From Syntrophales bacterium (GTDB lineage: Bacteria > Desulfobacterota > Syntrophia > Syntrophales > UBA4778), in contig JAQTPK010000003.1 in assembly GCA_028712885.1 (NCBI GenBank), forward strand, positions 11,129-75,128: a stretch of 64,000 bases of DNA, written 5' to 3'. Below, piece after piece: positions 1 to 64,000 of the stretch; position 1 is the stretch's first letter, and the number at the start of each line of letters is the position of its first letter. The notes under the pieces were generated by a model. That model was not told where the DNA came from and did not search any database. It saw nothing but the letters and a program-made list of their open reading frames with translations. The position numbers and the translations under genes were made by a program.

Positions 1-2349
1 GCCCGTTTTTTCTTGAGCTCTCGCGGTGGATTGCCCTCGCGACAAGTTCTTTTCCCACGCCGGTTTCCCCGAAAATCAATACCGTTGAATTGCTGTGGGC
101 AACCTTTTTGATAAGGCGATGCAAACTCAAAGCTAAATTGCTCTTGCCGATGATTTCACCGAACGCAAGGGATTCCTCTATTTCTTCAACGTAATAAAGA
201 TTTTCCTCCAGCAGCTTCTTATTTAAACGGGCTATTTCTTCATTGGCCTGAACCCGGTCGATAGCGACTGCGATCTGCGATGCAAACGCGGAGAGCAGCT
301 TGATTATATCCGGGCTCAGGTTGAGCGAAAAGAATCGGCTGTCCTGATAAAGGACCCCGATCACCCTGTCGCCCAGGTTGAGAGGTGTGATAATGGCCTG
401 GCGGAAATGAGGATGCTCCTGCTCCCCTATTTTGTACTGGAGTATTTTATAATCATGCGACTGCGCCACTGCGTGTATGTCCCGCATTGAGACATGAAAT
501 TTTTCGTCCTGGACGTCCTCATGCAGCAGGTTTCGCGAGGCCGCCAGTTTAAGCTCGGGCCCGTTCTGATCCTTTGTGAACAGGGCAGACCTCTCCGCGC
601 CGGTTATCTTGGATATGGACGTGATTATACTTGTCAGCAGCGACTCCAGGTTCTCCTGCCTCGAGAGGGCGTCTCCCAGTTCAATCACGAAATCAAAAAG
701 GTTACCGTCGGCGTTCCGCGTGTCAGGGGGAGCAAAGCGCTTCAGGTCGGCAGGAAAGCAGTTGGGGGCAATCGGATTGAAGAATTCGTGGGCTTTGAGG
801 GCATAATTCCCGGCCTTTTGCCAATCGTGTATTTGAACGTAATTCCTGGCAAGTTCGGTCCTGATTTTGGCCAGCTCGAAAGTTGCTCCCATCTGCTCGA
901 CAGTTTTTTCGAGCTCATGAAGAATGTTGAACTTCTCCGCAAGGGGTGTCTTGTCCTCGGGCAGGCCCAGCTGAAGGCGCTGTATCATCCCGTACATGAG
1001 CGGATTAACCCGGTCCTTGTCCAGTTTGGACAGGTAATCGAAAACGGGCCTCAGATTGATGGGCGAAACGCCTTTTGAATGCAGGATGTAGCCGGTATCC
1101 AGGAGAGAGTAAAAATTCAAAATATGATGCCAGCTTGATTTTTTTATCTTCCACATGATCTTGTAATGCTCAACCGCCGCATCGAGATTGCCTTCCTGGC
1201 ACTCGATGCTCGACAGCCCCATTCCGGCCAGAACCTCCACCATCGGCAGGTTTTCTTTCCCGGCCAATTCGAGTGCCCGTTCGAAAAAAAACCGGCTGTT
1301 GCTGAGCTGCCTGGTTTCAAGGAGTATCAGGCCTGCAGTTACAAGCGCATACGATAACAGGGGCAGGTTGGCGGTTTTTTCACACTGGTTCTGAATCGCT
1401 TCCGTTATGCCCAGCCCTCTCTGCGGCATGCCGACCTGGGTATACCCAAGGGCAATATTGAGAGAGACCAGGTGGGAGAAATCATTTTCGTTTGCCGGCT
1501 CAAGCTCACCCAGGGAATTTTCGTAGGCTTCAATGGCTTTGAAGAACTGACATTTTATCAGGTAAATAAGCCCTTGTCCTTTCAATCCCCTTTTCAGCAG
1601 TTCCTGGTCTTCAATCTGCCGGATAATGTCCCAGCCCAGGTTGAAATAATAAACCGCCTGTTCATAACGGAAATACATCCAGTCGTTCTGTCCCAGGAGA
1701 AGGTACAGCGATGCCTGCGATCTCAAATCGCCGATGAAACGAGCCCTCTCCAGGGCGACGGAAAGGAGATTGTTTGTCTTCTTTATGCTGGGATCGAACA
1801 GCGACAACGAAGTCCGGTGTTCGATCGCATTGACAAAAGTGAGCCAGGAACTCTCCGGAAGATCGCGATCCGCAGGACTGATGATCTTGCCGACAAAATC
1901 AAGGATGGAATCGTAAAGAATTATAGCAGAGGAGATCCTGTGATTGGCCTCCTCGTAATGAGCCGCCTTCAAGATTACGCCGAGGTCCCCTTCCTGCACC
2001 CCCGCCTTGACATACTGGCGGGCTACCGTCAGGGCGCCGGCGCTGTCGTCTGTCATGTTCCTGGCAAGGATGTCGGCAGAATCCCGGTAGTAAGCCGCAA
2101 GATCCTGCCGGGGTATTGCAGAGATTATTTCCTCTTTGGGAAATTTCTCGGACCAGCAATAGTAACCCGAATTCTCGCTGCTCGGCACGATCCACTGATT
2201 TCGCTCAAAAATCAAGATCACGGAAACCAGCCGGGAAGTCTTTATATCGGGGAACCAATCGACTGAAAATAACTCCGGGAAGCATGCAAGGGCAAATACG
2301 ATTCCCTTATCTTCCTCATTAAACTGTGAAAGGATTACTTCAATATCCA
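1..2349 (-). CDS. Sigma-54-dependent transcriptional activator (enhancer-binding protein), C-terminus cut by window edge; about 760 aa of TPR-like plus GAF sensory region precede the AAA+ domain
   Basis: Absent from the supplied ORF track (no stop inside window). Manual reverse translation from ATG 2349-2347 reads MDIEVILSQFNEEDKGIVFALACFPE... and stays open to base 1, ending ...FGEIIGKSNLALSLHRLIKKVAHSNSTVLIFGETGVGKELVARAIHRESSRKNG (sigma-54 interaction domain, Walker A GETGVGKE). Preceding segment ...GAERSALFTKDQNGPELKLAASRNL...GDRVIGVLYQDSRFFS... is GAF-like. Plus-strand ORFs 494-1078 and 1472-2266 are antisense shadows of it. Confidence 0.85.
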
Positions 2350-2569
2350 TGCTCCTCTCCCCAACAAAGTCTGGTGACCTATATATCAAAAACGGCCCCT
2401 GTAAACACCTGTTAAATATTCAACAGCAGTCAATGGATTGGGATAATGAATTCTTGCCGGAGCAGCGTTGTGTCAGAAACGGCCATAATTGACACCTGTC
2501 GAAGTGTAAACTCATGTTTTCCGATATCTTTGCCATTCATAAATAACTGAATTTACTCGCGAATACCCA

Positions 2570-2585
2570 TGGCATAATTATTGTA
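2570..2585 (+). promoter_or_regulatory. Candidate sigma-54 (-24/-12) promoter TGGCAT-N5-TTGT
   Basis: TGGCATaattaTTGTa about 36 nt upstream of ATG 2621, in the divergent region next to a sigma-54 activator gene. The -24 element is good; the -12 reads GT instead of the conserved GC, so the match is imperfect. Confidence 0.3.
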
Positions 2586-2620
2586 AATTACTTCAGGTAT
2601 GGATATTGTGGGGTGAAACA

Positions 2621-3847
2621 ATGAATGAAAGTGAAAACGATGTTGTTATCGTCAGCGCGGTCAGAACTCCGTTCGGGCGATTTGACGGCGTACTCAAGAC
2701 AACTCTCAGCATGGACCTGGGCGTTTTCGCCGTTAAAGAAGCAGTCCGCCGGATCAACCTGTCCCCGGCGCTGGTGGACGAGGTTTATTACGGTACATGC
2801 ATTCCTGCCGAGTATGCCATCTATACGAATGTACCCGCGCGGCAAATCACGCTCCTGGCAGGCTTTCCGGAAAGCAATATCTCCCTGACCATCGACCGCG
2901 CCTGCTGCTCGTCCATGACCGCTCTGCGCATGGGCTGGCGGGCCATCAAGTCGGGGGCCGCGGAAATCGTCATCGCCTGCGGAGCGGAGAACATGGGCAA
3001 TGTGCCCCTCATCGCCTCCGCCGCCAAGGCCCGCTGGGGCGTACGGCTGGGTCCCATAGAACTGGAGGATGTCCTTTTTGAGCTGGGCTACGGGCGCAAG
3101 GGATTTGCCCCGGTTGCGACAGATGCGGGCCACGTCGCCGTGGAATACGGCGTCGGCCGCGAAAAGCAGGACGAGTGGGCTCTTGCCAGCCACCTCAAAT
3201 ATCATGCAGCCTTCAAAGCTGGCAAGTTCAATGTCGGCGAGGAACTCATGAAGCTTGAGATTCCCCGGAAGAAGGCGCCCATCGTCCTGGAAAGGGACGA
3301 GTCCCCCCGGGACAACCTGACCATGGAAAAAATGGCGGCCCTGAAAGCCGTATACGGCAGCCCGACCGTGACCGCAGGCAATGCGCCCGGCCTTAATTCG
3401 GGCGCATCGGCAATAGTCATCATGTCCAGGAAGAAAGCGGATTCGCTGGGGCTGAAAGTCCTCGGGAAAATTGCGGCCTGTGAGTGCGGCGCCGGCGCAC
3501 CGAAATACATGGCCTGCGTCCCCGCCCAGACTATAGAAAAGATGTTTTCCAAAACCGGGCACACTATCGATGAAATGGACCTGATCGAAATAAACGAGGC
3601 GTTCGCCGCCGTCACCCTGGTCTCCCTGAAGATGCTGGCAAAAGATGATCCGGATAAGTGGAAGTCTCTTCAGGACAAGACAAACGTCAATGGCGGCGCC
3701 ATAGCGATCGGACACCCGGTGGGCGCCAGCGGCGCGCGCATCACCATGACCATGATGTACGAGCTCCTGCGCCGCGGGGGCGGACGGGGCGTGGCCGCCA
3801 TTTGCGGAGGCTTGTCCCAGGGTGAGGCGATCCTGATTGAAGTTTGA
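2621..3847 (+). CDS. Acetyl-CoA C-acyltransferase (canonical thiolase)
   Basis: ORF 2606-3847; ATG 2621 preferred (GGGGTGA upstream). VVIVSAVRTPFGRF N-terminus, nucleophile motif DRACCSSMTAL, NVNGGAIAIGHPVGASGARI and CGGLSQGEA give the complete thiolase Cys-His-Cys set. Confidence 0.9.
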   Translation: MNESENDVVIVSAVRTPFGRFDGVLKTTLSMDLGVFAVKEAVRRINLSPALVDEVYYGTCIPAEYAIYTNVPARQITLLAGFPESNISLTIDRACCSSMTALRMGWRAIKSGAAEIVIACGAENMGNVPLIASAAKARWGVRLGPIELEDVLFELGYGRKGFAPVATDAGHVAVEYGVGREKQDEWALASHLKYHAAFKAGKFNVGEELMKLEIPRKKAPIVLERDESPRDNLTMEKMAALKAVYGSPTVTAGNAPGLNSGASAIVIMSRKKADSLGLKVLGKIAACECGAGAPKYMACVPAQTIEKMFSKTGHTIDEMDLIEINEAFAAVTLVSLKMLAKDDPDKWKSLQDKTNVNGGAIAIGHPVGASGARITMTMMYELLRRGGGRGVAAICGGLSQGEAILIEV

Positions 3848-3869
3848 TCTGATCTGATTGGAGGACCAA

Positions 3870-4325
3870 ATGTCTGATTGGCGGAAAGATGTGGAACCGT
3901 TGACCCTGAAAGGTCAAATAGCCATCCCCTACACGTGGCATGTCGGGGATGTGGGGAGCAGGTTCCTGGCGGCCCTGCGGGACGAAAAGAAGATTCTGGG
4001 GAGCAGGTGTCCGGAGTGCGGGAAAGTGTTTGTTCCGGCAAGAAAAAATTGCGGCGCCTGCTTTGTGGACATAAGCGAATGGGTGGAATTAAAACCGGAG
4101 GGCGTAATCGAGGCCTATACAATCGTGCATTACAGTCATCCCATCCAGCCCGTGAAGCCTCCCTTTGCCTACGCCCTGATAAAACTGGACGGAGCGGATG
4201 TGGGATTTCTTCACTTGATAAAAAAGGACCTGGATAAACTGAAAAACGGTCTCAGGGTGAAGGCTGAATTCAGCGGAGAGCGCACCGGGAAAATCCTGGA
4301 TATCGACTCCTTCGAGCTGGTTTAA
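3870..4325 (+). CDS. DUF35 Zn-ribbon/OB-fold protein (BbsA-like thiolase partner)
   Basis: ORF 3858-4325; ATG 3870 follows GGAGGA. Four-Cys ribbon CPECGKVFVPARKNCGAC followed by an OB-fold-like C-terminal half; small size and position next to thiolase-fold genes. Confidence 0.8.
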   Translation: MSDWRKDVEPLTLKGQIAIPYTWHVGDVGSRFLAALRDEKKILGSRCPECGKVFVPARKNCGACFVDISEWVELKPEGVIEAYTIVHYSHPIQPVKPPFAYALIKLDGADVGFLHLIKKDLDKLKNGLRVKAEFSGERTGKILDIDSFELV

Positions 4326-4345
4326 ATCCAGGGGAGGTAATGCAA

Positions 4346-5488
4346 ATGGATAAAGCGGCAATCGTCGGCGTAGCGCAGACCAGATATGAAAGAAGGAAAA
4401 AGGACCAGATCTTCGCCGATATGGTTTTTGACGTGACCCGGGCGGCATTGGACGATGCGGGACTCACGATAAACGACATCGACAGCGTCGTAACCTGTTC
4501 CAATGATTTTTACGACGGGCGCACCATCTCCGGCATGGCCGTCGGAGATGCCGCGGGCGGCATGGACAAGAACATCTCCACCGTGTCCGGGGACGGCACA
4601 TTCGGCGCGTTTTACGGGCTCATGAGGGTCCTGTCCGGCTATAAGGCCACTATCGTTGTCGCCCATTATAAGGGCAGCGAGGGAGATGTGAAAATTACCA
4701 CGAACGGCATGTTTGATCCCATTTTCCATCGCTTCCTGGGCATAGAGGCTATTTCCGCGGCGGCCTTGCAGGCCAATGCGTATATGAATCTTTACGGCCT
4801 CACGGAAGAGCAGTTTGCCGAAGTTTCCGTCAAGAATCACGGTAATGCCTTGAACAACCCCTATGCCCAGCTGGCGATGAAAATCACCGTGGCGGACGTG
4901 ATGAATTCAAAAAAAATAGCGGATCCACTCAAGCTGTTTGACTGCTGCCCGATCAGCGACGGCGCCGCGGCGATCATCATCGCCGGCGAAGAAATTGCGG
5001 CCCGCTCAAAGAAGAAGCCGGTGTGGATCAAGGGCGTCGCCCACTGCTGTGAGTCGTATCTGCTTGGGGACAGGGACCTGGCAAAACCCGTGGCTCTCTC
5101 CGAAGCCGCCAGGAAGGCATATGCGATGGCCGGCATAAAGAACCCTCTCAGGGAAATTGACGTGGCGGAAATTCTCGAGGCCTTCAGCTACATGGAACCC
5201 CTGTGGCTCGAAGGATTGGGATTCTGCAAACCCGGAGAAGGCGCAACCCTGATCGGCAAAGGAGTCACCGGCATGGGCGGCAGACTTCCGGTCAACCCGT
5301 CCGGCGGCGCGCTCTCCGCCAATCCCATCCTGGTTGCCGGGCTGGCGAGGCTGATCGAAGCGACCCTCCAGGTGCGCGGAGAAGCGGGGGCGAGACAGGT
5401 GGACAAAGTAAATACGGCGCTTGCACAAGGCTTTAACGGCCCCTGCGGTCAGAGCCACTGCGTGTGGATCATCGGCGGGAAGAAGTGA
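4346..5488 (+). CDS. SCP-x-type thiolase-fold protein lacking the nucleophilic Cys
   Basis: ORF 4340-5488; second ATG (4346) has GGAGG 8 nt upstream. Family motifs LFDCCPISDGAAAIIIAG and LPVNPSGGALS are present. The nucleophile position reads ISTVSGDGTFGAF (no Cys) and the His motif position reads SANPILVAG (no His). Confidence 0.75.
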   Translation: MDKAAIVGVAQTRYERRKKDQIFADMVFDVTRAALDDAGLTINDIDSVVTCSNDFYDGRTISGMAVGDAAGGMDKNISTVSGDGTFGAFYGLMRVLSGYKATIVVAHYKGSEGDVKITTNGMFDPIFHRFLGIEAISAAALQANAYMNLYGLTEEQFAEVSVKNHGNALNNPYAQLAMKITVADVMNSKKIADPLKLFDCCPISDGAAAIIIAGEEIAARSKKKPVWIKGVAHCCESYLLGDRDLAKPVALSEAARKAYAMAGIKNPLREIDVAEILEAFSYMEPLWLEGLGFCKPGEGATLIGKGVTGMGGRLPVNPSGGALSANPILVAGLARLIEATLQVRGEAGARQVDKVNTALAQGFNGPCGQSHCVWIIGGKK

Positions 5489-5495
5489 GGTGAAT

Positions 5496-6656
5496 ATGGG
5501 AAGAAAAGTAGCCGTTGTAGGAACAGGGCAGACCTATCACAGGAGCCACAGGCCTGATGTAACCTCCCGGGAGATGATCCGCGAGGCGGTGACATCGGCC
5601 CTGGCCGATGCTGATTTGAAGATAAAGGACATCGATGCCGTAGTCATCGGCAACATGGACCATTTCGAGTCCATCAATTACGTGGACACATACAGCATTG
5701 AGGGATCCGGGGCTTTCATGAAGCCGATCATGAAGGTATCGACCGGCGGCACAACCGGCGCCACGGTTGCTATCGCTGCATATTATCACGCAGCCTCCGG
5801 GCTGTTTGACCGCGTGCTGGCCGTCGGATTTGAAAAGAACTCGGAAAGCGACACAACAGGGGCGATCATCACCTGTTCAGACCCGATCTGGGACCGCTTC
5901 TCATATTCCGGCGCAATCCCGAGCCTGGCGACAGAGGCGACCGCTTACATGGAACAGTACGGGGCCACCCAGGAAGACGCGGCTCTGGTGGGCGAGCGGG
6001 ACCGCAATCATGCACTCAATAACCCGTATGCCCACTTGCAGAGGCCCCTCACCGTAAAGGACATCATGGCTTCGCCGATGCTGGCCTATCCCATCAAGCT
6101 GGGCGACATTTGTCCCCGCAGCGACGGTGCGTGCGCCATGATACTGGCGGCGGACGGAATTGCTCAGAAGACCGCTTCCAGGCCGGCGTGGTTCAAAGCG
6201 GTATCCGTACGGCACACGTACACATGGTTCGGGGATTCAACAGATTATAATAAGGGATTGGTTTCCATGCAGCAGGCATCTCAGGAAGCATATGCCCGGG
6301 CAGGGATAAGGAGCCCGGTCGACGAACTCGACGTGGCCGAGCTCTACCTTCCGTATACCTGGGCCGGCCTCAAGTGGATAGAGGACCTGGGACTTTGCGG
6401 CCGCGGAGAGGCCGCAAGGTTCGTGGGCGACAAGAACACCCATATGGGCGGGAAGCTGCCGATCAATCCGTCGGGGGGTGTCATTTCCACCAACTGCATC
6501 GGCGCAACGGCGATGCTGCGGGTCGCGGAGGCAGCCATCCAGGTCATGGGAAAGGGCGGCAAGCGGCAGGTGCCCGAGGCGAAAAACGCTCTCGCCACCG
6601 GGTTCGGCGGCTGTTTCTGGACCGATGTTGTAATTTTAAGTTCCGAAAGACCATAG
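5496..6656 (+). CDS. SCP-x-type thiolase-fold protein lacking the nucleophilic Cys (second paralog)
   Basis: Track start 5421 is an in-frame extension overlapping the upstream gene; ATG 5496 sits 8 nt after the upstream stop. KLGDICPRSDGACAMILA and LPINPSGGVIS motifs are present. The nucleophile position reads MKVSTGGTTGATVA (no Cys) and the His position reads STNCIGATA. Confidence 0.75.
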   Translation: MGRKVAVVGTGQTYHRSHRPDVTSREMIREAVTSALADADLKIKDIDAVVIGNMDHFESINYVDTYSIEGSGAFMKPIMKVSTGGTTGATVAIAAYYHAASGLFDRVLAVGFEKNSESDTTGAIITCSDPIWDRFSYSGAIPSLATEATAYMEQYGATQEDAALVGERDRNHALNNPYAHLQRPLTVKDIMASPMLAYPIKLGDICPRSDGACAMILAADGIAQKTASRPAWFKAVSVRHTYTWFGDSTDYNKGLVSMQQASQEAYARAGIRSPVDELDVAELYLPYTWAGLKWIEDLGLCGRGEAARFVGDKNTHMGGKLPINPSGGVISTNCIGATAMLRVAEAAIQVMGKGGKRQVPEAKNALATGFGGCFWTDVVILSSERP

Positions 6657-6674
6657 GGAAAGGGGATCAGATTA

Positions 6675-7154
6675 ATGTCAGCGGATAATCAGAAACCAGA
6701 AAGGCTGGAAGCCACCTTCGCTTTTCCGATGCTGTACGAGTGGTCAATAGGTCTTTACGGAAGCAGGTTTTTCCAGGAGATCATGAACAACAAGCGCTTT
6801 ATCGGGATTAAATGCCCCGGCTGCGGCAAAATCTACGTGCCGCCACGCCGGGTTTGCGGCCCCTGCTTCAAGGAGTTGACGGAACTGGTGCCTCTTTCGG
6901 ATACAGGAGTCCTCACCGCCTTTTCAGTGGTGAATTACCCCTTTATCGATCCGAACACCGGTTCCCGAAGACCGATCCCGTATACTTACGGATACATTCA
7001 GCTTGACGGCGCCGACAATATTTTTTCTCACATCATCAACGAGACGGACCTCAGCAGGATAAAAGTCGGGATGAAGGTTCGGGCGGTATTCAAGGACAGG
7101 GCCGAGATGAAGGGCAATATCGAGGACATAAAATATTTTGAATTGATCAGGTGA
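6675..7154 (+). CDS. DUF35 Zn-ribbon/OB-fold protein (second copy)
   Basis: CPGCGKIYVPPRRVCGPC ribbon plus OB-fold-like C-terminus; 159 aa; follows the thiolase-fold pair after an 18-nt gap. Confidence 0.8.
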   Translation: MSADNQKPERLEATFAFPMLYEWSIGLYGSRFFQEIMNNKRFIGIKCPGCGKIYVPPRRVCGPCFKELTELVPLSDTGVLTAFSVVNYPFIDPNTGSRRPIPYTYGYIQLDGADNIFSHIINETDLSRIKVGMKVRAVFKDRAEMKGNIEDIKYFELIR

Positions 7155-7170
7155 AGCCGGGAGGACACGA

Positions 7171-8304
7171 ATGTATCAGGAATATTTCACTGAAGAGCAC
7201 AATATATTTCGCGAGAGCGTCAGAAAATTTGTGGAGAAGGAAATCAAACCCCATGTCGATGAATGGGAGGAGAAGGAAATTTTCGATATCGGGCTTTACA
7301 AGAAAGCCGGCGATGCAGGTTTCCTCGGGCTGGAATTCCCCGAGGAATACGGCGGGACCCCCTGCGACAAGCTGATGTTCGTCGTGTACGTTGAGGAACT
7401 GGTCCGCAGCGGCTCGCTGGGCGTGGCCATAGGCGTTTCCACTCACCACATTTCTACGCCGCACGTTTTCAAAATGGGCACCGAAGAGCAACGGCGGCGT
7501 TTCGTAGTCCCTGTCCTGAAGGGCGACAGAATATCAGCCCTCGGCGTTACGGAACCCAATGCCGGCTCGGACGTGGCCAACATAGCCACACGCGCCGTAC
7601 GCGAAGGGGACTGCTATATCGTGAACGGGGCCAAGACTTTTATCTCCAGCGGAACCCGGGCCAACTTCATCACCACGGCCGTGAGGACCGGCGGGCCTGG
7701 CCACAAGGGAATAAGTCTCCTTATTATCGAATCCGACAGCCCCGGGTTCAAGGTCGCCAAGAAGATCCGCAAAATGGGATGGCACGCTTCGGATACGGCG
7801 GAGCTGAGCTTTGAGGATTGCAGGGTCCCCGTTGCAAACCTCCTGGGGAAGGAAGGCGACGGCTTCAAGGGAATAATGATCAATTTTCAGAACGAGAGGC
7901 TCGAGCTCTCCGTTCATGCCCACATGGTTGCCCAGCTCGCGCTCGAGGAGTCGATAAAGTATGCCAAGTCCCGCGAGGCCTTCGGCAAGCCGATTTTCAA
8001 CCAGCAGGTCATTATGCACAAGCTGGTTGACATGGCCACCCTGGTCGAAATCGCCAGGGAGTATAATTACCGGGTCGCAGCCATGATGGACGCGAAAAAA
8101 AATGCAGTCAAGGAAGTATCGATGGCAAAGAACTTTGCGTGTCAGGCCTGCGACAAGGTCGTCTTCGACGCAGTCCAGATCCACGGCGGTTATGGATATG
8201 CGAAAGAATACCTCGTTGAAAGGCTCTACCGCGACTCGCGCGTCATCAGCATCGGCGGCGGGACCACGGAGGTCATGAAAAACGTAATCGCAAATTTTTT
8301 ATAA
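7171..8304 (+). CDS. Acyl-CoA dehydrogenase (IVD-like C-terminal motif)
   Basis: GVTEPNAGSDVANI, GGYGYAKEYLVERLYRDSRVISIGGGTTEVMKN; GGGAGGA SD before ATG 7171. GGG replaces the YEG catalytic-Glu triplet. Confidence 0.85.
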   Translation: MYQEYFTEEHNIFRESVRKFVEKEIKPHVDEWEEKEIFDIGLYKKAGDAGFLGLEFPEEYGGTPCDKLMFVVYVEELVRSGSLGVAIGVSTHHISTPHVFKMGTEEQRRRFVVPVLKGDRISALGVTEPNAGSDVANIATRAVREGDCYIVNGAKTFISSGTRANFITTAVRTGGPGHKGISLLIIESDSPGFKVAKKIRKMGWHASDTAELSFEDCRVPVANLLGKEGDGFKGIMINFQNERLELSVHAHMVAQLALEESIKYAKSREAFGKPIFNQQVIMHKLVDMATLVEIAREYNYRVAAMMDAKKNAVKEVSMAKNFACQACDKVVFDAVQIHGGYGYAKEYLVERLYRDSRVISIGGGTTEVMKNVIANFL

Positions 8305-8322
8305 AAAGAACGGAGCAAAAAC

Positions 8323-9726
8323 ATGGCGGAAAAAAAATATGACTTGATCGTTGTCGGCGCCGGCATCGCCGGTCTTGGAGTGGGAGCTATCGCGGCCAAG
8401 GAGGGAAAGCAGAAGGTCCTGGTGCTTGACCGCTTTCCCAAGGTCGGCGGCAGAATGATGAGCTATGAGGGCTATCCCGCCAAGGGGTGGCGGGTTGATA
8501 TCGGGCTGCACCTGGTGGAGCTGGGCGAACAGGCATCATGCACGGAGCTCAACGAGCGGGTCGGAAAGAAAATCGAATGGGGACCCTTCAGCAAGACGGT
8601 CGACATCTGGAACGGCGAAAAGTTCATGGACGTCGCGCAGCTGGTCCCGATGACCAGGGAAGAGAAGATCGCCTTCCGCGACCTGCTGGGAAAAATCGCG
8701 ATGCTGAGCGAAGCGGAAATAGAGGAATGGGACAACCGCTCCCTCGAGGAGTGGATGAATGAGAACGTGCCTCAGCCCGCGGTACGCGAGCTTTTGACCG
8801 ATCTGGGCATGATCATGACAACTATTCCCCACGCGATCGACATGGCGGCAGGCGAAGTCCTCTGGATCGCCAAGCACAACCTGCTCAAGGTCCGGCAGGC
8901 GCTGCAGGCCAGTTACCCGATTGACGGCATGGAAGGGATTACACGGGGCCTGGCGGAAGTCATCAGGGAGAACGGCGGGGAGATCAGGCTCAACTGCGAT
9001 GTCCAGGAAATCGTCATCAGGGACAAGAAAGCGGTGGGCGTGAGGGTACCCTCGATGAAGCACGTTTATCAGGAAGAATTTCGCATGTATGAAACGGAAT
9101 TCATCGCTGCCGACCGCGTCGTGTGCGCCCTGCCCATTTACAAACTGTCTCAGATAATCGATTTCAATCCCGGGACCAGCCCGCTTCCGCGGTGGTGGGT
9201 AAAGCGCATTGAGGACATCCAGCACGAGGTGACCGGATTGATCGGCTTCGTTTTCGGGACGAAAGAGCCCCTGATCGATCCGGAGAAGAAAGTTTTCTAC
9301 AGCGCCTTGAAACTCAAGCACAGCGGATTCCCCTTCCAGGCGTGCCCCGTTTCCAACTTCTCCCCGGACGTGGCGCCTGCGGGCAAGCAGCTCTTTCATA
9401 CCGATATAGTTGTGGAGCACGAGCAGGCCTCGGACAAGTTCGAGCGGGAGCGGCTTTTGGCGCTGATGTGGGAGGACATGAAAGAGATGTTCCCCGGCCT
9501 CGAGGAAAAGCTGGAATGGCGGCTTCCTTATTATGTGGACGGCTGCGACGGCCTGGCCCGCCAGCCGGGTCTGGTCGGAAATTTCAAGCCGGCGCTGCAG
9601 GCCCCCGGCATCCCCAACCTCTATTTCGCCGGCGACACTTATATCGGCAGGGGCCTGGCTATAAATGGCGCGGCCCAGAGCTCAATGAGGTGCGCGGACC
9701 TTATCCTGAGAGATTTGAAGAAATAG
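8323..9726 (+). CDS. FAD-dependent oxidoreductase, phytoene-desaturase (CrtI)/amine-oxidase fold
   Basis: N-terminal dinucleotide motif YDLIVVGAGIAGLGVGAIAAKEG...VLVLDR..KVGGR and C-terminal NLYFAGDTYIGRGLAINGAAQS, typical of the CrtI-like family; 467 aa. Confidence 0.7.
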   Translation: MAEKKYDLIVVGAGIAGLGVGAIAAKEGKQKVLVLDRFPKVGGRMMSYEGYPAKGWRVDIGLHLVELGEQASCTELNERVGKKIEWGPFSKTVDIWNGEKFMDVAQLVPMTREEKIAFRDLLGKIAMLSEAEIEEWDNRSLEEWMNENVPQPAVRELLTDLGMIMTTIPHAIDMAAGEVLWIAKHNLLKVRQALQASYPIDGMEGITRGLAEVIRENGGEIRLNCDVQEIVIRDKKAVGVRVPSMKHVYQEEFRMYETEFIAADRVVCALPIYKLSQIIDFNPGTSPLPRWWVKRIEDIQHEVTGLIGFVFGTKEPLIDPEKKVFYSALKLKHSGFPFQACPVSNFSPDVAPAGKQLFHTDIVVEHEQASDKFERERLLALMWEDMKEMFPGLEEKLEWRLPYYVDGCDGLARQPGLVGNFKPALQAPGIPNLYFAGDTYIGRGLAINGAAQSSMRCADLILRDLKK

Positions 9727-9814
9727 CCGGCAGGGAAGCGGGTAAACCGGGGTCCGGTATTATCTTGCCGGATCCCATAAAGATCAATCAGACAACCAGG
9801 GAGAGCATCCGAAC

Positions 9815-10669
9815 ATGATCAAGAAGCTCTGTGTTATAGGCGCGGGCACCATGGGTGCCGGCATCGCGCAGGTGGCCGTTGAAAAAGGCGTGAAGGTCGC
9901 AATCCGTGATATCGAGGACCGCTTTGTTGAAAAGGGATTGGGGACAATCCGCAATTTCCTGGGCAGGAAAGTGGAAAAAGGAAAGCTGTCGAAAGATGAG
10001 CACGACGCGATACTCGGAAGACTGAAGGGTACAACGAGCATGGAGGATGCAACCGCCGGCGCAGACATGGTAATCGAGGCGGTTGTCGAGGACATGACGC
10101 TGAAACAGAATGTTTTTGCCGAACTGGATAAGCTCTGCCCGCCGCAGGTGATCCTGGCCTCCAATACGTCGACGCTCAGCATTACAGAAATCGCTTCGGC
10201 GACAAAAAACCCCCAACGCGTCCTGGGCACGCATTTCTTCAGTCCCGTCCCGGTGATGAGGCTTGTGGAGGTAATCTCCGGAGACAAAACGGACGAAAAA
10301 GTTCTGAAATCCGCTCTGGATATCATGGCCGCTTTCGGCAAGACCCCCATCCGGGCCAAGGATGTTCCGGGATTTATCGTGAACCGTTTTCTGTGCCTGC
10401 TGTACAACGAGGCGGCAGACCAGATTTACAAAGGATATGCCGCGGCGCAGGACATCGACCTCGGCCTCAAACTGGGTTCCAATCATCCCATGGGTCCGAT
10501 CGAGATCATGGATATGGCCGGAGTTGATGTCGTCTATAACGCTCTGAAGGCGCTGTACGAGATGACGGGCGAGGAGAGATACAAACCATCTCCACTGTTT
10601 GAGCGGATGATCAGGGAAAACAGGCTCGGCAGGAAAACAGGCCGCGGATTTTACGACTACACGAAATAA
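9815..10669 (+). CDS. hbd: 3-hydroxyacyl-CoA (3-hydroxybutyryl-CoA) dehydrogenase
   Basis: KLCVIGAGTMGAGIAQV NAD motif, ILASNTSTLSITEIA, GTHFFSPVPVMRLVEVI, PGFIVNRFL; 284 aa. Confidence 0.9.
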   Translation: MIKKLCVIGAGTMGAGIAQVAVEKGVKVAIRDIEDRFVEKGLGTIRNFLGRKVEKGKLSKDEHDAILGRLKGTTSMEDATAGADMVIEAVVEDMTLKQNVFAELDKLCPPQVILASNTSTLSITEIASATKNPQRVLGTHFFSPVPVMRLVEVISGDKTDEKVLKSALDIMAAFGKTPIRAKDVPGFIVNRFLCLLYNEAADQIYKGYAAAQDIDLGLKLGSNHPMGPIEIMDMAGVDVVYNALKALYEMTGEERYKPSPLFERMIRENRLGRKTGRGFYDYTK

Positions 10670-10681
10670 GCGGAGAAAATA

Positions 10682-11827
10682 ATGGATTTCATTTTGAACG
10701 AAGACCAGAAAATGCTGCGGGACACGGTCCGGCGCATCGCCGGGGAGAAGTTCGCGCCCATTGCGGCGGAGATTGATGAAAAGGAGGTCTTCCCCTCCGA
10801 TTCAGTTTCAGTCCTGAGAGACAACGGCCTGCTGGGCATTCAGATACCCGAGGAATACGGCGGCGCGGGAGCTGGCATGCTGTCGATGGTTCTTGTCGTG
10901 GAAGAAGTCGCGCGTGTCTGCTGCTCCACGTCCGTCATCCTGACCACCCAGGCACTGGCCAGCGACCCCCTGCTTCTGGCAGGCACGGAAGAGCAGAAGA
11001 AAAATTTCCTTCGCCGGCTTGCGACGGGCGATTGCCTGGGCGCCTGCGGGATCACCGAACCGGGAGCCGGTTCCGATGTCTCCGGGATGAAAACAACCGC
11101 CAGGAAGGTGGACGGCGGGTATGTGCTGGACGGCGCCAAAATCTTTATCACCAACGGCGGCGAGGCCGAGATCGTGACGGTGCTGGCCTGCACGGACAGG
11201 GATAAAGGCAACCGCGGCATCAGCATGCTGATCCTGGATAAAGGCATGCCGGGTTTCACTGTCGGCAAGAAGGAACACAAAATGGGGCTCCATGGTTCGG
11301 ATACGCGCGAGCTCGTGTTTGATAACGTGTTTGTTCCGGCGGACAGGCTGCTGGGCCCCGAAGGGAGCGGCTTCCGCACTCTGATGACGACTTTCAATTT
11401 CACAAGGCCCGCCGTAGGCGGGCAGGCGCTTGGCCTGGCGCAGGGAGCGTTGGAGGCTTCAATCAGGTACGCCAGAGAGCGCGTGCAGTTCGGCAAGCCC
11501 CTTTCCTCGTTCCAGGGCATGCAGTGGATGCTCGCGGAGATGGCTCTTGGCGTGGAGACGGCGCGGTCCATCGTGTACCGGGCCGCCTCGATGATCGACA
11601 CCGAGCCGGAATCTCCGGAGCTCGCCAAAATAGCCTCCATGGCCAAGTGGTATGCGTCCGATGTCGCAATGAAGGTGACCACTGATGCAGTCCAGGTCTT
11701 CGGCGGCTACGGCTATGTCCGGGAATACCCCGTCGAGAGAATGATGCGCGACGCAAAGATCACCCAGATATATGAAGGAACCAACCAGATCCAGAGGACA
11801 ATCGTAGCGGGCCAGATACTGAGATAA
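10682..11827 (+). CDS. Acyl-CoA dehydrogenase, short-chain/butyryl-CoA type
   Basis: [14 protein letters not shown]; [33 protein letters not shown] with the canonical YEG catalytic Glu. Confidence 0.9.
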
Positions 11828-11889
11828 AGGGCGACGCCCGCGAGATAAAAGGAATCAGGCGTGTTGATCGTTGCTAAGGAGAACGAGCA

Positions 11890-13047
11890 ATGGATTTCAC
11901 ATTCAGCAATGAACAGAAAATATTTCGCGACACCATCTACCGCTTCTGCAGGGAAGAGGTCGCGCCTCTTTGCGAAGAATCCGACCGTAAAGGCGAGTTC
12001 AGTTTCGAGGTCTGGCGGAAGCTCGGCGGCATGGGGCTCCTGGGACTTCCCATACCGGAAACTTACGGGGGCGCCGGCGCTGATTTCATAACCTGCTGCA
12101 TTGCGGGCGAGGCCATGGGGCACGCCGGCGTAGACGGCGGCCATCTCCTGACCCTTGGCGCCCACAGCTATCTTTGCGCCGCCAATATCGTCGAACACGG
12201 TACGGAGGAGCAGAAGCAAAAATATCTTCCGGGCCTGGCGACGGGCGACGACATCGGCTGCATGTGCCTGACGGAACCGAGCTGCGGTTCGGATGCGGGA
12301 GCCCTGCTGACGGCGGCCGTGAGGAAAGGCGACAAATATATCCTTAACGGCTCCAAGACCTTCATCACCAATGCCCCGGTTGCCGGGGTATTCATTGTAT
12401 TCGCCACGCTCGACCGATCAACAAAGCACAAGGGAATAACTTGCTTCATCGTGGACCGTGACACACCCGGCCTGTCCACGGGTAATCCCATGCACAAGAT
12501 GGGCGTCAAGTGTTCGACTACCTCCGAGGTCTTTTTTGAGGACTGCGAGGTCCCCGCGGAGAACCTGCTTGGCGGCGAGGGGAACGGCTGGAATATAGCC
12601 CTGGGGGGAGTTGAGTGGGACCGCAGCACCCTGCTCTCCCCTTTCCTCGGGAACGCGATGTTCACGCTGGAGAGCTGCTCCCGTTATGCCAACGAGAGAC
12701 GGGCCTTCGGCCAGCCGATCGGGGAATTCCAGTCCATCCAGAACCGCATAGCCGATATGCGGGTCTATGTAGAAGCGGCAAGGCTGGCCATCTATCGGGT
12801 TGCGGCTTCCAAGGACAACGGAGCCAGACTCAACCCGCTGCTCGCCTCCGTCAACAAGATGTACGTGGGCGACAAGGGATTTGAGATGTGTTCCGCCGCC
12901 GTGGACCTCTTTGGCGGTTACGGTTACATCCACGAATACCCTGTGGAGCGCGGCATGAGAGATGCGAAACTGGGACAACTCGGCGGCGGAACATCCGATA
13001 TCATGCGCATGATCGTCGCCCGGGCTATGGTGGGGAGACAGAAATGA
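11890..13047 (+). CDS. Acyl-CoA dehydrogenase (IVD-like C-terminal motif)
   Basis: CLTEPSCGSDAGAL; FGGYGYIHEYPVERGMRDAKLGQLGGGTSDIMR; AAGGAGA SD. Confidence 0.85.
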   Translation: MDFTFSNEQKIFRDTIYRFCREEVAPLCEESDRKGEFSFEVWRKLGGMGLLGLPIPETYGGAGADFITCCIAGEAMGHAGVDGGHLLTLGAHSYLCAANIVEHGTEEQKQKYLPGLATGDDIGCMCLTEPSCGSDAGALLTAAVRKGDKYILNGSKTFITNAPVAGVFIVFATLDRSTKHKGITCFIVDRDTPGLSTGNPMHKMGVKCSTTSEVFFEDCEVPAENLLGGEGNGWNIALGGVEWDRSTLLSPFLGNAMFTLESCSRYANERRAFGQPIGEFQSIQNRIADMRVYVEAARLAIYRVAASKDNGARLNPLLASVNKMYVGDKGFEMCSAAVDLFGGYGYIHEYPVERGMRDAKLGQLGGGTSDIMRMIVARAMVGRQK

Positions 13048-14189
13048 TCGATTACGAATTGACCAGTGCGCAAAAGGAATTGCGGGAAAGGACAGCCCTC
13101 TTCTGTGCGTCTGAAATAGCGCCCTCGGCATCGGCGCTGGACAGCGCACCCCGGGACGAAGCAGGTCGCATCGTGCGGGAGGCCATTAAGAAGCTGGGAA
13201 AGGCCGGTTACCTCGATCTCCTTGTAAATGGAGATTTCGTGAGCCGGTGCGTTGCCGGCGAGGAGCTCGCCAGGAGCTGTCCTTCCACTTTCTTTTCCGC
13301 CATGTATTCCGGAACGTCATTCGGGTTGGCCATTAAATCATTCGGCAGCAGGGCCCAACAGGATCGTTATCTGCCGGGCATCATCTCCGGAGAGAGAATC
13401 GGCGCCCTGGCGTGTACGGAAGACAGCGCGGGCTCGGACCTCTCCTTGATTGAAACCAGGGCCGAACTCGGCGGCGATAAATGGATCCTGACCGGATCCA
13501 AGGACTTCGTGACCAACGCGCCTGTCGCCGATTTCTTCCTTGTATCGGCCTGGACGGACCGCGAGGCGGGTTGCGAAAAAGGCTTGTCGTTTTTCGTGGT
13601 GGACCGGGGGATATCCGGTTTTGATACTACGGAAACAGTGGAAACGATGGGCCTGCGCGGCGCCCCGGCGGCGGGCATCAGGCTTTCCCGCTGCAGCGTC
13701 CCCGCCGGAAATCTTCTGGGCAAAGCCGGGCAGGGTCATGCAATCCTGGGGTGCATCAACGAATGGCTGAAAATTTCCCTTTCGGCAATGTCCCTGGGAA
13801 TCGGAGTGGCTTGCATGGAGGTCTCGACAAGTTACAGCAAAAGCAGGAGCGCCTTCGGCAGGCCCATCGGCCTTTTCGAGGGCGTGGGGGCCAAGCTGGC
13901 AATCATGTTCACCAATAACGATCTGGGACGCATGCTTACCCTGAGGGCCGCCTGGAGCATGGACCGCAGGGAGGCGGAATCATCCGTGCTCGCCTCCTGC
14001 GCCAAGCTTTTCACTAGCGAATCCGCAAATAAGACAGCTGACCTGGCCATGCAGGTGCATGGCGGGCACGGTTATATTAAGGGAACTGCAATCGAGCGCC
14101 TGTACCGTGATGCGCGTTTTGCCGAGCTTGCGTGCGGGACTTCCGAGATGCAGCGGGCCTTTATCGCCCGTGACAGTTTGAACCGTTAA
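13044..14189 (+). CDS. Acyl-CoA dehydrogenase family protein (divergent)
   Basis: Track start 12888 is an overlap artefact; ATG 13044 overlaps the upstream stop (ATGA). ACTEDSAGSDLSLI; HGGHGYIKGTAIERLYRDARFAELACGTSEMQR (LAC replaces YEG). Confidence 0.8.
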   Translation: MIDYELTSAQKELRERTALFCASEIAPSASALDSAPRDEAGRIVREAIKKLGKAGYLDLLVNGDFVSRCVAGEELARSCPSTFFSAMYSGTSFGLAIKSFGSRAQQDRYLPGIISGERIGALACTEDSAGSDLSLIETRAELGGDKWILTGSKDFVTNAPVADFFLVSAWTDREAGCEKGLSFFVVDRGISGFDTTETVETMGLRGAPAAGIRLSRCSVPAGNLLGKAGQGHAILGCINEWLKISLSAMSLGIGVACMEVSTSYSKSRSAFGRPIGLFEGVGAKLAIMFTNNDLGRMLTLRAAWSMDRREAESSVLASCAKLFTSESANKTADLAMQVHGGHGYIKGTAIERLYRDARFAELACGTSEMQRAFIARDSLNR

Positions 14190-14239
14190 AAGGCCTGATT
14201 GATTGCAGCTGATTTTGATTCCAGGGAAGCGATATCAAA

Positions 14240-15025
14240 ATGAAAAGAGATTACGTGAATTATGAGGTCGAAGGACGTCTGGCCGTGGTGACTGTCGATA
14301 ATCCGCCGATGAATCCCTTGAGCAGACGGGTCATGCAGGAGCTGGGAGAAATATTTGATGAGATAGAATCCCGTACGGACATCGGCGTTGCCATAATTGC
14401 CGGAGGCGGGACAAAGGCCTTTGTCGCCGGGGCGGATATCAAAGGCTTCAAAGATTTCATAGGCAGCCGGGAAGCAGCCTTCGCGAGCTCGCGCGGGATG
14501 CAGGCCGTTTTTGCAAAAATTGAAAATTCCCGGGTTGTCGTGATTGCCGCCATTAACGGCCTGGCATTGGGCGGAGGCTGCGAGCTCGCGGCAGCCTGCG
14601 ACATCAGGATAGGCGGCGACAATATCGTAATCGGCGTACCCGAAGTAAAGCTCGGCCTCATCCCCGGGGCCGGCGGCACGCAGCGCCTGGCAAGACTGAT
14701 CGGAAAAGGACGAGCCAAGATGATGGTCTTAACCGGAGCTTTCTTCAATGCCGGGGACGCGGTCCGGATGGGCCTGCTGGACAAGGTTGTTCCGGCGGAA
14801 GACGTCCTTTCCGAGGCAAAGCAAATCGCCGCCGCTATTCTCGCCAATGCGCCGCTGGCGGTGGAGGCGGCAAAAAAGGCCATAAACCAGGGTATCGAAC
14901 TGGGCCTCGAGGACGGCATGCTGCTCGAGGCCGCATTGGAAAGTGATTTATTCGTGACAGAAGACTTGCAGGAGGGGGTGGGCGCCTTTATCGAGAAAAG
15001 AACTCCCTCTTTTCGGCGCAAATAA
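14240..15025 (+). CDS. Enoyl-CoA hydratase/isomerase (crotonase)
   Basis: FVAGADIKGF, LGGGCELAAACDIRI, PEVKLGLIPGAGGTQRL (both catalytic Glu positions present). Confidence 0.9.
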   Translation: MKRDYVNYEVEGRLAVVTVDNPPMNPLSRRVMQELGEIFDEIESRTDIGVAIIAGGGTKAFVAGADIKGFKDFIGSREAAFASSRGMQAVFAKIENSRVVVIAAINGLALGGGCELAAACDIRIGGDNIVIGVPEVKLGLIPGAGGTQRLARLIGKGRAKMMVLTGAFFNAGDAVRMGLLDKVVPAEDVLSEAKQIAAAILANAPLAVEAAKKAINQGIELGLEDGMLLEAALESDLFVTEDLQEGVGAFIEKRTPSFRRK

Positions 15026-15061
15026 AAACCCGCCACCCTTTATCTGAGGAGATACGCAGAA

Positions 15062-15829
15062 ATGACAGATGCAGATATTGTTCTTTATGAAAAGCAGGAC
15101 GCAATCGCCTTCCTGACAATAAATCGCCCGGAAGCAATGAACGCCCTCAACACGGAGGTCAACCTGAAGCTGATAGAATGCCTCGACAGGGCGGAAAACG
15201 AACAGGATATCAGGGTCATAATCCTGAAAGGCGCGGGAGACGCCGCCTTTATTGCGGGCGGCGATATAAAGGAGATGATCGATAAAGACGCCATGGGCGC
15301 CCGGAATTATGCCCTGGCCGCCAAGCGGGTCGTAGACAGGATATGGAACTTGAGCAAGCCGGTAATTGCCTCCATTCAAGGTTTCTGCCTGGGCGGCGGC
15401 CTTGAGTACGCAATGGCCTGCGATCTTCGGATAGCCTCGGACAAGGCCCGGTTCGGGCAGCCGGAAATAAACATCGGAATCATGCCGGGCAGCGCGGGGA
15501 CGCAGAGGCTTTCCCGCCTGATCGGAATCACCAAAGCGAAGGAGCTTTGTTTCACGGGCGACATGATCGGGGCGGCGGAAGCGCTCGATCTTGGCCTGAT
15601 CAATAAAGTCCACCCGGCGGATGCGCTTCTGGAGGAAACGATCGCGCTTGCGAAGAAGATCGCTTCCAAAAGCGCGCCGGCGCTCAGCTTGATGAAATCG
15701 GCCATCAACAAGGGAACCGGGATCGACCTCGAATCGGCCTCGCTTTTTGAGATTGATTGTTTCGGCCTGTGTTTCTCAACGGAGGAGCAAAAGCAGGCAA
15801 TGAACAGGTTTGTCAACAAGAAAAAATGA
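15062..15829 (+). CDS. Enoyl-CoA hydratase/isomerase (crotonase), second copy
   Basis: FIAGGDIKEM, CLGGGLEYAMACDLRIA, GQPEINIGIMPGSAGTQRL. Confidence 0.9.
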   Translation: MTDADIVLYEKQDAIAFLTINRPEAMNALNTEVNLKLIECLDRAENEQDIRVIILKGAGDAAFIAGGDIKEMIDKDAMGARNYALAAKRVVDRIWNLSKPVIASIQGFCLGGGLEYAMACDLRIASDKARFGQPEINIGIMPGSAGTQRLSRLIGITKAKELCFTGDMIGAAEALDLGLINKVHPADALLEETIALAKKIASKSAPALSLMKSAINKGTGIDLESASLFEIDCFGLCFSTEEQKQAMNRFVNKKK

Positions 15830-15889
15830 AGGGGAGTAATTGTATCGAACTGCTGTTGATGAAATAGTTTAAGAGGAGGAGAAGAAGAA

Positions 15890-17251
15890 ATGGTCAAGAC
15901 GGATTGGATGTACCAGTATAAAAAGAAACTATGTACGGCGGAAGCTGCCGCCCGGGCGGTTTGTGACGACGACTTCATAATGACGCCCCTGTGTCTGGGC
16001 CAGCCAAGCACCCTCATACCGGACGCCATCGCCGACCGGAAGGACGAACTCAAAAATGTCGAGTGGCGCTGGAACCTTGCCATCAGGCCCTATAAAATGT
16101 TTAAACCTGAATACAGCAGCACCTTCAAGATTACTTCCGCTTTCACCGGAACACCATTTATCCTTTCCCAGTTTCAGGGAATGGGCTATGGGAACTACGC
16201 TCCTGCTACAGTATTCTCATCCATAAAGCAGTGGACTTACTACCGCAAGCCGGATGTCATTGTCTGCATGGTCACCCCTCCGGATAAAGACGGGTTTCTC
16301 AACATAGGCCCCGACCTGATGTTTTCCAGAGGATTGCTGGAGGGAAAATCAACTTCGCGTGGTTTCGTGGGTGGACCGCGAACGCTCATCGGGGAAGTGA
16401 ACGATCAATATATTCCTGTGTGCGGCGACGCCAGGCTGCACATATCCAATTTTACCCATATCGTGGAAAACTCTTCAACTTTGCCGGCCTTCCCGTCACC
16501 TCAGCCCAAGGATAAGCACAGGAAAATGGCCGAACACGTGGTCAGCCTTCTCAGGGACAGGGACAGCATCCAGATCGGAATAGGGGCCGTCCCCATGCTG
16601 ATTTCGGACCTTATCGCCCATTCGGATCTGAAGGATATCGGCCTCTTCACGGAGATGCTGCCGACGGGAGCTCCGGTCTGGCAGGAGAAAGGGATTCTGA
16701 CGGGAAAATACAAAACGTTCCGTCCCGGGGAGATTTCGGCAAGCTTCATCGGCCCGGTGAAAGAATTATTTGATTTCGTCAGGAATAACGAACAAATCGG
16801 ATTTTATGCAGGTGACGTAATGAACAACCCCGCCGTGATCGGAGCCGAGGAGCAGATGGTTGGAATCAACGGCGCGCTGGAAATTGATATGGCCGGCCAG
16901 GTTGCCTCCCTGACATTAGGCAACAGGATGGTTTCGGGTTATGGCGGACAGTCCGATTTTGCCATGGGCTGCCGCATGTCCCGATTCGGCAGGATGATAA
17001 TAGTCATGGCTTCGGCAACAAAAGACAAAAACGGCAAATTGATCAGCCGCATTGTCCCCAACCTCTCCCCCGGGGCGCTTGTCGGGACCCTTGCCGTCCA
17101 CGTGGATTATGTCGTGACGGAAAACGGAATTGCCGGGCCGATGGATGGAATGTCTATTGACGAAAGGGCGGAAGCCCTGATCAAGATTGCACATCCCGAG
17201 CTGCAGGATGAGCTCGTAAAGAGCGCCAAGGAGAAAGGCCTGTTCAAGTAA
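15890..17251 (+). CDS. Acetyl-CoA hydrolase/transferase family CoA-transferase (4-hydroxybutyrate CoA-transferase-like)
   Basis: 453 aa; SGYGGQSDF (GxGGxxDF) motif, overall N- and C-domain layout of the family; strong SD GAGGAGGAG. Confidence 0.8.
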   Translation: MVKTDWMYQYKKKLCTAEAAARAVCDDDFIMTPLCLGQPSTLIPDAIADRKDELKNVEWRWNLAIRPYKMFKPEYSSTFKITSAFTGTPFILSQFQGMGYGNYAPATVFSSIKQWTYYRKPDVIVCMVTPPDKDGFLNIGPDLMFSRGLLEGKSTSRGFVGGPRTLIGEVNDQYIPVCGDARLHISNFTHIVENSSTLPAFPSPQPKDKHRKMAEHVVSLLRDRDSIQIGIGAVPMLISDLIAHSDLKDIGLFTEMLPTGAPVWQEKGILTGKYKTFRPGEISASFIGPVKELFDFVRNNEQIGFYAGDVMNNPAVIGAEEQMVGINGALEIDMAGQVASLTLGNRMVSGYGGQSDFAMGCRMSRFGRMIIVMASATKDKNGKLISRIVPNLSPGALVGTLAVHVDYVVTENGIAGPMDGMSIDERAEALIKIAHPELQDELVKSAKEKGLFK

Positions 17252-17268
17252 TGCAAATAAATTCCTGA

Positions 17269-18153
17269 TCAAACGGTCAGGAACTTATCGGAAGAGGATA
17301 CCGGGGCATATTTGTCGGCCATCACGCCCCGGGACCTCTCTTCCTTAAATAAACTCTCCTCGTGTAAATCCGTGCCGCCCAGCATTACACAATGGGGCAA
17401 ATACACCAGGGCGAATGGATTTATCACGATCAGCGACGCGTCGTCCCGTCCCGGCGCAGGAGGACCGTCGTCGATCAGAATCATATCCGGTATTTCCTCC
17501 GGCCCGTATTTCTTCAAGAGATCGATAAAATATTTGTCCCTGTCCGGCGCGGCAGGGAAGGAAAGTCCTCTCAATCCATCCGTAGCCAGCACGAGCCTTG
17601 TGGAGCAGCTGACGGGCAGCATTTCGATTTGAAAGAAACGCTGCGATCGTCCGACCAGCCAGAAATTGTCCCGCGTGAACTGGCATGCCTCGGAGTTACT
17701 TAAATCACAATTGATGAGCAGGCTGTCTCCCGTGTGCATGACAATAGAGGCTACCCCTTCGGCCATTCTCAAAAGCAGAACGCCGGTGAAAGTGCACCCG
17801 GCGCCGAACGGCATGGAACAGAGCAGTCTTTCCGATTCGGCCGCCAGAATCTCTTTTATCGCTGAAATCTCCGCGGAGCTGAAAATCGTTCCCGCGGGGG
17901 CGCGCATAAGTTGCTTCAGTATTTTTGAGAACATCAGCATGAAGTGCCGGGAAGCTGAAGGGTCGCGGTCCGAACCGTCCGAAACCGCGAAAAGGCCGCT
18001 CGTGAAATCGAAAAGGGCGCAATCTCCCACTCCGCCCTGGACCTGGAGCTTGGAACTGCCATTGCCGCCTGAGATGCGCCCCCCCAAAAATCCAGGATAA
18101 CGGACCGCCCGGCGATGCCGGTTCAAAAGAAGCTGTGACTGATAATTGTCCAT
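17269..18153 (-). CDS. PP2C-like (PP2C_2/SpoIIE-type) phosphatase-fold protein, degenerate
   Basis: LFAVSDGSDRDPSAS, HTGDSLL, RLVLATDGL and RDDASLIVI resemble PPM motifs in the correct order; several metal-ligand positions cannot be confirmed by eye. Confidence 0.4.
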   Translation of the reverse strand: MDNYQSQLLLNRHRRAVRYPGFLGGRISGGNGSSKLQVQGGVGDCALFDFTSGLFAVSDGSDRDPSASRHFMLMFSKILKQLMRAPAGTIFSSAEISAIKEILAAESERLLCSMPFGAGCTFTGVLLLRMAEGVASIVMHTGDSLLINCDLSNSEACQFTRDNFWLVGRSQRFFQIEMLPVSCSTRLVLATDGLRGLSFPAAPDRDKYFIDLLKKYGPEEIPDMILIDDGPPAPGRDDASLIVINPFALVYLPHCVMLGGTDLHEESLFKEERSRGVMADKYAPVSSSDKFLTV

Positions 18154-18260
18154 ATGACCAGATTAATATTAAAGCTGTTCAAATTGCTCAAGGAAAAAGA
18201 TGCAGCAGTTCGATCATTTCATTTCTCCCAAACATGGGACAGATCCTTTCATCTTCAAAA

Positions 18261-19694
18261 TCATTTTATATTGCACAGCGCTTTTACATTATTGATCTTC
18301 TCAAGCAAGTCATAGCTGCGGGCAACTTCCACGCGGTTCGTTTCCGGTGTTCCCCCGGCGCAGATAGCGCTGGCCACGAGGTATCCGCCGAATCTCGATG
18401 CCGTCAGGTCCTGGATAAAATACAGCAATCTCAGGCGGTCCTCGGTGGGGATGTCGTGCCGCCCCTTAAGATACTTTTCGATGTATTTCCTCGTTTCCTC
18501 GTTCCCGTATTCAGCTTCGCCCGGCATGGTTGTGACGATCCCGCCGGCTATTTCCTGGAGGGTACCAAGAAATTCAATGAAACGAAGACGCGAATGGTAG
18601 AGACCGGCGTTGGAAATGGAAACATCAGGAATCGGAATACCGCTCGGATGCATGGAGGAATTCGCCACCGCTCCAAGAGTGCAGCCCCAGCCGATTTCTG
18701 AAGAGATCATCATGTCGATTATTTTGCTCCTGATGTGGCCGGCCTTGCCCACTCCGTTGTAATCGGCTATGAGCGCCGCTGTCCCGGCTACGATATCCGT
18801 CCTGGCTGAGGTGCACGCTCCCTTGCAGATCCGCACGTAGGGGGAAAAATACCGGATCAGGTTTCCAGTAAATTCCCATTCCCCGCACATGAAAACTCGT
18901 TCCCAGGGAATAAAGACGTTATCGAAGATGGACAGGCATTCGACAAAGCCGATGTGAGAACTGGCCGGGCTTTCCATCATCTTCGATTCAAGAGGACCTG
19001 GAGCCGGCCTCGTAATAAATTTGAGGCCCTTCGTATCCGTCGGGATTGCGAATGAAACGGCGTAATCTTTATCGGCTTCCTGGAGCACTCCCGAAGGGCA
19101 TGTGAAAATGTAGTGGGTTATGGGCGCATCGGAGGTGTGCGTCTTGGCGCCGTTTACGACTATTCCATCTTTGTTCTTCTCGACTACCCGCAGATATAAA
19201 TCGGGGTCTGCCTGGCGGCTCGGCGGCAAGGAACGATCTCCTTTGGGATCCATGACGCCCATACAGTAGCGGAGGTCGTTCTTCTGCAATTCGCGGAAAA
19301 AATTCTTCAGTCTTCCATGGTAACCGGTGCCCTTTTCTTCATCGATATCGTGTGTGACCGCCCATAAAACGTTGAGACCCGTAATCATGCACATGGAGCA
19401 GAAATGACGGGCGTTGTTTTTCTTTAATGTCTCGATGATTCTCCGCACGTCTTCAGGTGTCTGTCGCAGATGGGTCCAGAAACTGACCTTCTCATTAATA
19501 AGAGGCGACCAGAACACAAAATCCTTCTCTTTATCCGGATCATTGGCCCAATCGTAGAACTTGCACATCTCTTCGATAGATATCTTGAAATATTTATTGC
19601 CGACAACCCCGTCAATTCTTTCTCCCCCGATGTACACTTCAGGGTTCATTTTTCCCAGACTCTCTAAATATTCCTTGCTTGTTTTAATTCCCAT
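18261..19694 (-). CDS. 4-hydroxybutyryl-CoA dehydratase/vinylacetyl-CoA isomerase (AbfD) family protein, divergent
   Basis: 477 aa; MDPKGDRSLPPSRQADPDLYLRVVEKNKDGIVVNGAKTHTS, DKDYAVSFAIP, FDNVFIPWERVF and AALIADYNG closely parallel AbfD as I remember it. Cys at 99, 102, 290 and 294 (my count). Confidence 0.75.
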   Translation of the reverse strand: MGIKTSKEYLESLGKMNPEVYIGGERIDGVVGNKYFKISIEEMCKFYDWANDPDKEKDFVFWSPLINEKVSFWTHLRQTPEDVRRIIETLKKNNARHFCSMCMITGLNVLWAVTHDIDEEKGTGYHGRLKNFFRELQKNDLRYCMGVMDPKGDRSLPPSRQADPDLYLRVVEKNKDGIVVNGAKTHTSDAPITHYIFTCPSGVLQEADKDYAVSFAIPTDTKGLKFITRPAPGPLESKMMESPASSHIGFVECLSIFDNVFIPWERVFMCGEWEFTGNLIRYFSPYVRICKGACTSARTDIVAGTAALIADYNGVGKAGHIRSKIIDMMISSEIGWGCTLGAVANSSMHPSGIPIPDVSISNAGLYHSRLRFIEFLGTLQEIAGGIVTTMPGEAEYGNEETRKYIEKYLKGRHDIPTEDRLRLLYFIQDLTASRFGGYLVASAICAGGTPETNRVEVARSYDLLEKINNVKALCNIK

Positions 19695-19792
19695 GTAATT
19701 ATTCCCCCTGTTCCCTCTGTTCCCGTAATATTCATACTTTCTCTTCGTTTAAGTTCCTCAATGTACTAACCTGTCACGCAGTCCGGGTGCCG

Positions 19793-20476
19793 TTACACGG
19801 CAGCCCATAATACGGCATAAGCCAGCGACGGCAGGAGATTCCCCACGGGGATTTTCTTCAACTCCAGGATGTTGATGCCGATGGCCAGGATGAGCACCCC
19901 GCCTGTGGCGGTGATGGCGCCGAGGACGCGGGGATCCTGCAGAAAAAGGAGTTGCGAGGCCAGAAGGGTGATGGCGCCCTGCACCACAAGAACGGAAATG
20001 GCCGAAAAGGCGACTCCCACGCCGAGGGTGGACGCAAAGGCGATGGAGGCAACACCGTCCAGCATCGCTTTGAGGTAGAGGGTGCTTGCATCGCCGACTG
20101 TTCCGTCCTGGATGGCGCCGACGATCACCAGGGCGCCGGAAATATACAGAATCGATGCAGAGACAAACCCTTCGACAAAAGTCGAGGAGCCCGAACGGAA
20201 GCGCGCCTTAAGCCAACCTCCCAGCCTTTCCACCCTGTCCTCGATTTTCAGAAGTTCCCCCGTGAGCGAGCCCAGGAGGAGACAACCCACGACGGGCAGT
20301 ATCTCCCGTCCCGACAGGGCCATCTGGAGGCCGATTACTATAACGGCAAGCCCGAGCGTCTGCATGAGGATTTTCTTGAACCTCTCGGGCATACGGCTTC
20401 CGACCGAGAGGCCGATCAGGCTGCCGACGATAATACTGCCGCTGTTGACGAGCGTCCCCTTCAAAACGGTTCTCAA
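19793..20476 (-). CDS. DUF554-family integral membrane protein
   Basis: 227 aa, highly hydrophobic, N-terminus MRTVLKGTLVNSGSIIVGSLIG as in YdfK/DUF554 proteins (family call from memory). Confidence 0.6.
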   Translation of the reverse strand: MRTVLKGTLVNSGSIIVGSLIGLSVGSRMPERFKKILMQTLGLAVIVIGLQMALSGREILPVVGCLLLGSLTGELLKIEDRVERLGGWLKARFRSGSSTFVEGFVSASILYISGALVIVGAIQDGTVGDASTLYLKAMLDGVASIAFASTLGVGVAFSAISVLVVQGAITLLASQLLFLQDPRVLGAITATGGVLILAIGINILELKKIPVGNLLPSLAYAVLWAAV

Positions 20477-20492
20477 CGAGAATGCATTTCGC

Positions 20493-23483
20493 TTATTTCA
20501 GCCGGAAATCGACCCGGCTCTCCCTGACATTCTCTTTCTTTGCGGGCGCCGGCCGGCCCGACTCGACGAGGAACACCCGGCCGGGAGCGATTTCCCCCGA
20601 TTTGAGTATCGCCGCCTTTACCCTCTCCGCGCGCCGTACGGCAAGCAGCCGCAAGTCGCTGTCGGTCACCTCGACATGCGCCATCATCAGCTTCTCCATC
20701 TCGGATGCGGGCACTTTCTTGGCCAGGCCGATCAAATTCCGCGGCTTCGGAAATTTCTCGGCCCCATATGCCATTGCAAGGTATTTTTCGGATTCCTGCG
20801 GGAGCACTTGAACCTTTTCCAGCGGGACGGCGGGGTCTTTCCGGCCTGTAATTTCTTTCAGCTTCTGCTCCCTGATCTTCCGGTTCACCGCAGCCCGCTT
20901 CAGGCCTTCCCTGTCCCTCTCGGCGTCGACGTATGCCTCTATGTCCATCCTGAGGGCGGGCCTCTCGCGCAGGGCCCTGACGAGCGTATTTATCTTTTCC
21001 CGGCCGGCATCGGATAAAGAATAGCTCCCGTATTCGAATTCGATATAACTCAGCTCCTCTCCCCCTCCGGCCAGAGAGGCCAGCAGCGAAAACGGAGCAG
21101 TCGCCGCCTTGCCGATCAGGTTCACAATGACCTTCCATAAGATCGGCAGGACGCTGAATTCAGGATCGTCCAGGTCTCCGGAAACGGGGATGTCGAGATT
21201 GATCAGCCCGTTCCGGTCCGTCAGCAGCGTCGCGGCGAGCGCGACGGGCGCATTGATGGCATCCGGGCTTTCCACCCGGTCCCCGAACGCGAGCTGGTCT
21301 ATCATGATATTGTTTCTGGCATCCAGCTTTCGCTTCTCGACAAGATAGGCCACGTCGAAGGTAAGTTTGCCTTTCAGGATCGGGTGCCCGAGATACCGGC
21401 TGGCATATGGAGTAACGGGGCTCAGGTCGATATCCCTGAATCTCATTTTGATGTCGGCATAAAGATCTTTTCTGAGGGGGTTGACGGCGCCGGTGATTTC
21501 GACGGGAGAGCCCCTGCCGAGATTCCCCCTCAAATCAACCGTCGCCCGCGATGCCTCCGCGGAAGACATCCCCTGAACGCTTCCGGAAATATTGAACAGG
21601 CGGGCGGAATAGCTCGGCTTGATAAAGCGGTCCATGAAATCGATCCTGCCCCCCTGGAGCGTGATTTTTCCGATGCGGATATCGCGTTTTTCATCCGCAG
21701 CTGAAGGCCGGGCTTTCCCCGCCTCCGCGGCCGGAGCGGAGGCAGCGTCCGTTTTTTCGCCGCCCTTTTTCTCCTCCGCGAATATTTGATGCAGGTTCAG
21801 CGACCCGTCGGGATGTATAAGCACCCTGGCGTAGAAATCCGTTAAAGATATGCCGTTGATGCGGAGGAACAGGGGATTGAATCCCGCCTCCGCCTTCTCG
21901 AAATAAAGCTGTTTCCAATTGATGAATCTGCTGGAGGTCGCCTTGTCGACGGTTGCGAGCTGCGACACGTAAATCGAGCCGGCGTATTTGAGGCTGGGTT
22001 TTCCCGCTTCATCCTGCACGACGGCAAAACGTCCCGCCGTCGAGGCCGCCCCCCGCGTCACATGGATTTTCATCCTGTCGGTGAAATACGGCTGGAAAGC
22101 GCCGACAGGCATGTCTTTTACGCTCACGGCGAGATCCATGCGCAGGGGGTCCATATCCACAGGACCCTTGATGGAGACCTCCCCTTTCCGATCAACAATA
22201 AACGACAGGTCGATGTTTCCGTCCTTCCCTTTCTCTCCCCCGCCGGCGCACAAATTTGTCATCCGCAGGCTCAGCGGATTAATGCGCATTTTTACCGGCT
22301 CCCGCGGAACGCTGTCGGTGAAAGTAATATCTGCGGCGTCCACCTTCACTTCATCGACGCGCGCCTTCAGCGGGGGTTTCTTCTCCGATGAGGCCGGCTT
22401 GCCGGTATTCCCCCTGCTGTCATTGCTCCGGGGCGGGGCAATGAGGTTAAGCAGATTGATCCCGGCTTCCCGATCCCTGTCGATCAGGACCTGCGGCGAT
22501 TGGATAGAGACCTTTGCAATATGATAGTCCGAGGCCAGAGGATCGAGAGAAGTTATTTCCACGTCGGCGGCCGGAAGGCTCAGGATTTTTCGCTTATGAA
22601 GGTCCTCCACTTCGACCTTTTTCAGCGCGAGGCGGCCGGCCAGCCTGATCGAAGGCGCCTTTCCCTTGCTCAGAACGAACCTGACGTTCATCCTGGCCGT
22701 GAGGAGCGCGGAAACAAGCCGGCAGTTCATCCTGACGGGAATGTAATTCAGGTAAAAGGGGATGTCCGCATCCTGGATATCTATATCGAAGCTCGTCTCC
22801 CGCGAGTCGTGGAACGGTTTGGTTTTCGCGGCGAGCTCGTACCGGCGGCCGTTTATGTTTGCGGAAAAGCTGGGTTCCACGTATTCGTCGGCGTCACGGG
22901 AAGCAGTCGAAATGAAGGGAATGGAAAAATTCAGCTCGGTGACGGCGTGGCGCGTCTTCATGGGACGGTCGTCGAAGCCGATGCCGCCGTCAACAATTTT
23001 GAGATTGCTCAGGAAGAATTCCGTTTTCTTATCTTCCTTTTCTTCATCCGGAGGCGGGATCAGGTCCGAAAAATTGTATGTCCCGTCCGTGCGGCGGATA
23101 ATATTAACGCGGGGTCGCGTGAGCCGGAGCTCTTTCACGACCAGCGCCCTTCTAAAAAGCGACTGCAGCCCCTCGAAATTTATGTAAGCCTCTTCAAACG
23201 CCAGAAAACGCTCCGCCGCGTTCGGCTCCTTTAACGTGAATCCCGTGACAGTGACGGAAAGCGTATAGGGATTAAGCCTGATATTCTCAAATGCAGCCTC
23301 GCGGTGCAGGGCGGCGGAGATCTTTTCAACCAGGAGCGGTTTCAGAAAGGAAGGCAATACGAAGATGACCGCCAGGCTTGCAGCGAAAATAAAGGCGGCG
23401 GCCCCGGCAATGATCGCCCTGTCCCGGCGAGACAGATTTTTTGCCGCTCCAACAGCATCCCCCAGACGGCTTTTCCAGTCCAT
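20493..23483 (-). CDS. Large N-terminally anchored DUF748/AsmA-like envelope protein
   Basis: 996 aa; single N-terminal TM (AIIAGAAAFIFAASLAVIFVL) then a long beta-rich repetitive body (..LNPYTLSVTVTGFTLKEP.., ..IGKITLQGGRIDFMDR..); architecture of DUF748/AsmA-like proteins. Confidence 0.6.
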   Translation of the reverse strand: MDWKSRLGDAVGAAKNLSRRDRAIIAGAAAFIFAASLAVIFVLPSFLKPLLVEKISAALHREAAFENIRLNPYTLSVTVTGFTLKEPNAAERFLAFEEAYINFEGLQSLFRRALVVKELRLTRPRVNIIRRTDGTYNFSDLIPPPDEEKEDKKTEFFLSNLKIVDGGIGFDDRPMKTRHAVTELNFSIPFISTASRDADEYVEPSFSANINGRRYELAAKTKPFHDSRETSFDIDIQDADIPFYLNYIPVRMNCRLVSALLTARMNVRFVLSKGKAPSIRLAGRLALKKVEVEDLHKRKILSLPAADVEITSLDPLASDYHIAKVSIQSPQVLIDRDREAGINLLNLIAPPRSNDSRGNTGKPASSEKKPPLKARVDEVKVDAADITFTDSVPREPVKMRINPLSLRMTNLCAGGGEKGKDGNIDLSFIVDRKGEVSIKGPVDMDPLRMDLAVSVKDMPVGAFQPYFTDRMKIHVTRGAASTAGRFAVVQDEAGKPSLKYAGSIYVSQLATVDKATSSRFINWKQLYFEKAEAGFNPLFLRINGISLTDFYARVLIHPDGSLNLHQIFAEEKKGGEKTDAASAPAAEAGKARPSAADEKRDIRIGKITLQGGRIDFMDRFIKPSYSARLFNISGSVQGMSSAEASRATVDLRGNLGRGSPVEITGAVNPLRKDLYADIKMRFRDIDLSPVTPYASRYLGHPILKGKLTFDVAYLVEKRKLDARNNIMIDQLAFGDRVESPDAINAPVALAATLLTDRNGLINLDIPVSGDLDDPEFSVLPILWKVIVNLIGKAATAPFSLLASLAGGGEELSYIEFEYGSYSLSDAGREKINTLVRALRERPALRMDIEAYVDAERDREGLKRAAVNRKIREQKLKEITGRKDPAVPLEKVQVLPQESEKYLAMAYGAEKFPKPRNLIGLAKKVPASEMEKLMMAHVEVTDSDLRLLAVRRAERVKAAILKSGEIAPGRVFLVESGRPAPAKKENVRESRVDFRLK

Positions 23484-23503
23484 GATGAACAGCGATCCTC
23501 CTC

Positions 23504-24862
23504 TCAGTTCCGGGCTTGACGCGCGCCCTCCGACAACAGACGGGCCCGGACGAAGTTTATATGCTCGCGCAGAATATAGAACTGATCCGCAAAGGAGGCG
23601 GGCACTTTCATCTTATGCACCGCCCTTTCGATGCTGTCGAGCTTTTCCATGGTCCGCCGGCGCTCATCGGGCGCCATCTCTTCCAGAAGATTCTTTTCGA
23701 TCATCATCAGCTCGTTATACCACCGGAAAATGCGCGACTTGAAGCGCCAGCGATAAATGGAGGGGATGATGCGGAGTCCGGGAAGGAGGAGCACAATCAT
23801 CGGCACCAGCACTACGAGGATTCGGTTGACAAAGCTGGCCAGCCGGAAAGGCAGATACCGGTACAGGAAAGTCTTGCCGGATTTGTAATAGCGGCTCGCG
23901 TCCTCACTGATCCGGATCTCCTGCTCCAGGGGCGCCGGAAACTCCCCCTTTTGCCGGAAAAGGCTCGCGCCCGAGTGGATCTCGCGCGCCGCCTCGAGCA
24001 GCAGGTCGGAGAGGGCGGGATGGAGATCTTCCCGCGCAATCAGCTCCACTGTCGCCGCAACCAGCGATATATCGTGCGGGGGGGTGTTTTTTCCGAAATC
24101 GATGGAGCCTTTAGGCAGCGTGATTTTGTTGAGGTAGCGTATCCGGCGCATATAGGCGTCCGCCTGGGTGAAATCGAAGAGGCGGATGCCGGGCGTATGG
24201 AGGAGCCTGCGGATGAGTTCGGACGAAACGGAATCGCCCATCAGGAAAACGCAGTCCAGTTTCCCGTCGAGGATCGCCTGCGCGGCCCGGTCGGAATCCA
24301 TCTCCAGCATCGTTGTGGGACCGCCCGGCTTAATGCCGTTAATGCCGAGGAGCAGAAGCGAAAGAGAGTGCGTGCCGCTCCCCACTTCGCCTATGCCCAG
24401 GCGCTTGCCTGCGAACCCGGACAGCAGTCCTATTTCCGAAGGATTCCTGTAGAAAACGAAGAGGGGCTGATAGGAAGTGCTGCCCAGGGAAACGAGCCTG
24501 CCGCTTTCTACGCCCTTATTGAACCCGCTCTGAACGAAACCGATATCGACCTTCGATGCGGGATCGGCGAGTCTCCTTATGTTTTCACCTGAACCTTCCG
24601 AGTTCAAAACCCGCAGCGTAATGCCGTTCCGCTTCAGGATTTTGGCGTATTTCTGCGCGGTCCGCTCATACCCGCTGCCTTTGGGGCCGCCGGTCATGAC
24701 AACAGCATCCGGCGGCGCCAGGTAGAAAAACAGGAAGGTTGCGGAAGCCAACGCGACTGAAACCAGGCAGGCGGCGGCGATTTTCGCCGTCCGCCCGAAA
24801 CCGAGTATGTCTCCCGACATCGATCTTAACTTTGCCGCAAAGAAATCTGCACTGGCCTTCAT
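23504..24862 (-). CDS. TAXI-family (TRAP-associated) solute-binding protein with extra C-terminal TM and coiled tail
   Basis: VVMTGGPKGSGYERTAQKYAKILKRNGITLRVLNSEGSGENIRRL...VDIGFVQSG typical of COG2358/TAXI; N-terminal TM plus a second TM (ILVVLVPMIVLLLPGL) and about 90 aa of charged helical tail. Confidence 0.7.
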   Translation of the reverse strand: MKASADFFAAKLRSMSGDILGFGRTAKIAAACLVSVALASATFLFFYLAPPDAVVMTGGPKGSGYERTAQKYAKILKRNGITLRVLNSEGSGENIRRLADPASKVDIGFVQSGFNKGVESGRLVSLGSTSYQPLFVFYRNPSEIGLLSGFAGKRLGIGEVGSGTHSLSLLLLGINGIKPGGPTTMLEMDSDRAAQAILDGKLDCVFLMGDSVSSELIRRLLHTPGIRLFDFTQADAYMRRIRYLNKITLPKGSIDFGKNTPPHDISLVAATVELIAREDLHPALSDLLLEAAREIHSGASLFRQKGEFPAPLEQEIRISEDASRYYKSGKTFLYRYLPFRLASFVNRILVVLVPMIVLLLPGLRIIPSIYRWRFKSRIFRWYNELMMIEKNLLEEMAPDERRRTMEKLDSIERAVHKMKVPASFADQFYILREHINFVRARLLSEGARQARN

Positions 24863-24938
24863 GGCGGTTTCCCGTCAAGATCCGCCGCCGCCTTTATCGA
24901 CAGGACGGCCGCAATTTTTCGGATCAATACGCCGAAGT

Positions 24939-25976
24939 TTATTCAAGCGCCGCACCCAGGCGGCTGTTGACCTGCCTGGCCTCGGCCACCATGCGCTCGA
25001 TAAGCTCGGCGATGGACGGCTCGTCTTTGATCAGGCCGGTCACCTGTCCGACCGGGAGAACGCCTTCAGCCATGTTGCCGTCCTCCGTCGCCACCCGGAT
25101 AGCCCTGAACGCATTGGCGAGGAAAGCGAGCTGCCGGGCGTTTTTGACGCCGGAGGCAAGCACCCCGACGAACAGCTTGAAATAGGGAAGGCCCATCTGT
25201 TCCGCAATTTCCCGCGAATTGGCGATCGCCGCGGGCAGGTTGAAGCCGCGCTTGACCATCTTTTCGGCCGTGTCGGTCTTCAAGACACGGCAGGGGATCC
25301 CGTCGAAACGGGTGGAGAAGATCGTATCGTACACTTCTTTTTCGAGGGACAGCTTCTTGAAATTGTCGTGCAGCGGGCTCTCTTTAGTCGTCATGAACCT
25401 CGTTCCCATGGCGATTCCCTCGGCGCCGAGGGAGAGCGCGGCGGCCAGCCCGCGGCCGTCGCCGACACCGCCCGCCGCAATCACGGGGACTTTCAATTCG
25501 TCGGCCAGGCTGGGGATGAGGAGGAAAGAGGTGATCGAGTCCCCGTGCGCCGCCGCTTCGTGCCCGGTGGCGATCACGGCATCCGACCCGTAATCCTGAG
25601 CCCGCTTGGCATGGCGGGAATTGACAACCGTTGCGATTACCTTGCCGCCGTAAGCATGGGCGCGCTTGACGATCCAGTCTCCCTTGCCCAAAGCGAAATT
25701 TATGACCGGAACCTGCTCCTCGAGCAGGACCTTGGCGTTATCGGCGCCGGCGGGCAGGAGCAGCGACGCATTCGCTCCGAAGGGCTTATCCGTCGATTTT
25801 CTTATTTCCCGGACAGCCTCCCTCGTCTGCTTGGGAGTCAGCGGGCCAGTGGCGAGGATGCCGAGACCGCCGGCATTCGACACGGCCGTCACCATTTTGG
25901 GCACGCTGATCCAGCTCATACCCGACAGCAGGATGGGGTACTTGATTCCAAAAAGTTCCGTTATTCTTGTTTTCAT
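24939..25976 (-). CDS. Nitronate monooxygenase / FabK-like FMN enoyl reductase family protein
   Basis: Track start 26039 is an extension; ATG 25976 has AGGAG 7 nt upstream. MKTRITELFGIKYPILLSGMSWIS, VIATGHEAAAHGD, PVIAAGGVGDGRGLAAALSLGAEGIAMGTRF. Confidence 0.8.
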   Translation of the reverse strand: MKTRITELFGIKYPILLSGMSWISVPKMVTAVSNAGGLGILATGPLTPKQTREAVREIRKSTDKPFGANASLLLPAGADNAKVLLEEQVPVINFALGKGDWIVKRAHAYGGKVIATVVNSRHAKRAQDYGSDAVIATGHEAAAHGDSITSFLLIPSLADELKVPVIAAGGVGDGRGLAAALSLGAEGIAMGTRFMTTKESPLHDNFKKLSLEKEVYDTIFSTRFDGIPCRVLKTDTAEKMVKRGFNLPAAIANSREIAEQMGLPYFKLFVGVLASGVKNARQLAFLANAFRAIRVATEDGNMAEGVLPVGQVTGLIKDEPSIAELIERMVAEARQVNSRLGAALE

Positions 25977-26372
25977 CAGAAAGCTCCTGGTTGGAATATG
26001 TATTTTGCCTGTCTGTCCCCGGCATCCCGTCGCGCACAAGCCGCGTGAAACGACTTGCTCGGGACCGATGGACGCAACAGACCGACAGACACAACCGGGG
26101 GCGCGGTCTCACCGCGAATGATTATCCGGGGAGGTTGCAAAAGGCAAGGAAATAATCGTTAACAGCAAACCACAAGAAAAAAGTCATGTTTTCCTTCAGA
26201 ATTCAAGGGGTCTTCATGCGTCCGACAGAGATTGTCTTACAGATCAAAACCGTTCTAAGTAATTTAAATTACAATAGAACCAGATCTAGGCGGCCTCAAC
26301 GCAAAGAACCAGCGCGCATCAGCTCCGCCTATATAATGGCGCGATTTAATCCTATACCAACTTACATTTTTC

Positions 26373-26402
26373 TTGACAAGTGAAAGTAGATTGCGGTATG
26401 TA
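26373..26402 (+). promoter_or_regulatory. Candidate sigma-70-type promoter (TTGACA-18 nt-TATGTA)
   Basis: Perfect -35 TTGACA at 26373-26378, 18-nt spacer, weak -10 TATGTA at 26397-26402; AT-rich surroundings. Confidence 0.3.
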
Positions 26403-26472
26403 CACCCCGTAAAATGGAGGTGTTTCTGCTGTGGTTAACTGAAAAAAGGAAAGGCAATCATGAAGAGTACCT

Positions 26473-26507
26473 GATCCCCATCCTTCTCCCATGGGGATTT
26501 TTTGTTT
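26473..26507 (+). terminator. Rho-independent terminator-like hairpin plus U-tract, 20 nt upstream of a kinase gene
   Basis: gatCCCCAT-ccttctccc-ATGGGGatt followed by TTTTTGTTT; no plus-strand gene lies upstream of it. Confidence 0.6.
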
Positions 26508-26527
26508 AAAGGTAACGGAGTCTTCAG

Positions 26528-35341: not shown

Positions 35342-35520
35342 ATACAGAATGGCTGATTCATAGAGGTCAATACCTCCGTTCCTGCACCTTGCCCTGAGGT
35401 GCCTGGAACTGGAAGGAGGTGAACCAGAGAAGGGCAAAAAGAAAATCCATTCACGGGTAAAGGACAACGAAGAAAGACCGGCAGTATTCAGAAGAAAGCT
35501 AAATACGTATTACGCCCGCC

Positions 35521-35648
35521 TTACAGGCTGTCCAAAATTGCTCAGATGCAAGGCGCGCGAGGACGGGAAGCGCAGCGTACTTAAGCGTACGTGAGCATTC
35601 CCGCCCGGAGCGCAACGCAGCAGATGAGTGATTTTGGACAGCCTGTAA
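35521..35648. repeat. 128-bp long imperfect palindrome (MITE-like or structured RNA)
   Basis: 18-nt perfect termini ttacaggctgtccaaaat / attttggacagcctgtaa; the interior is partly self-complementary around a central gcgtacTTAAgcgtac. Confidence 0.7.
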
Positions 35649-35651
35649 AAT

Positions 35652-35676
35652 AAAAAAACCCGGCGGAATCGCCGGG
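35652..35676 (-). terminator. Rho-independent terminator downstream of tRNA-fMet
   Basis: CCCGGCG-gaat-CGCCGGG flanked by an A-tract (plus strand) = U-tract on the minus strand, 15 nt after the tRNA 3' end. Confidence 0.75.
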
Positions 35677-35690
35677 CTGTTTTTATTTTT

Positions 35691-35767
<77 letters not shown>

Positions 35768-35816
35768 TCAGTTTTAAGTAATAAGCATAACGGATAAGGC
35801 CCGAATTGTCAATGCA

Positions 35817-36815
35817 TTATTTACTTTTTCCGATCACCCGGTAAACGTCCCCGCGGCGGCTGATCCCCGGAAGTGAAACCCCGTCAAGCTTCTCCACCTC
35901 TATCCCGTCGATTTCCCGGCGCGTGTCCTCGCAGATCAGGATCTCCCCTTCCCCGGCGATGCTCTCCAGCCGGGAAGCGAGGTTCACGACCGATCCGAAT
36001 ACGGTATATTCTTTCTTCCTGTTCGATCCGAAGACGCCGGCCATCACTTCGCCCGTGCCGATCCCGATGCCGATGGAGAGATTGATCCCCCGCCCGGAGA
36101 GCTTCCGGTTGACTTCCTCCATCCGCTCCCGCATGGCCAGGGCGCTCAGGACCGCCCTCATCGCATCGTCGCCGGAAGAAAACGGCGCCCCGAAGATGCC
36201 CATGATGCCGTCCCCGATATGCTTGTCGAGGGTCCCGTCGAATTCGAAGATGATGTTGTCCAGCGGCCAGAAATAGCACGCGTTCAGCAGTTCGGAGATT
36301 TCGGCCGGCCCCATTTGCTCGGCAAGGCGGGAAAAGCCGCGGATGTCGCTGAAGAGGACGGCGGCTTTCCGGTTCACGGGGACAAGCGCGGTCTTTTCTC
36401 CCTGCAGGGCCGACAGGACCTGCTCGGAGACAAAGGGCTTCAGCCGCTTGCGAACGGCGCATTCGCGGATCCTTGACCTCAATTCCGAATTGTCAAAAGG
36501 CTTGGTCAGGAACCCGTCTATGCCGGCGTTGACGGATTCGATCGCGCTCTCCATGGTTGCATACCCGGTCAGGATAATCCGCGTTATTTCGGGATTGATC
36601 TTCTCGATCTCAACCAGCGTCTCGAGACCGTCGATTCCGGGCATGCGGAAATCGGAAACGGCGATTTCGATCTCATCGCAGTTTTCCCTGAGTACGTCCA
36701 GTCCGCGGAAACCGTTTTCCGCCTGGTAAACGGAATAACCTTCCCTCTCGAGGACTTTGCGGAGCGATCTCCGCACTCCCTCCTCGTCGTCGATGATCAA
36801 AATTCCGGTAGTCAT
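35817..36815 (-). CDS. Response regulator with class III adenylate/guanylate cyclase output
   Basis: REC: ILIIDDEEGVRRSL...AVSDFRMPGIDG...LTKPF. Cyclase: AAVLFSDIRGFSRLAEQM...FDGTLDKHIGDGIMGIFGAP...SIGIGIGTGEVMAGVFGS...YTVFGSVVNLASRLES. Confidence 0.85.
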   Translation of the reverse strand: MTTGILIIDDEEGVRRSLRKVLEREGYSVYQAENGFRGLDVLRENCDEIEIAVSDFRMPGIDGLETLVEIEKINPEITRIILTGYATMESAIESVNAGIDGFLTKPFDNSELRSRIRECAVRKRLKPFVSEQVLSALQGEKTALVPVNRKAAVLFSDIRGFSRLAEQMGPAEISELLNACYFWPLDNIIFEFDGTLDKHIGDGIMGIFGAPFSSGDDAMRAVLSALAMRERMEEVNRKLSGRGINLSIGIGIGTGEVMAGVFGSNRKKEYTVFGSVVNLASRLESIAGEGEILICEDTRREIDGIEVEKLDGVSLPGISRRGDVYRVIGKSK

Positions 36816-36816
36816 A

Positions 36817-37050
36817 AGTTTCAGGTTTCAGGTCTCAAGTTGTTAAAGATCGCCTGATCTGTTTCTGTTATGAACTGTCAAAATATTTTCCCTTTAAATC
36901 GGCGGCCGAAAAGAGCAAACCGATTTTTAAAAATAAAAAGGAGGGTAAAAACCCTCCTTATACTTAAAAAACTTTATTTTGTTTAAGTTTTACCAGTTAT
37001 GTTTTCACCCGCACCGGAATACTTGAAACTTGAGACCTGGGACTTGGAAC
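36817..37050. repeat. Inverted pair of S8 word repeats bracketing the ahcY terminator
   Basis: gtttcaggtttcaggtctcaagttgt (36817-36842) and acttgaaacttgagacctgggacttggaac (37021-37050). Confidence 0.7.
36921..36959 (-). terminator. Rho-independent terminator after ahcY
   Basis: AAGGAGGGT-tttt-ACCCTCCTT followed on the minus strand by TTTATTTTTAAAAA. Confidence 0.75.
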
Positions 37051-37053
37051 TAA

Positions 37054-39491
<2,438 letters not shown>

Positions 39492-39522
39492 ACCCTTGCT
39501 CTCCTTTCACACCATATTGATA

Positions 39523-40152
39523 TCAAGTCTCCGGCGGTTTTCGCTTCAGCGCCTCGGAAGGCTCGACAAGCCCGATCGAAATAATCAACCGGAACGCCTC
39601 CTCCACGCTCATGTCCAGGTCCACCACGCTCTTTTCAGGAATCATGAGGTAATAGCCCGAAGTCGGATTCGGCGTAGTGGGGACAAACACATTGATGCAA
39701 TCCTCCGACGTCTTTTCCTGGACTTCCCCCCGGGCCAAACCCGTTACAAAGCCGATTGTATACAATCCTTTGCTCGGAAATTCAACAAGAACGACGCGCC
39801 TGAAATTTCTCCCTTTTCCGCTGAAGAGGGAATCGACAATCTGTTTCGTGGGCTGGTAGATATTGCGGATGACGGGGATGCGGTTGAATACGTCCTGCCC
39901 CCAGCTGACCACCTTGCCTCCCAGGTAGCTCTGCGTCACCAGCCCCGCCATGAAGATGAGGATCATCGTAAAAATAAAACCGAGGCCGGGAATATGGAAA
40001 GAAAGGAGCCTGTCCGGATGAATGCCCGAAGGGATGATGGCAAGGATGTTATCCATCAACCCGATCAGGAATATCAGAACGTAAATGGTGACGCCCACCG
40101 GGACAACGACGGCCAGACCCGTCAAAAAGATTTTTTTCAGCTGTTTGCGCAT
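39523..40152 (-). CDS. DUF502-family membrane protein
   Basis: 209 aa; two N-terminal TM segments (IFLTGLAVVVPVGVTIYVLIFLIGL) and ...NVFVPTTPNPTSGYYLM motif typical of DUF502 (from memory). Confidence 0.6.
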   Translation of the reverse strand: MRKQLKKIFLTGLAVVVPVGVTIYVLIFLIGLMDNILAIIPSGIHPDRLLSFHIPGLGFIFTMILIFMAGLVTQSYLGGKVVSWGQDVFNRIPVIRNIYQPTKQIVDSLFSGKGRNFRRVVLVEFPSKGLYTIGFVTGLARGEVQEKTSEDCINVFVPTTPNPTSGYYLMIPEKSVVDLDMSVEEAFRLIISIGLVEPSEALKRKPPET

Positions 40153-40210
40153 GGAGGAAAAATAGACCCGAAGTAGAGCGCATCTTTAACAAAAAGATGC
40201 CGTATTATCA

Positions 40211-40240
40211 ATAAAAAAGGCGGGACGAAGCCGTCCCGCC
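40211..40240 (-). terminator. Rho-independent terminator after panD
   Basis: GGCGGGACG-gctt-CGTCCCGCC followed by TTTTTTA on the minus strand. Confidence 0.75.
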
Positions 40241-40266
40241 CGATTAAAAACAAGGCTGAAGAGCGA

Positions 40267-40641
40267 TCATTTCTTCTTTCCCGCCTGCTTCCGCCCTCTG
40301 GGCCGGTTTCCGTCCCTCATGTACACGCAGCGGGGAACCCAGCACTTTGCCTTTTCCTCGGCCATGGAGACGTAGCTCGCAATGATGATAATGTCCCCCT
40401 TCGAAGCCTTCCGCGCCGCGGCGCCGTTCAGGCAGATGACTCCCGAGTCCCTCGGGCCGCGGATGACATAAGTCGAGAAGCGCTCTCCGTTCGAAACGTT
40501 ATATATATCCACCTGCTCGAACTGATACAGATCGGCGGCGTCCATCAACGTCTCATCTATGGTAATGCTGCCCTCGTAATCGAGGTTTGCATCCGTTACG
40601 GTCACCCGGTGTAGCTTCGACTTCAGCATTGTGCGCTGCAT
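40267..40641 (-). CDS. panD: Aspartate 1-decarboxylase
   Basis: MQRTMLKSKLHRVTVTDANLDYEGSITIDETLMDAA with the self-processing G-S site (YEGS). Confidence 0.92.
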   Translation of the reverse strand: MQRTMLKSKLHRVTVTDANLDYEGSITIDETLMDAADLYQFEQVDIYNVSNGERFSTYVIRGPRDSGVICLNGAAARKASKGDIIIIASYVSMAEEKAKCWVPRCVYMRDGNRPRGRKQAGKKK

Positions 40642-40680
40642 AATAACCTCAAAAGTTCTGAGTTCTGAGTTCCGAGTTAT

Positions 40681-41541
40681 TCAGGGGATGCTCAGCGGCT
40701 CCCCGAACACATAGTTATCGATTAGCCGGGCTTTGCCGACCCGGACGGCGAGGGCGATCACCGCCTCGCTCTTTAATGCGTCCATGTCTTTCATCGTGTC
40801 CGTGTCGCAGATCTGGACGTAATCGATCCGGGTATGCGGAAAGCTTTTGATGTATCCGGTAACTTCTTCTATTATCCTCGCGGCGTTCCTTTCCCCGCCG
40901 TCGTACATCTGTTTTGCCTTTTTCAGGGAGCGGCTCAGGCTGAGGGCCGATTCCCTCTCTTCCGGCTTGAGATAGGTGTTCCGGGAACTCATGGCCAGCC
41001 CGTCTTTTTCCCGGACGGTCGGCAGCCCGACGACCTCCATATCCATGTTAAGGTCCTTGACCATCCTCTTAATGGTAACGAGCTGCTGGTAATCCTTTTT
41101 CCCGAAAAAAGACACGTGCGGCTTGACGATATTGAAAAGCTTCGCGCAGACGGTGGCCACTCCCCGGAAGTGCCCCGGCCTGGAAAGGCCGCAGAGGTTC
41201 CGGGTCACGCCTTCGACGTCGACGTACGTCTGGTAGTTCTCGGGATACATCTCCCGGTCCGGTGGAAAAAGGATCACGTCCGCCCCGACGCTTTCGCACA
41301 GCTTCCTGTCTTTTTCAAAATCCCTCGGATAACTGCTCAGGTCCTCGCTCGGCCCGAACTGGGTGGGATTGACGTAAATGCTTATGGTCAGGCAGTCGCC
41401 CCGGCTCCGTCCCTCCCGCATCAGGCTGAGATGGCCTTCATGGAGATAGCCCATTGTGGGGACGAAGGCGATGCGGTGCTCGGTGTTTCTCAGGGCCTCA
41501 GAGTACTCCTGCATTTCCTTGACGGATTCTATGATTCTCAT
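40681..41541 (-). CDS. panC: Pantoate--beta-alanine ligase
   Basis: IAFVPTMGYLHEGHLSLMR, VSIYVNPTQFGP, GHFRGVATVCAKLFNIV, FGKKDYQQL. Confidence 0.92.
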   Translation of the reverse strand: MRIIESVKEMQEYSEALRNTEHRIAFVPTMGYLHEGHLSLMREGRSRGDCLTISIYVNPTQFGPSEDLSSYPRDFEKDRKLCESVGADVILFPPDREMYPENYQTYVDVEGVTRNLCGLSRPGHFRGVATVCAKLFNIVKPHVSFFGKKDYQQLVTIKRMVKDLNMDMEVVGLPTVREKDGLAMSSRNTYLKPEERESALSLSRSLKKAKQMYDGGERNAARIIEEVTGYIKSFPHTRIDYVQICDTDTMKDMDALKSEAVIALAVRVGKARLIDNYVFGEPLSIP

Positions 41542-41583
41542 TCACTTCCCCGGAATTTCAGGCATTTACCGGTCCTGGGGACG

Positions 41584-41616
41584 CAAAAAAAGCCTGCCGT
41601 CCCCGGGACGGCAGGC
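41584..41616 (-). terminator. Rho-independent terminator between ilvB and panC
   Basis: GCCTGCCGTC-ccggg-GACGGCAGGC followed by TTTTTTT on the minus strand. Confidence 0.7.
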
Positions 41617-41813
41617 CTGTTTTCCGTCATTAGCTGCACCTACCTCCGTCCCAGTCCGGCCATGCGGATCCAGGCGGTCAAATCTTTTCCTACCAAAAGA
41701 CATCGGGGAATGTCAACAACAATTAGCCTCAGGTCTCAAGTTTACACTCGATTTCTGTCTTTATTAAAGTTAAATCCCCCTTCCCCCCTTGAGGCTGTGT
41801 CATAATAGGAATC

Positions 41814-41892
41814 GTCATACCGGCGAAAGCCGGTATCCAGAACTTACTGAAAGTAATGGATTCCGTGCCGCGCTTCGCTTGCACGGAATGAC
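41814..41892 (+). mobile_element. 79-bp GTCATxCC...GGAATGAC hairpin element (family F2)
   Basis: gtcataccggcgaaagccggtatccag + attccgtgccgcgcttcgcttgcacggaatgac. The 27-nt core recurs at 49583-49609 (gtcattccggcggaagccggaatccag). It explains the artefactual ORF 41729-41974 (..IPAFAGMT..). Confidence 0.75.
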
Positions 41893-41942
41893 AGAAAAGG
41901 AATTGCGACGCAGCCTCCTTTACCAAAGGGGGGAAAGACAGA

Positions 41943-41980
41943 CTACCTATCCTCGCACCTTCGCATTTTCGCAATTTCGA
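41943..41980. repeat. S4 word repeat (reverse orientation) abutting the ilvB stop
   Basis: ctacctatcctcgcaccttcgcattttcgcaatttcga = reverse complement of the cgaagatgcgaggatagg type. Confidence 0.7.
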
Positions 41981-43693
41981 TCAGTTCACCATCCCCCTTG
42001 CCCCCAGCGTCATTTCCCGGATAGAGCCGCCCGGGCGCACCATCGGGAAAACGCATTCTTCGCGGTCCACCTGGAAATCCATCAGGCACGGCCCCGGATG
42101 CCCGAGCCCCTGCCTGAGCACCGGCTCCACTTCGTCGGGCCTTGTCGCGCGGAGACCCAGGATTCCGTAAGCCCCGGCGACCCTGACGAAATCGGGAGAC
42201 GCCGACATGTCCGTCTGCGAATAGCGCTTTTCGTAATAAAGCTCCTGCCATTGCCGGACCATCCCCAGGTAGCCGTTGTTGAGAATGACGATTTTGACCG
42301 GGATCCGGTACTGCATGAGCGTGCCAAGCTCCTGGATATTCATCTGGATGCTGCCGTCCCCGGCAATATCGACCACGAGCCGGTCCGGGAAAGCGAGCTG
42401 CGCGCCCATCGCGGCAGGGAGCCCGTATCCCATCGTGCCCAGGCCGCCCGAAGAGAGGAAAGTATTGGGCTCCTCGAAACTGTAAAATTGGGCCGCCCAC
42501 ATCTGGTTCTGGCCCACCTCTGTGGCGATGACGGCGTTCCCGCCCGCCAATCGCCCGAGCGCCTCGACGACATACTGCGGTTTGATTGCGCTTGAGTTTC
42601 TGCAATATGTCAGAGGATGATCTTTTTTCCATCCGGAAATTCGGTCGAGCCACTCTTTCCTGTTCCCGTTCCGCGATGTGTTTCCTGACCCGGCCAGAAT
42701 GAGATTCAACTTTTTGAGAGCGGCTGCGCAATCGCCCACCAGGGGGAAATGGACGGATACGTTCTTGTTGATGGAAGAGGGGTCGATATCGATGTGGGCG
42801 ATGCGGGCGTCCGGCGCGAAGGTCTCGATCCTGCCGGTAACGCGGTCATCGAAGCGCACTCCCAAAGCGATCATGAGATCGCAATGGCTGATTGCCATGT
42901 TCGCGTAATAAGTCCCGTGCATCCCCGGCATGCCCAGCCAGAGGGGGTCCGACCCGGGGAAGGCTCCCAGTCCCATCAGAGTGGAGGTGACGGGGATCCC
43001 TGTTCGGCCGGCAAATTTCCGGAGCTCGCGGGATGCGCCGCCCGTGATGATGCCGCCTCCGGTAAGGAGAAGCGGCCGCTCGGCCTCGCCGATCAGGTCC
43101 AGAATCATCCTCAGCCTGCCTTCCGGTATTTCATCTTTTGCAGCCTCCCGCTCCGGGGGCGTGGTCCCTGCAAAAGGATCCCGGTCCATTGAGGCGGAGA
43201 TTACGTCACTCGGCAGGTCCACCAGGACGGGGCCGGGTCTTCCCGTGCGGGCGATATGAAAAGCGTCACGGACGGTCCCGGCGATGTCTTCAACGCGCCG
43301 GATCTGGAAATTGTGCTTCGTGCACGGCCGGGTTATGCCGACGATATCGACCTCCTGGAAGGCATCCGTCCCGATCAGTGTCGTCGGCACCTGGCCCGTG
43401 AAGACTACCACCGGAATCGAGTCCAGATAAGCATTGGCGATACCCGTTACCGTATTGGACGCCCCCGGCCCCGAGGTCGCCAGGGCTACCCCGACGCGGC
43501 CTGACGCCCGCGCGTAACCGTCCGCCGCGTGCACTGCGCCCTGTTCATGCCTGACGAGAATGTGGCGGATGGAGCCCGTCCTTTCCAGCTCGTCGTAGAT
43601 ATCGATTACCCGTCCGCCCGGATAGCCGAAAATCAAAGCGACTCCTTCGCGCTCCAGGCTCTCGATAAAAATCCTTGACCCTTTTTTTTTCAT
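41981..43693 (-). CDS. ilvB: Acetolactate synthase (acetohydroxyacid synthase) large subunit
   Basis: 570 aa; IFGYPGGRVIDIYDEL, VRHEQGAVHAADGYARASGRVGVALATSGPGASNTVTGIANAYLDSIPVVVFTGQV, GLGTMGYGLPAAMGA, DGSIQMNIQEL...ILNNGYLGMVRQWQ. A Val-rich leader lies upstream. Confidence 0.9.
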   Translation of the reverse strand: MKKKGSRIFIESLEREGVALIFGYPGGRVIDIYDELERTGSIRHILVRHEQGAVHAADGYARASGRVGVALATSGPGASNTVTGIANAYLDSIPVVVFTGQVPTTLIGTDAFQEVDIVGITRPCTKHNFQIRRVEDIAGTVRDAFHIARTGRPGPVLVDLPSDVISASMDRDPFAGTTPPEREAAKDEIPEGRLRMILDLIGEAERPLLLTGGGIITGGASRELRKFAGRTGIPVTSTLMGLGAFPGSDPLWLGMPGMHGTYYANMAISHCDLMIALGVRFDDRVTGRIETFAPDARIAHIDIDPSSINKNVSVHFPLVGDCAAALKKLNLILAGSGNTSRNGNRKEWLDRISGWKKDHPLTYCRNSSAIKPQYVVEALGRLAGGNAVIATEVGQNQMWAAQFYSFEEPNTFLSSGGLGTMGYGLPAAMGAQLAFPDRLVVDIAGDGSIQMNIQELGTLMQYRIPVKIVILNNGYLGMVRQWQELYYEKRYSQTDMSASPDFVRVAGAYGILGLRATRPDEVEPVLRQGLGHPGPCLMDFQVDREECVFPMVRPGGSIREMTLGARGMVN

Positions 43694-43702
43694 GCGACAC
43701 CT

Positions 43703-43744
43703 CCAAAAACAAAAGAGCCGTTACCCCGCCGGGTAACGGCTCTT
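43703..43744 (-). terminator. Attenuator terminator of the ilvB leader
   Basis: AAGAGCCGTTACCC-ggcg-GGGTAACGGCTCTT followed by TTGTTTTT, ending about 10 nt before the ilvB SD GGAGG. GCCGGGT at the leader 3' end can pair with ACCCGGC of the terminator left arm (antiterminator). Confidence 0.75.
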
Positions 43745-43769
43745 AACTTAGATGAATACGGTCAGACCA

Positions 43770-43835
43770 TCACCCGGCTCCTGTTGAGGGAGTAACGACT
43801 ACTACTACGATCCGGAGGATGGATATGGCTTTCAT
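43770..43835 (-). CDS. ilvB leader peptide, 21 aa (MKAISILRIVVVVVTPSTGAG)
   Basis: ATG 43835 with AGGAA upstream. Codons ATC GTA GTA GTA GTC GTT give Ile plus five consecutive Val. Stop TGA at 43772-43770, 25 nt before the terminator hairpin. Too short for the ORF track. Confidence 0.7.
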   Translation of the reverse strand: MKAISILRIVVVVVTPSTGAG

Positions 43836-43853
43836 TTTCTATTCCTGAAAAAT

Positions 43854-43883
43854 TCTATAACAGAAGCGTATCGGGAAAATCAA
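43854..43883 (-). promoter_or_regulatory. Candidate promoter of the ilvB leader (TTGATT-18 nt-TATAGA)
   Basis: Minus-strand reading cTTGATTttcccgatacgcttctgtTATAGAat, about 20 nt upstream of the leader ATG. Confidence 0.3.
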
Positions 43884-43903
43884 GCACCAAATTTCACTCT
43901 TTA

Positions 43904-44018
43904 TCAATCAGTCCAAAAGATTTCTCATCCGCCGCGGCGGATTCGAAATGACATTTAAGACGCGCTCAGGATGGTGCTTTTTTTAAAACACCTTACGCCT
44001 TACTCCTCACTCCTTACG
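43904..44018. repeat. 115-bp composite repeat, left inverted copy (half MITE + linker + S6 words)
   Basis: tcaatcagtccaaaagatttctcatccgccgcggcggattcgaaatgacatttaagacgcgctcaggatggtgctttttttaaaacaccttacgccttactcctcactccttacg = reverse complement of 46219-46334 with a few differences. Confidence 0.85.
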
Positions 44019-44094
44019 TAACACCTGACGCCCAACGCCTGACGCCTGACGTCCAACCGTCTAACGTCCAACCGTCTAACGTCTAACGTCTAAA
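44016..44094. repeat. S7 word-repeat array
   Basis: acgtaacacctgacgcccaacgcctgacgcctgacgtccaaccgtctaacgtccaaccgtctaacgtctaacgtctaaat; about ten degenerate 7-8-mers, ending at the stop of the HD gene. Confidence 0.8.
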
Positions 44095-44096
44095 TA

Positions 44097-44657
44097 TTAC
44101 ATCCCGATCCGGCCGCTGATTCCATTCATGGCATCGAGAGAGAGTTGGACAAATTCGTCCAGCGGGATCCCGATTTTCTCGCATTCGCGGATGTATTCCC
44201 GGTTTACGGACGCGGCAAACGCCTTCTCCTTCATCCGTTTCACGACCGATTTCGGCTTGACGCTCGCGATTTTCCTGTCGGGATAGACCATGGCGGTTGC
44301 GATGATCAGGCCGGTGATGGTCTCTCCGGCGGCGAGCGCGTGCTGGAATTCCGTGCTCCGCGGCGCTCCTGCAGCCGTTTCGTTGTGCATTTTGATCGCG
44401 TCGATTATCTCGGGATCAACATTTTTCTCCTTCAGGATCTTCTCCGCTTCGAGCCCGTGCACGGCGAGATCGGCATTGACGATCTCCACGTCCAGATCGT
44501 GCAGGAGTCCCGCGATGCCCCATTTTTCCTCGTCCCGGCCGAGCTTCCGGGCCAGTGCCCTCATTACGGCCTCTGAAGCGAGGCAGTGATTTATCATCCT
44601 CTCGTTTTTGACGTACTGGTTCAGAAGCTCAAACGCTTCTTCTCTCGATAAAGTCAT
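44097..44657 (-). CDS. HD/HDIG-domain metal-dependent phosphohydrolase
   Basis: ATG 44657 (track start 44717 runs into the repeat array). MTLSREEAFELLNQYVKNERMINHCLASEAVMRALA...GLLHDLDVE...MHNE. Confidence 0.75.
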   Translation of the reverse strand: MTLSREEAFELLNQYVKNERMINHCLASEAVMRALARKLGRDEEKWGIAGLLHDLDVEIVNADLAVHGLEAEKILKEKNVDPEIIDAIKMHNETAAGAPRSTEFQHALAAGETITGLIIATAMVYPDRKIASVKPKSVVKRMKEKAFAASVNREYIRECEKIGIPLDEFVQLSLDAMNGISGRIGM

Positions 44658-44682
44658 AATAACCCCCTGCCGTTCATGAAGT

Positions 44683-44838
44683 AAAATCCCAAATAACAAA
44701 TTCCAAATCCCAAACAATATCGAATTTCAAAATTCAAATAACCAAAACCCTGGGCAGCGGAGTTCGATTGATTCGCTTTTTGAAATTTGGGATTTCGTGC
44801 TTGTTCGGAATTTGGTGCTTGGAATTTGGATTTTGGTA
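44683..44838. repeat. Inverted pair of S10 word repeats (aaatccc type)
   Basis: aaaatcccaaataacaaattccaaatcccaaacaat...(44683-44750) versus tgaaatttgggatttcgtgcttgttcggaatttggtgcttggaatttggattttggta (44781-44838). Confidence 0.75.
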
Positions 44839-44907
44839 GCATATTCGGCCTGGCAATTCAACTCCCGCGCCGATTGTAACCCGGTTACTTGCCGGGAAAC
44901 CATTCAT

Positions 44908-44936
44908 TTGACAGGAGTTTCCCTTTAAGGTATTGA
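44908..44936 (+). promoter_or_regulatory. Candidate promoter giving a leaderless queD mRNA (TTGACA-17 nt-TATTGA)
   Basis: TTGACA 44908-44913, 17-nt spacer, TATTGA 44931-44936; the queD ATG is at 44944 with no SD in between. Confidence 0.35.
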
Positions 44937-44943
44937 TTTCTTC

Positions 44944-45327
44944 ATGTACGAGGTGACGATAAAGAGGCATTTTTCGGCCGCCCATATGCTGCGGGACATC
45001 GGAGGCAAATGCGAGATGCTGCACGGCCATAACTTTGTCGTGGAGGTATCGGCAAGCGCGCCCGGACTCGGCGAAGACGGGCTGCTCATCGACTTCAGGA
45101 AACTGAAGCGCTGGACGGAAGAAGCGATCGGCGCGCTCGACCACAAATGTCTGAACGAACTGGAAATGTTTCAAAACAGGAACCCGTCTTCCGAACAGAT
45201 CGCCGCCTACATATACGGGTTCGTCGCCGGGCAGGCAAAGTCAAGCCCCGTCCGCATCTCCCGGGTAACCGTCTGGGAGTCGGAAGACGCCCGGGCCTCA
45301 TATTCGGAACAAATAAAGGGGTCATAG
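44944..45327 (+). CDS. queD: 6-carboxy-5,6,7,8-tetrahydropterin synthase
   Basis: 127 aa; FSAAHML...CEMLHGHNFVVEV, LDHKCLNE; typical QueD/PTPS-I motifs. Confidence 0.88.
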   Translation: MYEVTIKRHFSAAHMLRDIGGKCEMLHGHNFVVEVSASAPGLGEDGLLIDFRKLKRWTEEAIGALDHKCLNELEMFQNRNPSSEQIAAYIYGFVAGQAKSSPVRISRVTVWESEDARASYSEQIKGS

Positions 45328-45328
45328 G

Positions 45329-45398
45329 TCAGGGGTTATGGGTCTGATACCCAACACCCAACACCCAACACCCATTACCCATTACCCATAACCCCTGA
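45329..45398. repeat. Hairpin built from S5 words inside the queD-folE2 spacer
   Basis: tcaggggttatgggt (45329-45343) pairs with acccataacccctga (45384-45398); the loop contains cccaacacccaacacccaacacccattacccatta. Confidence 0.8.
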
Positions 45399-45411
45399 AC
45401 CGGTAGCAAAT

Positions 45412-46179
45412 ATGGTTGATGTTCAGAATCTGCGGGACAAAAGAAAAATAAATATCCAGAAGGTCGGGGTAAAGGGAATCAAATACCCGATTATAGTTCT
45501 CGACCGGCAAAACGGCGTCCAGCACGTCAATGCCACCGTCAGCATGTACGTGAATCTCCCGCATCTGTTCAAGGGAACCCACATGAGCCGGTTCATTGAG
45601 GTGCTCAATGCATATCGGGGTCGCATCAATATAAAGACGTTTAAAGTGATCCTTTCGAAAATCCGGGAAAAGCTCAATGCCCAATCCTCGCACATGGAAA
45701 TCGAATTCAATTACTTCGTGGAGAAGGAAGCCCCCGTTTCCCATGCCAAGAGTCTCATGGAATACACCTGCCGCTTCAGCGGAGAGACCGACGGCAAAAA
45801 GACCGATTTCCTGGTCGGGGTGAAAGTTCCGGTGACGACGGTTTGCCCGTGCTCCAAGGAGATCAGCGAATTCGGCGCGCATAACCAGAGGGGAATGGTG
45901 GTTGTGAACGTCCGTTTCAAATCCTTCTTCTGGATAGAAGACCTGATCAGGATAGTCGAGGAATCCGCGAGCGCAGAAGTATTCTCCCTGCTCAAGAGGT
46001 CGGATGAGAAATTCGTGACGGAAAAGGCTTTTTCAAACCCGATGTTCGTCGAGGACGTGGTCCGCAGCATCGCCGTCAAGCTGAACAGCGATCCCAATTT
46101 CACCTGGTACAGCGTGGAAGCGGAAAACCTGGAGAGCATCCATTATCACAGCGCCTACGCCTACGTTGAAAAGGAATAA
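45412..46179 (+). CDS. folE2: GTP cyclohydrolase FolE2/MptA (type IB)
   Basis: 255 aa; DVQNLRDKRKINIQKVGVKGIKYPI, VSMYVNLPHLFKGTHMSRF, VTTVCPCSKEIS, GAHNQRG. Confidence 0.88.
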   Translation: MVDVQNLRDKRKINIQKVGVKGIKYPIIVLDRQNGVQHVNATVSMYVNLPHLFKGTHMSRFIEVLNAYRGRINIKTFKVILSKIREKLNAQSSHMEIEFNYFVEKEAPVSHAKSLMEYTCRFSGETDGKKTDFLVGVKVPVTTVCPCSKEISEFGAHNQRGMVVVNVRFKSFFWIEDLIRIVEESASAEVFSLLKRSDEKFVTEKAFSNPMFVEDVVRSIAVKLNSDPNFTWYSVEAENLESIHYHSAYAYVEKE

Positions 46180-46218
46180 CGAGCGTGAAACGCGCGAAAT
46201 GCGGGAAAATACCATAAT

Positions 46219-46334
46219 CGTAAGGCGTAAGGAGTGAGGAGTAAGGTGTTTTTAAAAAAAGCACCGTCCTGAGCGATCTTTAAATGTCATTTCGAATCCG
46301 CCGCGGCGGATGAGAAATCTTTGGGACTGATTGA
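46219..46334. repeat. 116-bp composite repeat, right inverted copy (S6 words + linker + half MITE)
   Basis: cgtaaggcgtaaggagtgaggagtaaggtgtttttaaaaaaagcaccgtcctgagcgatctttaaatgtcatttcgaatccgccgcggcggatgagaaatctttgggactgattga. Confidence 0.85.
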
Positions 46335-46419
46335 CTGAAAGATTTCTCGTCGCTTCGCTCCTCGAAATGACGTATAAAGTGCTCCTCGAAATGACATATT
46401 AAGTGCTCCTCGAAATGAC
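46286..46419 (+). mobile_element. 86-bp palindromic MITE-like element, copy B, plus two 24-nt tandem tail units
   Basis: 46286-46371 is colinear with 28454-28539. It is followed by gtataaagtgctcctcgaaatgac / atattaagtgctcctcgaaatgac (46372-46419). Confidence 0.8.
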
Positions 46420-46444
46420 ATCAGGGGGCTCCTGGTTTTGCTTT

Positions 46445-46646
46445 ACCCAATACCCAATACCCAATACCCATAAAACCCCCTAAACAGAAAGAAGCTGAGA
46501 AGCTGAGACAAAAACCCATGGCGGAATAAACTCTGCCTCAAAGGACCTTTCCCGTTTTTTCCGCCTTTCCCGCTCCATGACGCAATGGACCAACAGACGC
46601 AACGGCCGCAATGGACGCTTTTCGCTCCTTTCCCGCCCTTCCCGCT
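46445..46646. repeat. Composite array of word repeats (S5, S1, S2, S3, S2)
   Basis: acccaatacccaatacccaataccca (46445-); gaagctgagaagctgaga (46491-46508); cctttcccgttttttccgcctttcccgc (46546-46573); gacgcaatggaccaacagacgcaacggccgcaatggacgc (46579-46618); cctttcccgcccttcccgc (46627-46646). Confidence 0.8.
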
Positions 46647-47056
46647 TATTTTTCATCCCCGCCCTGCTTCGCCTTCGCCTGCATCATTTTCTCGATAACC
46701 GGCGGGAGCGTTTCCGCCATTTTCGCCAGAATTCCTCTTTTTTCACCCAGATTATAAACACAGACAAGACCCTGTTCGTCGACACTGACGAGGCCTACGG
46801 GAGAAATCCTCAGGCATCCGCCGGTCCCCCCGCCTTTCCCCTCCCCCTTGCCTTTCCCGGTTCGGCCTTTTTCGTCCGTCCCGCCGCCTTCTCCCTCCCC
46901 CATGAATCCTCCGCCTCCCGCGCCGATGCTTATTTCGACAAAGGGAATAAATATCTTCCCCTTCACGTCCATGGGATCGCCGATGACGGTCTTGCTCCGG
47001 GCAAGTCCGTCCAGTCTGGAAAAGAGCGTCTCAATCAGCATTTTCACGTGTTCCAT
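46646..47056 (-). CDS. GerW/YtfJ-family protein
   Basis: 136 aa; ...KTVIGDPMDVKGKIFIPFVEISIGAGGGGF, a Gly-rich insert, then GGCLRISPVGLVSVDEQGL, as in sporulation protein YtfJ (family call from memory). Confidence 0.6.
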   Translation of the reverse strand: MEHVKMLIETLFSRLDGLARSKTVIGDPMDVKGKIFIPFVEISIGAGGGGFMGEGEGGGTDEKGRTGKGKGEGKGGGTGGCLRISPVGLVSVDEQGLVCVYNLGEKRGILAKMAETLPPVIEKMMQAKAKQGGDEK

Positions 47057-47682
47057 TTTTTCTTCCTCCTGGATAGTGCAGATATTATCTCCCGCCCGCT
47101 GCGGGAGGCCGCGAAAGCGGCTGCCTGCAAAATTATGCCGGCAAGAAAGATCCTGAGACTGAAGCGGCCCTCAAGGGCGAATTTTTCTTCCGCGAATTCG
47201 GGCAGCACCACGACGGGAAGGGGCAGCCAGGAAATTACGGCCGCCAGCATCCCGAGGAGTAATCCCGTGTCCGCCGGGTCTCCAAGGCCGACTGCGACTG
47301 TAATCATCCCCTCGGGGGAGATGGAGCGGCAAATTCTCCGGGCTGCACTCAATACGCCCGGGCTGTTGAAAATGAGCGCGGCGATCAGGTCGGGCCCTCC
47401 CCCCCGCTTCCCCTTTTTCGCCTGCGTTTTCTTTTTCGGCTTCTTTTCCCTCTTCCGTCCGCCGTTCCGCACCACGAGAAACAATCTTTTCCTCCCGAGG
47501 AAGAAGCTCGTTCCCCCGCCGGCGCCGTATTCCAATCTGAGAAAATCCCAGGCCCAGGCGACAAGGATCGAGCCCGAGAATCCTCTTTCGAATCTGCCGC
47601 CCGCGGTTACCCGGAAGGGGATGAACAGGATCATCCCGAAGAGGACAATTGCTGAGATGAGAACGGCTGATAATGCAGTCAT
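47044..47682 (-). CDS. DUF2953/YtfI-like membrane protein
   Basis: 212 aa; N-terminal TM, central Lys/Arg/Gly-rich linker (RKREKKPKKKTQAKKGKRGGG), second hydrophobic half; 13-nt overlap with the GerW-like gene. Family call from memory. Confidence 0.45.
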   Translation of the reverse strand: MTALSAVLISAIVLFGMILFIPFRVTAGGRFERGFSGSILVAWAWDFLRLEYGAGGGTSFFLGRKRLFLVVRNGGRKREKKPKKKTQAKKGKRGGGPDLIAALIFNSPGVLSAARRICRSISPEGMITVAVGLGDPADTGLLLGMLAAVISWLPLPVVVLPEFAEEKFALEGRFSLRIFLAGIILQAAAFAASRSGREIISALSRRKKKWNT

Positions 47683-47848
47683 ACGGAAGGGACGGGGGAT
47701 TTCGGGTTATCGGCGATGCTTTTCATATTCTTGTTTTCTTTATCCTCTGCGTCAAATTATTTCTTCAAAAAAGTTGCACGGAGGAATCAGAAATATTAAA
47801 TTAAGCGGCTTGAAGCGTATGCTCAAATACCTGTCATAAGGATCGCCG

Positions 47849-49408
47849 ATGCAAAAAGGAATCATCAAAGCCAATTTCGTCGTATTTATCGCAAGCTTCT
47901 GCACGCTGGTCATCGAGCTCGTGGCGGGCAGGATAATGGCCCCTTACGTGGGGGTGTCCCTCTATACGTGGACCAGCATCATCGGCGTCGTCCTAGCCGG
48001 CATCAGCATCGGGGCCTACGCGGGAGGCCTGATTGCGGACCGTTTTCCGAGGGCGTCCACGCTGGGATGGCTCCTGTTTCTCTCCGGGATAGCCGCCCTG
48101 ACCATTTCGCCGCTGACAAATTTTGCGGGGAACGTCCATCTGCAGACATCGCTCATGGTCCGAATCCTTCTCCTGACAGCCGCCATCTTTTTCATCCCCT
48201 CCTGCCTGCTCGGGATGATCTCGCCGGTTGTTGTAAAACTGACCCTGAGCAATCTCGAAAAAACGGGGAACGTCGTCGGCAAGATCTATGCTTTCTCCAC
48301 CCTGGGATCGATCCTCGGGACCTTTGCGACCGGGTTTTTCCTGATCTCCTGGATGGGAACCCGGAATCTGCTGTTCACCATGGGCGCCATCCTGATCGCC
48401 TCCGCCCCCGTTTTCGGCGGGGGATTCATGAAAAAGAAATTCTTCGCGGCTTTCCTGGCCGTACTCGCTCCGCTCCTCTGGGCGTTTTACGGCCATGCCT
48501 TCCGCGCCCCGGTAGACAGCTCGACCTATTACTTTGAGGAAAGCGATTATTATACGATCAAGGCGAAAAAGCACCGGACACGGGACAAAAAACGGATGGT
48601 TGACGCCCTCGTGCTCGATCACCTGGTCCACTCCATCAACGATACAGAAAACCCCTTGTACCTGGATTATGAATACATCCGCATGTATGAGGAGTTCGTC
48701 AGATGGCACCTGGGCGGCAACAATTCTCCGCGCGCGCTTTTCATCGGCGGAGGCGGTTATACCTTTCCCCGCTATCTTGACGCGAAATACCCGGGAGCGG
48801 AAATCGACGTGGTGGAAATCGATCCCGCGGTAACGGAGGCCGCGTACCGATACATGGGGCTTTCACGCGACACAAGGATACGCTCGTTTAACGAGGACGG
48901 GCGGTGGTTCGTAATGAACTCCCGTGAAAAGGGCAAATACGATTTTATCTTCGGCGACGCCTTCAACGACCTGTCGATCCCCTACCACCTGACCACGCTC
49001 GAATTCAACCGGATGCTGGCGGACCTCCTGAAGCCCGACGGCATACTGCTCGCCAACCTGATCGACAGCTATGAGCGGGGCCTGTTCCTGCCCTCGTACA
49101 TCCGCACGCTGGAGGAGGTATTCGGCAGGGGCAACGTTCATCTTGTCTCGCGCTCCCCGAATTACCGCAAGCTGGGGATCAGCACTTTCATTATCATCGC
49201 GAGCAGGAAACCGCTGGATATCAGTGACTTTAATGCGGCAGTCACGGTTCAAGCCGGCGCCGGAAAAATGTCGTTTGTCATCCCGCAGGAAGAGCTTCAG
49301 CAGCACCTCGCGGAGCGGTCCCCCTTCGTCCTCACCGACGACTATGTTCCCGCAGACAATCTGATTGCGCCTATTTTTGAGGAGAGGTTCGGGTACGCTA
49401 AAAAATAG
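47849..49408 (+). CDS. Fused multi-TM / spermidine-synthase-like (class I SAM-dependent aminopropyl- or methyltransferase) protein
   Basis: 519 aa; about 7 N-terminal TM helices, then ALFIGGGGYTFPRYL...EIDVVEIDPAVTEAA...DFIFGDAFNDLSIPYHLTT (spermidine synthase-like Rossmann motifs). Confidence 0.7.
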   Translation: MQKGIIKANFVVFIASFCTLVIELVAGRIMAPYVGVSLYTWTSIIGVVLAGISIGAYAGGLIADRFPRASTLGWLLFLSGIAALTISPLTNFAGNVHLQTSLMVRILLLTAAIFFIPSCLLGMISPVVVKLTLSNLEKTGNVVGKIYAFSTLGSILGTFATGFFLISWMGTRNLLFTMGAILIASAPVFGGGFMKKKFFAAFLAVLAPLLWAFYGHAFRAPVDSSTYYFEESDYYTIKAKKHRTRDKKRMVDALVLDHLVHSINDTENPLYLDYEYIRMYEEFVRWHLGGNNSPRALFIGGGGYTFPRYLDAKYPGAEIDVVEIDPAVTEAAYRYMGLSRDTRIRSFNEDGRWFVMNSREKGKYDFIFGDAFNDLSIPYHLTTLEFNRMLADLLKPDGILLANLIDSYERGLFLPSYIRTLEEVFGRGNVHLVSRSPNYRKLGISTFIIIASRKPLDISDFNAAVTVQAGAGKMSFVIPQEELQQHLAERSPFVLTDDYVPADNLIAPIFEERFGYAKK

Positions 49409-49668
49409 AAGCTGAGAGGCTGAGAGGATCAGAACCTGAGAATCGGGGAACCCTGGCAAGACGAGGGGCCGGAAATTCTGAATTGGCCTGAAACACCCTC
49501 GATGGGTCGAGGGTGTTGAATCAGGTTCATTGAAACCGGCATTTCTGGATGCCGGATCAGGTCCGGCATGACACTCAATGCCGTCATTCCGGCGGAAGCC
49601 GGAATCCAGACCGTATATAAGCGATGCGTCCTTTCTCAGCCTCTCAGCTTCTCAGCCTCCCAGCTTCT
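49408..49668. repeat. Nested repeat structure between convergent genes: S1 words, F2-type hairpins, S1 words inverted
   Basis: gaagctgagaggctgagaggatcagaacctgaga (49408-49443); gccggatcaggtccggcat hairpin at 49551-49569 and again at 49670-49688; gtcattccggcggaagccggaatccag (49583-49609); ttctcagcctctcagcttctcagcctcccagcttct (49633-49668). Confidence 0.8.
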
Positions 49669-52600
49669 GCCGGATCAGGTCCGGCATTGGATACAAGGTC
49701 ACGCTCCGGTTCGTCCGGCTGCTGCTCACACTTCTTCTTTTTCCAGAAAGGCGGCGACCATCCCCGGAACCCCCTGCGCTTAAGGTTTTCCTGCCAGTCG
49801 TCGAACGTGTCGTAAGCGGCGGGAACGACCACGAGCGTGAGAAAGAGCGATGTCATCAGCCCCCCGATGACAGCTATTCCCATGGGCGAACGGGTCTCCG
49901 CTCCTTCCCCCAGGCCGAGGGCGACCGGAAGCATCCCGAAGACCATGGCGAACGTTGTCATAAGAATCGGCCGCAGCCGGACGGGCCCGGCCTGAAGGAT
50001 GGCTTCCCTTCGCGACATCCCCCTCTCTCTGAGCGTGTTTGTGTAATCCACAAGAAGGATCGCATTTTTCTTCACGAGTCCCATGAGCAGAATCAAACCG
50101 ATAAAGCTGAAAATACTGATGGTCTTGCCCGTGATCAGCAGGGCGCCGAATGCGCCCACAAAGGAAAGGGGCATGGACAGGAGCACCGTAAACGGATGGA
50201 TGAAGCTTTCGAACTGCGCGGCCAGAACCATGTAAGCCAGGATGATCCCGAGGATCAGGGCAAAAGTCAGGTACTGGAAGGACTCCCCCATTGTTTCGGC
50301 GGCGCCTTTGTATTTCGGGATGTAGTCCATGGGGAGAATTTTGGCGGCGATGCCGTTAAGCTCGCTCATCGCCTGGCCGAGCGGCTTGCCCTCCAGGCTG
50401 GCGTAGACGGTAACGGCGCGCTGTCTGTCCACCCGGTTGATAACGCTGGGACCGCCCCCTTCCCTTATATCAACTACATTGGCAAGCTCCACCAGCCTCC
50501 CGTCTCCGGCCCGGACATAGATCTTCCCGAGGTCGCCGGGGTTCATCCGGTCCGCGGCGTTAAGCCGGACCCGCAGATCGTAGCGCCTGCCCCTCTGTTC
50601 GTCCTTGTATTTGGTAACTTCCAGCTCGCCGCTGATCAGCAGGTTCACCGCCTCGGCGATCGTGGCGACGCTGATGCCCAGGTCGGCGGCCTTGTCCCGG
50701 TCGATGTGAACCTTCAATTCCGGCTGGCCTGATTCCAGCGAAGTATCGACATCGACTATCCCGGGGAGCTTGGATAATTCCGAGACTATCTGCCGCGCAT
50801 ACGTCCGCAGCGCGGTGAGATCGCTGCCCCGGATGCTGTACTGGATAGGCACGTTTCTCACGCCGCCTCCGATCAGGGACACGTCTTCCGCCGTCCCTTT
50901 CAGGCCCGGGATTCCCAGAAATTTCTTCCTCAGATCCTTTTTGACCTGCTCCTGGCTTCTCTTCCTCTCCGACTTTTTTTGCATGCTGATGAAAAGGATG
51001 GCCTTGTTGATCTGCACGGTTCGCCCGTATCCCTGGATATAAAACGCCGTCTTTATCTCGGGGGTAGTCCGGACGATCTCCTCCGCTTTGCGGAAAAGCT
51101 CGTCCGCCTTGTCCACGGAATAGTCGATGGGCGCCTCCAGCCTGACCAGGAACTGGCTCTGGTCTTCCGGAGGAACAAACTCTTTCCCCATGAATTTGGT
51201 AATGAAGATGCTGAGGACAAAAATTCCCACCGCCAGGAGAAGCACCTTTTTCCGGTGATTGAGGGAAAGCTCGAGCAGAACCCGGTATGCGGATTCCGAT
51301 TTCTTATACCACCGCTCCCACCAGTCTCCGAGCCGGAAAACAGGCTCAAAACGCGTCGGTTTGCGCGTCTTCGGACCATGCTTCTGCTCGTGCGCCTTCA
51401 GATAAAGCGACGCCATCATGGGAGTAAGGGTGAAGGAGACAAGCAGCGAGACAAGAACGGAGAAAACGACGGTCAGGGCGAACTGAATAAAAAACCGGCC
51501 GATAATCCCTTTCATGAAGGCGACGGGCAGGAAAATGGCGACTATTGCCATGGTGGTCGCCATGACGGCCAGGCCTATCTCGGAGGTGGCGAAGGAGGCT
51601 GCTTCGCGCGGCGACATGCCCTCCTCGATGTGCCGGTGGATGTTCTCGATGACGATGATCGCGTCGTCGATGAGAATCCCGATCGAAAGGGAAAGGGCCA
51701 GCATGGTCAGGTTGTTGAACGTAAAATTAAACGCCTTGATCAGGGCGAAAGTAGCGATGACCGAAACGGGCAGGGCGAGCGCGCTGATGAGGGTCGTCCG
51801 CACGTTTTTAAGAAAAATGAATACGGCCAGAACGGCCAGAATGCCGCCGAAAATGAGATGGTGCTGGACCTCATTGATCGACCTGTTAATGAAGGTGGAC
51901 TGGTCGAAAGCGATCCCGATGTCCATCCCGGGGGGAAGGTTCTTTTTTATGTTTACCAGTTCCGCCTTGACCCGGTTTACGACTTCGACGGTATTCGTCC
52001 CCGACTGTTTCTGGACTCCCAGGCCGACGGCGGGCATGCCGTTGAACCTGGCGATGGTGCGCTTTTCCTCCATCCCGTCTTCGGCCCGGCCGATATCGCG
52101 GAGCCGGACGGGCGCGCCCTTGTAGTACGACACGATCAGATCGTTGAACTCGGGAACCTTCGCGAACTCTCCCTTTATCTTCACACTGTATTCTTTGGAA
52201 ACGCTCTCGATCCGCCCGCCCGGAAGCTCGATATTTTCCCTCTTCAGCGCGTGCAGGACGTCGCTCGGCGCCACCCCGTACGCCCTCATCCGGTCGGCAT
52301 CGATCCAAACCCTGACCTGCCGGAGACGGAGCCCGTACATCCGGATCGCGCCCACCTCATTGATGCGCTGGAGCTTTTCCTTCAGGACCTCGTCGGCATA
52401 CGTTGAAAGTTCCCGGACGGGCTTGTTCCCCGTGAGGTTGAGCCAGATGACCGGATTCGCGTCCGGATCGACTTTCTGGATTATCGGCTCGTCGATATCA
52501 GTCGGGAGCTTGGAGCGGATGGTCGAAACCTTTTCCCTGACGTCCTGGACCGCCAGATCGATATCGCGCTCGAGAACGAACTCCACGGTGACGACGGCGG

Positions 52601-52862
52601 CGCCCTCCACGCTCATCGAGGTGATCGTCTTGACGCCGTTGATCGTATTCACCGCCTCCTCGATCTTGTCCGCGACGTCGATGTCCATGATCTCGGGGCT
52701 GGCGCCCTTCAGGGTCGTGCTGATATTGACGATCGGAAAGTCGACCTTGGGAAAGAGGTCGACCCCGATCCCGGGGTAGCTCACGATCCCCATCACCACC
52801 AGGGCGAGAATGAGCATTGTGGCGAAAACGGGGCGCTTGATGGAAGTATCAGCGAGCCACAT
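49644..52862 (-). CDS. RND efflux transporter, inner-membrane permease (AcrB/HAE1 type)
   Basis: 1072 aa; MWLADTSIKRPVFATMLILALVVMG, 12-TM/two-loop layout, ...DDAIIVIENI..., ...AILLVDY.... The last roughly 30 aa are encoded by the repeat structure. Confidence 0.9.
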   Translation of the reverse strand: MWLADTSIKRPVFATMLILALVVMGIVSYPGIGVDLFPKVDFPIVNISTTLKGASPEIMDIDVADKIEEAVNTINGVKTITSMSVEGAAVVTVEFVLERDIDLAVQDVREKVSTIRSKLPTDIDEPIIQKVDPDANPVIWLNLTGNKPVRELSTYADEVLKEKLQRINEVGAIRMYGLRLRQVRVWIDADRMRAYGVAPSDVLHALKRENIELPGGRIESVSKEYSVKIKGEFAKVPEFNDLIVSYYKGAPVRLRDIGRAEDGMEEKRTIARFNGMPAVGLGVQKQSGTNTVEVVNRVKAELVNIKKNLPPGMDIGIAFDQSTFINRSINEVQHHLIFGGILAVLAVFIFLKNVRTTLISALALPVSVIATFALIKAFNFTFNNLTMLALSLSIGILIDDAIIVIENIHRHIEEGMSPREAASFATSEIGLAVMATTMAIVAIFLPVAFMKGIIGRFFIQFALTVVFSVLVSLLVSFTLTPMMASLYLKAHEQKHGPKTRKPTRFEPVFRLGDWWERWYKKSESAYRVLLELSLNHRKKVLLLAVGIFVLSIFITKFMGKEFVPPEDQSQFLVRLEAPIDYSVDKADELFRKAEEIVRTTPEIKTAFYIQGYGRTVQINKAILFISMQKKSERKRSQEQVKKDLRKKFLGIPGLKGTAEDVSLIGGGVRNVPIQYSIRGSDLTALRTYARQIVSELSKLPGIVDVDTSLESGQPELKVHIDRDKAADLGISVATIAEAVNLLISGELEVTKYKDEQRGRRYDLRVRLNAADRMNPGDLGKIYVRAGDGRLVELANVVDIREGGGPSVINRVDRQRAVTVYASLEGKPLGQAMSELNGIAAKILPMDYIPKYKGAAETMGESFQYLTFALILGIILAYMVLAAQFESFIHPFTVLLSMPLSFVGAFGALLITGKTISIFSFIGLILLMGLVKKNAILLVDYTNTLRERGMSRREAILQAGPVRLRPILMTTFAMVFGMLPVALGLGEGAETRSPMGIAVIGGLMTSLFLTLVVVPAAYDTFDDWQENLKRRGFRGWSPPFWKKKKCEQQPDEPERDLVSNAGPDPAEAGRLRS

Positions 52863-53937
52863 TGACCTTCACCCCTTCCGCGAGATTGTTCTGGCCCGCG
52901 ACAACTACCGTTTCTCCGGCCTTCAGGCCTTCCGTGATCTCAATCAGCTCGCCGTACTTGCTTCCGGCCTTCACTTTTCTCTCCCGGGCGCGGTCCCCTT
53001 CCACCAGAAAAACCTTCATCTCGGATTCGTCGTAGAGGATCGACGTGATCGGCACCATTACCATCTCCCGCGCTGCCCCCGTATACAGGACGACCCGCGC
53101 GAAGAGACCGGGCTTCAGAATACCTTCACGGTTGGGGGCCAGCGCCTCCACCTGCATCGTCCTCGTCTTCTCCTCCAGATTCGGGTAGATGATATTTACG
53201 CGGGCGTTGAAGTCCCTGCCGGGCAGAGAATCGACCCGGAACTGGACGTCCTGTCCGATCTTTATCCTGCCGACGTCTTTTTCCGTGACCGAGAAAATAA
53301 GCTTGACGGGGTCGATCCGGATCAGGGCGAAAAGCGGGGTGCCGTTGCGGACATAATCACCCGCCGAAACCTTTTTCTCCTTTACGAATCCCTGGAGGGG
53401 GGAATGGATTCTCGTCTTGGCCAGCCTCTCCCGGGAGAGCGAAAGGGCCGCTTTTGCCCGGTCGACCTCGGCATCGGCCAGCGCCAGGCGGGTAGTGACG
53501 TCGTCGAACTGCTGCTGCGTCACCAGCTGCTCCTTGTAGAGGGAATTTTTCCGCTGGTGCTCGATTTTCGTATTGGCCAGTGAAGCCTGGGTCTGTTTCA
53601 GCGCGGCTTCGTTCCTCTGCGCGTCGAGCCGGTAATCCGTATCGTCGATGCCGGCGAGAACCTTGCCCTTCGATACGGGCGACCCTTCATCCACGTAGAT
53701 TCTGGTGACGAGCCCTTCCAACTGGCTGCTGGCGACGACTTCTTCAAAGGCCTTCAGATTCCCGATCGCGTCGACGAACGGCCGGAAGGATTTGATCTCC
53801 GCAGCCTGGACCCTGACGTTTATAACGCGCTCCGCGGGTTTCTCCTCCTTCTTCCTGCATCCGGAAAAAGCCCCCGGCGCAAGGAGCAGGCATAAAATAA
53901 TAGCCCAGACCACATTTTTCTTCTTCCGTTCGAGCAT
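52849..53937 (-). CDS. RND efflux membrane-fusion (periplasmic adaptor) lipoprotein
   Basis: ATG 53937 has GAGGAGG upstream (track start 53970 lies in a repeat). Lipobox-like LLAPGAFSGC; coiled-coil and barrel-sandwich motifs; 14-nt overlap with the RND gene. Confidence 0.88.
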   Translation of the reverse strand: MLERKKKNVVWAIILCLLLAPGAFSGCRKKEEKPAERVINVRVQAAEIKSFRPFVDAIGNLKAFEEVVASSQLEGLVTRIYVDEGSPVSKGKVLAGIDDTDYRLDAQRNEAALKQTQASLANTKIEHQRKNSLYKEQLVTQQQFDDVTTRLALADAEVDRAKAALSLSRERLAKTRIHSPLQGFVKEKKVSAGDYVRNGTPLFALIRIDPVKLIFSVTEKDVGRIKIGQDVQFRVDSLPGRDFNARVNIIYPNLEEKTRTMQVEALAPNREGILKPGLFARVVLYTGAAREMVMVPITSILYDESEMKVFLVEGDRARERKVKAGSKYGELIEITEGLKAGETVVVAGQNNLAEGVKVNVAR

Positions 53938-53959
53938 CAAATGCCTCCTCACGTGATAT

Positions 53960-54059
53960 GAAGGGTTCAAGGGTCCCTATAAGTTCGCTCAAATCCTTGA
54001 CCCCTTGAACCCTTGATCCCTTGAACCCTGTATTTCACTTTCTGCTTTTCACTTTTGCC
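53960..54059. repeat. S9 word repeats as an inverted pair, plus S11 words
   Basis: gaagggttcaagggtccc (53960-53977) versus ccttgaccccttgaacccttgatcccttgaaccctg (53995-54030); tatttcactttctgcttttcacttttgcc (54031-54059). Confidence 0.75.
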
Positions 54060-54061
54060 AT

Positions 54062-55393
54062 TTACTGTTTAAGCGCGGTTTTCTGAATCATTCCCGTCGT
54101 CCTGTCCAGCCTCAGAATGGCCAGCTGGTAGCTGTACATGGCATCCGCCATCTGCCGTTCCGCGGACAGGAGAAGATTGTTCGCATCTATGACGTCCAGG
54201 CTGTTTGCCAGGCCGAACTCGAACTGTTTGGCAACCGCATTATAATTGTCGCGGGCGAAAACCACCTGGTCTCCCACAAACTTGAGGACCCCTTTTTGCG
54301 TCGAGAGGTCGAGGAAGGCGCTTTGCACTTCGACTTTGATTGCCTTCAGGGTATCGTTGAACGTCATCTCCGCCTGCCGTTTCCTTGCCTTGGCCTCGTT
54401 CACCTCGGCAACGCGCAGGCCTCCCTCAAAGAATGGGAAATTTACGGCGGCGCCGACATACTTGCTTTCCTTGTTCGTGGTTGTGGCCGCCGGAACCTGA
54501 TCCAGTCCTGAATAAACCGCAGAAAGGCTGATCGTCGGCCAGTACGCCCCCCTGGCGTAATCTATCTGGTCTTCCGCCATCTGCTTCTGCATTTCCAGGC
54601 TCTTCAGTTCAGAACGGTTCCGCAAGGCCTGTTCCTGGAAACTCTCGACCGGGACCAGGGACGGGTCTTCGAACGTATCCTCTTTCACTCCGAACGGTCT
54701 TTCCAATCCCACAACGCGGGCAAGGACGTCCCGGGCCAATTCAAGAGCGTTCTTTGTCCTCTCCCGATCGGAGAGGGCGCCCGAGAGCTCCGCCTCCGCC
54801 CTGAGGAGGGTTGTCTTGGTGACTTCGCCCACGCGCAGCCTCGTCTTCGCGGCGTCCCGGTACCGGGTCAACCGGTCGAGATTCGCTTCCGCGATCGCCA
54901 GGCCTTTCTGCGCCCGCATCACGTCGAAATATGCGCCGCAGACGATCAGCAGGTAATCGTCCCGGACGGACTGCAGCTCGTACCTGCTCCTGGTTATATT
55001 CAGCCTGGCCAGGTGCAAGGCCGTCCATTCGCGCATATTCATGTAAAATGACTGGTCGAGGCGCACGCCCCACGTGGCCAAGTCGCTGGGTTGAATGACT
55101 GTAGGGGCGCTGGTGGGCGTGACGCCGGACGTCAGTTTCGCCTGGTCGTAAGCCGTATAGGTTGCAAAAGAGGTAGCCCTCGGAATGAGCGCGGAAATAG
55201 CCTTTTTTCGCCCCTGCTCCGCAATGAAGACGTTCTCCTCCGCAATCCGGACCCTTTCGGAGCGTTCGAGGGCTATTTTGAGGAGGTCGCGAAGCGAATA
55301 TTCCTGGGCGGGAACTGCCTGGGGGAGAAAAAACAAAAAAGCGAGGCCGGCGACGGCCCCGACAACCGCTGATATCATCTGCCTTTGGTCCAT
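54062..55393 (-). CDS. TolC-family outer-membrane efflux protein
   Basis: Start ATG 55393 (GGAG 5 nt upstream; 55423 also possible). Signal peptide ...LFFLPQAVPAQ; the duplicated OEP repeat pattern is typical of TolC-like proteins. Confidence 0.85.
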   Translation of the reverse strand: MDQRQMISAVVGAVAGLAFLFFLPQAVPAQEYSLRDLLKIALERSERVRIAEENVFIAEQGRKKAISALIPRATSFATYTAYDQAKLTSGVTPTSAPTVIQPSDLATWGVRLDQSFYMNMREWTALHLARLNITRSRYELQSVRDDYLLIVCGAYFDVMRAQKGLAIAEANLDRLTRYRDAAKTRLRVGEVTKTTLLRAEAELSGALSDRERTKNALELARDVLARVVGLERPFGVKEDTFEDPSLVPVESFQEQALRNRSELKSLEMQKQMAEDQIDYARGAYWPTISLSAVYSGLDQVPAATTTNKESKYVGAAVNFPFFEGGLRVAEVNEAKARKRQAEMTFNDTLKAIKVEVQSAFLDLSTQKGVLKFVGDQVVFARDNYNAVAKQFEFGLANSLDVIDANNLLLSAERQMADAMYSYQLAILRLDRTTGMIQKTALKQ

Positions 55394-55493
55394 CTGTACT
55401 CCGCTTACCTCCCGCACTCCCATAATGTTATCTTATCCTGCGGCAACAACCTGAAACGCATTGAAGCAACCGTCCTTGAATAACCAGAAACCG

Positions 55494-55540
55494 GAAACTC
55501 GAGACTCGGGACTCGGGACTCGGGACTCGGGACTCGAAAC
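55494..55540. repeat. S8 word array with four tandem GGGACTC heptamers
   Basis: gaaactcgagactcgggactcgggactcgggactcgggactcgaaac, ending 3 nt before the ubiB-like stop codon. Confidence 0.85.
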
Positions 55541-55543
55541 TAT

Positions 55544-57235
55544 CTACAGCTTCCCCGAGCGGAAGATGGCGATAACGAGCCAGATTCCGAATATCCCGGC
55601 AACGGTGAATCCGGCCAGTCCGATTATCGGAAAACCGAAGAGATAAGGCCCGATATCGGTGGCAATGATCAGCGACGATCCGATAATCAGGGAAGATATT
55701 ATCAGGGCGAACGCGATCCGGTTGGAGGACCTGTCCATCTCGAAAATCAGGCTTTCGAGCCCCCTGTGCTCGAAACCGATCTGCGCCTTACCGAGACGAA
55801 CCTGGCTCAGCACCGCCCGGACTTCGGCCGGAACCGAGCGCACATGGTCCAGCCATTCCTCCCCCGAATCGACCAGTCCGGAGATAATTCTTCCCGGACG
55901 GTAGCGCTCCGCCTTTATCCTGCGGATGAAGGGGGCCGCTTTTTCCGTCATGTCGAAATCGGGGTCCATCATCATTCCCAGACTTTCCATCTGGGAAAGC
56001 GTCTTTATCATCAGATACATGTTTTCGGGCAGGATCAGCCTGTGTTTCGAAAGGATGCCCATGAAATCCTGCAGAAGACCGGCGAGCCGGATCTCTTTCA
56101 GCGGCCTGTAAAGATGGATTTCCATGAAATCCCGTATATCGCGCTCAAGCTCGCCGAGGTCGGGCTCCTGTTCCGTCTCGACTATCTTGAGCAGGGCGGC
56201 AACGGTCTTTTCCTCGCTCTTCTGCACGTACCCGTATACCAGGTCCGCGAAATCCTCGCGCGACCGCCGGTCCACGTAACCCATCATGCCGAAATCCAGA
56301 TAGCAGACGATGTTTTCCGGCAGCACCACGATATTTCCGGGATGCGGATCGGCGTGGAAGAAGCCGTGCTTGAATACCTGTTCCAGGACAAGATCCGCGC
56401 CCCGCTCAGCGATTGCTTTCCTGTCGAGACCGGCCTGGTCCAGCTTCAGGATTTCGGAGATCTTGATCCCGCTCACGAATTCCATCGTGAGCACCCGTTC
56501 CGTTGAAAAGGCCCGGTGCACGGCGGGGACACGGACCCGGTGGTTGTCCTGAAACTGCCGGGCGAAGCGCTCCATGTTTCCGGCTTCCACCGTATAGTCC
56601 ATCTCTCTTTTGATGATCCGCGCAAATTCGTCAACTATGCGGACAGGCCGGTAAAGCTTCAACTCCGGGATGCGCCTCTCCGCCAGGCCGGCAAGGTCCC
56701 GCAGTATCTCAAGATCGACTTCGACCGTTTCCCGGATTCCGGGCCGCTGGATCTTAACCGCCACTTCGCGGCCCGCGGGCAGCCTGGCCCGGTGGACCTG
56801 CCCGATCGAGGCCGCAGCAAACGGAGCTTCTTCCATGCACTCGAAAACGGCGTCAAGAGGCATACCCAGTTCCGCTTGCACTATTTCACGGACATCTCCG
56901 AACGGAAACGGAGGGACCTCGTCCTGGAGTTTGGAAAGCTCCGCAACGAGATCCGCCGGCACCAGATCGGGCCGGGTGGAAAGGATCTGCCCCATCTTGG
57001 TGAAAGTCGGTCCCAGCTCTTCCATAACCATCCGCAGCCGCTCGGCCCTGCCCTTCCTGTCCATCCGGAGACTTTTCCCGGACATGGTCCGTACCCCGAG
57101 ATCCACCGAGTGGCCGAGCTCGAGGCGGTTGATCAGGTCGCCGAAACCGTGGCGGAATAAAACGCCCAGTATCTGCCGGTATCTCTGGATGTGCCGATAT
57201 GTCCGGAAAATTACGCCTTCTCTGCGGATGCGCAT
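55544..57235 (-). CDS. ABC1/UbiB-family atypical kinase
   Basis: Track ORF 55544-57595 carries a 120-aa spurious N-terminal extension across the phasin gene in another frame. ATG 57235 gives MRIRREGVIFRTYRHIQRYRQILGVLFRHGFG...LGPTFTKMGQILSTRPDLVP...AAASIGQVHRA...VAVKIQRPG...HADPHPGNI; C-terminal TM pair. Confidence 0.85.
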   Translation of the reverse strand: MRIRREGVIFRTYRHIQRYRQILGVLFRHGFGDLINRLELGHSVDLGVRTMSGKSLRMDRKGRAERLRMVMEELGPTFTKMGQILSTRPDLVPADLVAELSKLQDEVPPFPFGDVREIVQAELGMPLDAVFECMEEAPFAAASIGQVHRARLPAGREVAVKIQRPGIRETVEVDLEILRDLAGLAERRIPELKLYRPVRIVDEFARIIKREMDYTVEAGNMERFARQFQDNHRVRVPAVHRAFSTERVLTMEFVSGIKISEILKLDQAGLDRKAIAERGADLVLEQVFKHGFFHADPHPGNIVVLPENIVCYLDFGMMGYVDRRSREDFADLVYGYVQKSEEKTVAALLKIVETEQEPDLGELERDIRDFMEIHLYRPLKEIRLAGLLQDFMGILSKHRLILPENMYLMIKTLSQMESLGMMMDPDFDMTEKAAPFIRRIKAERYRPGRIISGLVDSGEEWLDHVRSVPAEVRAVLSQVRLGKAQIGFEHRGLESLIFEMDRSSNRIAFALIISSLIIGSSLIIATDIGPYLFGFPIIGLAGFTVAGIFGIWLVIAIFRSGKL

Positions 57236-57252
57236 CGATCTGACCGGCTGTT

Positions 57253-57564
57253 CTAATCCTTCCCCTGCACCGGCGGGCTTGTTTTTTCCAGCCGCTCGAC
57301 TCTCTCCCTGAGTTCGAGAATTTCCTTGCGGGTCGGAATGTTCCAGCGGGTAAGCGTATCCTCCACGATCTTTTCCATCCGCGCTTCCATGTCTTTTTTC
57401 ATCTCCATGGACCGCTTGAAGAGATCGTCCACGAGTTCTCTTCCTTCTTTTTCCGTCAGTTCCCCCCTCCGTACCAGATCGTTGATGGCGCTTTCCATCT
57501 TCTCCCTGGTCAGGGAAGCGAGACCGGCTCCGATGAGAAGAGTCTTTCTCAAAATTTCCAGCAT
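57253..57564 (-). CDS. Phasin-like small coiled-coil protein (COG3937-type)
   Basis: ATG 57564 with GGGAGG upstream; MLEILRKTLLIGAGLASLTREKMESAINDLVRRGELTEKEGRELVDDL...; commonly precedes ubiB-like genes (from memory). Confidence 0.6.
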   Translation of the reverse strand: MLEILRKTLLIGAGLASLTREKMESAINDLVRRGELTEKEGRELVDDLFKRSMEMKKDMEARMEKIVEDTLTRWNIPTRKEILELRERVERLEKTSPPVQGKD

Positions 57565-57583
57565 GGCTGTACCTCCCTTGATA

Positions 57584-57670
57584 GGCATTGGGCATTGGGC
57601 ATTGGGCGTTGGGTGTTGGGCTTTGGGCGCGGATCGCGGGAAAAGCGGGAAATGTGCGAAACGCGGGAAT
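57584..57670. repeat. S5 and S2 word repeats, reverse orientation
   Basis: ggcattgggcattgggcattgggcgttgggtgttgggctttgggc (57584-57628); gcgggaaaagcgggaaatgtgcgaaacgcgggaat (57636-57670). Confidence 0.8.
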
Positions 57671-57733
57671 CCCTCTGCCCGTCAGGTTTGTACCTGATAT
57701 ACTAACATAATTGAAACGCCTAACACCTGATAC

Positions 57734-59077
57734 TTAATTCCTGACGCCTGGCGCGCTTGAAATCCCCATCGCCCGCTCGAGCCTTGCGATCGCGATCCGG
57801 TAATCGCTGATCGCCCCGAAGTAATCGGCCCTGGCCCTTGCCAGCAGGGTCTGGGCATCTATGACATCGGTCGAGGTGGCTATATGCTCCCGGTAGCGCT
57901 CCTGGTTTATTCGAAAATTTTCCTCGGCCTGGCCGATGGCCGTTCGGGTTACCGAAATCCGTTTTTCCGCCTCTCTCATGGAAAGATAGGCATTCTTTAC
58001 TTCCAGCGCGATGCGGTCCTTGAAACCCGTCAGGGCGTCGGCTGACTGTATTTCGCGGCTCAGACTTGCTCCCACCCGGTACCTTGTTCTCCCCCATTCC
58101 CAGAAGTTCCAGCTCGCCACGGCCATGACATACCAGTTTTCCGTGTCCCGGAACGGGGTCCCCGCCAGATCGGGGCCTTCCCCGAATTTGGAATAGTTCC
58201 CCACCAGATTGAGGTTGGGGAAATATTCGCTGCGGGCAAGAGTCACTCCCGTCTTTGCCGCTTCGGTCCTCAAGGCGAGGGCCGTTATTTCGGGCCTGTT
58301 CTCCATGGCGGTCTTCAGGCATTCCGAGAGATCCTTGGAATAAGGCTCGTAGGAGAGCATGTCCTCTATGTCGACCGGCTCATTGACGTCCCGGCGCATG
58401 ACCGTATTGAGCTGAGCTTTCGCCAGATCCACATCGTTTTCCGCGCGGAGCAGGTTCTGGGCGCCGTTGGCGAGCTGCACTTCGGCCGTGAGCAGGTCGT
58501 TTTTCGGTATCAGTCCGACGGTGAAGAAATTCCGGGCGACATTCCTGTGGGATTTCAACTGCTCCACTGATTGCAGGGCTACATCGCGGATTTTCTCCGT
58601 TTTCAGAATAGTGAAATAAGCAACGGTCACATCCCTGATCGTATCCTGGACTGTGGCCGTCTCCTCCCGGCGGGAAATGTCGGCTTCCAGGCGGCTGATC
58701 TGGTAATTGGCGAGAATGCCTCCGCCGGCGAAGAGCGGCTGCCGCATTTCCACGGACCACAGGTAATTCTCGCGCGTGCCTGTCGTTACCTCGCCCAGCG
58801 AGGGGATGGTCATGTGGGGCGGCTCGTTCAGATGCGTGTAACTGTATGACGTGCTGAAGCGGGGCAGGAAACCGGTAAACGCTTCCTTTCTCCTCGACTC
58901 GGCGGCCCGGGTCCCTTCGGCGGCCGAGTGGACGCTCACATTGCGGGAAAGCGCCTCACGGATGCTTTCTTCGAGCGTCATTCTCGCCGCTCCCGGAGCG
59001 CCGGCGGGAAACATTGCCGGGGCAACAAGGGCCAGCACGGCCGCGATCAGTATTTCAGGTCTTCGCATCCGCAACAC
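57734..59077 (-). CDS. TolC-family outer-membrane efflux protein (second copy)
   Basis: 447 aa; signal peptide MLRMRRPEILIAAVLALVAPAMFPAGAPGAA; two OEP repeats. Confidence 0.85.
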   Translation of the reverse strand: MLRMRRPEILIAAVLALVAPAMFPAGAPGAARMTLEESIREALSRNVSVHSAAEGTRAAESRRKEAFTGFLPRFSTSYSYTHLNEPPHMTIPSLGEVTTGTRENYLWSVEMRQPLFAGGGILANYQISRLEADISRREETATVQDTIRDVTVAYFTILKTEKIRDVALQSVEQLKSHRNVARNFFTVGLIPKNDLLTAEVQLANGAQNLLRAENDVDLAKAQLNTVMRRDVNEPVDIEDMLSYEPYSKDLSECLKTAMENRPEITALALRTEAAKTGVTLARSEYFPNLNLVGNYSKFGEGPDLAGTPFRDTENWYVMAVASWNFWEWGRTRYRVGASLSREIQSADALTGFKDRIALEVKNAYLSMREAEKRISVTRTAIGQAEENFRINQERYREHIATSTDVIDAQTLLARARADYFGAISDYRIAIARLERAMGISSAPGVRN

Positions 59078-59176
59078 CTTTCAGAAACATATCGACGAGA
59101 ACGGTTTTTCATGACGGCATAGATCGATTCCTTGCTGTCGAAAACTACTCTATTTACTTGTATTGTCAAGACTAAT

Positions 59177-59680
59177 CTATTTCCCGGAAACGGCGAGCGC
59201 CTGTTTGATCTTCTCTTCCAGGTTACGGCAGGAGATACAGGTGATATTTCCCCGCGAGTCCACGAGGATGCGCATCGGAACGCCGACAACCCCGTACATT
59301 TCCGCAACATTTCCTTTCGCGTCGACAAGGGTCGGGTAGGGGAGTTTCCATTTTTTCGAGAAGGAGGCCGCCTTCTCCCGGGACTCGAGAATGTTGACAT
59401 TGAAAAAGACCAGCCCGCGGTTCGCGTATCGCTCATGCAGCTTCTTGTTTTCGGGGATCTGAGTCCTGCAATTCGGGCACCACGTCGTTCCGAATATAAG
59501 GAGCACCGGCCTGCCGCGGAATTGGCTCATGCGGTATTCATTCCCCGCAATATCCCGCAAACTGAAATCCGGCGCAGGCAAGGCCTGCTGGCCGGCCTTC
59601 CCGGCAAAGGAGGGGGGGGCGGAAAAGACCTGCCCCACCGTCAATAATGCCAATGCAGTAATTAGAGCTGTTTTTTTCAT
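59177..59680 (-). CDS. TlpA/ResA-like periplasmic thiol:disulfide oxidoreductase
   Basis: Signal peptide MKKTALITALALLTVGQVFSA; thioredoxin-fold motif FGTTWCPNCRTQIPE. Confidence 0.85.
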   Translation of the reverse strand: MKKTALITALALLTVGQVFSAPPSFAGKAGQQALPAPDFSLRDIAGNEYRMSQFRGRPVLLIFGTTWCPNCRTQIPENKKLHERYANRGLVFFNVNILESREKAASFSKKWKLPYPTLVDAKGNVAEMYGVVGVPMRILVDSRGNITCISCRNLEEKIKQALAVSGK

Positions 59681-59718
59681 GTTATCTCCTTTTCGAGCGC
59701 AAGGCTCGTTTTGCAGTT

Positions 59719-59826
59719 CGAAGTTGCGAAGATGTGAGGATAGGAGGATAGGAGGATAGGAAAGTTAACCACTTCCTCTATACTTTTTTTCGCAACTTCG
59801 CATCTTCCCATCTTCGCATCTTCGTC
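59719..59826. repeat. Inverted pair of S4 word repeats between tlpA-like and ccdA genes
   Basis: cgaagttgcgaagatgtgaggataggaggataggaggatagg (59719-59760) versus cgcaacttcgcatcttcccatcttcgcatcttcgtc (59791-59826). Confidence 0.8.
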
Positions 59827-59827
59827 T

Positions 59828-60547
59828 TTATACCCATGCCTGACCCGCTACGATCAGAAGATATTCTCCGATGCCGATAAGGATGATCCCTCCCGCTTTC
59901 TGGATCAGGTTGAGCCAGTTTCCGCTCCTCGGCAGCGCCGCCGCCAGACCGGCAAATGTCCCCACGATCATCAGCAGGGTCCCCATGCCCAGGGCAAAGA
60001 CAAAAAGCAGCCCCATTCCCAGCGGGACATTCCCGCCCCCGGCAACAAGCATGAGCAATACGGCAAGGATAGGAGTGGTACAGGGGCCGACCAGGAATCC
60101 GGATGTCGCCCCGAGAAAGAAACAGCCGGCCAGCCCCGAGGCGCGCGCCGGCCGGACTTTATCCAGGACGCCCTGGAGGGAAAGCGGCAGATGAAACACA
60201 TCCAGCATAGACATTCCGAAGAGAATGCAGATGTTCGCCGCGATGAAATGAACCCACGGATTCGCCTGGATCTGTCCGAAAACCATTCCGGAAAGCGCCG
60301 CAAAGCCGCCGAGGAGAGTATAAACGATCGCCATGCCGAGAACGTATGTCCCCGACATGATGAAGCCGGCGGTTCGTGAATTTCCCGCCTTTCCTCCGAC
60401 ATAGGCGACGAGGATAGGAATGACCGGGTATACGCATGGGGTGAAGCCTACCAGTACGCCTCCCAGGTATGCTGCCAGAAAGGCGGTGAAAGAAGCCCCC
60501 TGCACATACGTCTCAAACTGGCTCAAGAAACCTTCCAGCACACGCAA
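59828..60547 (-). CDS. ccdA: CcdA/DsbD-type cytochrome c biogenesis thiol-disulfide transporter
   Basis: 239 aa, 6 TM; LVGFTPCVYPVIPILVAYV and FLVGPCTTPILAVLL conserved Cys-Pro motifs. Confidence 0.85.
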   Translation of the reverse strand: MRVLEGFLSQFETYVQGASFTAFLAAYLGGVLVGFTPCVYPVIPILVAYVGGKAGNSRTAGFIMSGTYVLGMAIVYTLLGGFAALSGMVFGQIQANPWVHFIAANICILFGMSMLDVFHLPLSLQGVLDKVRPARASGLAGCFFLGATSGFLVGPCTTPILAVLLMLVAGGGNVPLGMGLLFVFALGMGTLLMIVGTFAGLAAALPRSGNWLNLIQKAGGIILIGIGEYLLIVAGQAWV

Positions 60548-60724
60548 GCTCCCCCGCGGAATGATACTACTATAGCCGTTTCAAGTTCCGGTTTCAATAC
60601 GGAAACCCGAAATCATGAAAGAATCGAAACATTTAAGGAGGCTATGGAGTTGCTTTTTGCATGAAAAGAAAATAGAATGTAAAATAACACAACGGAAAGG
60701 CATCACGCTCAGGACGGACACCCC

Positions 60725-61600
60725 ATGATCGGATCGCATCTTCGCATCTTCGCGTCTTCGCATCTTCGGCTTGCCGTAGCGACGGCGGTTTTCTTGCTGA
60801 CTGCTGCATTCGCGGCAATCCCGTCTGATGTTTCCGCGCGGCTGGAAATCATGGTAAGCGTCCCGCCGCAGGCTTTCATTGTGGAGAAGATCGGCGGCGA
60901 AAGGGTCAATGTCCGGGTTATGATCCCCGGCCACCTCGATCATGACGCGTACGAGCCTACACCCAGGCAGCTGGTCTCGCTCTCCCGGGCCGACATATAT
61001 TTCAAGCTCGGGACTCCCCATTTTCCTTTCGAGACGCGATACATCGATCCCGCCGCCGGCCGGCTGAAGAGGCTGCTCATCGTGAATATGTCCGAAGGAA
61101 TCGGCCTGCTGGGCGAAGATCCGCACTTCTGGATGTCTCCCCTCCCCGTCCGGCAGGCGGCGGCGAACGTCGCGAGGTCGCTGTCCGGACGCGATCCGGC
61201 CGGGCGCTCCGTTTATGAAAAAAATCTGAACCGCTTCCTTCAGGAAGTGGATGACCTGGACCGGCTGTTGCTCGGAATGATGAAGGGCATGGAGGGCGGG
61301 ACTTTTATTATTTTCCACCCCGCGCTCGGTTATTTCGCCTCGCGGTACGGACTGAGCCAGGTAGCGATAGAAACGGAAGGGAAGCCGCCGAGCGCCGCCC
61401 ATCTGAGGAATGTGATCCGCCTGGCGAAAGAGAAGCGCATCAGGACCATACTCATCCAGAAGGGCTTTGACCGGAAAAACGCGGCGGCCGTCGCCAGGGA
61501 GATAGGGGCGAAACTCGCTGAAATAGACGCCCTCGACCGGGATTGGACGAGGGGGATGATGCGGACTGCGGAAAGCGTCCGGAAGGCTCTGGGCCGATGA
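60725..61600 (+). CDS. Metal (Zn/Mn) ABC transporter substrate-binding protein, TroA/ZnuA cluster
   Basis: ...HDAYEPTPRQL..ADIYFKLG...GEDPHFWMSP...FHPALGYFASRYGL.... The first about 15 codons (GSHLRIFASSHLR) are encoded by an S4 word repeat at 60735-60769, so the true start is uncertain. Confidence 0.8.
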   Translation: MIGSHLRIFASSHLRLAVATAVFLLTAAFAAIPSDVSARLEIMVSVPPQAFIVEKIGGERVNVRVMIPGHLDHDAYEPTPRQLVSLSRADIYFKLGTPHFPFETRYIDPAAGRLKRLLIVNMSEGIGLLGEDPHFWMSPLPVRQAAANVARSLSGRDPAGRSVYEKNLNRFLQEVDDLDRLLLGMMKGMEGGTFIIFHPALGYFASRYGLSQVAIETEGKPPSAAHLRNVIRLAKEKRIRTILIQKGFDRKNAAAVAREIGAKLAEIDALDRDWTRGMMRTAESVRKALGR

Positions 61601-62364
61601 AAAAAAAGCTGATCGAAGTTCAAAACGTGACATTCGGATACAACTCCAAAGCCGTTCTGGAAAACGTCAGCCTTGATATCTGCGAGGGGGATTACATTCT
61701 CCTGCTGGGTCCGAACGGCGGGGGAAAAACGACTCTCGTCAAGCTTATTATGGGTATTTACACCCCCTGGAAAGGCGGGATCCGTTTAGACCACAGCGTG
61801 ATAAACCGGCTGGGATACGTTCCCCAGTCGGCGGGGACGAACAGAAATTTTCCCATAACCGTGTTCGACATGGTCCTGACCGGCCTGATCGGCCCGGAGA
61901 GCTTTCTGAAGCGCTACTCCCGGGAACAGATCAAGAGGGCGGAAAGCGTCATCGAAAGACTGGAGCTGGAGGAGGTGCGCCGCACGAACATCCACGATCT
62001 GTCGGGAGGGCAGATGCAGCGGATGCTGATCGCCCGGGCGCTTGTTCTGGACCCTGTTGTAATCGTGCTGGACGAGCCGACGACCTCCATCGACCTCACG
62101 TCGCAGACAAACTTTCTCGACCTGCTCAGGGACCTTAACCGCACGAAAACGATCGTCGTCGTCACCCACGACCCGACTCCTTACGCGCACGTTTACAACC
62201 ATGTCGCCTGCGTAAACAGGAACCTCTATTTTCACGATCGGGGGGAACTCCAGGCGGCCCATCTGGAGAAGATTTACGGGTGCCCGGTAGAACTGCTCGG
62301 TCACGGAATACCCCATGTCTTTCTTCATCATCATGAACACCCCGACCCGAGCTCCGACGGATAA
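61597..62364 (+). CDS. Metal ABC transporter ATP-binding protein (ZnuC-like)
   Basis: ATG 61597 overlaps the upstream stop (ATGA). Walker A GPNGGGKTT, signature LSGGQMQR, Walker B VIVLDEPT. Confidence 0.88.
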   Translation: MKKKLIEVQNVTFGYNSKAVLENVSLDICEGDYILLLGPNGGGKTTLVKLIMGIYTPWKGGIRLDHSVINRLGYVPQSAGTNRNFPITVFDMVLTGLIGPESFLKRYSREQIKRAESVIERLELEEVRRTNIHDLSGGQMQRMLIARALVLDPVVIVLDEPTTSIDLTSQTNFLDLLRDLNRTKTIVVVTHDPTPYAHVYNHVACVNRNLYFHDRGELQAAHLEKIYGCPVELLGHGIPHVFLHHHEHPDPSSDG

Positions 62365-62372
62365 TATCCTCC

Positions 62373-63182
62373 ATGCCCGATATCCTGACCTACGAGTTCA
62401 TGCAGAACGCCGTCTTCGCCGGTATTTTCGCCAGCATACTGTGCGGGATTATCGGCCCTTTCATAGTGGCCAAGCGGATGGTCTTTATCAGCGACGGCCT
62501 CAGTCATACCGCCTTCGGCGGTCTGGGGATTGCCTACTGGCTGGGGCTTAACCCCCTGATCGGGGCGGTTGCCATCGTGCTCCTGGCGGCCGTAGCCATC
62601 GGGACTCTGGAAGAAAACAAGATCTATCGAAACGACTTGATTATCGGCATCATCTGGGCCGTAGGCATGGCCATCGGCATAGGTTTCATTTACATGACCC
62701 CCGGATATGCACCCGACCTGATGACCTTTCTCTTCGGCAATATCCTGATGGTCTCCCGTTCAAGTATCTATTTTTCCTTCCTGCTGATCCTGATCGTGAT
62801 CGTCTGCATGGCGGTCTTTTACAAGGGGTTCATCGCGATCACCCTGGACGAGGAATTCGCCCGGGCCAGGGGCCTGCCCGTGAGGCTCCTTAACACGGGC
62901 CTCCTGGTCCTGATTGCGCTCTCCATCGTAACGCTGATTCAGGTAGTGGGGATCGTCCTGCTGATCGCCCTGCTGACCATTCCGGTTGCCGTCGCGCATG
63001 AAGTCTCTTCCGACTTCCGCACGATAATGGTTATTTCCGTTCTGGTGGGAATAATAATCTGCATGGGCGGCCTTTTTGCGTCCTACACCGTAGAGTTTCC
63101 GTCGGGCGCTTCCATCGTCCTCATCGGCGGCACCCTTCTCGGCGCGGTCAAGGCCCTCAAAGCGATCTCGGGAAGGCACTAA
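62373..63182 (+). CDS. Metal ABC transporter permease (ABC-3/ZnuB-like)
   Basis: 269 aa, about 8 TM; FMQNAVFAGIFASILCGIIGPFIVAKRMVFISDGLSHTAFGG. Confidence 0.85.
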   Translation: MPDILTYEFMQNAVFAGIFASILCGIIGPFIVAKRMVFISDGLSHTAFGGLGIAYWLGLNPLIGAVAIVLLAAVAIGTLEENKIYRNDLIIGIIWAVGMAIGIGFIYMTPGYAPDLMTFLFGNILMVSRSSIYFSFLLILIVIVCMAVFYKGFIAITLDEEFARARGLPVRLLNTGLLVLIALSIVTLIQVVGIVLLIALLTIPVAVAHEVSSDFRTIMVISVLVGIIICMGGLFASYTVEFPSGASIVLIGGTLLGAVKALKAISGRH

Positions 63183-63210
63183 CAGAAGTTCCGAGTCCAG
63201 AGTCCTTTAT

Positions 63211-63987
63211 TCAGAACGGTTTCGGCGTGAAGGTCGCCGCGAACAGGAAGAGCGTGAGCCAGCCGATCTTTTTTCTGCGCCCGTCCAGGGGGATCCAGTC
63301 ATAAATAACGGGAGGGTGATGGACGCCGATGAACAGGAGGAACGCCGCCCAGAAGAGCCATCCCGGCCACTCCGTCATGCCGAGTATCACCAGCAGGAGC
63401 ATGATCGCCACGGCGACAATACGCTGCCTGCGGCCGAAAATGGCGTACGCTACGTGGCCGCCGTCGAGCTGGCCCACGGGAAGCAGGTTCAGGGAGGTTA
63501 CAAGCAGGCCGATCCATCCGGAAAAAGCGATGGGATGAAGCATCACGTCCATTTGGTCGGGAATGGACCCGTGCACGATCCAGTTCAAACATGAAAAAAG
63601 GAGTGAGCTCCCCAGCGACAATCCCGCCTGGGGGACGGCAGGCACTATTTCCGACAGGATAAGCCCGACAAACAGGACCGGAACCGCAACGACCAGTCCG
63701 GACAGGGGGCCGGCCACTCCAATATCCAGGAGCGTCCGGCGGTCCATAATAGGGGATTTCATTTTAATGAACGCGCCGAATGTCCCGATAATGGACGGAG
63801 CCGGGATGAAATAAGGCAGGGTTACTCTGACCCCGCGCATGCGCGAGACGAAATAATGGCCGAATTCATGGGCGCCCAGGATAAGAATGAGGGTGAAGGA
63901 AAAGGGTATTCCCTTCCAGATATCTTCGGGATTTTCGAGAAGATCGGCCCCCTGCTGGAGACTGCCGGCGACCAGCGTTGCACCCAC
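63211..63987 (-). CDS. M50 site-2-protease-family zinc metalloprotease (possibly 5'-truncated by the window edge)
   Basis: HEFGHYFVSRMRG (HExxH) and LLPVGQLDGGHV motifs. The reading frame stays open from 63987 to base 64000, so the real start may lie outside the window. Confidence 0.8.
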   Translation of the reverse strand: MGATLVAGSLQQGADLLENPEDIWKGIPFSFTLILILGAHEFGHYFVSRMRGVRVTLPYFIPAPSIIGTFGAFIKMKSPIMDRRTLLDIGVAGPLSGLVVAVPVLFVGLILSEIVPAVPQAGLSLGSSLLFSCLNWIVHGSIPDQMDVMLHPIAFSGWIGLLVTSLNLLPVGQLDGGHVAYAIFGRRQRIVAVAIMLLLVILGMTEWPGWLFWAAFLLFIGVHHPPVIYDWIPLDGRRKKIGWLTLFLFAATFTPKPF

Positions 63988-64000
63988 CGTGAGAAGGAAA

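Follow-up and report, generated by a model that had tools for sequence, protein, structure and literature searches.

Operon Organization and Regulation

The window analyzed here is a stretch of 64,000 nucleotides from an uncultured, syntrophic bacterium of the Syntrophales. It contains fourteen codirectional genes (G1 to G14) on the plus strand, extending from the first ATG at position 2621 to the last stop codon at position 17251. The intergenic gaps from G1 through G14 amount to 22, 14, 7, 18, 16, 18, 88, 12, 62, -4, 50, 36, and 60 nt, the negative value representing an ATGA overlap between G10 and G11, and a purine-rich, Shine-Dalgarno-like stretch is found 5' of all fourteen genes. The array is supported as a genuine single operon for fatty-acid-type breakdown. 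A sequence-only reading of the same DNA had arrived at a single operon with exactly these limits, with gaps mostly below 65 nt and one ATGA overlap; the measured gaps range from -4 to 88 nt. Its enzyme content (thiolase, DUF35, SCP2-type, acyl-CoA dehydrogenase (ACAD), CrtI-superfamily, Hbd, crotonase, and CoA-transferase families) was borne out by a Pfam search, in which the family of each operon gene was assigned. Its count of fifteen genes has to be corrected to fourteen; its own enzyme list totals fourteen, and fifteen is reached only if the divergent regulator is counted. In a profile search of the operon products, no equivalog model exceeded its cut-off for any gene, and a literature search yielded no account of this gene cluster.

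The regulator in question is a sigma-54 enhancer-binding activator, which is encoded divergently from the operon (positions 2 to 2350, minus strand); its TPR-like N-terminal region and GAF domain are followed by the beginning of the AAA+ domain (Pfam matches Sigma54_activat, GAF, and TPR). The gene is cut by the window start after residue 783 of 1045. These 783 residues are identical to those of a full-length 1045-amino acid protein on locus L001, in which the Walker A motif reads GETGVGKE and the sigma-54 contact loop GSFTGA, with an HTH at the C terminus. The divergent activator gene is kept in synteny in five loci (L007, L009, L012, L019, and L022). A candidate sigma-54 promoter, TGGCAT-AATTA-TTGTA, is located at positions 2570 to 2585 on the plus strand, 36-51 nt upstream of the ATG of G1; the -24 GG is present, while the -12 element reads GT instead of GC. 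Over the whole window, the -24/-12 pattern does not occur above chance. The corresponding promoter regions of four other orthologous loci read TGGCTCGACATTTGCA, TGGTACGATTTTTGTA, TGGCGCAATATTTGCA, and TGGCACGAGAGTTGCT, and in those with a measured offset the distance to the first ATG is 66-70 nt. The inverted repeat GTGTCA-N14-TGACAC (positions 2470 to 2495), some 75-100 nt 5' of the -24 element, is a candidate activator-binding site; when the four orthologous intergenic regions are aligned, they share the same conserved TGTCAA...TTGACA arrangement. Taken together, the syntenic activator, the -24/-12 element with its orthologous counterparts, and the conserved upstream repeat make the proposed sigma-54 control of the operon well supported.

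At its distal end, the operon is followed by the convergent gene D1 (positions 17269 to 18153, minus strand), encoding a SpoIIE/PP2C-type phosphatase-like protein. The window copy gave no Pfam match of its own; within the family, seven of eight members match SpoIIE (best E-value 1e-13), and invariant Asp residues are seen in the alignment. D1 homologues adjoin the core unit described below in L008, L021, L025, L027 (Desulfatibacillum alkenivorans AK-01), L028, L029, and L030, and are found near it in 10 of 33 metagenomic loci. Because it is a recurrent, codirectional neighbor of the core unit elsewhere, D1 is likely a regulatory partner of that unit.

The Core Unit G2-G5

The core unit is composed of two thiolase-like proteins flanked by two stand-alone DUF35 proteins. 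G2 (positions 3870 to 4325, plus strand) combines a Zn ribbon with an OB fold (zf-ChsH2 and OB_ChsH2_C matches) and has, in translation, the C4 ribbon CPEC...CGAC; G5 (positions 6675 to 7154, plus strand; Pfam) contains the ribbon CPGC...CGPC. G3 (positions 4340 to 5488, plus strand) and G4 (positions 5496 to 6656, plus strand) are assigned by Pfam as SCP2-thiolase-like subunits A and B, respectively. When aligned with SCP2-thiolases by HMMER, the catalytic Cys of G3 is replaced by Ser, HDCF/HDAF by LEAF, and GHP by ANP; G4 has Gly in place of Cys (STGGTTG), YLPY in place of HDCF, and TNC in place of GHP. The two proteins had previously been described as Cys-less, which is upheld, and they additionally lack the His of both GHP and HDCF. 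With neither the nucleophilic Cys nor either of the catalytic His residues, G3 and G4 cannot be thiolases.

The altered motifs of G4 are themselves conserved. YLPY, TNC, and STGGTTG are invariant in 35 G4 homologues with identities down to 74%, with Y284, P286, Y287, N333, and C334 as invariant columns, and are also carried by the homologue of AK-01. Among representatives of 50%-identity clusters, the G4 clade is characterized by TGGTTG / E-x-Y / NPIGA, and the canonical thiolases by ACASG / HDCF / GHP. The motif of G3 varies, being LEAF in the window copy and YDAF in AK-01; its subfamily signature is xDGxxA / ANP / GxxGCxQ. The fold of G4 matches SCP2-thiolase as well as the aldolase Ltp2, and the search with the G4 model, which is poorly ordered near the active-site loops (pLDDT 75.8), did not separate aldolases from thiolases.

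The sequence-only reading had named synteny across genomes as a check. In a sample of 33 well-flanked metagenomic loci, the order DUF35-SCPxA-SCPxB-DUF35 is fixed in all 33. A homologue of the CrtI-like G7 is found within 10 kb of the four-gene unit in 23 of them, a thiolase adjoins it in 22, and a G6-type ACAD accompanies it in 12; thirteen loci contain a divergent paralogous unit, eight of these with a CrtI-like gene of its own. The core unit is also present in the cultured D. alkenivorans AK-01, behind a different sigma-54 activator. The operon genes outside the core, that is ACADs, Hbd, crotonases, and the AbfT-type CoA-transferase, differ among relatives. The invariant core is thus G2-G5 and not the beta-oxidation genes, with the thiolase and the CrtI-superfamily flavoprotein as usual companions, and this thiolase-shaped complex is widespread but uncharacterized.

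Companion Enzymes

G1, G6, and G7 would complete a conserved layer (G1-G7). G1 (positions 2621 to 3847, plus strand; Thiolase_N/C) is a classical thiolase with intact catalytic residues (ACCSS, GHPVGASG, and ICGG in translation); it scores 373 bits with TIGR01930 (cut-off 240), and its nearest solved structures are acetyl-CoA acetyltransferases (E-value 4e-86). G6 (positions 7171 to 8304, plus strand) is an LCAD/IVD-type ACAD with an IGGGT motif and the base Glu in NER, orthologues of which (61-94% identity) adjoin the unit in many loci, for example, L029 and L030. G7 (positions 8323 to 9726, plus strand) is an FAD flavoprotein of the amine-oxidase/phytoene-desaturase (CrtI) superfamily (Amino_oxidase 1e-30; crtI_fam 40 bits versus a cut-off of 238). 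Its AF2 model (pLDDT 90.7) best matches 3KA7, NicA2, 4REP, and 5MOG in Foldseek at 14-20% identity, with no close characterized relative. The earlier designation as an isoprenoid-desaturase-fold enzyme stands for the superfamily but not for a desaturase over an amine dehydrogenase, as both score equally in the fold search.

G8-G14 would constitute a variable layer. G8 (positions 9815 to 10669) is an Hbd-type 3-hydroxyacyl-CoA dehydrogenase (PRK05808 348 bits, cut-off 408) and G9 (positions 10682 to 11827) a Bcd/SCAD-type ACAD with, in translation, the canonical YEGT base; these and all following genes lie on the plus strand. G10 (positions 11890 to 13047; GGGT) is an IVD-like ACAD whose nearest solved structures are isovaleryl-CoA dehydrogenases (E-value 2e-98), with the base Glu changed to Asp (WDR). 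Close copies, at 99% identity or more, are confined to the same species, and few metagenomic loci have a G10-like gene (42-62% identity) in the vicinity of the unit. G11 (positions 13044 to 14189), the start of which overlaps the G10 stop, is an atypical ACAD without Glu at either known base position (ACGT) and may be the partner subunit of G10 in a heteromer. With G6, G10, and G11, the three IVD-like or atypical ACADs reported before are accounted for. G12 (positions 14240 to 15025) is a crotonase-family enoyl-CoA hydratase with both catalytic Glu residues (GGGCE, PE; translation), and G13 (positions 15062 to 15829; Pfam) is one of short-chain type. In a second strain variant, G13 is truncated at window position 15725. 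G14 (positions 15890 to 17251) belongs to the acetyl-CoA hydrolase/transferase family (Pfam) and is a family-I CoA-transferase of the 4-hydroxybutyrate CoA-transferase (AbfT) type with retained catalytic Glu; its nearest solved relative is 3GK7 (E-value 7e-69; HSEM aligned to FTEM), and it scores 217 bits with TIGR03948 (cut-off 675). Its homologue immediately follows G7 in L007, L009, L012, L014, L016, L017, and L023.

Part of the locus would form a complete 4-hydroxybutyrate/crotonate route; an AbfT-like transferase, Crt, Hbd, and Thl are present, and an AbfD-like gene is located next door. It is the DUF35/SCPx unit that is conserved and not the beta-oxidation genes, which supports the view that the operon serves something other than plain beta-oxidation or a butyrate pathway.

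Proposed Function

To the observed gene content, lost and kept residues, synteny, and promoter elements, an inferred order of steps can be added. It is tentatively proposed, with slightly more doubt than confidence, that the operon breaks down a beta-substituted or hindered acyl-CoA via hydration and retro-aldol cleavage by G2-G5. The substrate would be activated by G14 and hydrated by the crotonases G12 and G13. [quoted passage not shown] This lyase would accept a 3-hydroxyacyl-CoA that is unable to pass the normal dehydrogenase and thiolase steps, for example, a tertiary alcohol derived from a beta-branched chain or a chain hindered in some other way, and release acetyl-CoA (or propionyl-CoA) and a ketone or aldehyde. 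G8, G9, and G1 would carry out short-chain beta-oxidation of the remainder, the G10/G11 pair being a species-specific addition.

Two observations on gene content speak against the lyase reading. The steady company of a competent classical thiolase is left unexplained by a retro-aldol step, and no carboxylase or aldehyde dehydrogenase for the expected ketone or aldehyde was found among the cluster genes. As to the substrate, a beta-methyl or isoprenoid-type acid is favored but unproven. The branched/isoprenoid proposal of the sequence-only reading holds insofar as the IVD/LCAD-type ACADs and the CrtI-superfamily fold are compatible with such an acid; it is weakened by the failure of all equivalog models and by the ambiguous fold of G7.

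Comparison with Thiolase-Fold Aldolases

In characterized thiolase-fold aldolases, the catalytic base is the Tyr of YDHF (Ltp2) or YDCY (Sal), and a DUF35 partner is required (PMC12329534). The invariant Tyr of G4 falls at the catalytic Tyr position of these steroid aldolases. At the same motif, the Asp-His or Asp-Cys of the aldolases gives way to Leu-Pro in G4, and no second catalytic residue could be assigned, which counts against the lyase reading. The alpha-beta-beta-alpha arrangement proposed for G2-G5 is the one seen in Sal-ShyDUF35.

A Streptomyces unit consists of an ECH, a fused double DUF35 protein, a 349-amino acid SCPx sharing the G3 signature, and a 388-amino acid SCPx of the Ltp3 type, which is 41% identical to G4 and contains the motif EMYVPFSW. 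On layout and protein sizes only, we take this unit to resemble Rv3521-Ltp4-Ltp3. According to work cited in PMC6593523, ltp3 and ltp4 encode aldol-lyases that act on sterol side chains branched at C24. Within the sequence-only reading, the possible aldolase module stands up best: all thiolase catalytic residues are lost, G4 has the aldolase-type Tyr, and the layout of G2-G5 mirrors the actinobacterial unit of ECH, double DUF35, and two SCPx proteins.

Layout and source of the operon

Fourteen co-directional genes, designated G1 to G14 in their order, are located between 2621 and 17251 on the forward strand according to the ORF listing and its translation. Fifteen had been claimed in the sequence-only reading, although its own enzyme list sums to fourteen; the enzyme families it named are all borne out by Pfam. 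The operon opens with a thiolase gene (G1, 2621-3847), which is followed by a core of two genes for SCP2-thiolase-like (SCPx-like) proteins, G3 (4340-5488) and G4 (5496-6656), flanked by the DUF35 genes G2 (3870-4325) and G5 (6675-7154). Downstream of this unit, an acyl-CoA dehydrogenase (ACAD; G6, 7171-8304), an FAD protein (G7, 8323-9726), an Hbd (G8, 9815-10669), three further ACADs (G9, 10682-11827; G10, 11890-13047; G11, 13044-14189), two crotonases (G12, 14240-15025; G13, 15062-15829), and a CoA-transferase (G14, 15890-17251) are encoded. The intergenic gaps range from -4 to 88 nt, and a purine-rich leader precedes every start. The G7 protein is found with identical sequence on contigs of anaerobic-digester metagenomes and in the MAG GCA_029547085.1; the digester datasets JGI 3300010347 and 3300010345 include this population. 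The nearest genomic relatives, at 76-87% identity, are uncultured MAGs of Syntrophales, Syntrophaceae, or Smithella-like type.

The other 47 kb of the window encode signalling proteins, SAM-cycle enzymes, an RND efflux system, and transporters; no genes for Etf, a carboxylase, or an aldehyde dehydrogenase are present among the larger ORFs scanned there. A 996-amino acid protein of the DUF748/AsmA family (DUF748 score 952 bits) is encoded on the reverse strand at 20493-23483, with a DUF554 membrane protein (19793-20476) and an NMT1-like binding protein (23504-24862) as its neighbours. The region 26528-36815 is a dense signalling block with a GAF-PAS HisKA_3 kinase, a multi-PAS histidine kinase, a response regulator carrying an HD domain, and a response regulator fused to an adenylate/guanylate cyclase domain. 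The RND efflux set (49644-59077, reverse strand) comprises an AcrB-type pump, an HlyD-type adaptor, and two outer-membrane factors, and is split by the gene of a 683-amino acid ABC1/UbiB-type atypical kinase (55544-57595).

Probable regulation by a sigma-54 activator

A gene that runs from position 2350 on the reverse strand to beyond the start of the window encodes, according to Pfam, TPR and GAF domains and the first 50 residues of a sigma-54 AAA+ domain. Its 783 residues inside the window are identical to a 1045-amino acid protein on L001, a contig of the same species, where the full-length activator displays the Walker A sequence GETGVGKE, the sigma-54 contact loop GSFTGA, and a C-terminal HTH. 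The Sigma54_activat match together with the loop of the identical protein sustains the earlier view that the operon diverges from a sigma-54 activator. Just outside the window start, L001 carries at 1-641 (reverse strand), after the activator gene, a gene for a 509-amino acid AMP-dependent acyl-CoA ligase, which is only 29% identical to the ligase heading the related cluster of Desulfatibacillum alkenivorans AK-01, so that orthology is doubtful.

A candidate -24/-12-like element, TGGCATAATTATTGTA, is located at 2570-2585, with GT instead of GC at -12. Since the sigma-54 pattern is not above chance across the window (8 occurrences versus 22.7 expected at two mismatches), support has to come from positional conservation in orthologues. 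In four orthologous loci, a GG-N10-G(C/T) element occurs at the equivalent place of the intergenic region (TGGCTCGACATTTGCA, TGGTACGATTTTTGTA, TGGCGCAATATTTGCA, and, with perfect consensus, TGGCACGAGAGTTGCT), 66-70 nt upstream of the first ATG where the offset was measured. About 75-100 nt upstream of the window's element, the inverted repeat GTGTCA-N14-TGACAC (2470-2495) would be a candidate site for activator binding; it aligns with TGTCAA...TTGACA repeats kept in the orthologous regions. The divergent activator is syntenic in five related loci (L007, L009, L012, L019, L022), and in AK-01 the same place is taken by a different sigma-54 activator with a PAS sensor and a Ser/Thr kinase domain. 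Judged from these sequence features, sigma-54 control of the operon is well supported, though not proven.

The SCPx-like pair and its DUF35 neighbours

Residues of G3 and G4 were mapped by HMMER alignment to solved SCP2-type thiolases. At the site of the nucleophilic Cys, as aligned to 7YVY and 6HSJ, G3 has Ser (TVSGDG) and G4 has Gly (STGGTTG); the HDCF/HDAF motif is replaced by LEAF in G3 and YLPY in G4, and the GHP motif by ANP and TNC, respectively. The description of both proteins as Cys-less is thus accurate, and the loss is kept in orthologues; the catalytic His residues of GHP and of HDCF/NEAF are likewise absent from G3 and G4. In G4, the replacement residues are invariant across 35 homologues and kept in AK-01. 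G3 is less constrained, with AK-01 having Glu at the Cys site along with YDAF and SHA. Across more than 100 sequence clusters, G4 keeps an identity of 74% or higher, and scored homologues number in the thousands. When all 50%-identity cluster representatives were scanned (7375 matches), canonical thiolases appeared with ACASG / HDCF / GHP, a large G4-type clade with TGGTTG / E-x-Y-x-x-F/S / NPIGA, and a G3-type clade with xDGxxA / ANP / GxxGCxQ.

Characterised thiolase-fold aldolases use as their catalytic base the Tyr that opens the motif (YDHF in Ltp2, YDCY in Sal) (PMC12329534). A Tyr at the first position of the HDCF-equivalent motif is found in G4, where YLPY is invariant, and not in G3 (LEAF). 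The assignment of the putative catalytic Tyr of G4 is transitive, via the SCP2-thiolase alignment and that study. The aldolases have a second acid/base residue, Tyr344 in Ltp2 and Cys304 in Sal. At the Cys/His position of the motif G4 has Pro; Cys334 and Tyr287 are invariant candidates for this second role, and residues 330-337 have low pLDDT in the predicted model, which gives no structural placement of either. G2 and G5, which adjoin the SCPx pair, both combine a C4 ribbon with an OB fold; stand-alone DUF35 proteins are also documented as partners of thiolase-fold aldolases (PMC10398937). By analogy, the order DUF35-A-B-DUF35 would mirror the Sal-ShyDUF35 arrangement, with a heterodimer at its centre.

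A reading of G2-G5 as a true thiolase for bulky 3-oxoacyl-CoA, that is, as a counterpart of BbsAB in anaerobic degradation of aromatic or alicyclic side chains, would account for the presence of BbsB (7PXP) among the solved relatives (E 2e-35 to 3e-35), for weak matches to the BbsA and BbsB NCBIfam models, and for a PaaK-like aryl-acid ligase before G7 in several relatives. It is disfavoured because the acyl-accepting Cys and the His needed by every thiolase including BbsB are missing from G3 and G4; scores against the BbsB equivalog, moreover, are 125-132 bits with a cut-off of 750. This assignment is regarded as highly improbable.

Conservation of the core

Mapping of the window proteins onto 20 genome loci by tblastn revealed that the block of the activator and G1-G7 recurs in Syntrophales, and that the downstream half differs between loci. 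G14 stands directly after G7 in eight of them, and some related loci add a gene for an AMP-ligase, a PaaK-like ligase, a MaoC hydratase, or a beta-keto-acid cleavage enzyme (BKACE). Copies of G10 and G11 at 99% identity or more are confined to this species, and G10-like genes of 42-62% identity occur near the unit in only a few metagenomic loci. The 88-nt gap between G7 and G8 is the point at which gene content changes between relatives. This gap, the operon's only long one, contains a weak hairpin followed by a T-rich stretch (9746-9758), which may act as a partial terminator or mark a site of processing that separates the two modules.

A metagenome scan with the G4 alignment yielded 80 further loci, of which the 33 flanked on either side by at least 6 kb were used for counting neighbours within 10 kb of the unit, the sample being skewed to close relatives and somewhat redundant. 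DUF35-SCPxA-SCPxB-DUF35 is present in that order in all 33. Nearby, a CrtI-like gene was counted in 23 of the 33, a thiolase in 22, an Hbd in 16, a G6-type ACAD in 12, and a BKACE in 9; a sigma-54 activator and a homologue of D1, the gene convergent to the operon, were each counted in 10. In 13 loci a diverged second copy of the unit is also present, and since 8 of these 13 have their own CrtI-like gene, the link between unit and flavoprotein has been kept through duplication. The paralogous unit lies directly upstream of the orthologous one (L029, 2563-7061; L030, 2549-7064; and 13 loci among L034-L113) in the order thiolase, SCPx-A, SCPx-B, DUF35, DUF35 at 35-48% identity, often followed by the CrtI-like gene of its own at 22-26% identity. 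The paralogous units suggest a family of related modules with differing specificities. In the cultured AK-01, the cluster (CP001322, about 5,081,600-5,090,000) consists of genes for an AMP-ligase, a thiolase, DUF35, SCPx, SCPx, DUF35, a PP2C-like protein, and a CrtI-like protein, the last being 66% identical.

D1 (17269-18153, reverse strand) has no Pfam match of its own. Its homologues are co-directional beside the unit in L008, L021, L025, L029, L030, AK-01, and a Desulfomonile MAG; seven of eight family members match SpoIIE/PP2C, and the metal-binding Asp residues are invariant. A regulatory phosphatase would be the simplest reading of D1. The end of the operon is subject to variation: two same-species contigs, L001 and L002, are 99.9% identical to window positions 1-15725 and diverge at 15725, inside G13, where a WYL-domain regulator gene on the other strand (from 17403 onwards in L001) replaces the 3' end of G13, G14, and D1. 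A third contig, L003, agrees with the G13-G14-D1 arrangement of the window. The breakpoint reflects either structural variation at strain level or a join made during assembly.

The constant company of a thiolase bears on a possible partnership of the SCPx/DUF35 unit with G1, in which the unit, in the manner of the archaeal complex, would be non-catalytic or condensing and would channel an unstable or thermodynamically unfavourable 3-oxoacyl-CoA; the condensing variant might serve reverse beta-oxidation or the C6 route of Smithella propionate dismutation. Immediately before the unit, an intact thiolase gene is found both here and in 22 of the 33 loci, the paralogous units also begin with one, G3 and G4 match the thiolase of the archaeal complex (6ESQ) at E 1e-36 to 1e-37, and the host lineage is Syntrophales/Smithella-like, with the genes of the Smithella dismutation pathway still unknown (PMC8892533). 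Yet G1 is of the classical and not of the SCP2 type that binds DUF35 in the archaeal complex, and in G4 Tyr284, Asn333, and Cys334 are strictly conserved, which points to a catalytic and not a scaffolding role. The proposed C6 rearrangement would need a mutase, and none is present; the unit is also known from AK-01, a sulfate reducer, and from thiolase-free Streptomyces-like layouts, for which reasons Smithella dismutation is given a low probability. A partnership with G1 is on the whole quite unlikely.

The flavoprotein G7

The predicted model of G7 is confident (pLDDT 90.7). Its closest structures are two uncharacterised archaeal oxidoreductases, 3KA7 and 3NRN; the best structural matches, at 14-20% identity, include an uncharacterised Methanosarcina oxidoreductase, nicotine and other amine oxidoreductases, a CrtI-type desaturase, and plant PDS. 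TM-scores are 0.74 to rice PDS, 0.67 to the CrtI-type desaturase, and 0.59 to NicA2. With 40.5 bits against the phytoene desaturase model TIGR02734 (cut-off 238.1) and 74.8 against HpnE (cut-off 283), G7 misses both thresholds. For G7, announced earlier as an isoprenoid-desaturase-fold enzyme, the missed threshold and low identity therefore make CrtI-like a valid term at superfamily level only. Fold searches for G7 as well as G4 confirmed the superfamily and did not discriminate function.

These matches leave room for a nitrogen-containing or beta-keto acid substrate, with G7 acting as an anaerobic amine dehydrogenase like NicA2 in a pathway resembling lysine or beta-amino-acid fermentation with BKACE, CoA-transferase, and thiolase. 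Both the Amino_oxidase Pfam match (1e-30) and the presence of NicA2 and monoamine/putrescine oxidases among the top Foldseek matches would be in line with it, as would BKACE genes near the unit in L008, L028, L029, and L030 and in 9 of 33 metagenomic loci. However, a profile scan of the ORFs detected no BKACE, aminomutase, aminotransferase, or ammonia-lyase in the window, the TM-score of G7 is higher to phytoene desaturase than to NicA2, and four ACADs and two crotonases would be left over. Such a substrate is considered very unlikely. The BKACE genes of relatives (PF05853; L008 16715-17635, L028 4083-5009, L029 17707-18573, L030 17700-18488) may be a sign that a free beta-keto acid arises at some stage of the wider pathway.

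Further enzymes of the operon

G1 keeps the Cys, His, and Cys residues and resembles acetoacetyl-CoA thiolases. Among the ACADs, G9 is of the ordinary Bcd/SCAD type, and the other three justify their earlier characterization as IVD-like or atypical. The nearest relatives of G6 are bacterial LCAD-like ACADs; it carries IGGGT, and its base Glu lies in NER. G10, for which a catalytic Glu at the position of Glu254 and Gly/Ala at position 376 were taken as the mark of an isovaleryl-CoA dehydrogenase (IVD), has IVDs as its best solved relatives (E 2e-98) and possesses GGGT, with Asp instead of Glu as the base. G11, which overlaps G10, has no Glu at either base position and may be a partner subunit of G10. 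Both crotonase Glu residues are present in G12 and G13. The best solved relative of G14 is the 4-hydroxybutyrate CoA-transferase 3GK7 (E 7e-69), where the Glu aligns (FTEM versus HSEM); against the butyryl-CoA:acetate equivalog it scores 217 bits with a cut-off of 675. With the catalytic Glu kept, G14 is AbfT-like in sequence and predicted to be of the 4-hydroxybutyrate CoA-transferase type.

No NCBIfam equivalog cut-off was reached by any of the 14 products and two neighbours. Matches to characterised pathways thus did not materialize with the models for Bbs, cyclohexanecarboxyl-CoA, and steroid thiolases, nor with those for glutaryl-CoA, pimeloyl-CoA, and EchA19, and the operon is not assignable to any of them. 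Close to G14, at 18261-19694 on the reverse strand, lies a gene of the 4-hydroxybutyryl-CoA dehydratase/vinylacetyl-CoA isomerase (AbfD) family, 107 nt upstream of the PP2C-like D1 on the same strand (best match 1U8V, E 3e-82); it is absent next to the unit from all related loci examined.

A short-chain acid route for butyrate, crotonate, or 4-hydroxybutyrate with extra paralogues would begin with activation of 4-hydroxybutyrate or butyrate by the AbfT-like transferase and lead via the AbfD-like enzyme or the Bcd-type ACAD to crotonyl-CoA, which crotonase, Hbd, and thiolase would turn into acetyl-CoA. The nearest relatives of G14 and of the AbfD-like protein fit this route, and the top models of G1, G8, G9, and G13 are acetoacetyl-CoA thiolase, Hbd, Bcd/AcrC, and short-chain crotonase, respectively. 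None of these genes, however, is at equivalog cut-off; for a clostridial-type butyryl-CoA operon, four enzyme types fall below theirs, and no EtfAB is found among the ORFs scanned in the 64-kb window. In addition, the AbfD-like gene is on the opposite strand and, among the loci examined, confined to this one, the conserved Cys-less SCPx/DUF35 unit, G6, and G7 would be superfluous, and a 99.9%-identical strain variant does without G14 and half of G13. Plain short-chain acid breakdown is accordingly judged quite unlikely.

Proposed function and significance

The preferred reading of the operon is retro-aldol cleavage of a beta-substituted or hindered 3-hydroxyacyl-CoA by G2-G5. A conserved, probably lyase-based core would handle a step beyond normal beta-oxidation, after which a variable set of ordinary short-chain enzymes would complete the breakdown. 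A beta-substituted substrate is favoured by the aldolase-type motif, the Ltp3/Ltp4-like layout, two ACADs of the IVD/LCAD type, which accommodates branched or bulky chains, and a G7 flavoprotein whose superfamily includes polyene-handling enzymes. Against the retro-aldol model, the second catalytic residue is unplaced, a competent thiolase is constantly present, no enzyme is found for the ketone or aldehyde product, BKACE genes recur in relatives, and G14, the AbfD-like neighbour, a crotonase, Hbd, and thiolase alone could convert 4-hydroxybutyrate to acetyl-CoA. Weighing these points, the retro-aldol model is proposed tentatively, at slightly less than even confidence, with the four alternatives retained.

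More speculatively, the set of thiolase, DUF35, SCPxA, SCPxB, DUF35, and CrtI-like protein could constitute an undescribed, carboxylase-independent and ATP-free bypass for beta-methyl or otherwise beta-substituted acids in strict anaerobes. Dehydrogenation and hydration would yield a tertiary 3-hydroxyacyl-CoA, which would be cleaved in a retro-aldol reaction by a heteromeric Cys-less lyase, while the G7-type flavoprotein would handle chain unsaturation. This bypass is deemed unlikely; if real, it would offer for isoprenoid acids and isovalerate an anaerobic alternative to the geranyl-CoA and methylcrotonyl-CoA carboxylase routes, and it would be widespread among the Thermodesulfobacteriota that inhabit digesters, sediments, and aquifers.

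In digesters, sediments, and aquifers, the final, energy-limited stages of organic matter breakdown fall to Syntrophales and related sulfate reducers. If the core is a retro-aldol lyase, a chemistry known solely from aerobic steroid degraders would extend to strict anaerobes, the way in which these organisms deal with branched or hindered acids without ATP-consuming carboxylation would be identified, and a marker gene set for hindered-acid breakdown would become available for metagenomes. As the core is also present in the cultivable D. alkenivorans AK-01, the question is directly testable there. A full-text literature search, including studies on methanogenic limonene degradation and on branched-chain fatty acids in Syntrophales, retrieved no description of the cluster. 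The proposed chemistry has precedents in aerobic steroid degraders; what is new is the putative split-DUF35, heteromeric Cys-less thiolase-fold unit with flavoprotein and thiolase in strict anaerobes under probable sigma-54 control.

Comparison with known systems

The family counterparts of the clostridial butyrate and 4-hydroxybutyrate genes (Thl, Hbd, Crt, Bcd-EtfAB; AbfT, AbfD), namely G1, G8, G9, G12/G13, G14, and the AbfD-like neighbour, constitute the variable and not the conserved part of the locus; all scores are below equivalog level, and no EtfAB is found among the scanned ORFs. With the phytoene desaturases (CrtI/PDS), G7 shares the FAD Rossmann motif and the overall fold, but it is only 15-16% identical, and its neighbours are acyl-CoA enzymes, with no carotenoid genes nearby.

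In the archaeal thiolase/HMG-CoA-synthase/DUF35 complex, DUF35 and thiolase-superfamily enzymes are encoded side by side as they are here, and its thiolase is a close structural relative of G3 and G4. That SCP2-type thiolase, however, keeps the catalytic Cys and His and is partnered by HMG-CoA synthase, whereas the operon's SCP2-type proteins lack that Cys and its one competent thiolase belongs to the classical type.

The steroid side-chain aldolases Ltp2-ChsH2(DUF35) and Sal-Shy(DUF35) have the SCP2-thiolase fold in common with the pair (6OK1 ranking 6th and 9MYR 41st in Foldseek for G4), lack the nucleophilic Cys as well, and carry the Tyr at the first position of the HDCF-equivalent motif, as does G4. 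Their Zn-ribbon DUF35 partner is obligatory (PMC12329534). They are homodimers, whereas two diverged subunits are encoded here, and sequence identity is approximately 22-27% in the Foldseek alignments to 9MYR and 6OK1. The G4 motif is YLPY and not YDHF/YDCY, the acid catalyst therefore being different or unplaced, and the hydratases are crotonases instead of a MaoC domain fused to DUF35.

One G4-type representative is a Streptomyces "thiolase domain-containing protein" of 388 amino acids with the sequence EMYVPFSW, which is 41% identical to G4 and is encoded together with a crotonase, a 313-amino acid fused double DUF35, and a 349-amino acid SCPx-like protein with the G3-type signature. Layout and sizes are those which we take, from the arrangement rather than from alignment, to be the pattern of M. 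tuberculosis Rv3521, ltp4, and ltp3. PMC6593523 cites Wilbrink et al. 2012 for the role of ltp3 and ltp4 as aldol-lyases in the breakdown of C24-branched sterol side chains; the genes are genetically required there, and the aldol-lyase activity is proposed. Actinobacterial Ltp3/Ltp4 systems of the Rv3521-Rv3522-Rv3523 type and the operon both comprise two adjacent, differing Cys-less SCP2-thiolase-like genes, two DUF35 modules, and a neighbouring crotonase-family hydratase; G3 and the 349-amino acid Streptomyces member share xDGxxA / ANP / GPCxQ, and a Y-V-P-F motif there corresponds to Y-L-P-Y in G4. In contrast to the single fused DUF35 protein of the actinobacteria, two separate DUF35 genes flank the SCPx pair here. 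The host lives strictly anaerobically, and sterol genes are absent from the neighbourhood. The unit has a classical thiolase and a CrtI-like flavoprotein as its constant partners and is predicted to be regulated by a sigma-54 activator.

Follow-up and report, generated by a model that had tools for sequence, protein, structure and literature searches.

Thiolase-fold proteins of the SCP-x type that have lost the nucleophilic cysteine and are bound to a DUF35 protein or domain are known from the steroid aldolase Ltp2-ChsH2 (6ok1). In both Ltp2 and the bile-acid aldolase Sal a tyrosine acts as the catalytic base, and in Sal a glycine occupies the nucleophile position (PMC12329534). Two further genes, ltp3 and ltp4, of a module that genetics shows to be needed for breaking down the side chains of C24-branched sterols, have been named as aldol-lyases (PMC6593523), an assignment made from genetics only. 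In a 64,000-nucleotide stretch of Syntrophales DNA (the window) we analysed four genes at 3870-7154, termed DUFa, TL1, TL2 and DUFb, which lie directly 3' of a canonical thiolase (THL) in the following setting.

1..2350, minus strand: sigma-54 enhancer-binding activator, 3' part, divergent (GAF, Sigma54_activat, HTH_8)
2570..2585, plus strand: sigma-54 -24/-12-like promoter, TGGCATAATTATTGTA (pattern match, tentative)
2621..3847, plus strand: THL, canonical thiolase (acetyl-CoA C-acyltransferase), all catalytic motifs present
3870..4325, plus strand: DUFa, DUF35 protein, Cys4 zinc ribbon and OB fold (zf-ChsH2, OB_ChsH2_C)
4346..5488, plus strand: TL1, SCP-x-type thiolase-fold protein (Thiolase_C_1)
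5496..6656, plus strand: TL2, SCP-x-type thiolase-fold protein (Thiolase_C_1)
6675..7154, plus strand: DUFb, second DUF35 protein (zf-ChsH2, OB_ChsH2_C)
7171..8304, plus strand: acyl-CoA dehydrogenase 1, in the same operon as the module
8323..9726, plus strand: FAD-dependent oxidoreductase, amine-oxidase/CrtI-like family (Amino_oxidase, E = 1e-30)
9815..10669, plus strand: 3-hydroxyacyl-CoA (3-hydroxybutyryl-CoA-type) dehydrogenase
10682..14189, plus strand: three more acyl-CoA dehydrogenases (10682-11827, 11890-13047, about 13044-14189)
14240..15829, plus strand: two crotonase-type enoyl-CoA hydratases (14240-15025, 15062-15829)
15890..17251, plus strand: acetyl-CoA hydrolase/transferase-family CoA-transferase, butyryl-CoA:acetate-like, the last gene of the operon

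A conserved four-gene module

A preliminary description of this DNA had reported a thiolase with its full catalytic set, followed by two SCP-x-type paralogs with a DUF35 protein at each end. The Pfam and NCBIfam assignments and the motifs in the translations agree with it for all five genes. THL matches Thiolase_N/C and, at 373 bits, clears the TIGR01930 cut-off of 240; its translation contains RACCSS, NEAF, GHPVGASG and CGGLSQG. TL1 and TL2 share 38.6% identity and the two DUF35 proteins 40%, with a CxxC...CxxC motif conserved in both of the latter. We presume that DUFa is the partner of TL1 and DUFb that of TL2. An alternative ATG for TL1 lies at 4340, but most of its orthologs measure 380 aa; the TL1 residues given below (Ser83, LEAF, ANP) are counted from the 4340 ATG.

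To follow the module in other genomes we used the 80 best of 465 species-level relatives, counting assessable loci only. Among these TL1 was present in 70 of 72 loci, DUFa in 70 of 71 and DUFb in 77 of 78, and the gap between TL1 and TL2 is typically 9-12 nt. The order of the four genes is kept across phyla, which indicates that the arrangement is not due to chance. The two DUF35 domains form one fused protein in actinobacteria, and in P0322 one TL is fused to two DUF35 domains. The census had been proposed for the five-gene arrangement, thiolase included, but only the four-gene core is strictly kept; THL adjoins the module in just 35 of 63 loci and is absent from its side in the other 28.

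The genes downstream suggest an operon for beta-oxidation, tentatively under sigma-54 control. The activator, whose ATG lies at 2349-2351 on the minus strand, is cut by the start of the window; it also lies upstream of the thiolase on contigs with an identical TL1, and in the identical contig from JGI its length is 1045 aa. The candidate promoter TGGCATAATTATTGTA is located 36 nt upstream of the THL start. The -24/-12 pattern occurs three times in the window against 3.8 expected, so that the match by itself is not significant, and the site is plausible only because of the adjoining activator. For the FAD-dependent oxidoreductase we found no close solved relative. Its ortholog lies within 10 kb of the module in 11 of 46 loci, as a common but not obligatory neighbour, and is also found in a compact Desulfatibacillum operon. 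Related loci also carry two other hydratases, one MaoC and one CrtC-like.

Active-site positions of TL1 and TL2

The predicted folds of TL1 and TL2 are intact (thiolase fold, pTM 0.87 for TL1 and 0.85 for TL2), and the top Foldseek matches are SCP2-thiolase, Ltp2, Sal, BbsB and PhlC. The most conserved loops of the models have a pLDDT below 50. The catalytic positions were mapped by phmmer alignment to 6hsj (SCP2-thiolase), 6esq (archaeal thiolase), 4yzo (ST0096) and 6ok1 (Ltp2), and for TL1 additionally by hhalign against the THL of the window. In TL1 the nucleophilic cysteine is replaced by Ser83, the HDCF/NEAF loop by LEAF and the histidine of the GHP motif by asparagine. In TL2 the corresponding positions are Gly85, YLPY and Asn333. 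Since both proteins lack the nucleophilic cysteine and the histidine, as had been claimed from inspection of the letters, they cannot carry out thiolysis by the canonical mechanism.

TL2 does have two candidate catalytic residues, Tyr284 and Cys334. Tyr284 aligns with Tyr294 of Ltp2 in the YDHF motif, which is the position of the catalytic base in the aldolases, while Cys334 aligns with Tyr344 of Ltp2. Among the 80 TL2 orthologs Gly85, Tyr284, Pro286, Asn333, NMDHFE and EKNSESD (in its fuller form EKNSESDTT) are invariant or nearly so, and only Thr121 varies, once. In 17 paralogs the four single residues are again invariant and the two motifs are present in related form. Cys334 is less constant, being replaced by proline or alanine in some orthologs and paralogs and throughout the PRK08313 family. 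Where position 334 is proline there is usually a cysteine at 332. Among the 27 orthologs that diverge most, at least 10 have this form, SCNPI, and one reads SSNPI and has neither cysteine. On the strength of these sequence patterns TL2 is probably the catalytic subunit.

TL1 has taken a different course. Of 71 orthologous modules, 56 have Glu/YDAF/His at its site and 15 have Ser/LExF/Asn; the paralogs read Ala/GDEF/Val. The Syntrophales clade of the window has lost the Glu, the YDAF and the His, and by comparison with its orthologs the TL1 of the window is a derived variant. In this lineage it is probably a structural or degenerate subunit. The proposal that the Cys-less pair is an aldolase is better supported for TL2, which keeps the base tyrosine, than for TL1, which resembles a degenerate partner and not a second aldolase.

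A possible complex and its function

We infer, tentatively and with a little less than even confidence, that DUFa, TL1, TL2 and DUFb form a non-thiolytic retro-aldol-type C-C lyase in which TL2 is catalytic. TL1 and TL2 would form a thiolase-fold heterodimer capped on each side by its cognate DUF35 protein, an alpha-beta-beta'-alpha' version of the alpha-beta-beta-alpha complexes of Ltp2 and Sal with DUF35. Having no nucleophilic cysteine, such a complex would be incapable of thiolysis. Its substrate may be a 3-hydroxyacyl-CoA, produced by the dehydrogenases and hydratases of the operon, that 3-hydroxyacyl-CoA dehydrogenase and thiolase cannot handle in the usual way, such as a beta-branched tertiary alcohol; the preliminary description had suggested 3-hydroxy(3-alkyl)acyl-CoAs. 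Tyr284 of TL2 would act as the base on the beta-hydroxyl, with the substrate polarised by the backbone at Gly85 and Asn333 and a proton donated by Cys334 or by the acidic EKNSES/DHFE loops. Cleavage would yield a short acyl-CoA and a carbonyl compound, and the Syntrophales TL1, without the Glu/Tyr/His trio of its orthologs, would serve mainly as a structural partner.

The dehydrogenases, hydratases, 3-hydroxyacyl-CoA dehydrogenase and thiolase of the operon fit a lyase. Against it, the neighbouring genes resemble ordinary short-chain beta-oxidation, and the operon contains no enzyme for the disposal of an aldehyde or ketone and no carboxylase. The aldolase logic put forward earlier is partly supported by the DUF35-partnered, Cys-less fold and by Tyr284 and Gly85, but the second catalytic residue of the known aldolases is not kept; Pro286 stands at the position of Sal Cys304 and Cys334 at that of Ltp2 Tyr344. 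In TL2-like proteins at 50%-identity clusters the equivalent of Tyr284 is not universal, which also counts against an aldolase.

This loss of the aldolase acid residues would suit other enolate chemistry, such as malonyl-type or beta-keto-acyl-CoA decarboxylation, water-driven hydrolytic retro-Claisen cleavage, or isomerisation/epimerisation, using the retained oxyanion-hole elements and new acidic loops. The DxFE and EKxSES motifs are family-specific and absent from canonical thiolases, suggesting a rebuilt acid/base apparatus, and the Cys-less relative TbSLP has weak malonyl-CoA decarboxylase activity (PMC12329534). We nevertheless think such chemistry unlikely, given that Tyr284 sits exactly at the aldolase base position, the nearest functionally assigned homologs are aldol-lyases and the operon has no carboxylase or mutase to make a malonyl-type substrate. 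It is still harder to credit that a nucleophilic or acid-base cysteine has been relocated to give genuine thiolases. The C-terminal loop of each protein does contain conserved cysteine (CGQSHC in TL1, GFGGC in TL2), which may correspond to the CxG cysteine that classical thiolases have in this loop, and TL2 has another in its His loop. However, Gly or Ser stands in place of the nucleophile, both histidines of the SCP2-thiolase site are missing, Cys334 is absent from the entire PRK08313 family and some orthologs, and TL2 Cys373 is Thr in a paralog; we regard a role for Cys334, Cys373 or a CGQSHC cysteine in thiolysis as very improbable.

The remaining explanations concern the assembly itself. 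Every solved DUF35/thiolase-fold complex contains a homodimer, each TL has a dedicated DUF35 paralog, and most TL1 orthologs have a plausible catalytic trio of their own in Glu/YDAF/His, all of which would fit two independent enzymes, (DUFa-TL1)2 and (DUFb-TL2)2, with separate reactions and no heteromer. The near-absolute co-occurrence and adjacency of TL1 and TL2 with their 9-12 nt spacing, and the fusion of both DUF35 domains in actinobacteria, make this improbable. Furthermore, the Syntrophales TL1 has lost the trio and is still strongly constrained, as fits an obligate partner. That neither TL is catalytic, and that the assembly instead serves THL and the other beta-oxidation enzymes as a scaffold, by binding substrates or by channelling them, we judge to be marginally less probable again. 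DUF35 is a scaffold in the archaeal thiolase/HMG-CoA synthase complex (PMC12329534), THL is 70-86% conserved where it lies directly 5' of the module, and the TL1 of the window has lost all candidate catalytic residues. Yet no part of TL2 is better conserved than the loops equivalent to the active site, which do not vary in more than 80 species, and a mere scaffold would not typically show this. The loci without an adjoining thiolase also speak against it, as does THL itself, which is a classical thiolase; DUF35 is not known to bind members of that class.

Comparison with known systems

The best PDB sequence match of both TLs is ST0096 from Sulfolobus tokodaii (4yzo), which like TL1 has a serine in place of the nucleophile. 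It reads HDMA where thiolases have HDCF, but keeps the GHP histidine. BbsAB benzoylsuccinyl-CoA thiolase and the archaeal complex share the SCP-x-type fold with a stand-alone DUF35 Zn-ribbon/OB protein. In contrast to the TLs, they are true thiolases with catalytic Cys and His (NF053628 is matched here at 125-132 bits, its cut-off being 750), and the archaeal complex includes an HMG-CoA synthase, of which there is none here. The PhlABC/MucABC acyltransferases also combine DUF35 with two different thiolase-superfamily subunits, one of them non-catalytic. There the partner is KAS III/HMGS-like, where here it is a second SCP-x paralog. PhlC has its catalytic Cys88, and the complexes catalyse C-acyl transfer on phenols.

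In mechanism the Cys-less aldolases come closest. Ltp2 matches TL2 (Foldseek E = 2e-27) and likewise has a tyrosine first in the HDCF-equivalent motif. It differs in that its acid Tyr344 and its His296 are Cys and Pro in TL2, and it is a homodimer acting on a steroid, with DUF35 as a domain of a MaoC hydratase. Sal-Shy(DUF35) (9myr) shares with TL2 the glycine, the base tyrosine and the idea of a Tyr/Cys dyad, and its alpha-beta-beta-alpha architecture resembles the arrangement proposed here. Sal is again a homodimer, and its Cys304 lies in YDCY, whereas the cysteine of TL2 sits in another loop.

The preliminary description had not recognised the arrangement, but a homologous module exists in actinobacteria. 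It has the order [double-DUF35]-[PRK07937]-[PRK08313] and is syntenic with Mtb Rv3521-ltp4-ltp3, where two adjacent, different Cys-less SCP-x-type genes again accompany two DUF35 domains. Identity between TL2 and PRK08313 proteins is 39-42%, and they have the signature Gly, YxP[FY], Asn, EKxSES and DxFE in common. PRK07937 resembles the TL1 type in its xDG nucleophile loop, S-x-D-[FY] and K-x-S, and most TL1 orthologs in its Glu at the nucleophile position, although the TL1 of the window lacks both the Glu and the His. Other differences are that TL1 and TL2 fall below the NCBIfam cut-offs (359 against 514 bits for TL2), that TL2 has a Cys beside Asn333, and that the DUF35 domains form one upstream gene there and two separate genes flanking the pair here. 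The actinobacterial module belongs to sterol catabolism, that of the syntrophs to short/medium-chain beta-oxidation in strict anaerobes. Judged by sequence and synteny, the syntroph module and the actinobacterial double-DUF35/Ltp4-like/Ltp3-like module are homologs, the former being the counterpart in anaerobes of the Ltp3/Ltp4 sterol side-chain genes, which have been little studied.

Organisation of the module and its operon

The plus strand of the window carries a single tightly spaced gene array at 2621-17251, which opens with a thiolase (THL) and continues with the module, two thiolase-like paralogs (TL1 and TL2) flanked by two DUF35 proteins (DUFa and DUFb). Spacing among these five genes is 7-22 nt.

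Genes of the array and the divergent regulator
1-2350, minus strand: sigma-54 enhancer-binding activator (GAF sensor, Sigma54_activat, HTH_8), divergent, upstream of THL
2621-3847, plus strand: THL, canonical thiolase
3870-4325, plus strand: DUFa, DUF35 protein
4346-5488, plus strand: TL1, thiolase-like protein
5496-6656, plus strand: TL2, thiolase-like protein
6675-7154, plus strand: DUFb, DUF35 protein
7171-8304, plus strand: ACAD1, acyl-CoA dehydrogenase
8323-9726, plus strand: amine-oxidase/CrtI-like FAD oxidoreductase
9815-10669, plus strand: 3-hydroxyacyl-CoA dehydrogenase (HBD)
10682-14189, plus strand: ACAD2-4, three further acyl-CoA dehydrogenases
14240-15829, plus strand: two crotonases (ECH)
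15890-17251, plus strand: CoA-transferase, acetyl-CoA hydrolase/transferase family

THL scores 373 bits against TIGR01930 (cut-off 240) and contains the motifs RACCSS, NEAF, GHPVGASG and CGGLSQG, in keeping with the full catalytic set ascribed to it in the preliminary description, and by these measures is a bona fide thiolase. Both DUFa and DUFb, which are 40% identical, contain zf-ChsH2 and OB_ChsH2_C domains with conserved CxxC...CxxC, placing a DUF35 protein at each end of the pair as that description had it. TL1 and TL2 share the SCP-x-type domain Thiolase_C_1 and 38.6% identity. The ACAD4 reading frame (12888-14189, plus strand) has a possible GTG start at 12888, overlapping the end of ACAD3; a start at about 13044 suits the family length, and the start is ambiguous.

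A -24/-12-like sequence, TGGCATAATTATTGTA, lies at 2570-2585 (plus strand), 36 nt 5' of the THL start. Given this sequence, the GAF domain of the sigma-54 activator and the PAS-type activator found in the equivalent position in Desulfatibacillum, the operon probably has a specific small-molecule inducer. Two minus-strand genes converge on the operon end, a 294-aa reading frame with no Pfam match (17269-18153) and a 4-hydroxybutyryl-CoA dehydratase/HpaB-family gene (18261-19694), and a link of these to the operon is possible. The remainder of the window, from about 17 to 64 kb, holds housekeeping, signalling and efflux genes that give no clue to the pathway.

Active-site positions of TL1 and TL2

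The catalytic positions of both paralogs were mapped by aligning them with solved sequences in phmmer; for TL1 a profile alignment with the THL family in hhalign was added. For the TL2 family the latter gave no usable global alignment (hhalign probability 14.7%), so for TL2 the mapping depends on phmmer and the PDB sequences; at the C-terminus the hhalign register is too unreliable for the Cys of either paralog to be compared with the classical CxG Cys. The nucleophilic Cys position, in the turn between N-beta3 and N-alpha3 (NNCSTG or EAACASG), is occupied by Ser83 in TL1, a residue not kept among its orthologs, and by Gly85 in TL2. The HDCF (NEAF) loop, which in thiolases supplies His to the oxyanion hole and Cys as acid/base, reads LEAF in TL1 and YLPY in TL2, and the GHP position reads ANP and TNC, His being replaced by Asn in both. 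Since the nucleophilic Cys, the HDCF residues and the GHP His are all absent, canonical thiolysis by either protein is excluded. The preliminary description had read these losses by eye and allowed that a Cys or His might have been misplaced; at the nucleophile, HDCF and GHP positions the alignments confirm the absence, for TL1 by both methods.

The loss of these residues has not disturbed the predicted fold. AF2 models of TL1 and TL2 adopt the thiolase fold (pTM 0.87 and 0.85), and Foldseek matched them at a TM of about 0.8 to SCP2-thiolase, archaeal thiolase, the aldolases Ltp2 and Sal, BbsB, PhlC, TbSLP and ST0096 (for example 6hrv, 7yvy and 6esq). Model confidence was lowest (pLDDT < 50) in the NMDHFE and EKNSESDTT loops of TL2. 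The segments below this value are the most sequence-invariant loops (TL2 57-61, 117-143, 197-207 and 330-334; TL1 54-60 and 113-136), and the models suggest that such loops may become ordered only in contact with a partner subunit, with DUF35 or with substrate.

The two sites have fared differently among orthologs. In TL1 of the window's Syntrophales clade, Glu to Ser, Tyr to Leu and His to Asn changes occur together relative to the 56 other orthologs (comparison with loci L016-L080), with TL2 unchanged.

Residues of TL1 and its relatives at the nucleophile, HDCF and GHP positions
Majority of TL1 orthologs (56 loci): Glu; YDAF; His
TL1 of the window and its Syntrophales relatives (15 loci): Ser; LE[PA]F; Asn
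TL1', the paralog from a second module: Ala; GDEF; Val

In effect, the window-clade protein is a naturally occurring 'knock-out' of one site at three positions. Within Syntrophales TL1 is 80-89% identical, and this combination of a drifting 'active site' with a constrained protein is what an obligate structural partner would be expected to show, the frozen site of TL2 being that of a putative catalyst. In 80 TL2 orthologs Gly85, Tyr284, Pro286, Asn333, His240 and the NMDHFE loop are invariant, as is EKNSESDTT through Asp119-Thr120, with a single Thr121Ser exception. The five individual residues are also invariant in 17 TL2 paralogs, in which the loops read NMEFFE and EKQEEGDT.

We compared this site with those of the Cys-less, DUF35-bound aldolases. 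Ltp2 uses Tyr294 (YDHF) as base and Tyr344 as acid, and Sal uses Tyr302 and Cys304 (YDCY), with a Gly at the former nucleophile position whose backbone binds the beta-hydroxyl (PMC12329534). In the phmmer alignment to 6ok1 (Ltp2), Tyr284 of TL2, invariant in 97 sequences, takes the position of Tyr294, Cys334 that of Tyr344, and Pro286 that of Ltp2 His296 and Sal Cys304. TL2 has thus kept the aldolase base Tyr and the Sal-type Gly, and neither established acid (Tyr344, Cys304) is present. Window TL1 has Leu at the Tyr294 position and Pro at the Tyr344 position.

Cys334 is a suggestive candidate for the missing acid. It lies in the STNCI region (residues 330-335; 6483-6500, plus strand), where most orthologs have a Cys at +1 of Asn333, and it is kept in all 53 orthologs with at least 70% identity. 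Divergent orthologs with Pro334 usually have the Cys at 332 (SCNPI in at least 10 of 27), and one, with SSNPI, has it at neither position. Cys334 is also missing from some paralogs and from the whole actinobacterial PRK08313 family, which rules it out as a universal catalytic acid. Residue 127 (Cys or Ala) tends to covary with the placement of the Cys beside Asn333. The acidic motifs DxFE and EKxSES, confined to the TL2-like members of the set examined and missing from canonical thiolases, are alternative candidates for the acid.

Distribution, gene order and fusions

A scan of the genomes of 185,579 species representatives recovered 465 TL2 relatives, spread over Syntrophales, many Desulfobacterota, Spirochaetota/Leptospirales, Anaerolineae, some Bacillota and Desulfatibacillum alkenivorans DSM 16219. 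MAGs from Syntrophales are the nearest genomes (TL2 identity 90%), and a protein 100% identical to TL1 occurs on JGI contigs (metagenome samples 3300010347, 3300009667 and 3300009664). In the best 80 of the 465 relatives the order DUFa-TL1-TL2-DUFb is essentially invariant, with TL1 present in 70/72 loci, DUFa in 70/71 and DUFb in 77/78, and the gap from TL1 to TL2 is mostly 9-12 nt. A thiolase adjoins the module in 35/63 loci and an ortholog of the FAD oxidoreductase lies within 10 kb in 11/46; both are therefore frequent associates and not core parts. In D. alkenivorans, a cultured organism, a compact operon (L084, 5537-13974) encodes an acyl-CoA ligase, THL, DUFa, TL1, TL2, DUFb, a 247-aa PP2C/SpoIIE-like protein and the FAD oxidoreductase; it has sigma-54 and TetR regulators on its flanks and offers a tractable system for genetic work.

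Many loci contain, beside HBD and ECH genes, another module that is paralogous to the first (THL'-TL1'-TL2'-DUF-DUF) and shares about 45% identity with it. It lies directly 5' of the orthologous module, often after TetR-HBD-ECH, in L006, L012, L013, L016-L019, L036, L037, L039-L041, L085, L088 and L089. A weakly similar flavoprotein follows it on the 3' side in about a dozen such loci (for example L088, L006 and L012), preceded in L088 by a CrtC-family lipocalin-domain protein. Genes 3' of DUFb in L085, L088 and L089 include recurrent phosphoesterase types (PP2C/SpoIIE-like, PHP, Metallophos), a beta-keto acid cleavage enzyme (BKACE) and a 601-aa FadE-like dehydrogenase. In related loci a MaoC hydratase stands two genes 3' of the module, and the paralogous one is accompanied by a second CrtI-like flavoprotein and by a lipocalin-domain protein of the CrtC (carotenoid 1,2-hydratase) family. 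These neighbours hint at branched or isoprenoid substrates, a hint given low weight because the MaoC and CrtC genes are both outside the window.

Fusions provide Rosetta-stone evidence for four parts in one complex. One protein of 731 aa (P0322) combines a thiolase-like domain with two OB folds and a zinc ribbon, and in actinobacterial proteins two DUF35 domains are fused (L086 6996-7925, L087 6916-7935), the first without the zinc-ribbon cysteines. DUF35 is paired with such thiolase-like proteins on haloarchaeal and betaproteobacterial plasmids too.

To gauge the breadth of the family we ran an exhaustive phmmer scan with TL2 against 1.84 billion representatives (50%-identity clusters), which returned 7375 matches with E < 1e-3, of which 362 had E < 1e-30. 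The nucleophile Cys is absent in 83 of the 109 best full-length representatives. The 109 divide into 52 TL2-like (Gly at the nucleophile, mostly Tyr, [ST]NP), 31 TL1-like (xDG, S-x-D-[FY]-x-D-G) and 22 canonical sequences (Cys, HDCF, GHP), with 6 outside these classes. Public annotation reads 'acetyl-CoA acetyltransferase' or 'thiolase family protein' throughout, which for the Cys-less family is almost certainly wrong. Cys-less SCP-x-type proteins paired with DUF35 thus form a large radiation, of which, to our knowledge, the only characterised members are Ltp2 and Sal, homodimeric and both acting on steroids. The module appears to be a conserved, compact and heteromeric version carried by anaerobes of environmental importance, namely digester and sediment members of Syntrophales, Desulfobacterota, Spirochaetota and Anaerolineae.

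Proposed function and comparison with known systems

The module is very probably a non-thiolytic, DUF35-bound thiolase-like complex related to Ltp3/Ltp4. That it acts as a retro-aldol-type lyase, the reading favoured in the preliminary description, we hold tentatively and give slightly less than an even chance. DUFa, TL1, TL2 and DUFb would assemble as a heterotetramer, as their adjacency and the fusions suggest, with TL2 as catalyst and the window TL1 as structural partner. The complex would cleave a 3-hydroxyacyl-CoA not open to oxidation and thiolysis, such as a tertiary alcohol from a beta-branched enoyl-CoA. The conserved four-gene unit, the lost thiolase Cys and His on an intact fold, the fixed TL2 site with the Tyr and Gly of the aldolases, the kinship with a pair assigned as aldol-lyases by genetics and neighbours that make 3-hydroxyacyl-CoA all point this way. 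However, the established acid residue is absent, the operon lacks a partner enzyme for an aldehyde or ketone product, and the dehydrogenases and hydratases of the window look short-chain and generic. The C6 propionate-dismutation pathway of Smithella was set aside as a function, given that many non-Smithella phyla carry the module, and a paper on limonene under methanogenic conditions proved irrelevant.

A bolder and rather unlikely reading is that the ancestral module was a two-site machine, in which TL1 (Glu/Tyr/His) and TL2 (Tyr/Asn and acidic loops) served consecutive steps of anaerobic beta-branch removal. Strict anaerobes would then cleave isoprenoid-like or branched acyl-CoAs by direct retro-aldol reaction with no ATP- and biotin-dependent carboxylation of the kind used in the Atu/Liu route or in sitosterol C28 carboxylation, and the Syntrophales version, that of the window included, would have lost one activity of the pair. 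If true, this would define a widespread and uncharacterised way for branched lipids to be degraded anaerobically.

The fixed TL2 site and the natural 'knock-out' variants of TL1 offer a ready-made experimental design and a clear handle on a large mis-annotated family. The module also links to the step of phytosterol degradation ascribed to Ltp3/Ltp4. Establishing its own reaction would correct thousands of annotations and could show how anaerobes pass beta-oxidation blocks.

Two other DUF35-containing systems differ from the module. The benzoylsuccinyl-CoA thiolase BbsAB requires a catalytic Cys, absent in TL1 and TL2, and scores against the BbsB/BbsA equivalog models were low, at 125-132 bits for NF053628 (cut-off 750) and 20-33 bits for NF053627 (cut-off 250). 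The archaeal thiolase/HMG-CoA synthase/DUF35 complex needs an HMG-CoA synthase, which was not found in the operon, and a Cys-containing thiolase, which the module lacks.

The closest precedent is actinobacterial. Searching plasmids by tblastn, we found loci with an OB-fold protein (309-339 aa) followed by thiolase-domain proteins of about 355 and 390 aa. This first protein consists of two DUF35 units: the Tsukamurella sequence has two stretches that Pfam assigns to OB_ChsH2_C, and in Tsukamurella and Streptomyces clavuligerus alike the two halves of the protein each match DUFa and DUFb. The thiolase-like pair exceeds the cut-offs of NCBIfam PRK07937 ('lipid-transfer protein') and PRK08313. The Tsukamurella context (F420-dependent LLM oxidoreductase, crotonase, acyl-CoA ligase, P450 and steroid thiolase) matches the Mtb list fadD19, echA19, cyp142, Rv3520c, Rv3521, ltp4 and ltp3. 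From this synteny and the NCBIfam name of PRK07937 we infer that PRK08313 and PRK07937 correspond to Ltp3 and Ltp4, and the protein lengths also fit those of the Mtb proteins. A search with the Tsukamurella PRK08313 protein for one named Ltp3 returned only 'thiolase domain-containing protein', and a full-text literature search found no biochemical or structural study of Ltp3/Ltp4 and no paper on the module in anaerobes. In the literature (Wilbrink et al. 2012, as cited in PMC6593523) the products of ltp3 and ltp4 are described as aldol-lyases acting on sterol side chains branched at C24.

PRK08313 proteins are 39-42% identical to TL2, and 118 clusters carry TAGSVG, YVPF, SSNPI, EKQSES and ADxFE, giving a signature common to both (Gly, YxP[FY], Asn, EKxSES, DxFE). 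Motifs of the TL1 type recur in PRK07937 proteins, among them the Glu that takes the place of the nucleophile. TL2 scores 359 bits against PRK08313 (cut-off 514) and TL1 180 bits against PRK07937 (cut-off 419), both below threshold, and on these scores the two are homologs of these families, not members of them. The arrangement, which the preliminary description did not recognise, is therefore known: the Ltp3/Ltp4-type module likewise combines two adjacent, distinct Cys-less SCP-x paralogs with two DUF35 domains. The module is not categorically new; it is a variant of the paired Ltp3/Ltp4-type thiolase-like proteins with DUF35, a poorly characterised kind for which a genetic precedent exists.
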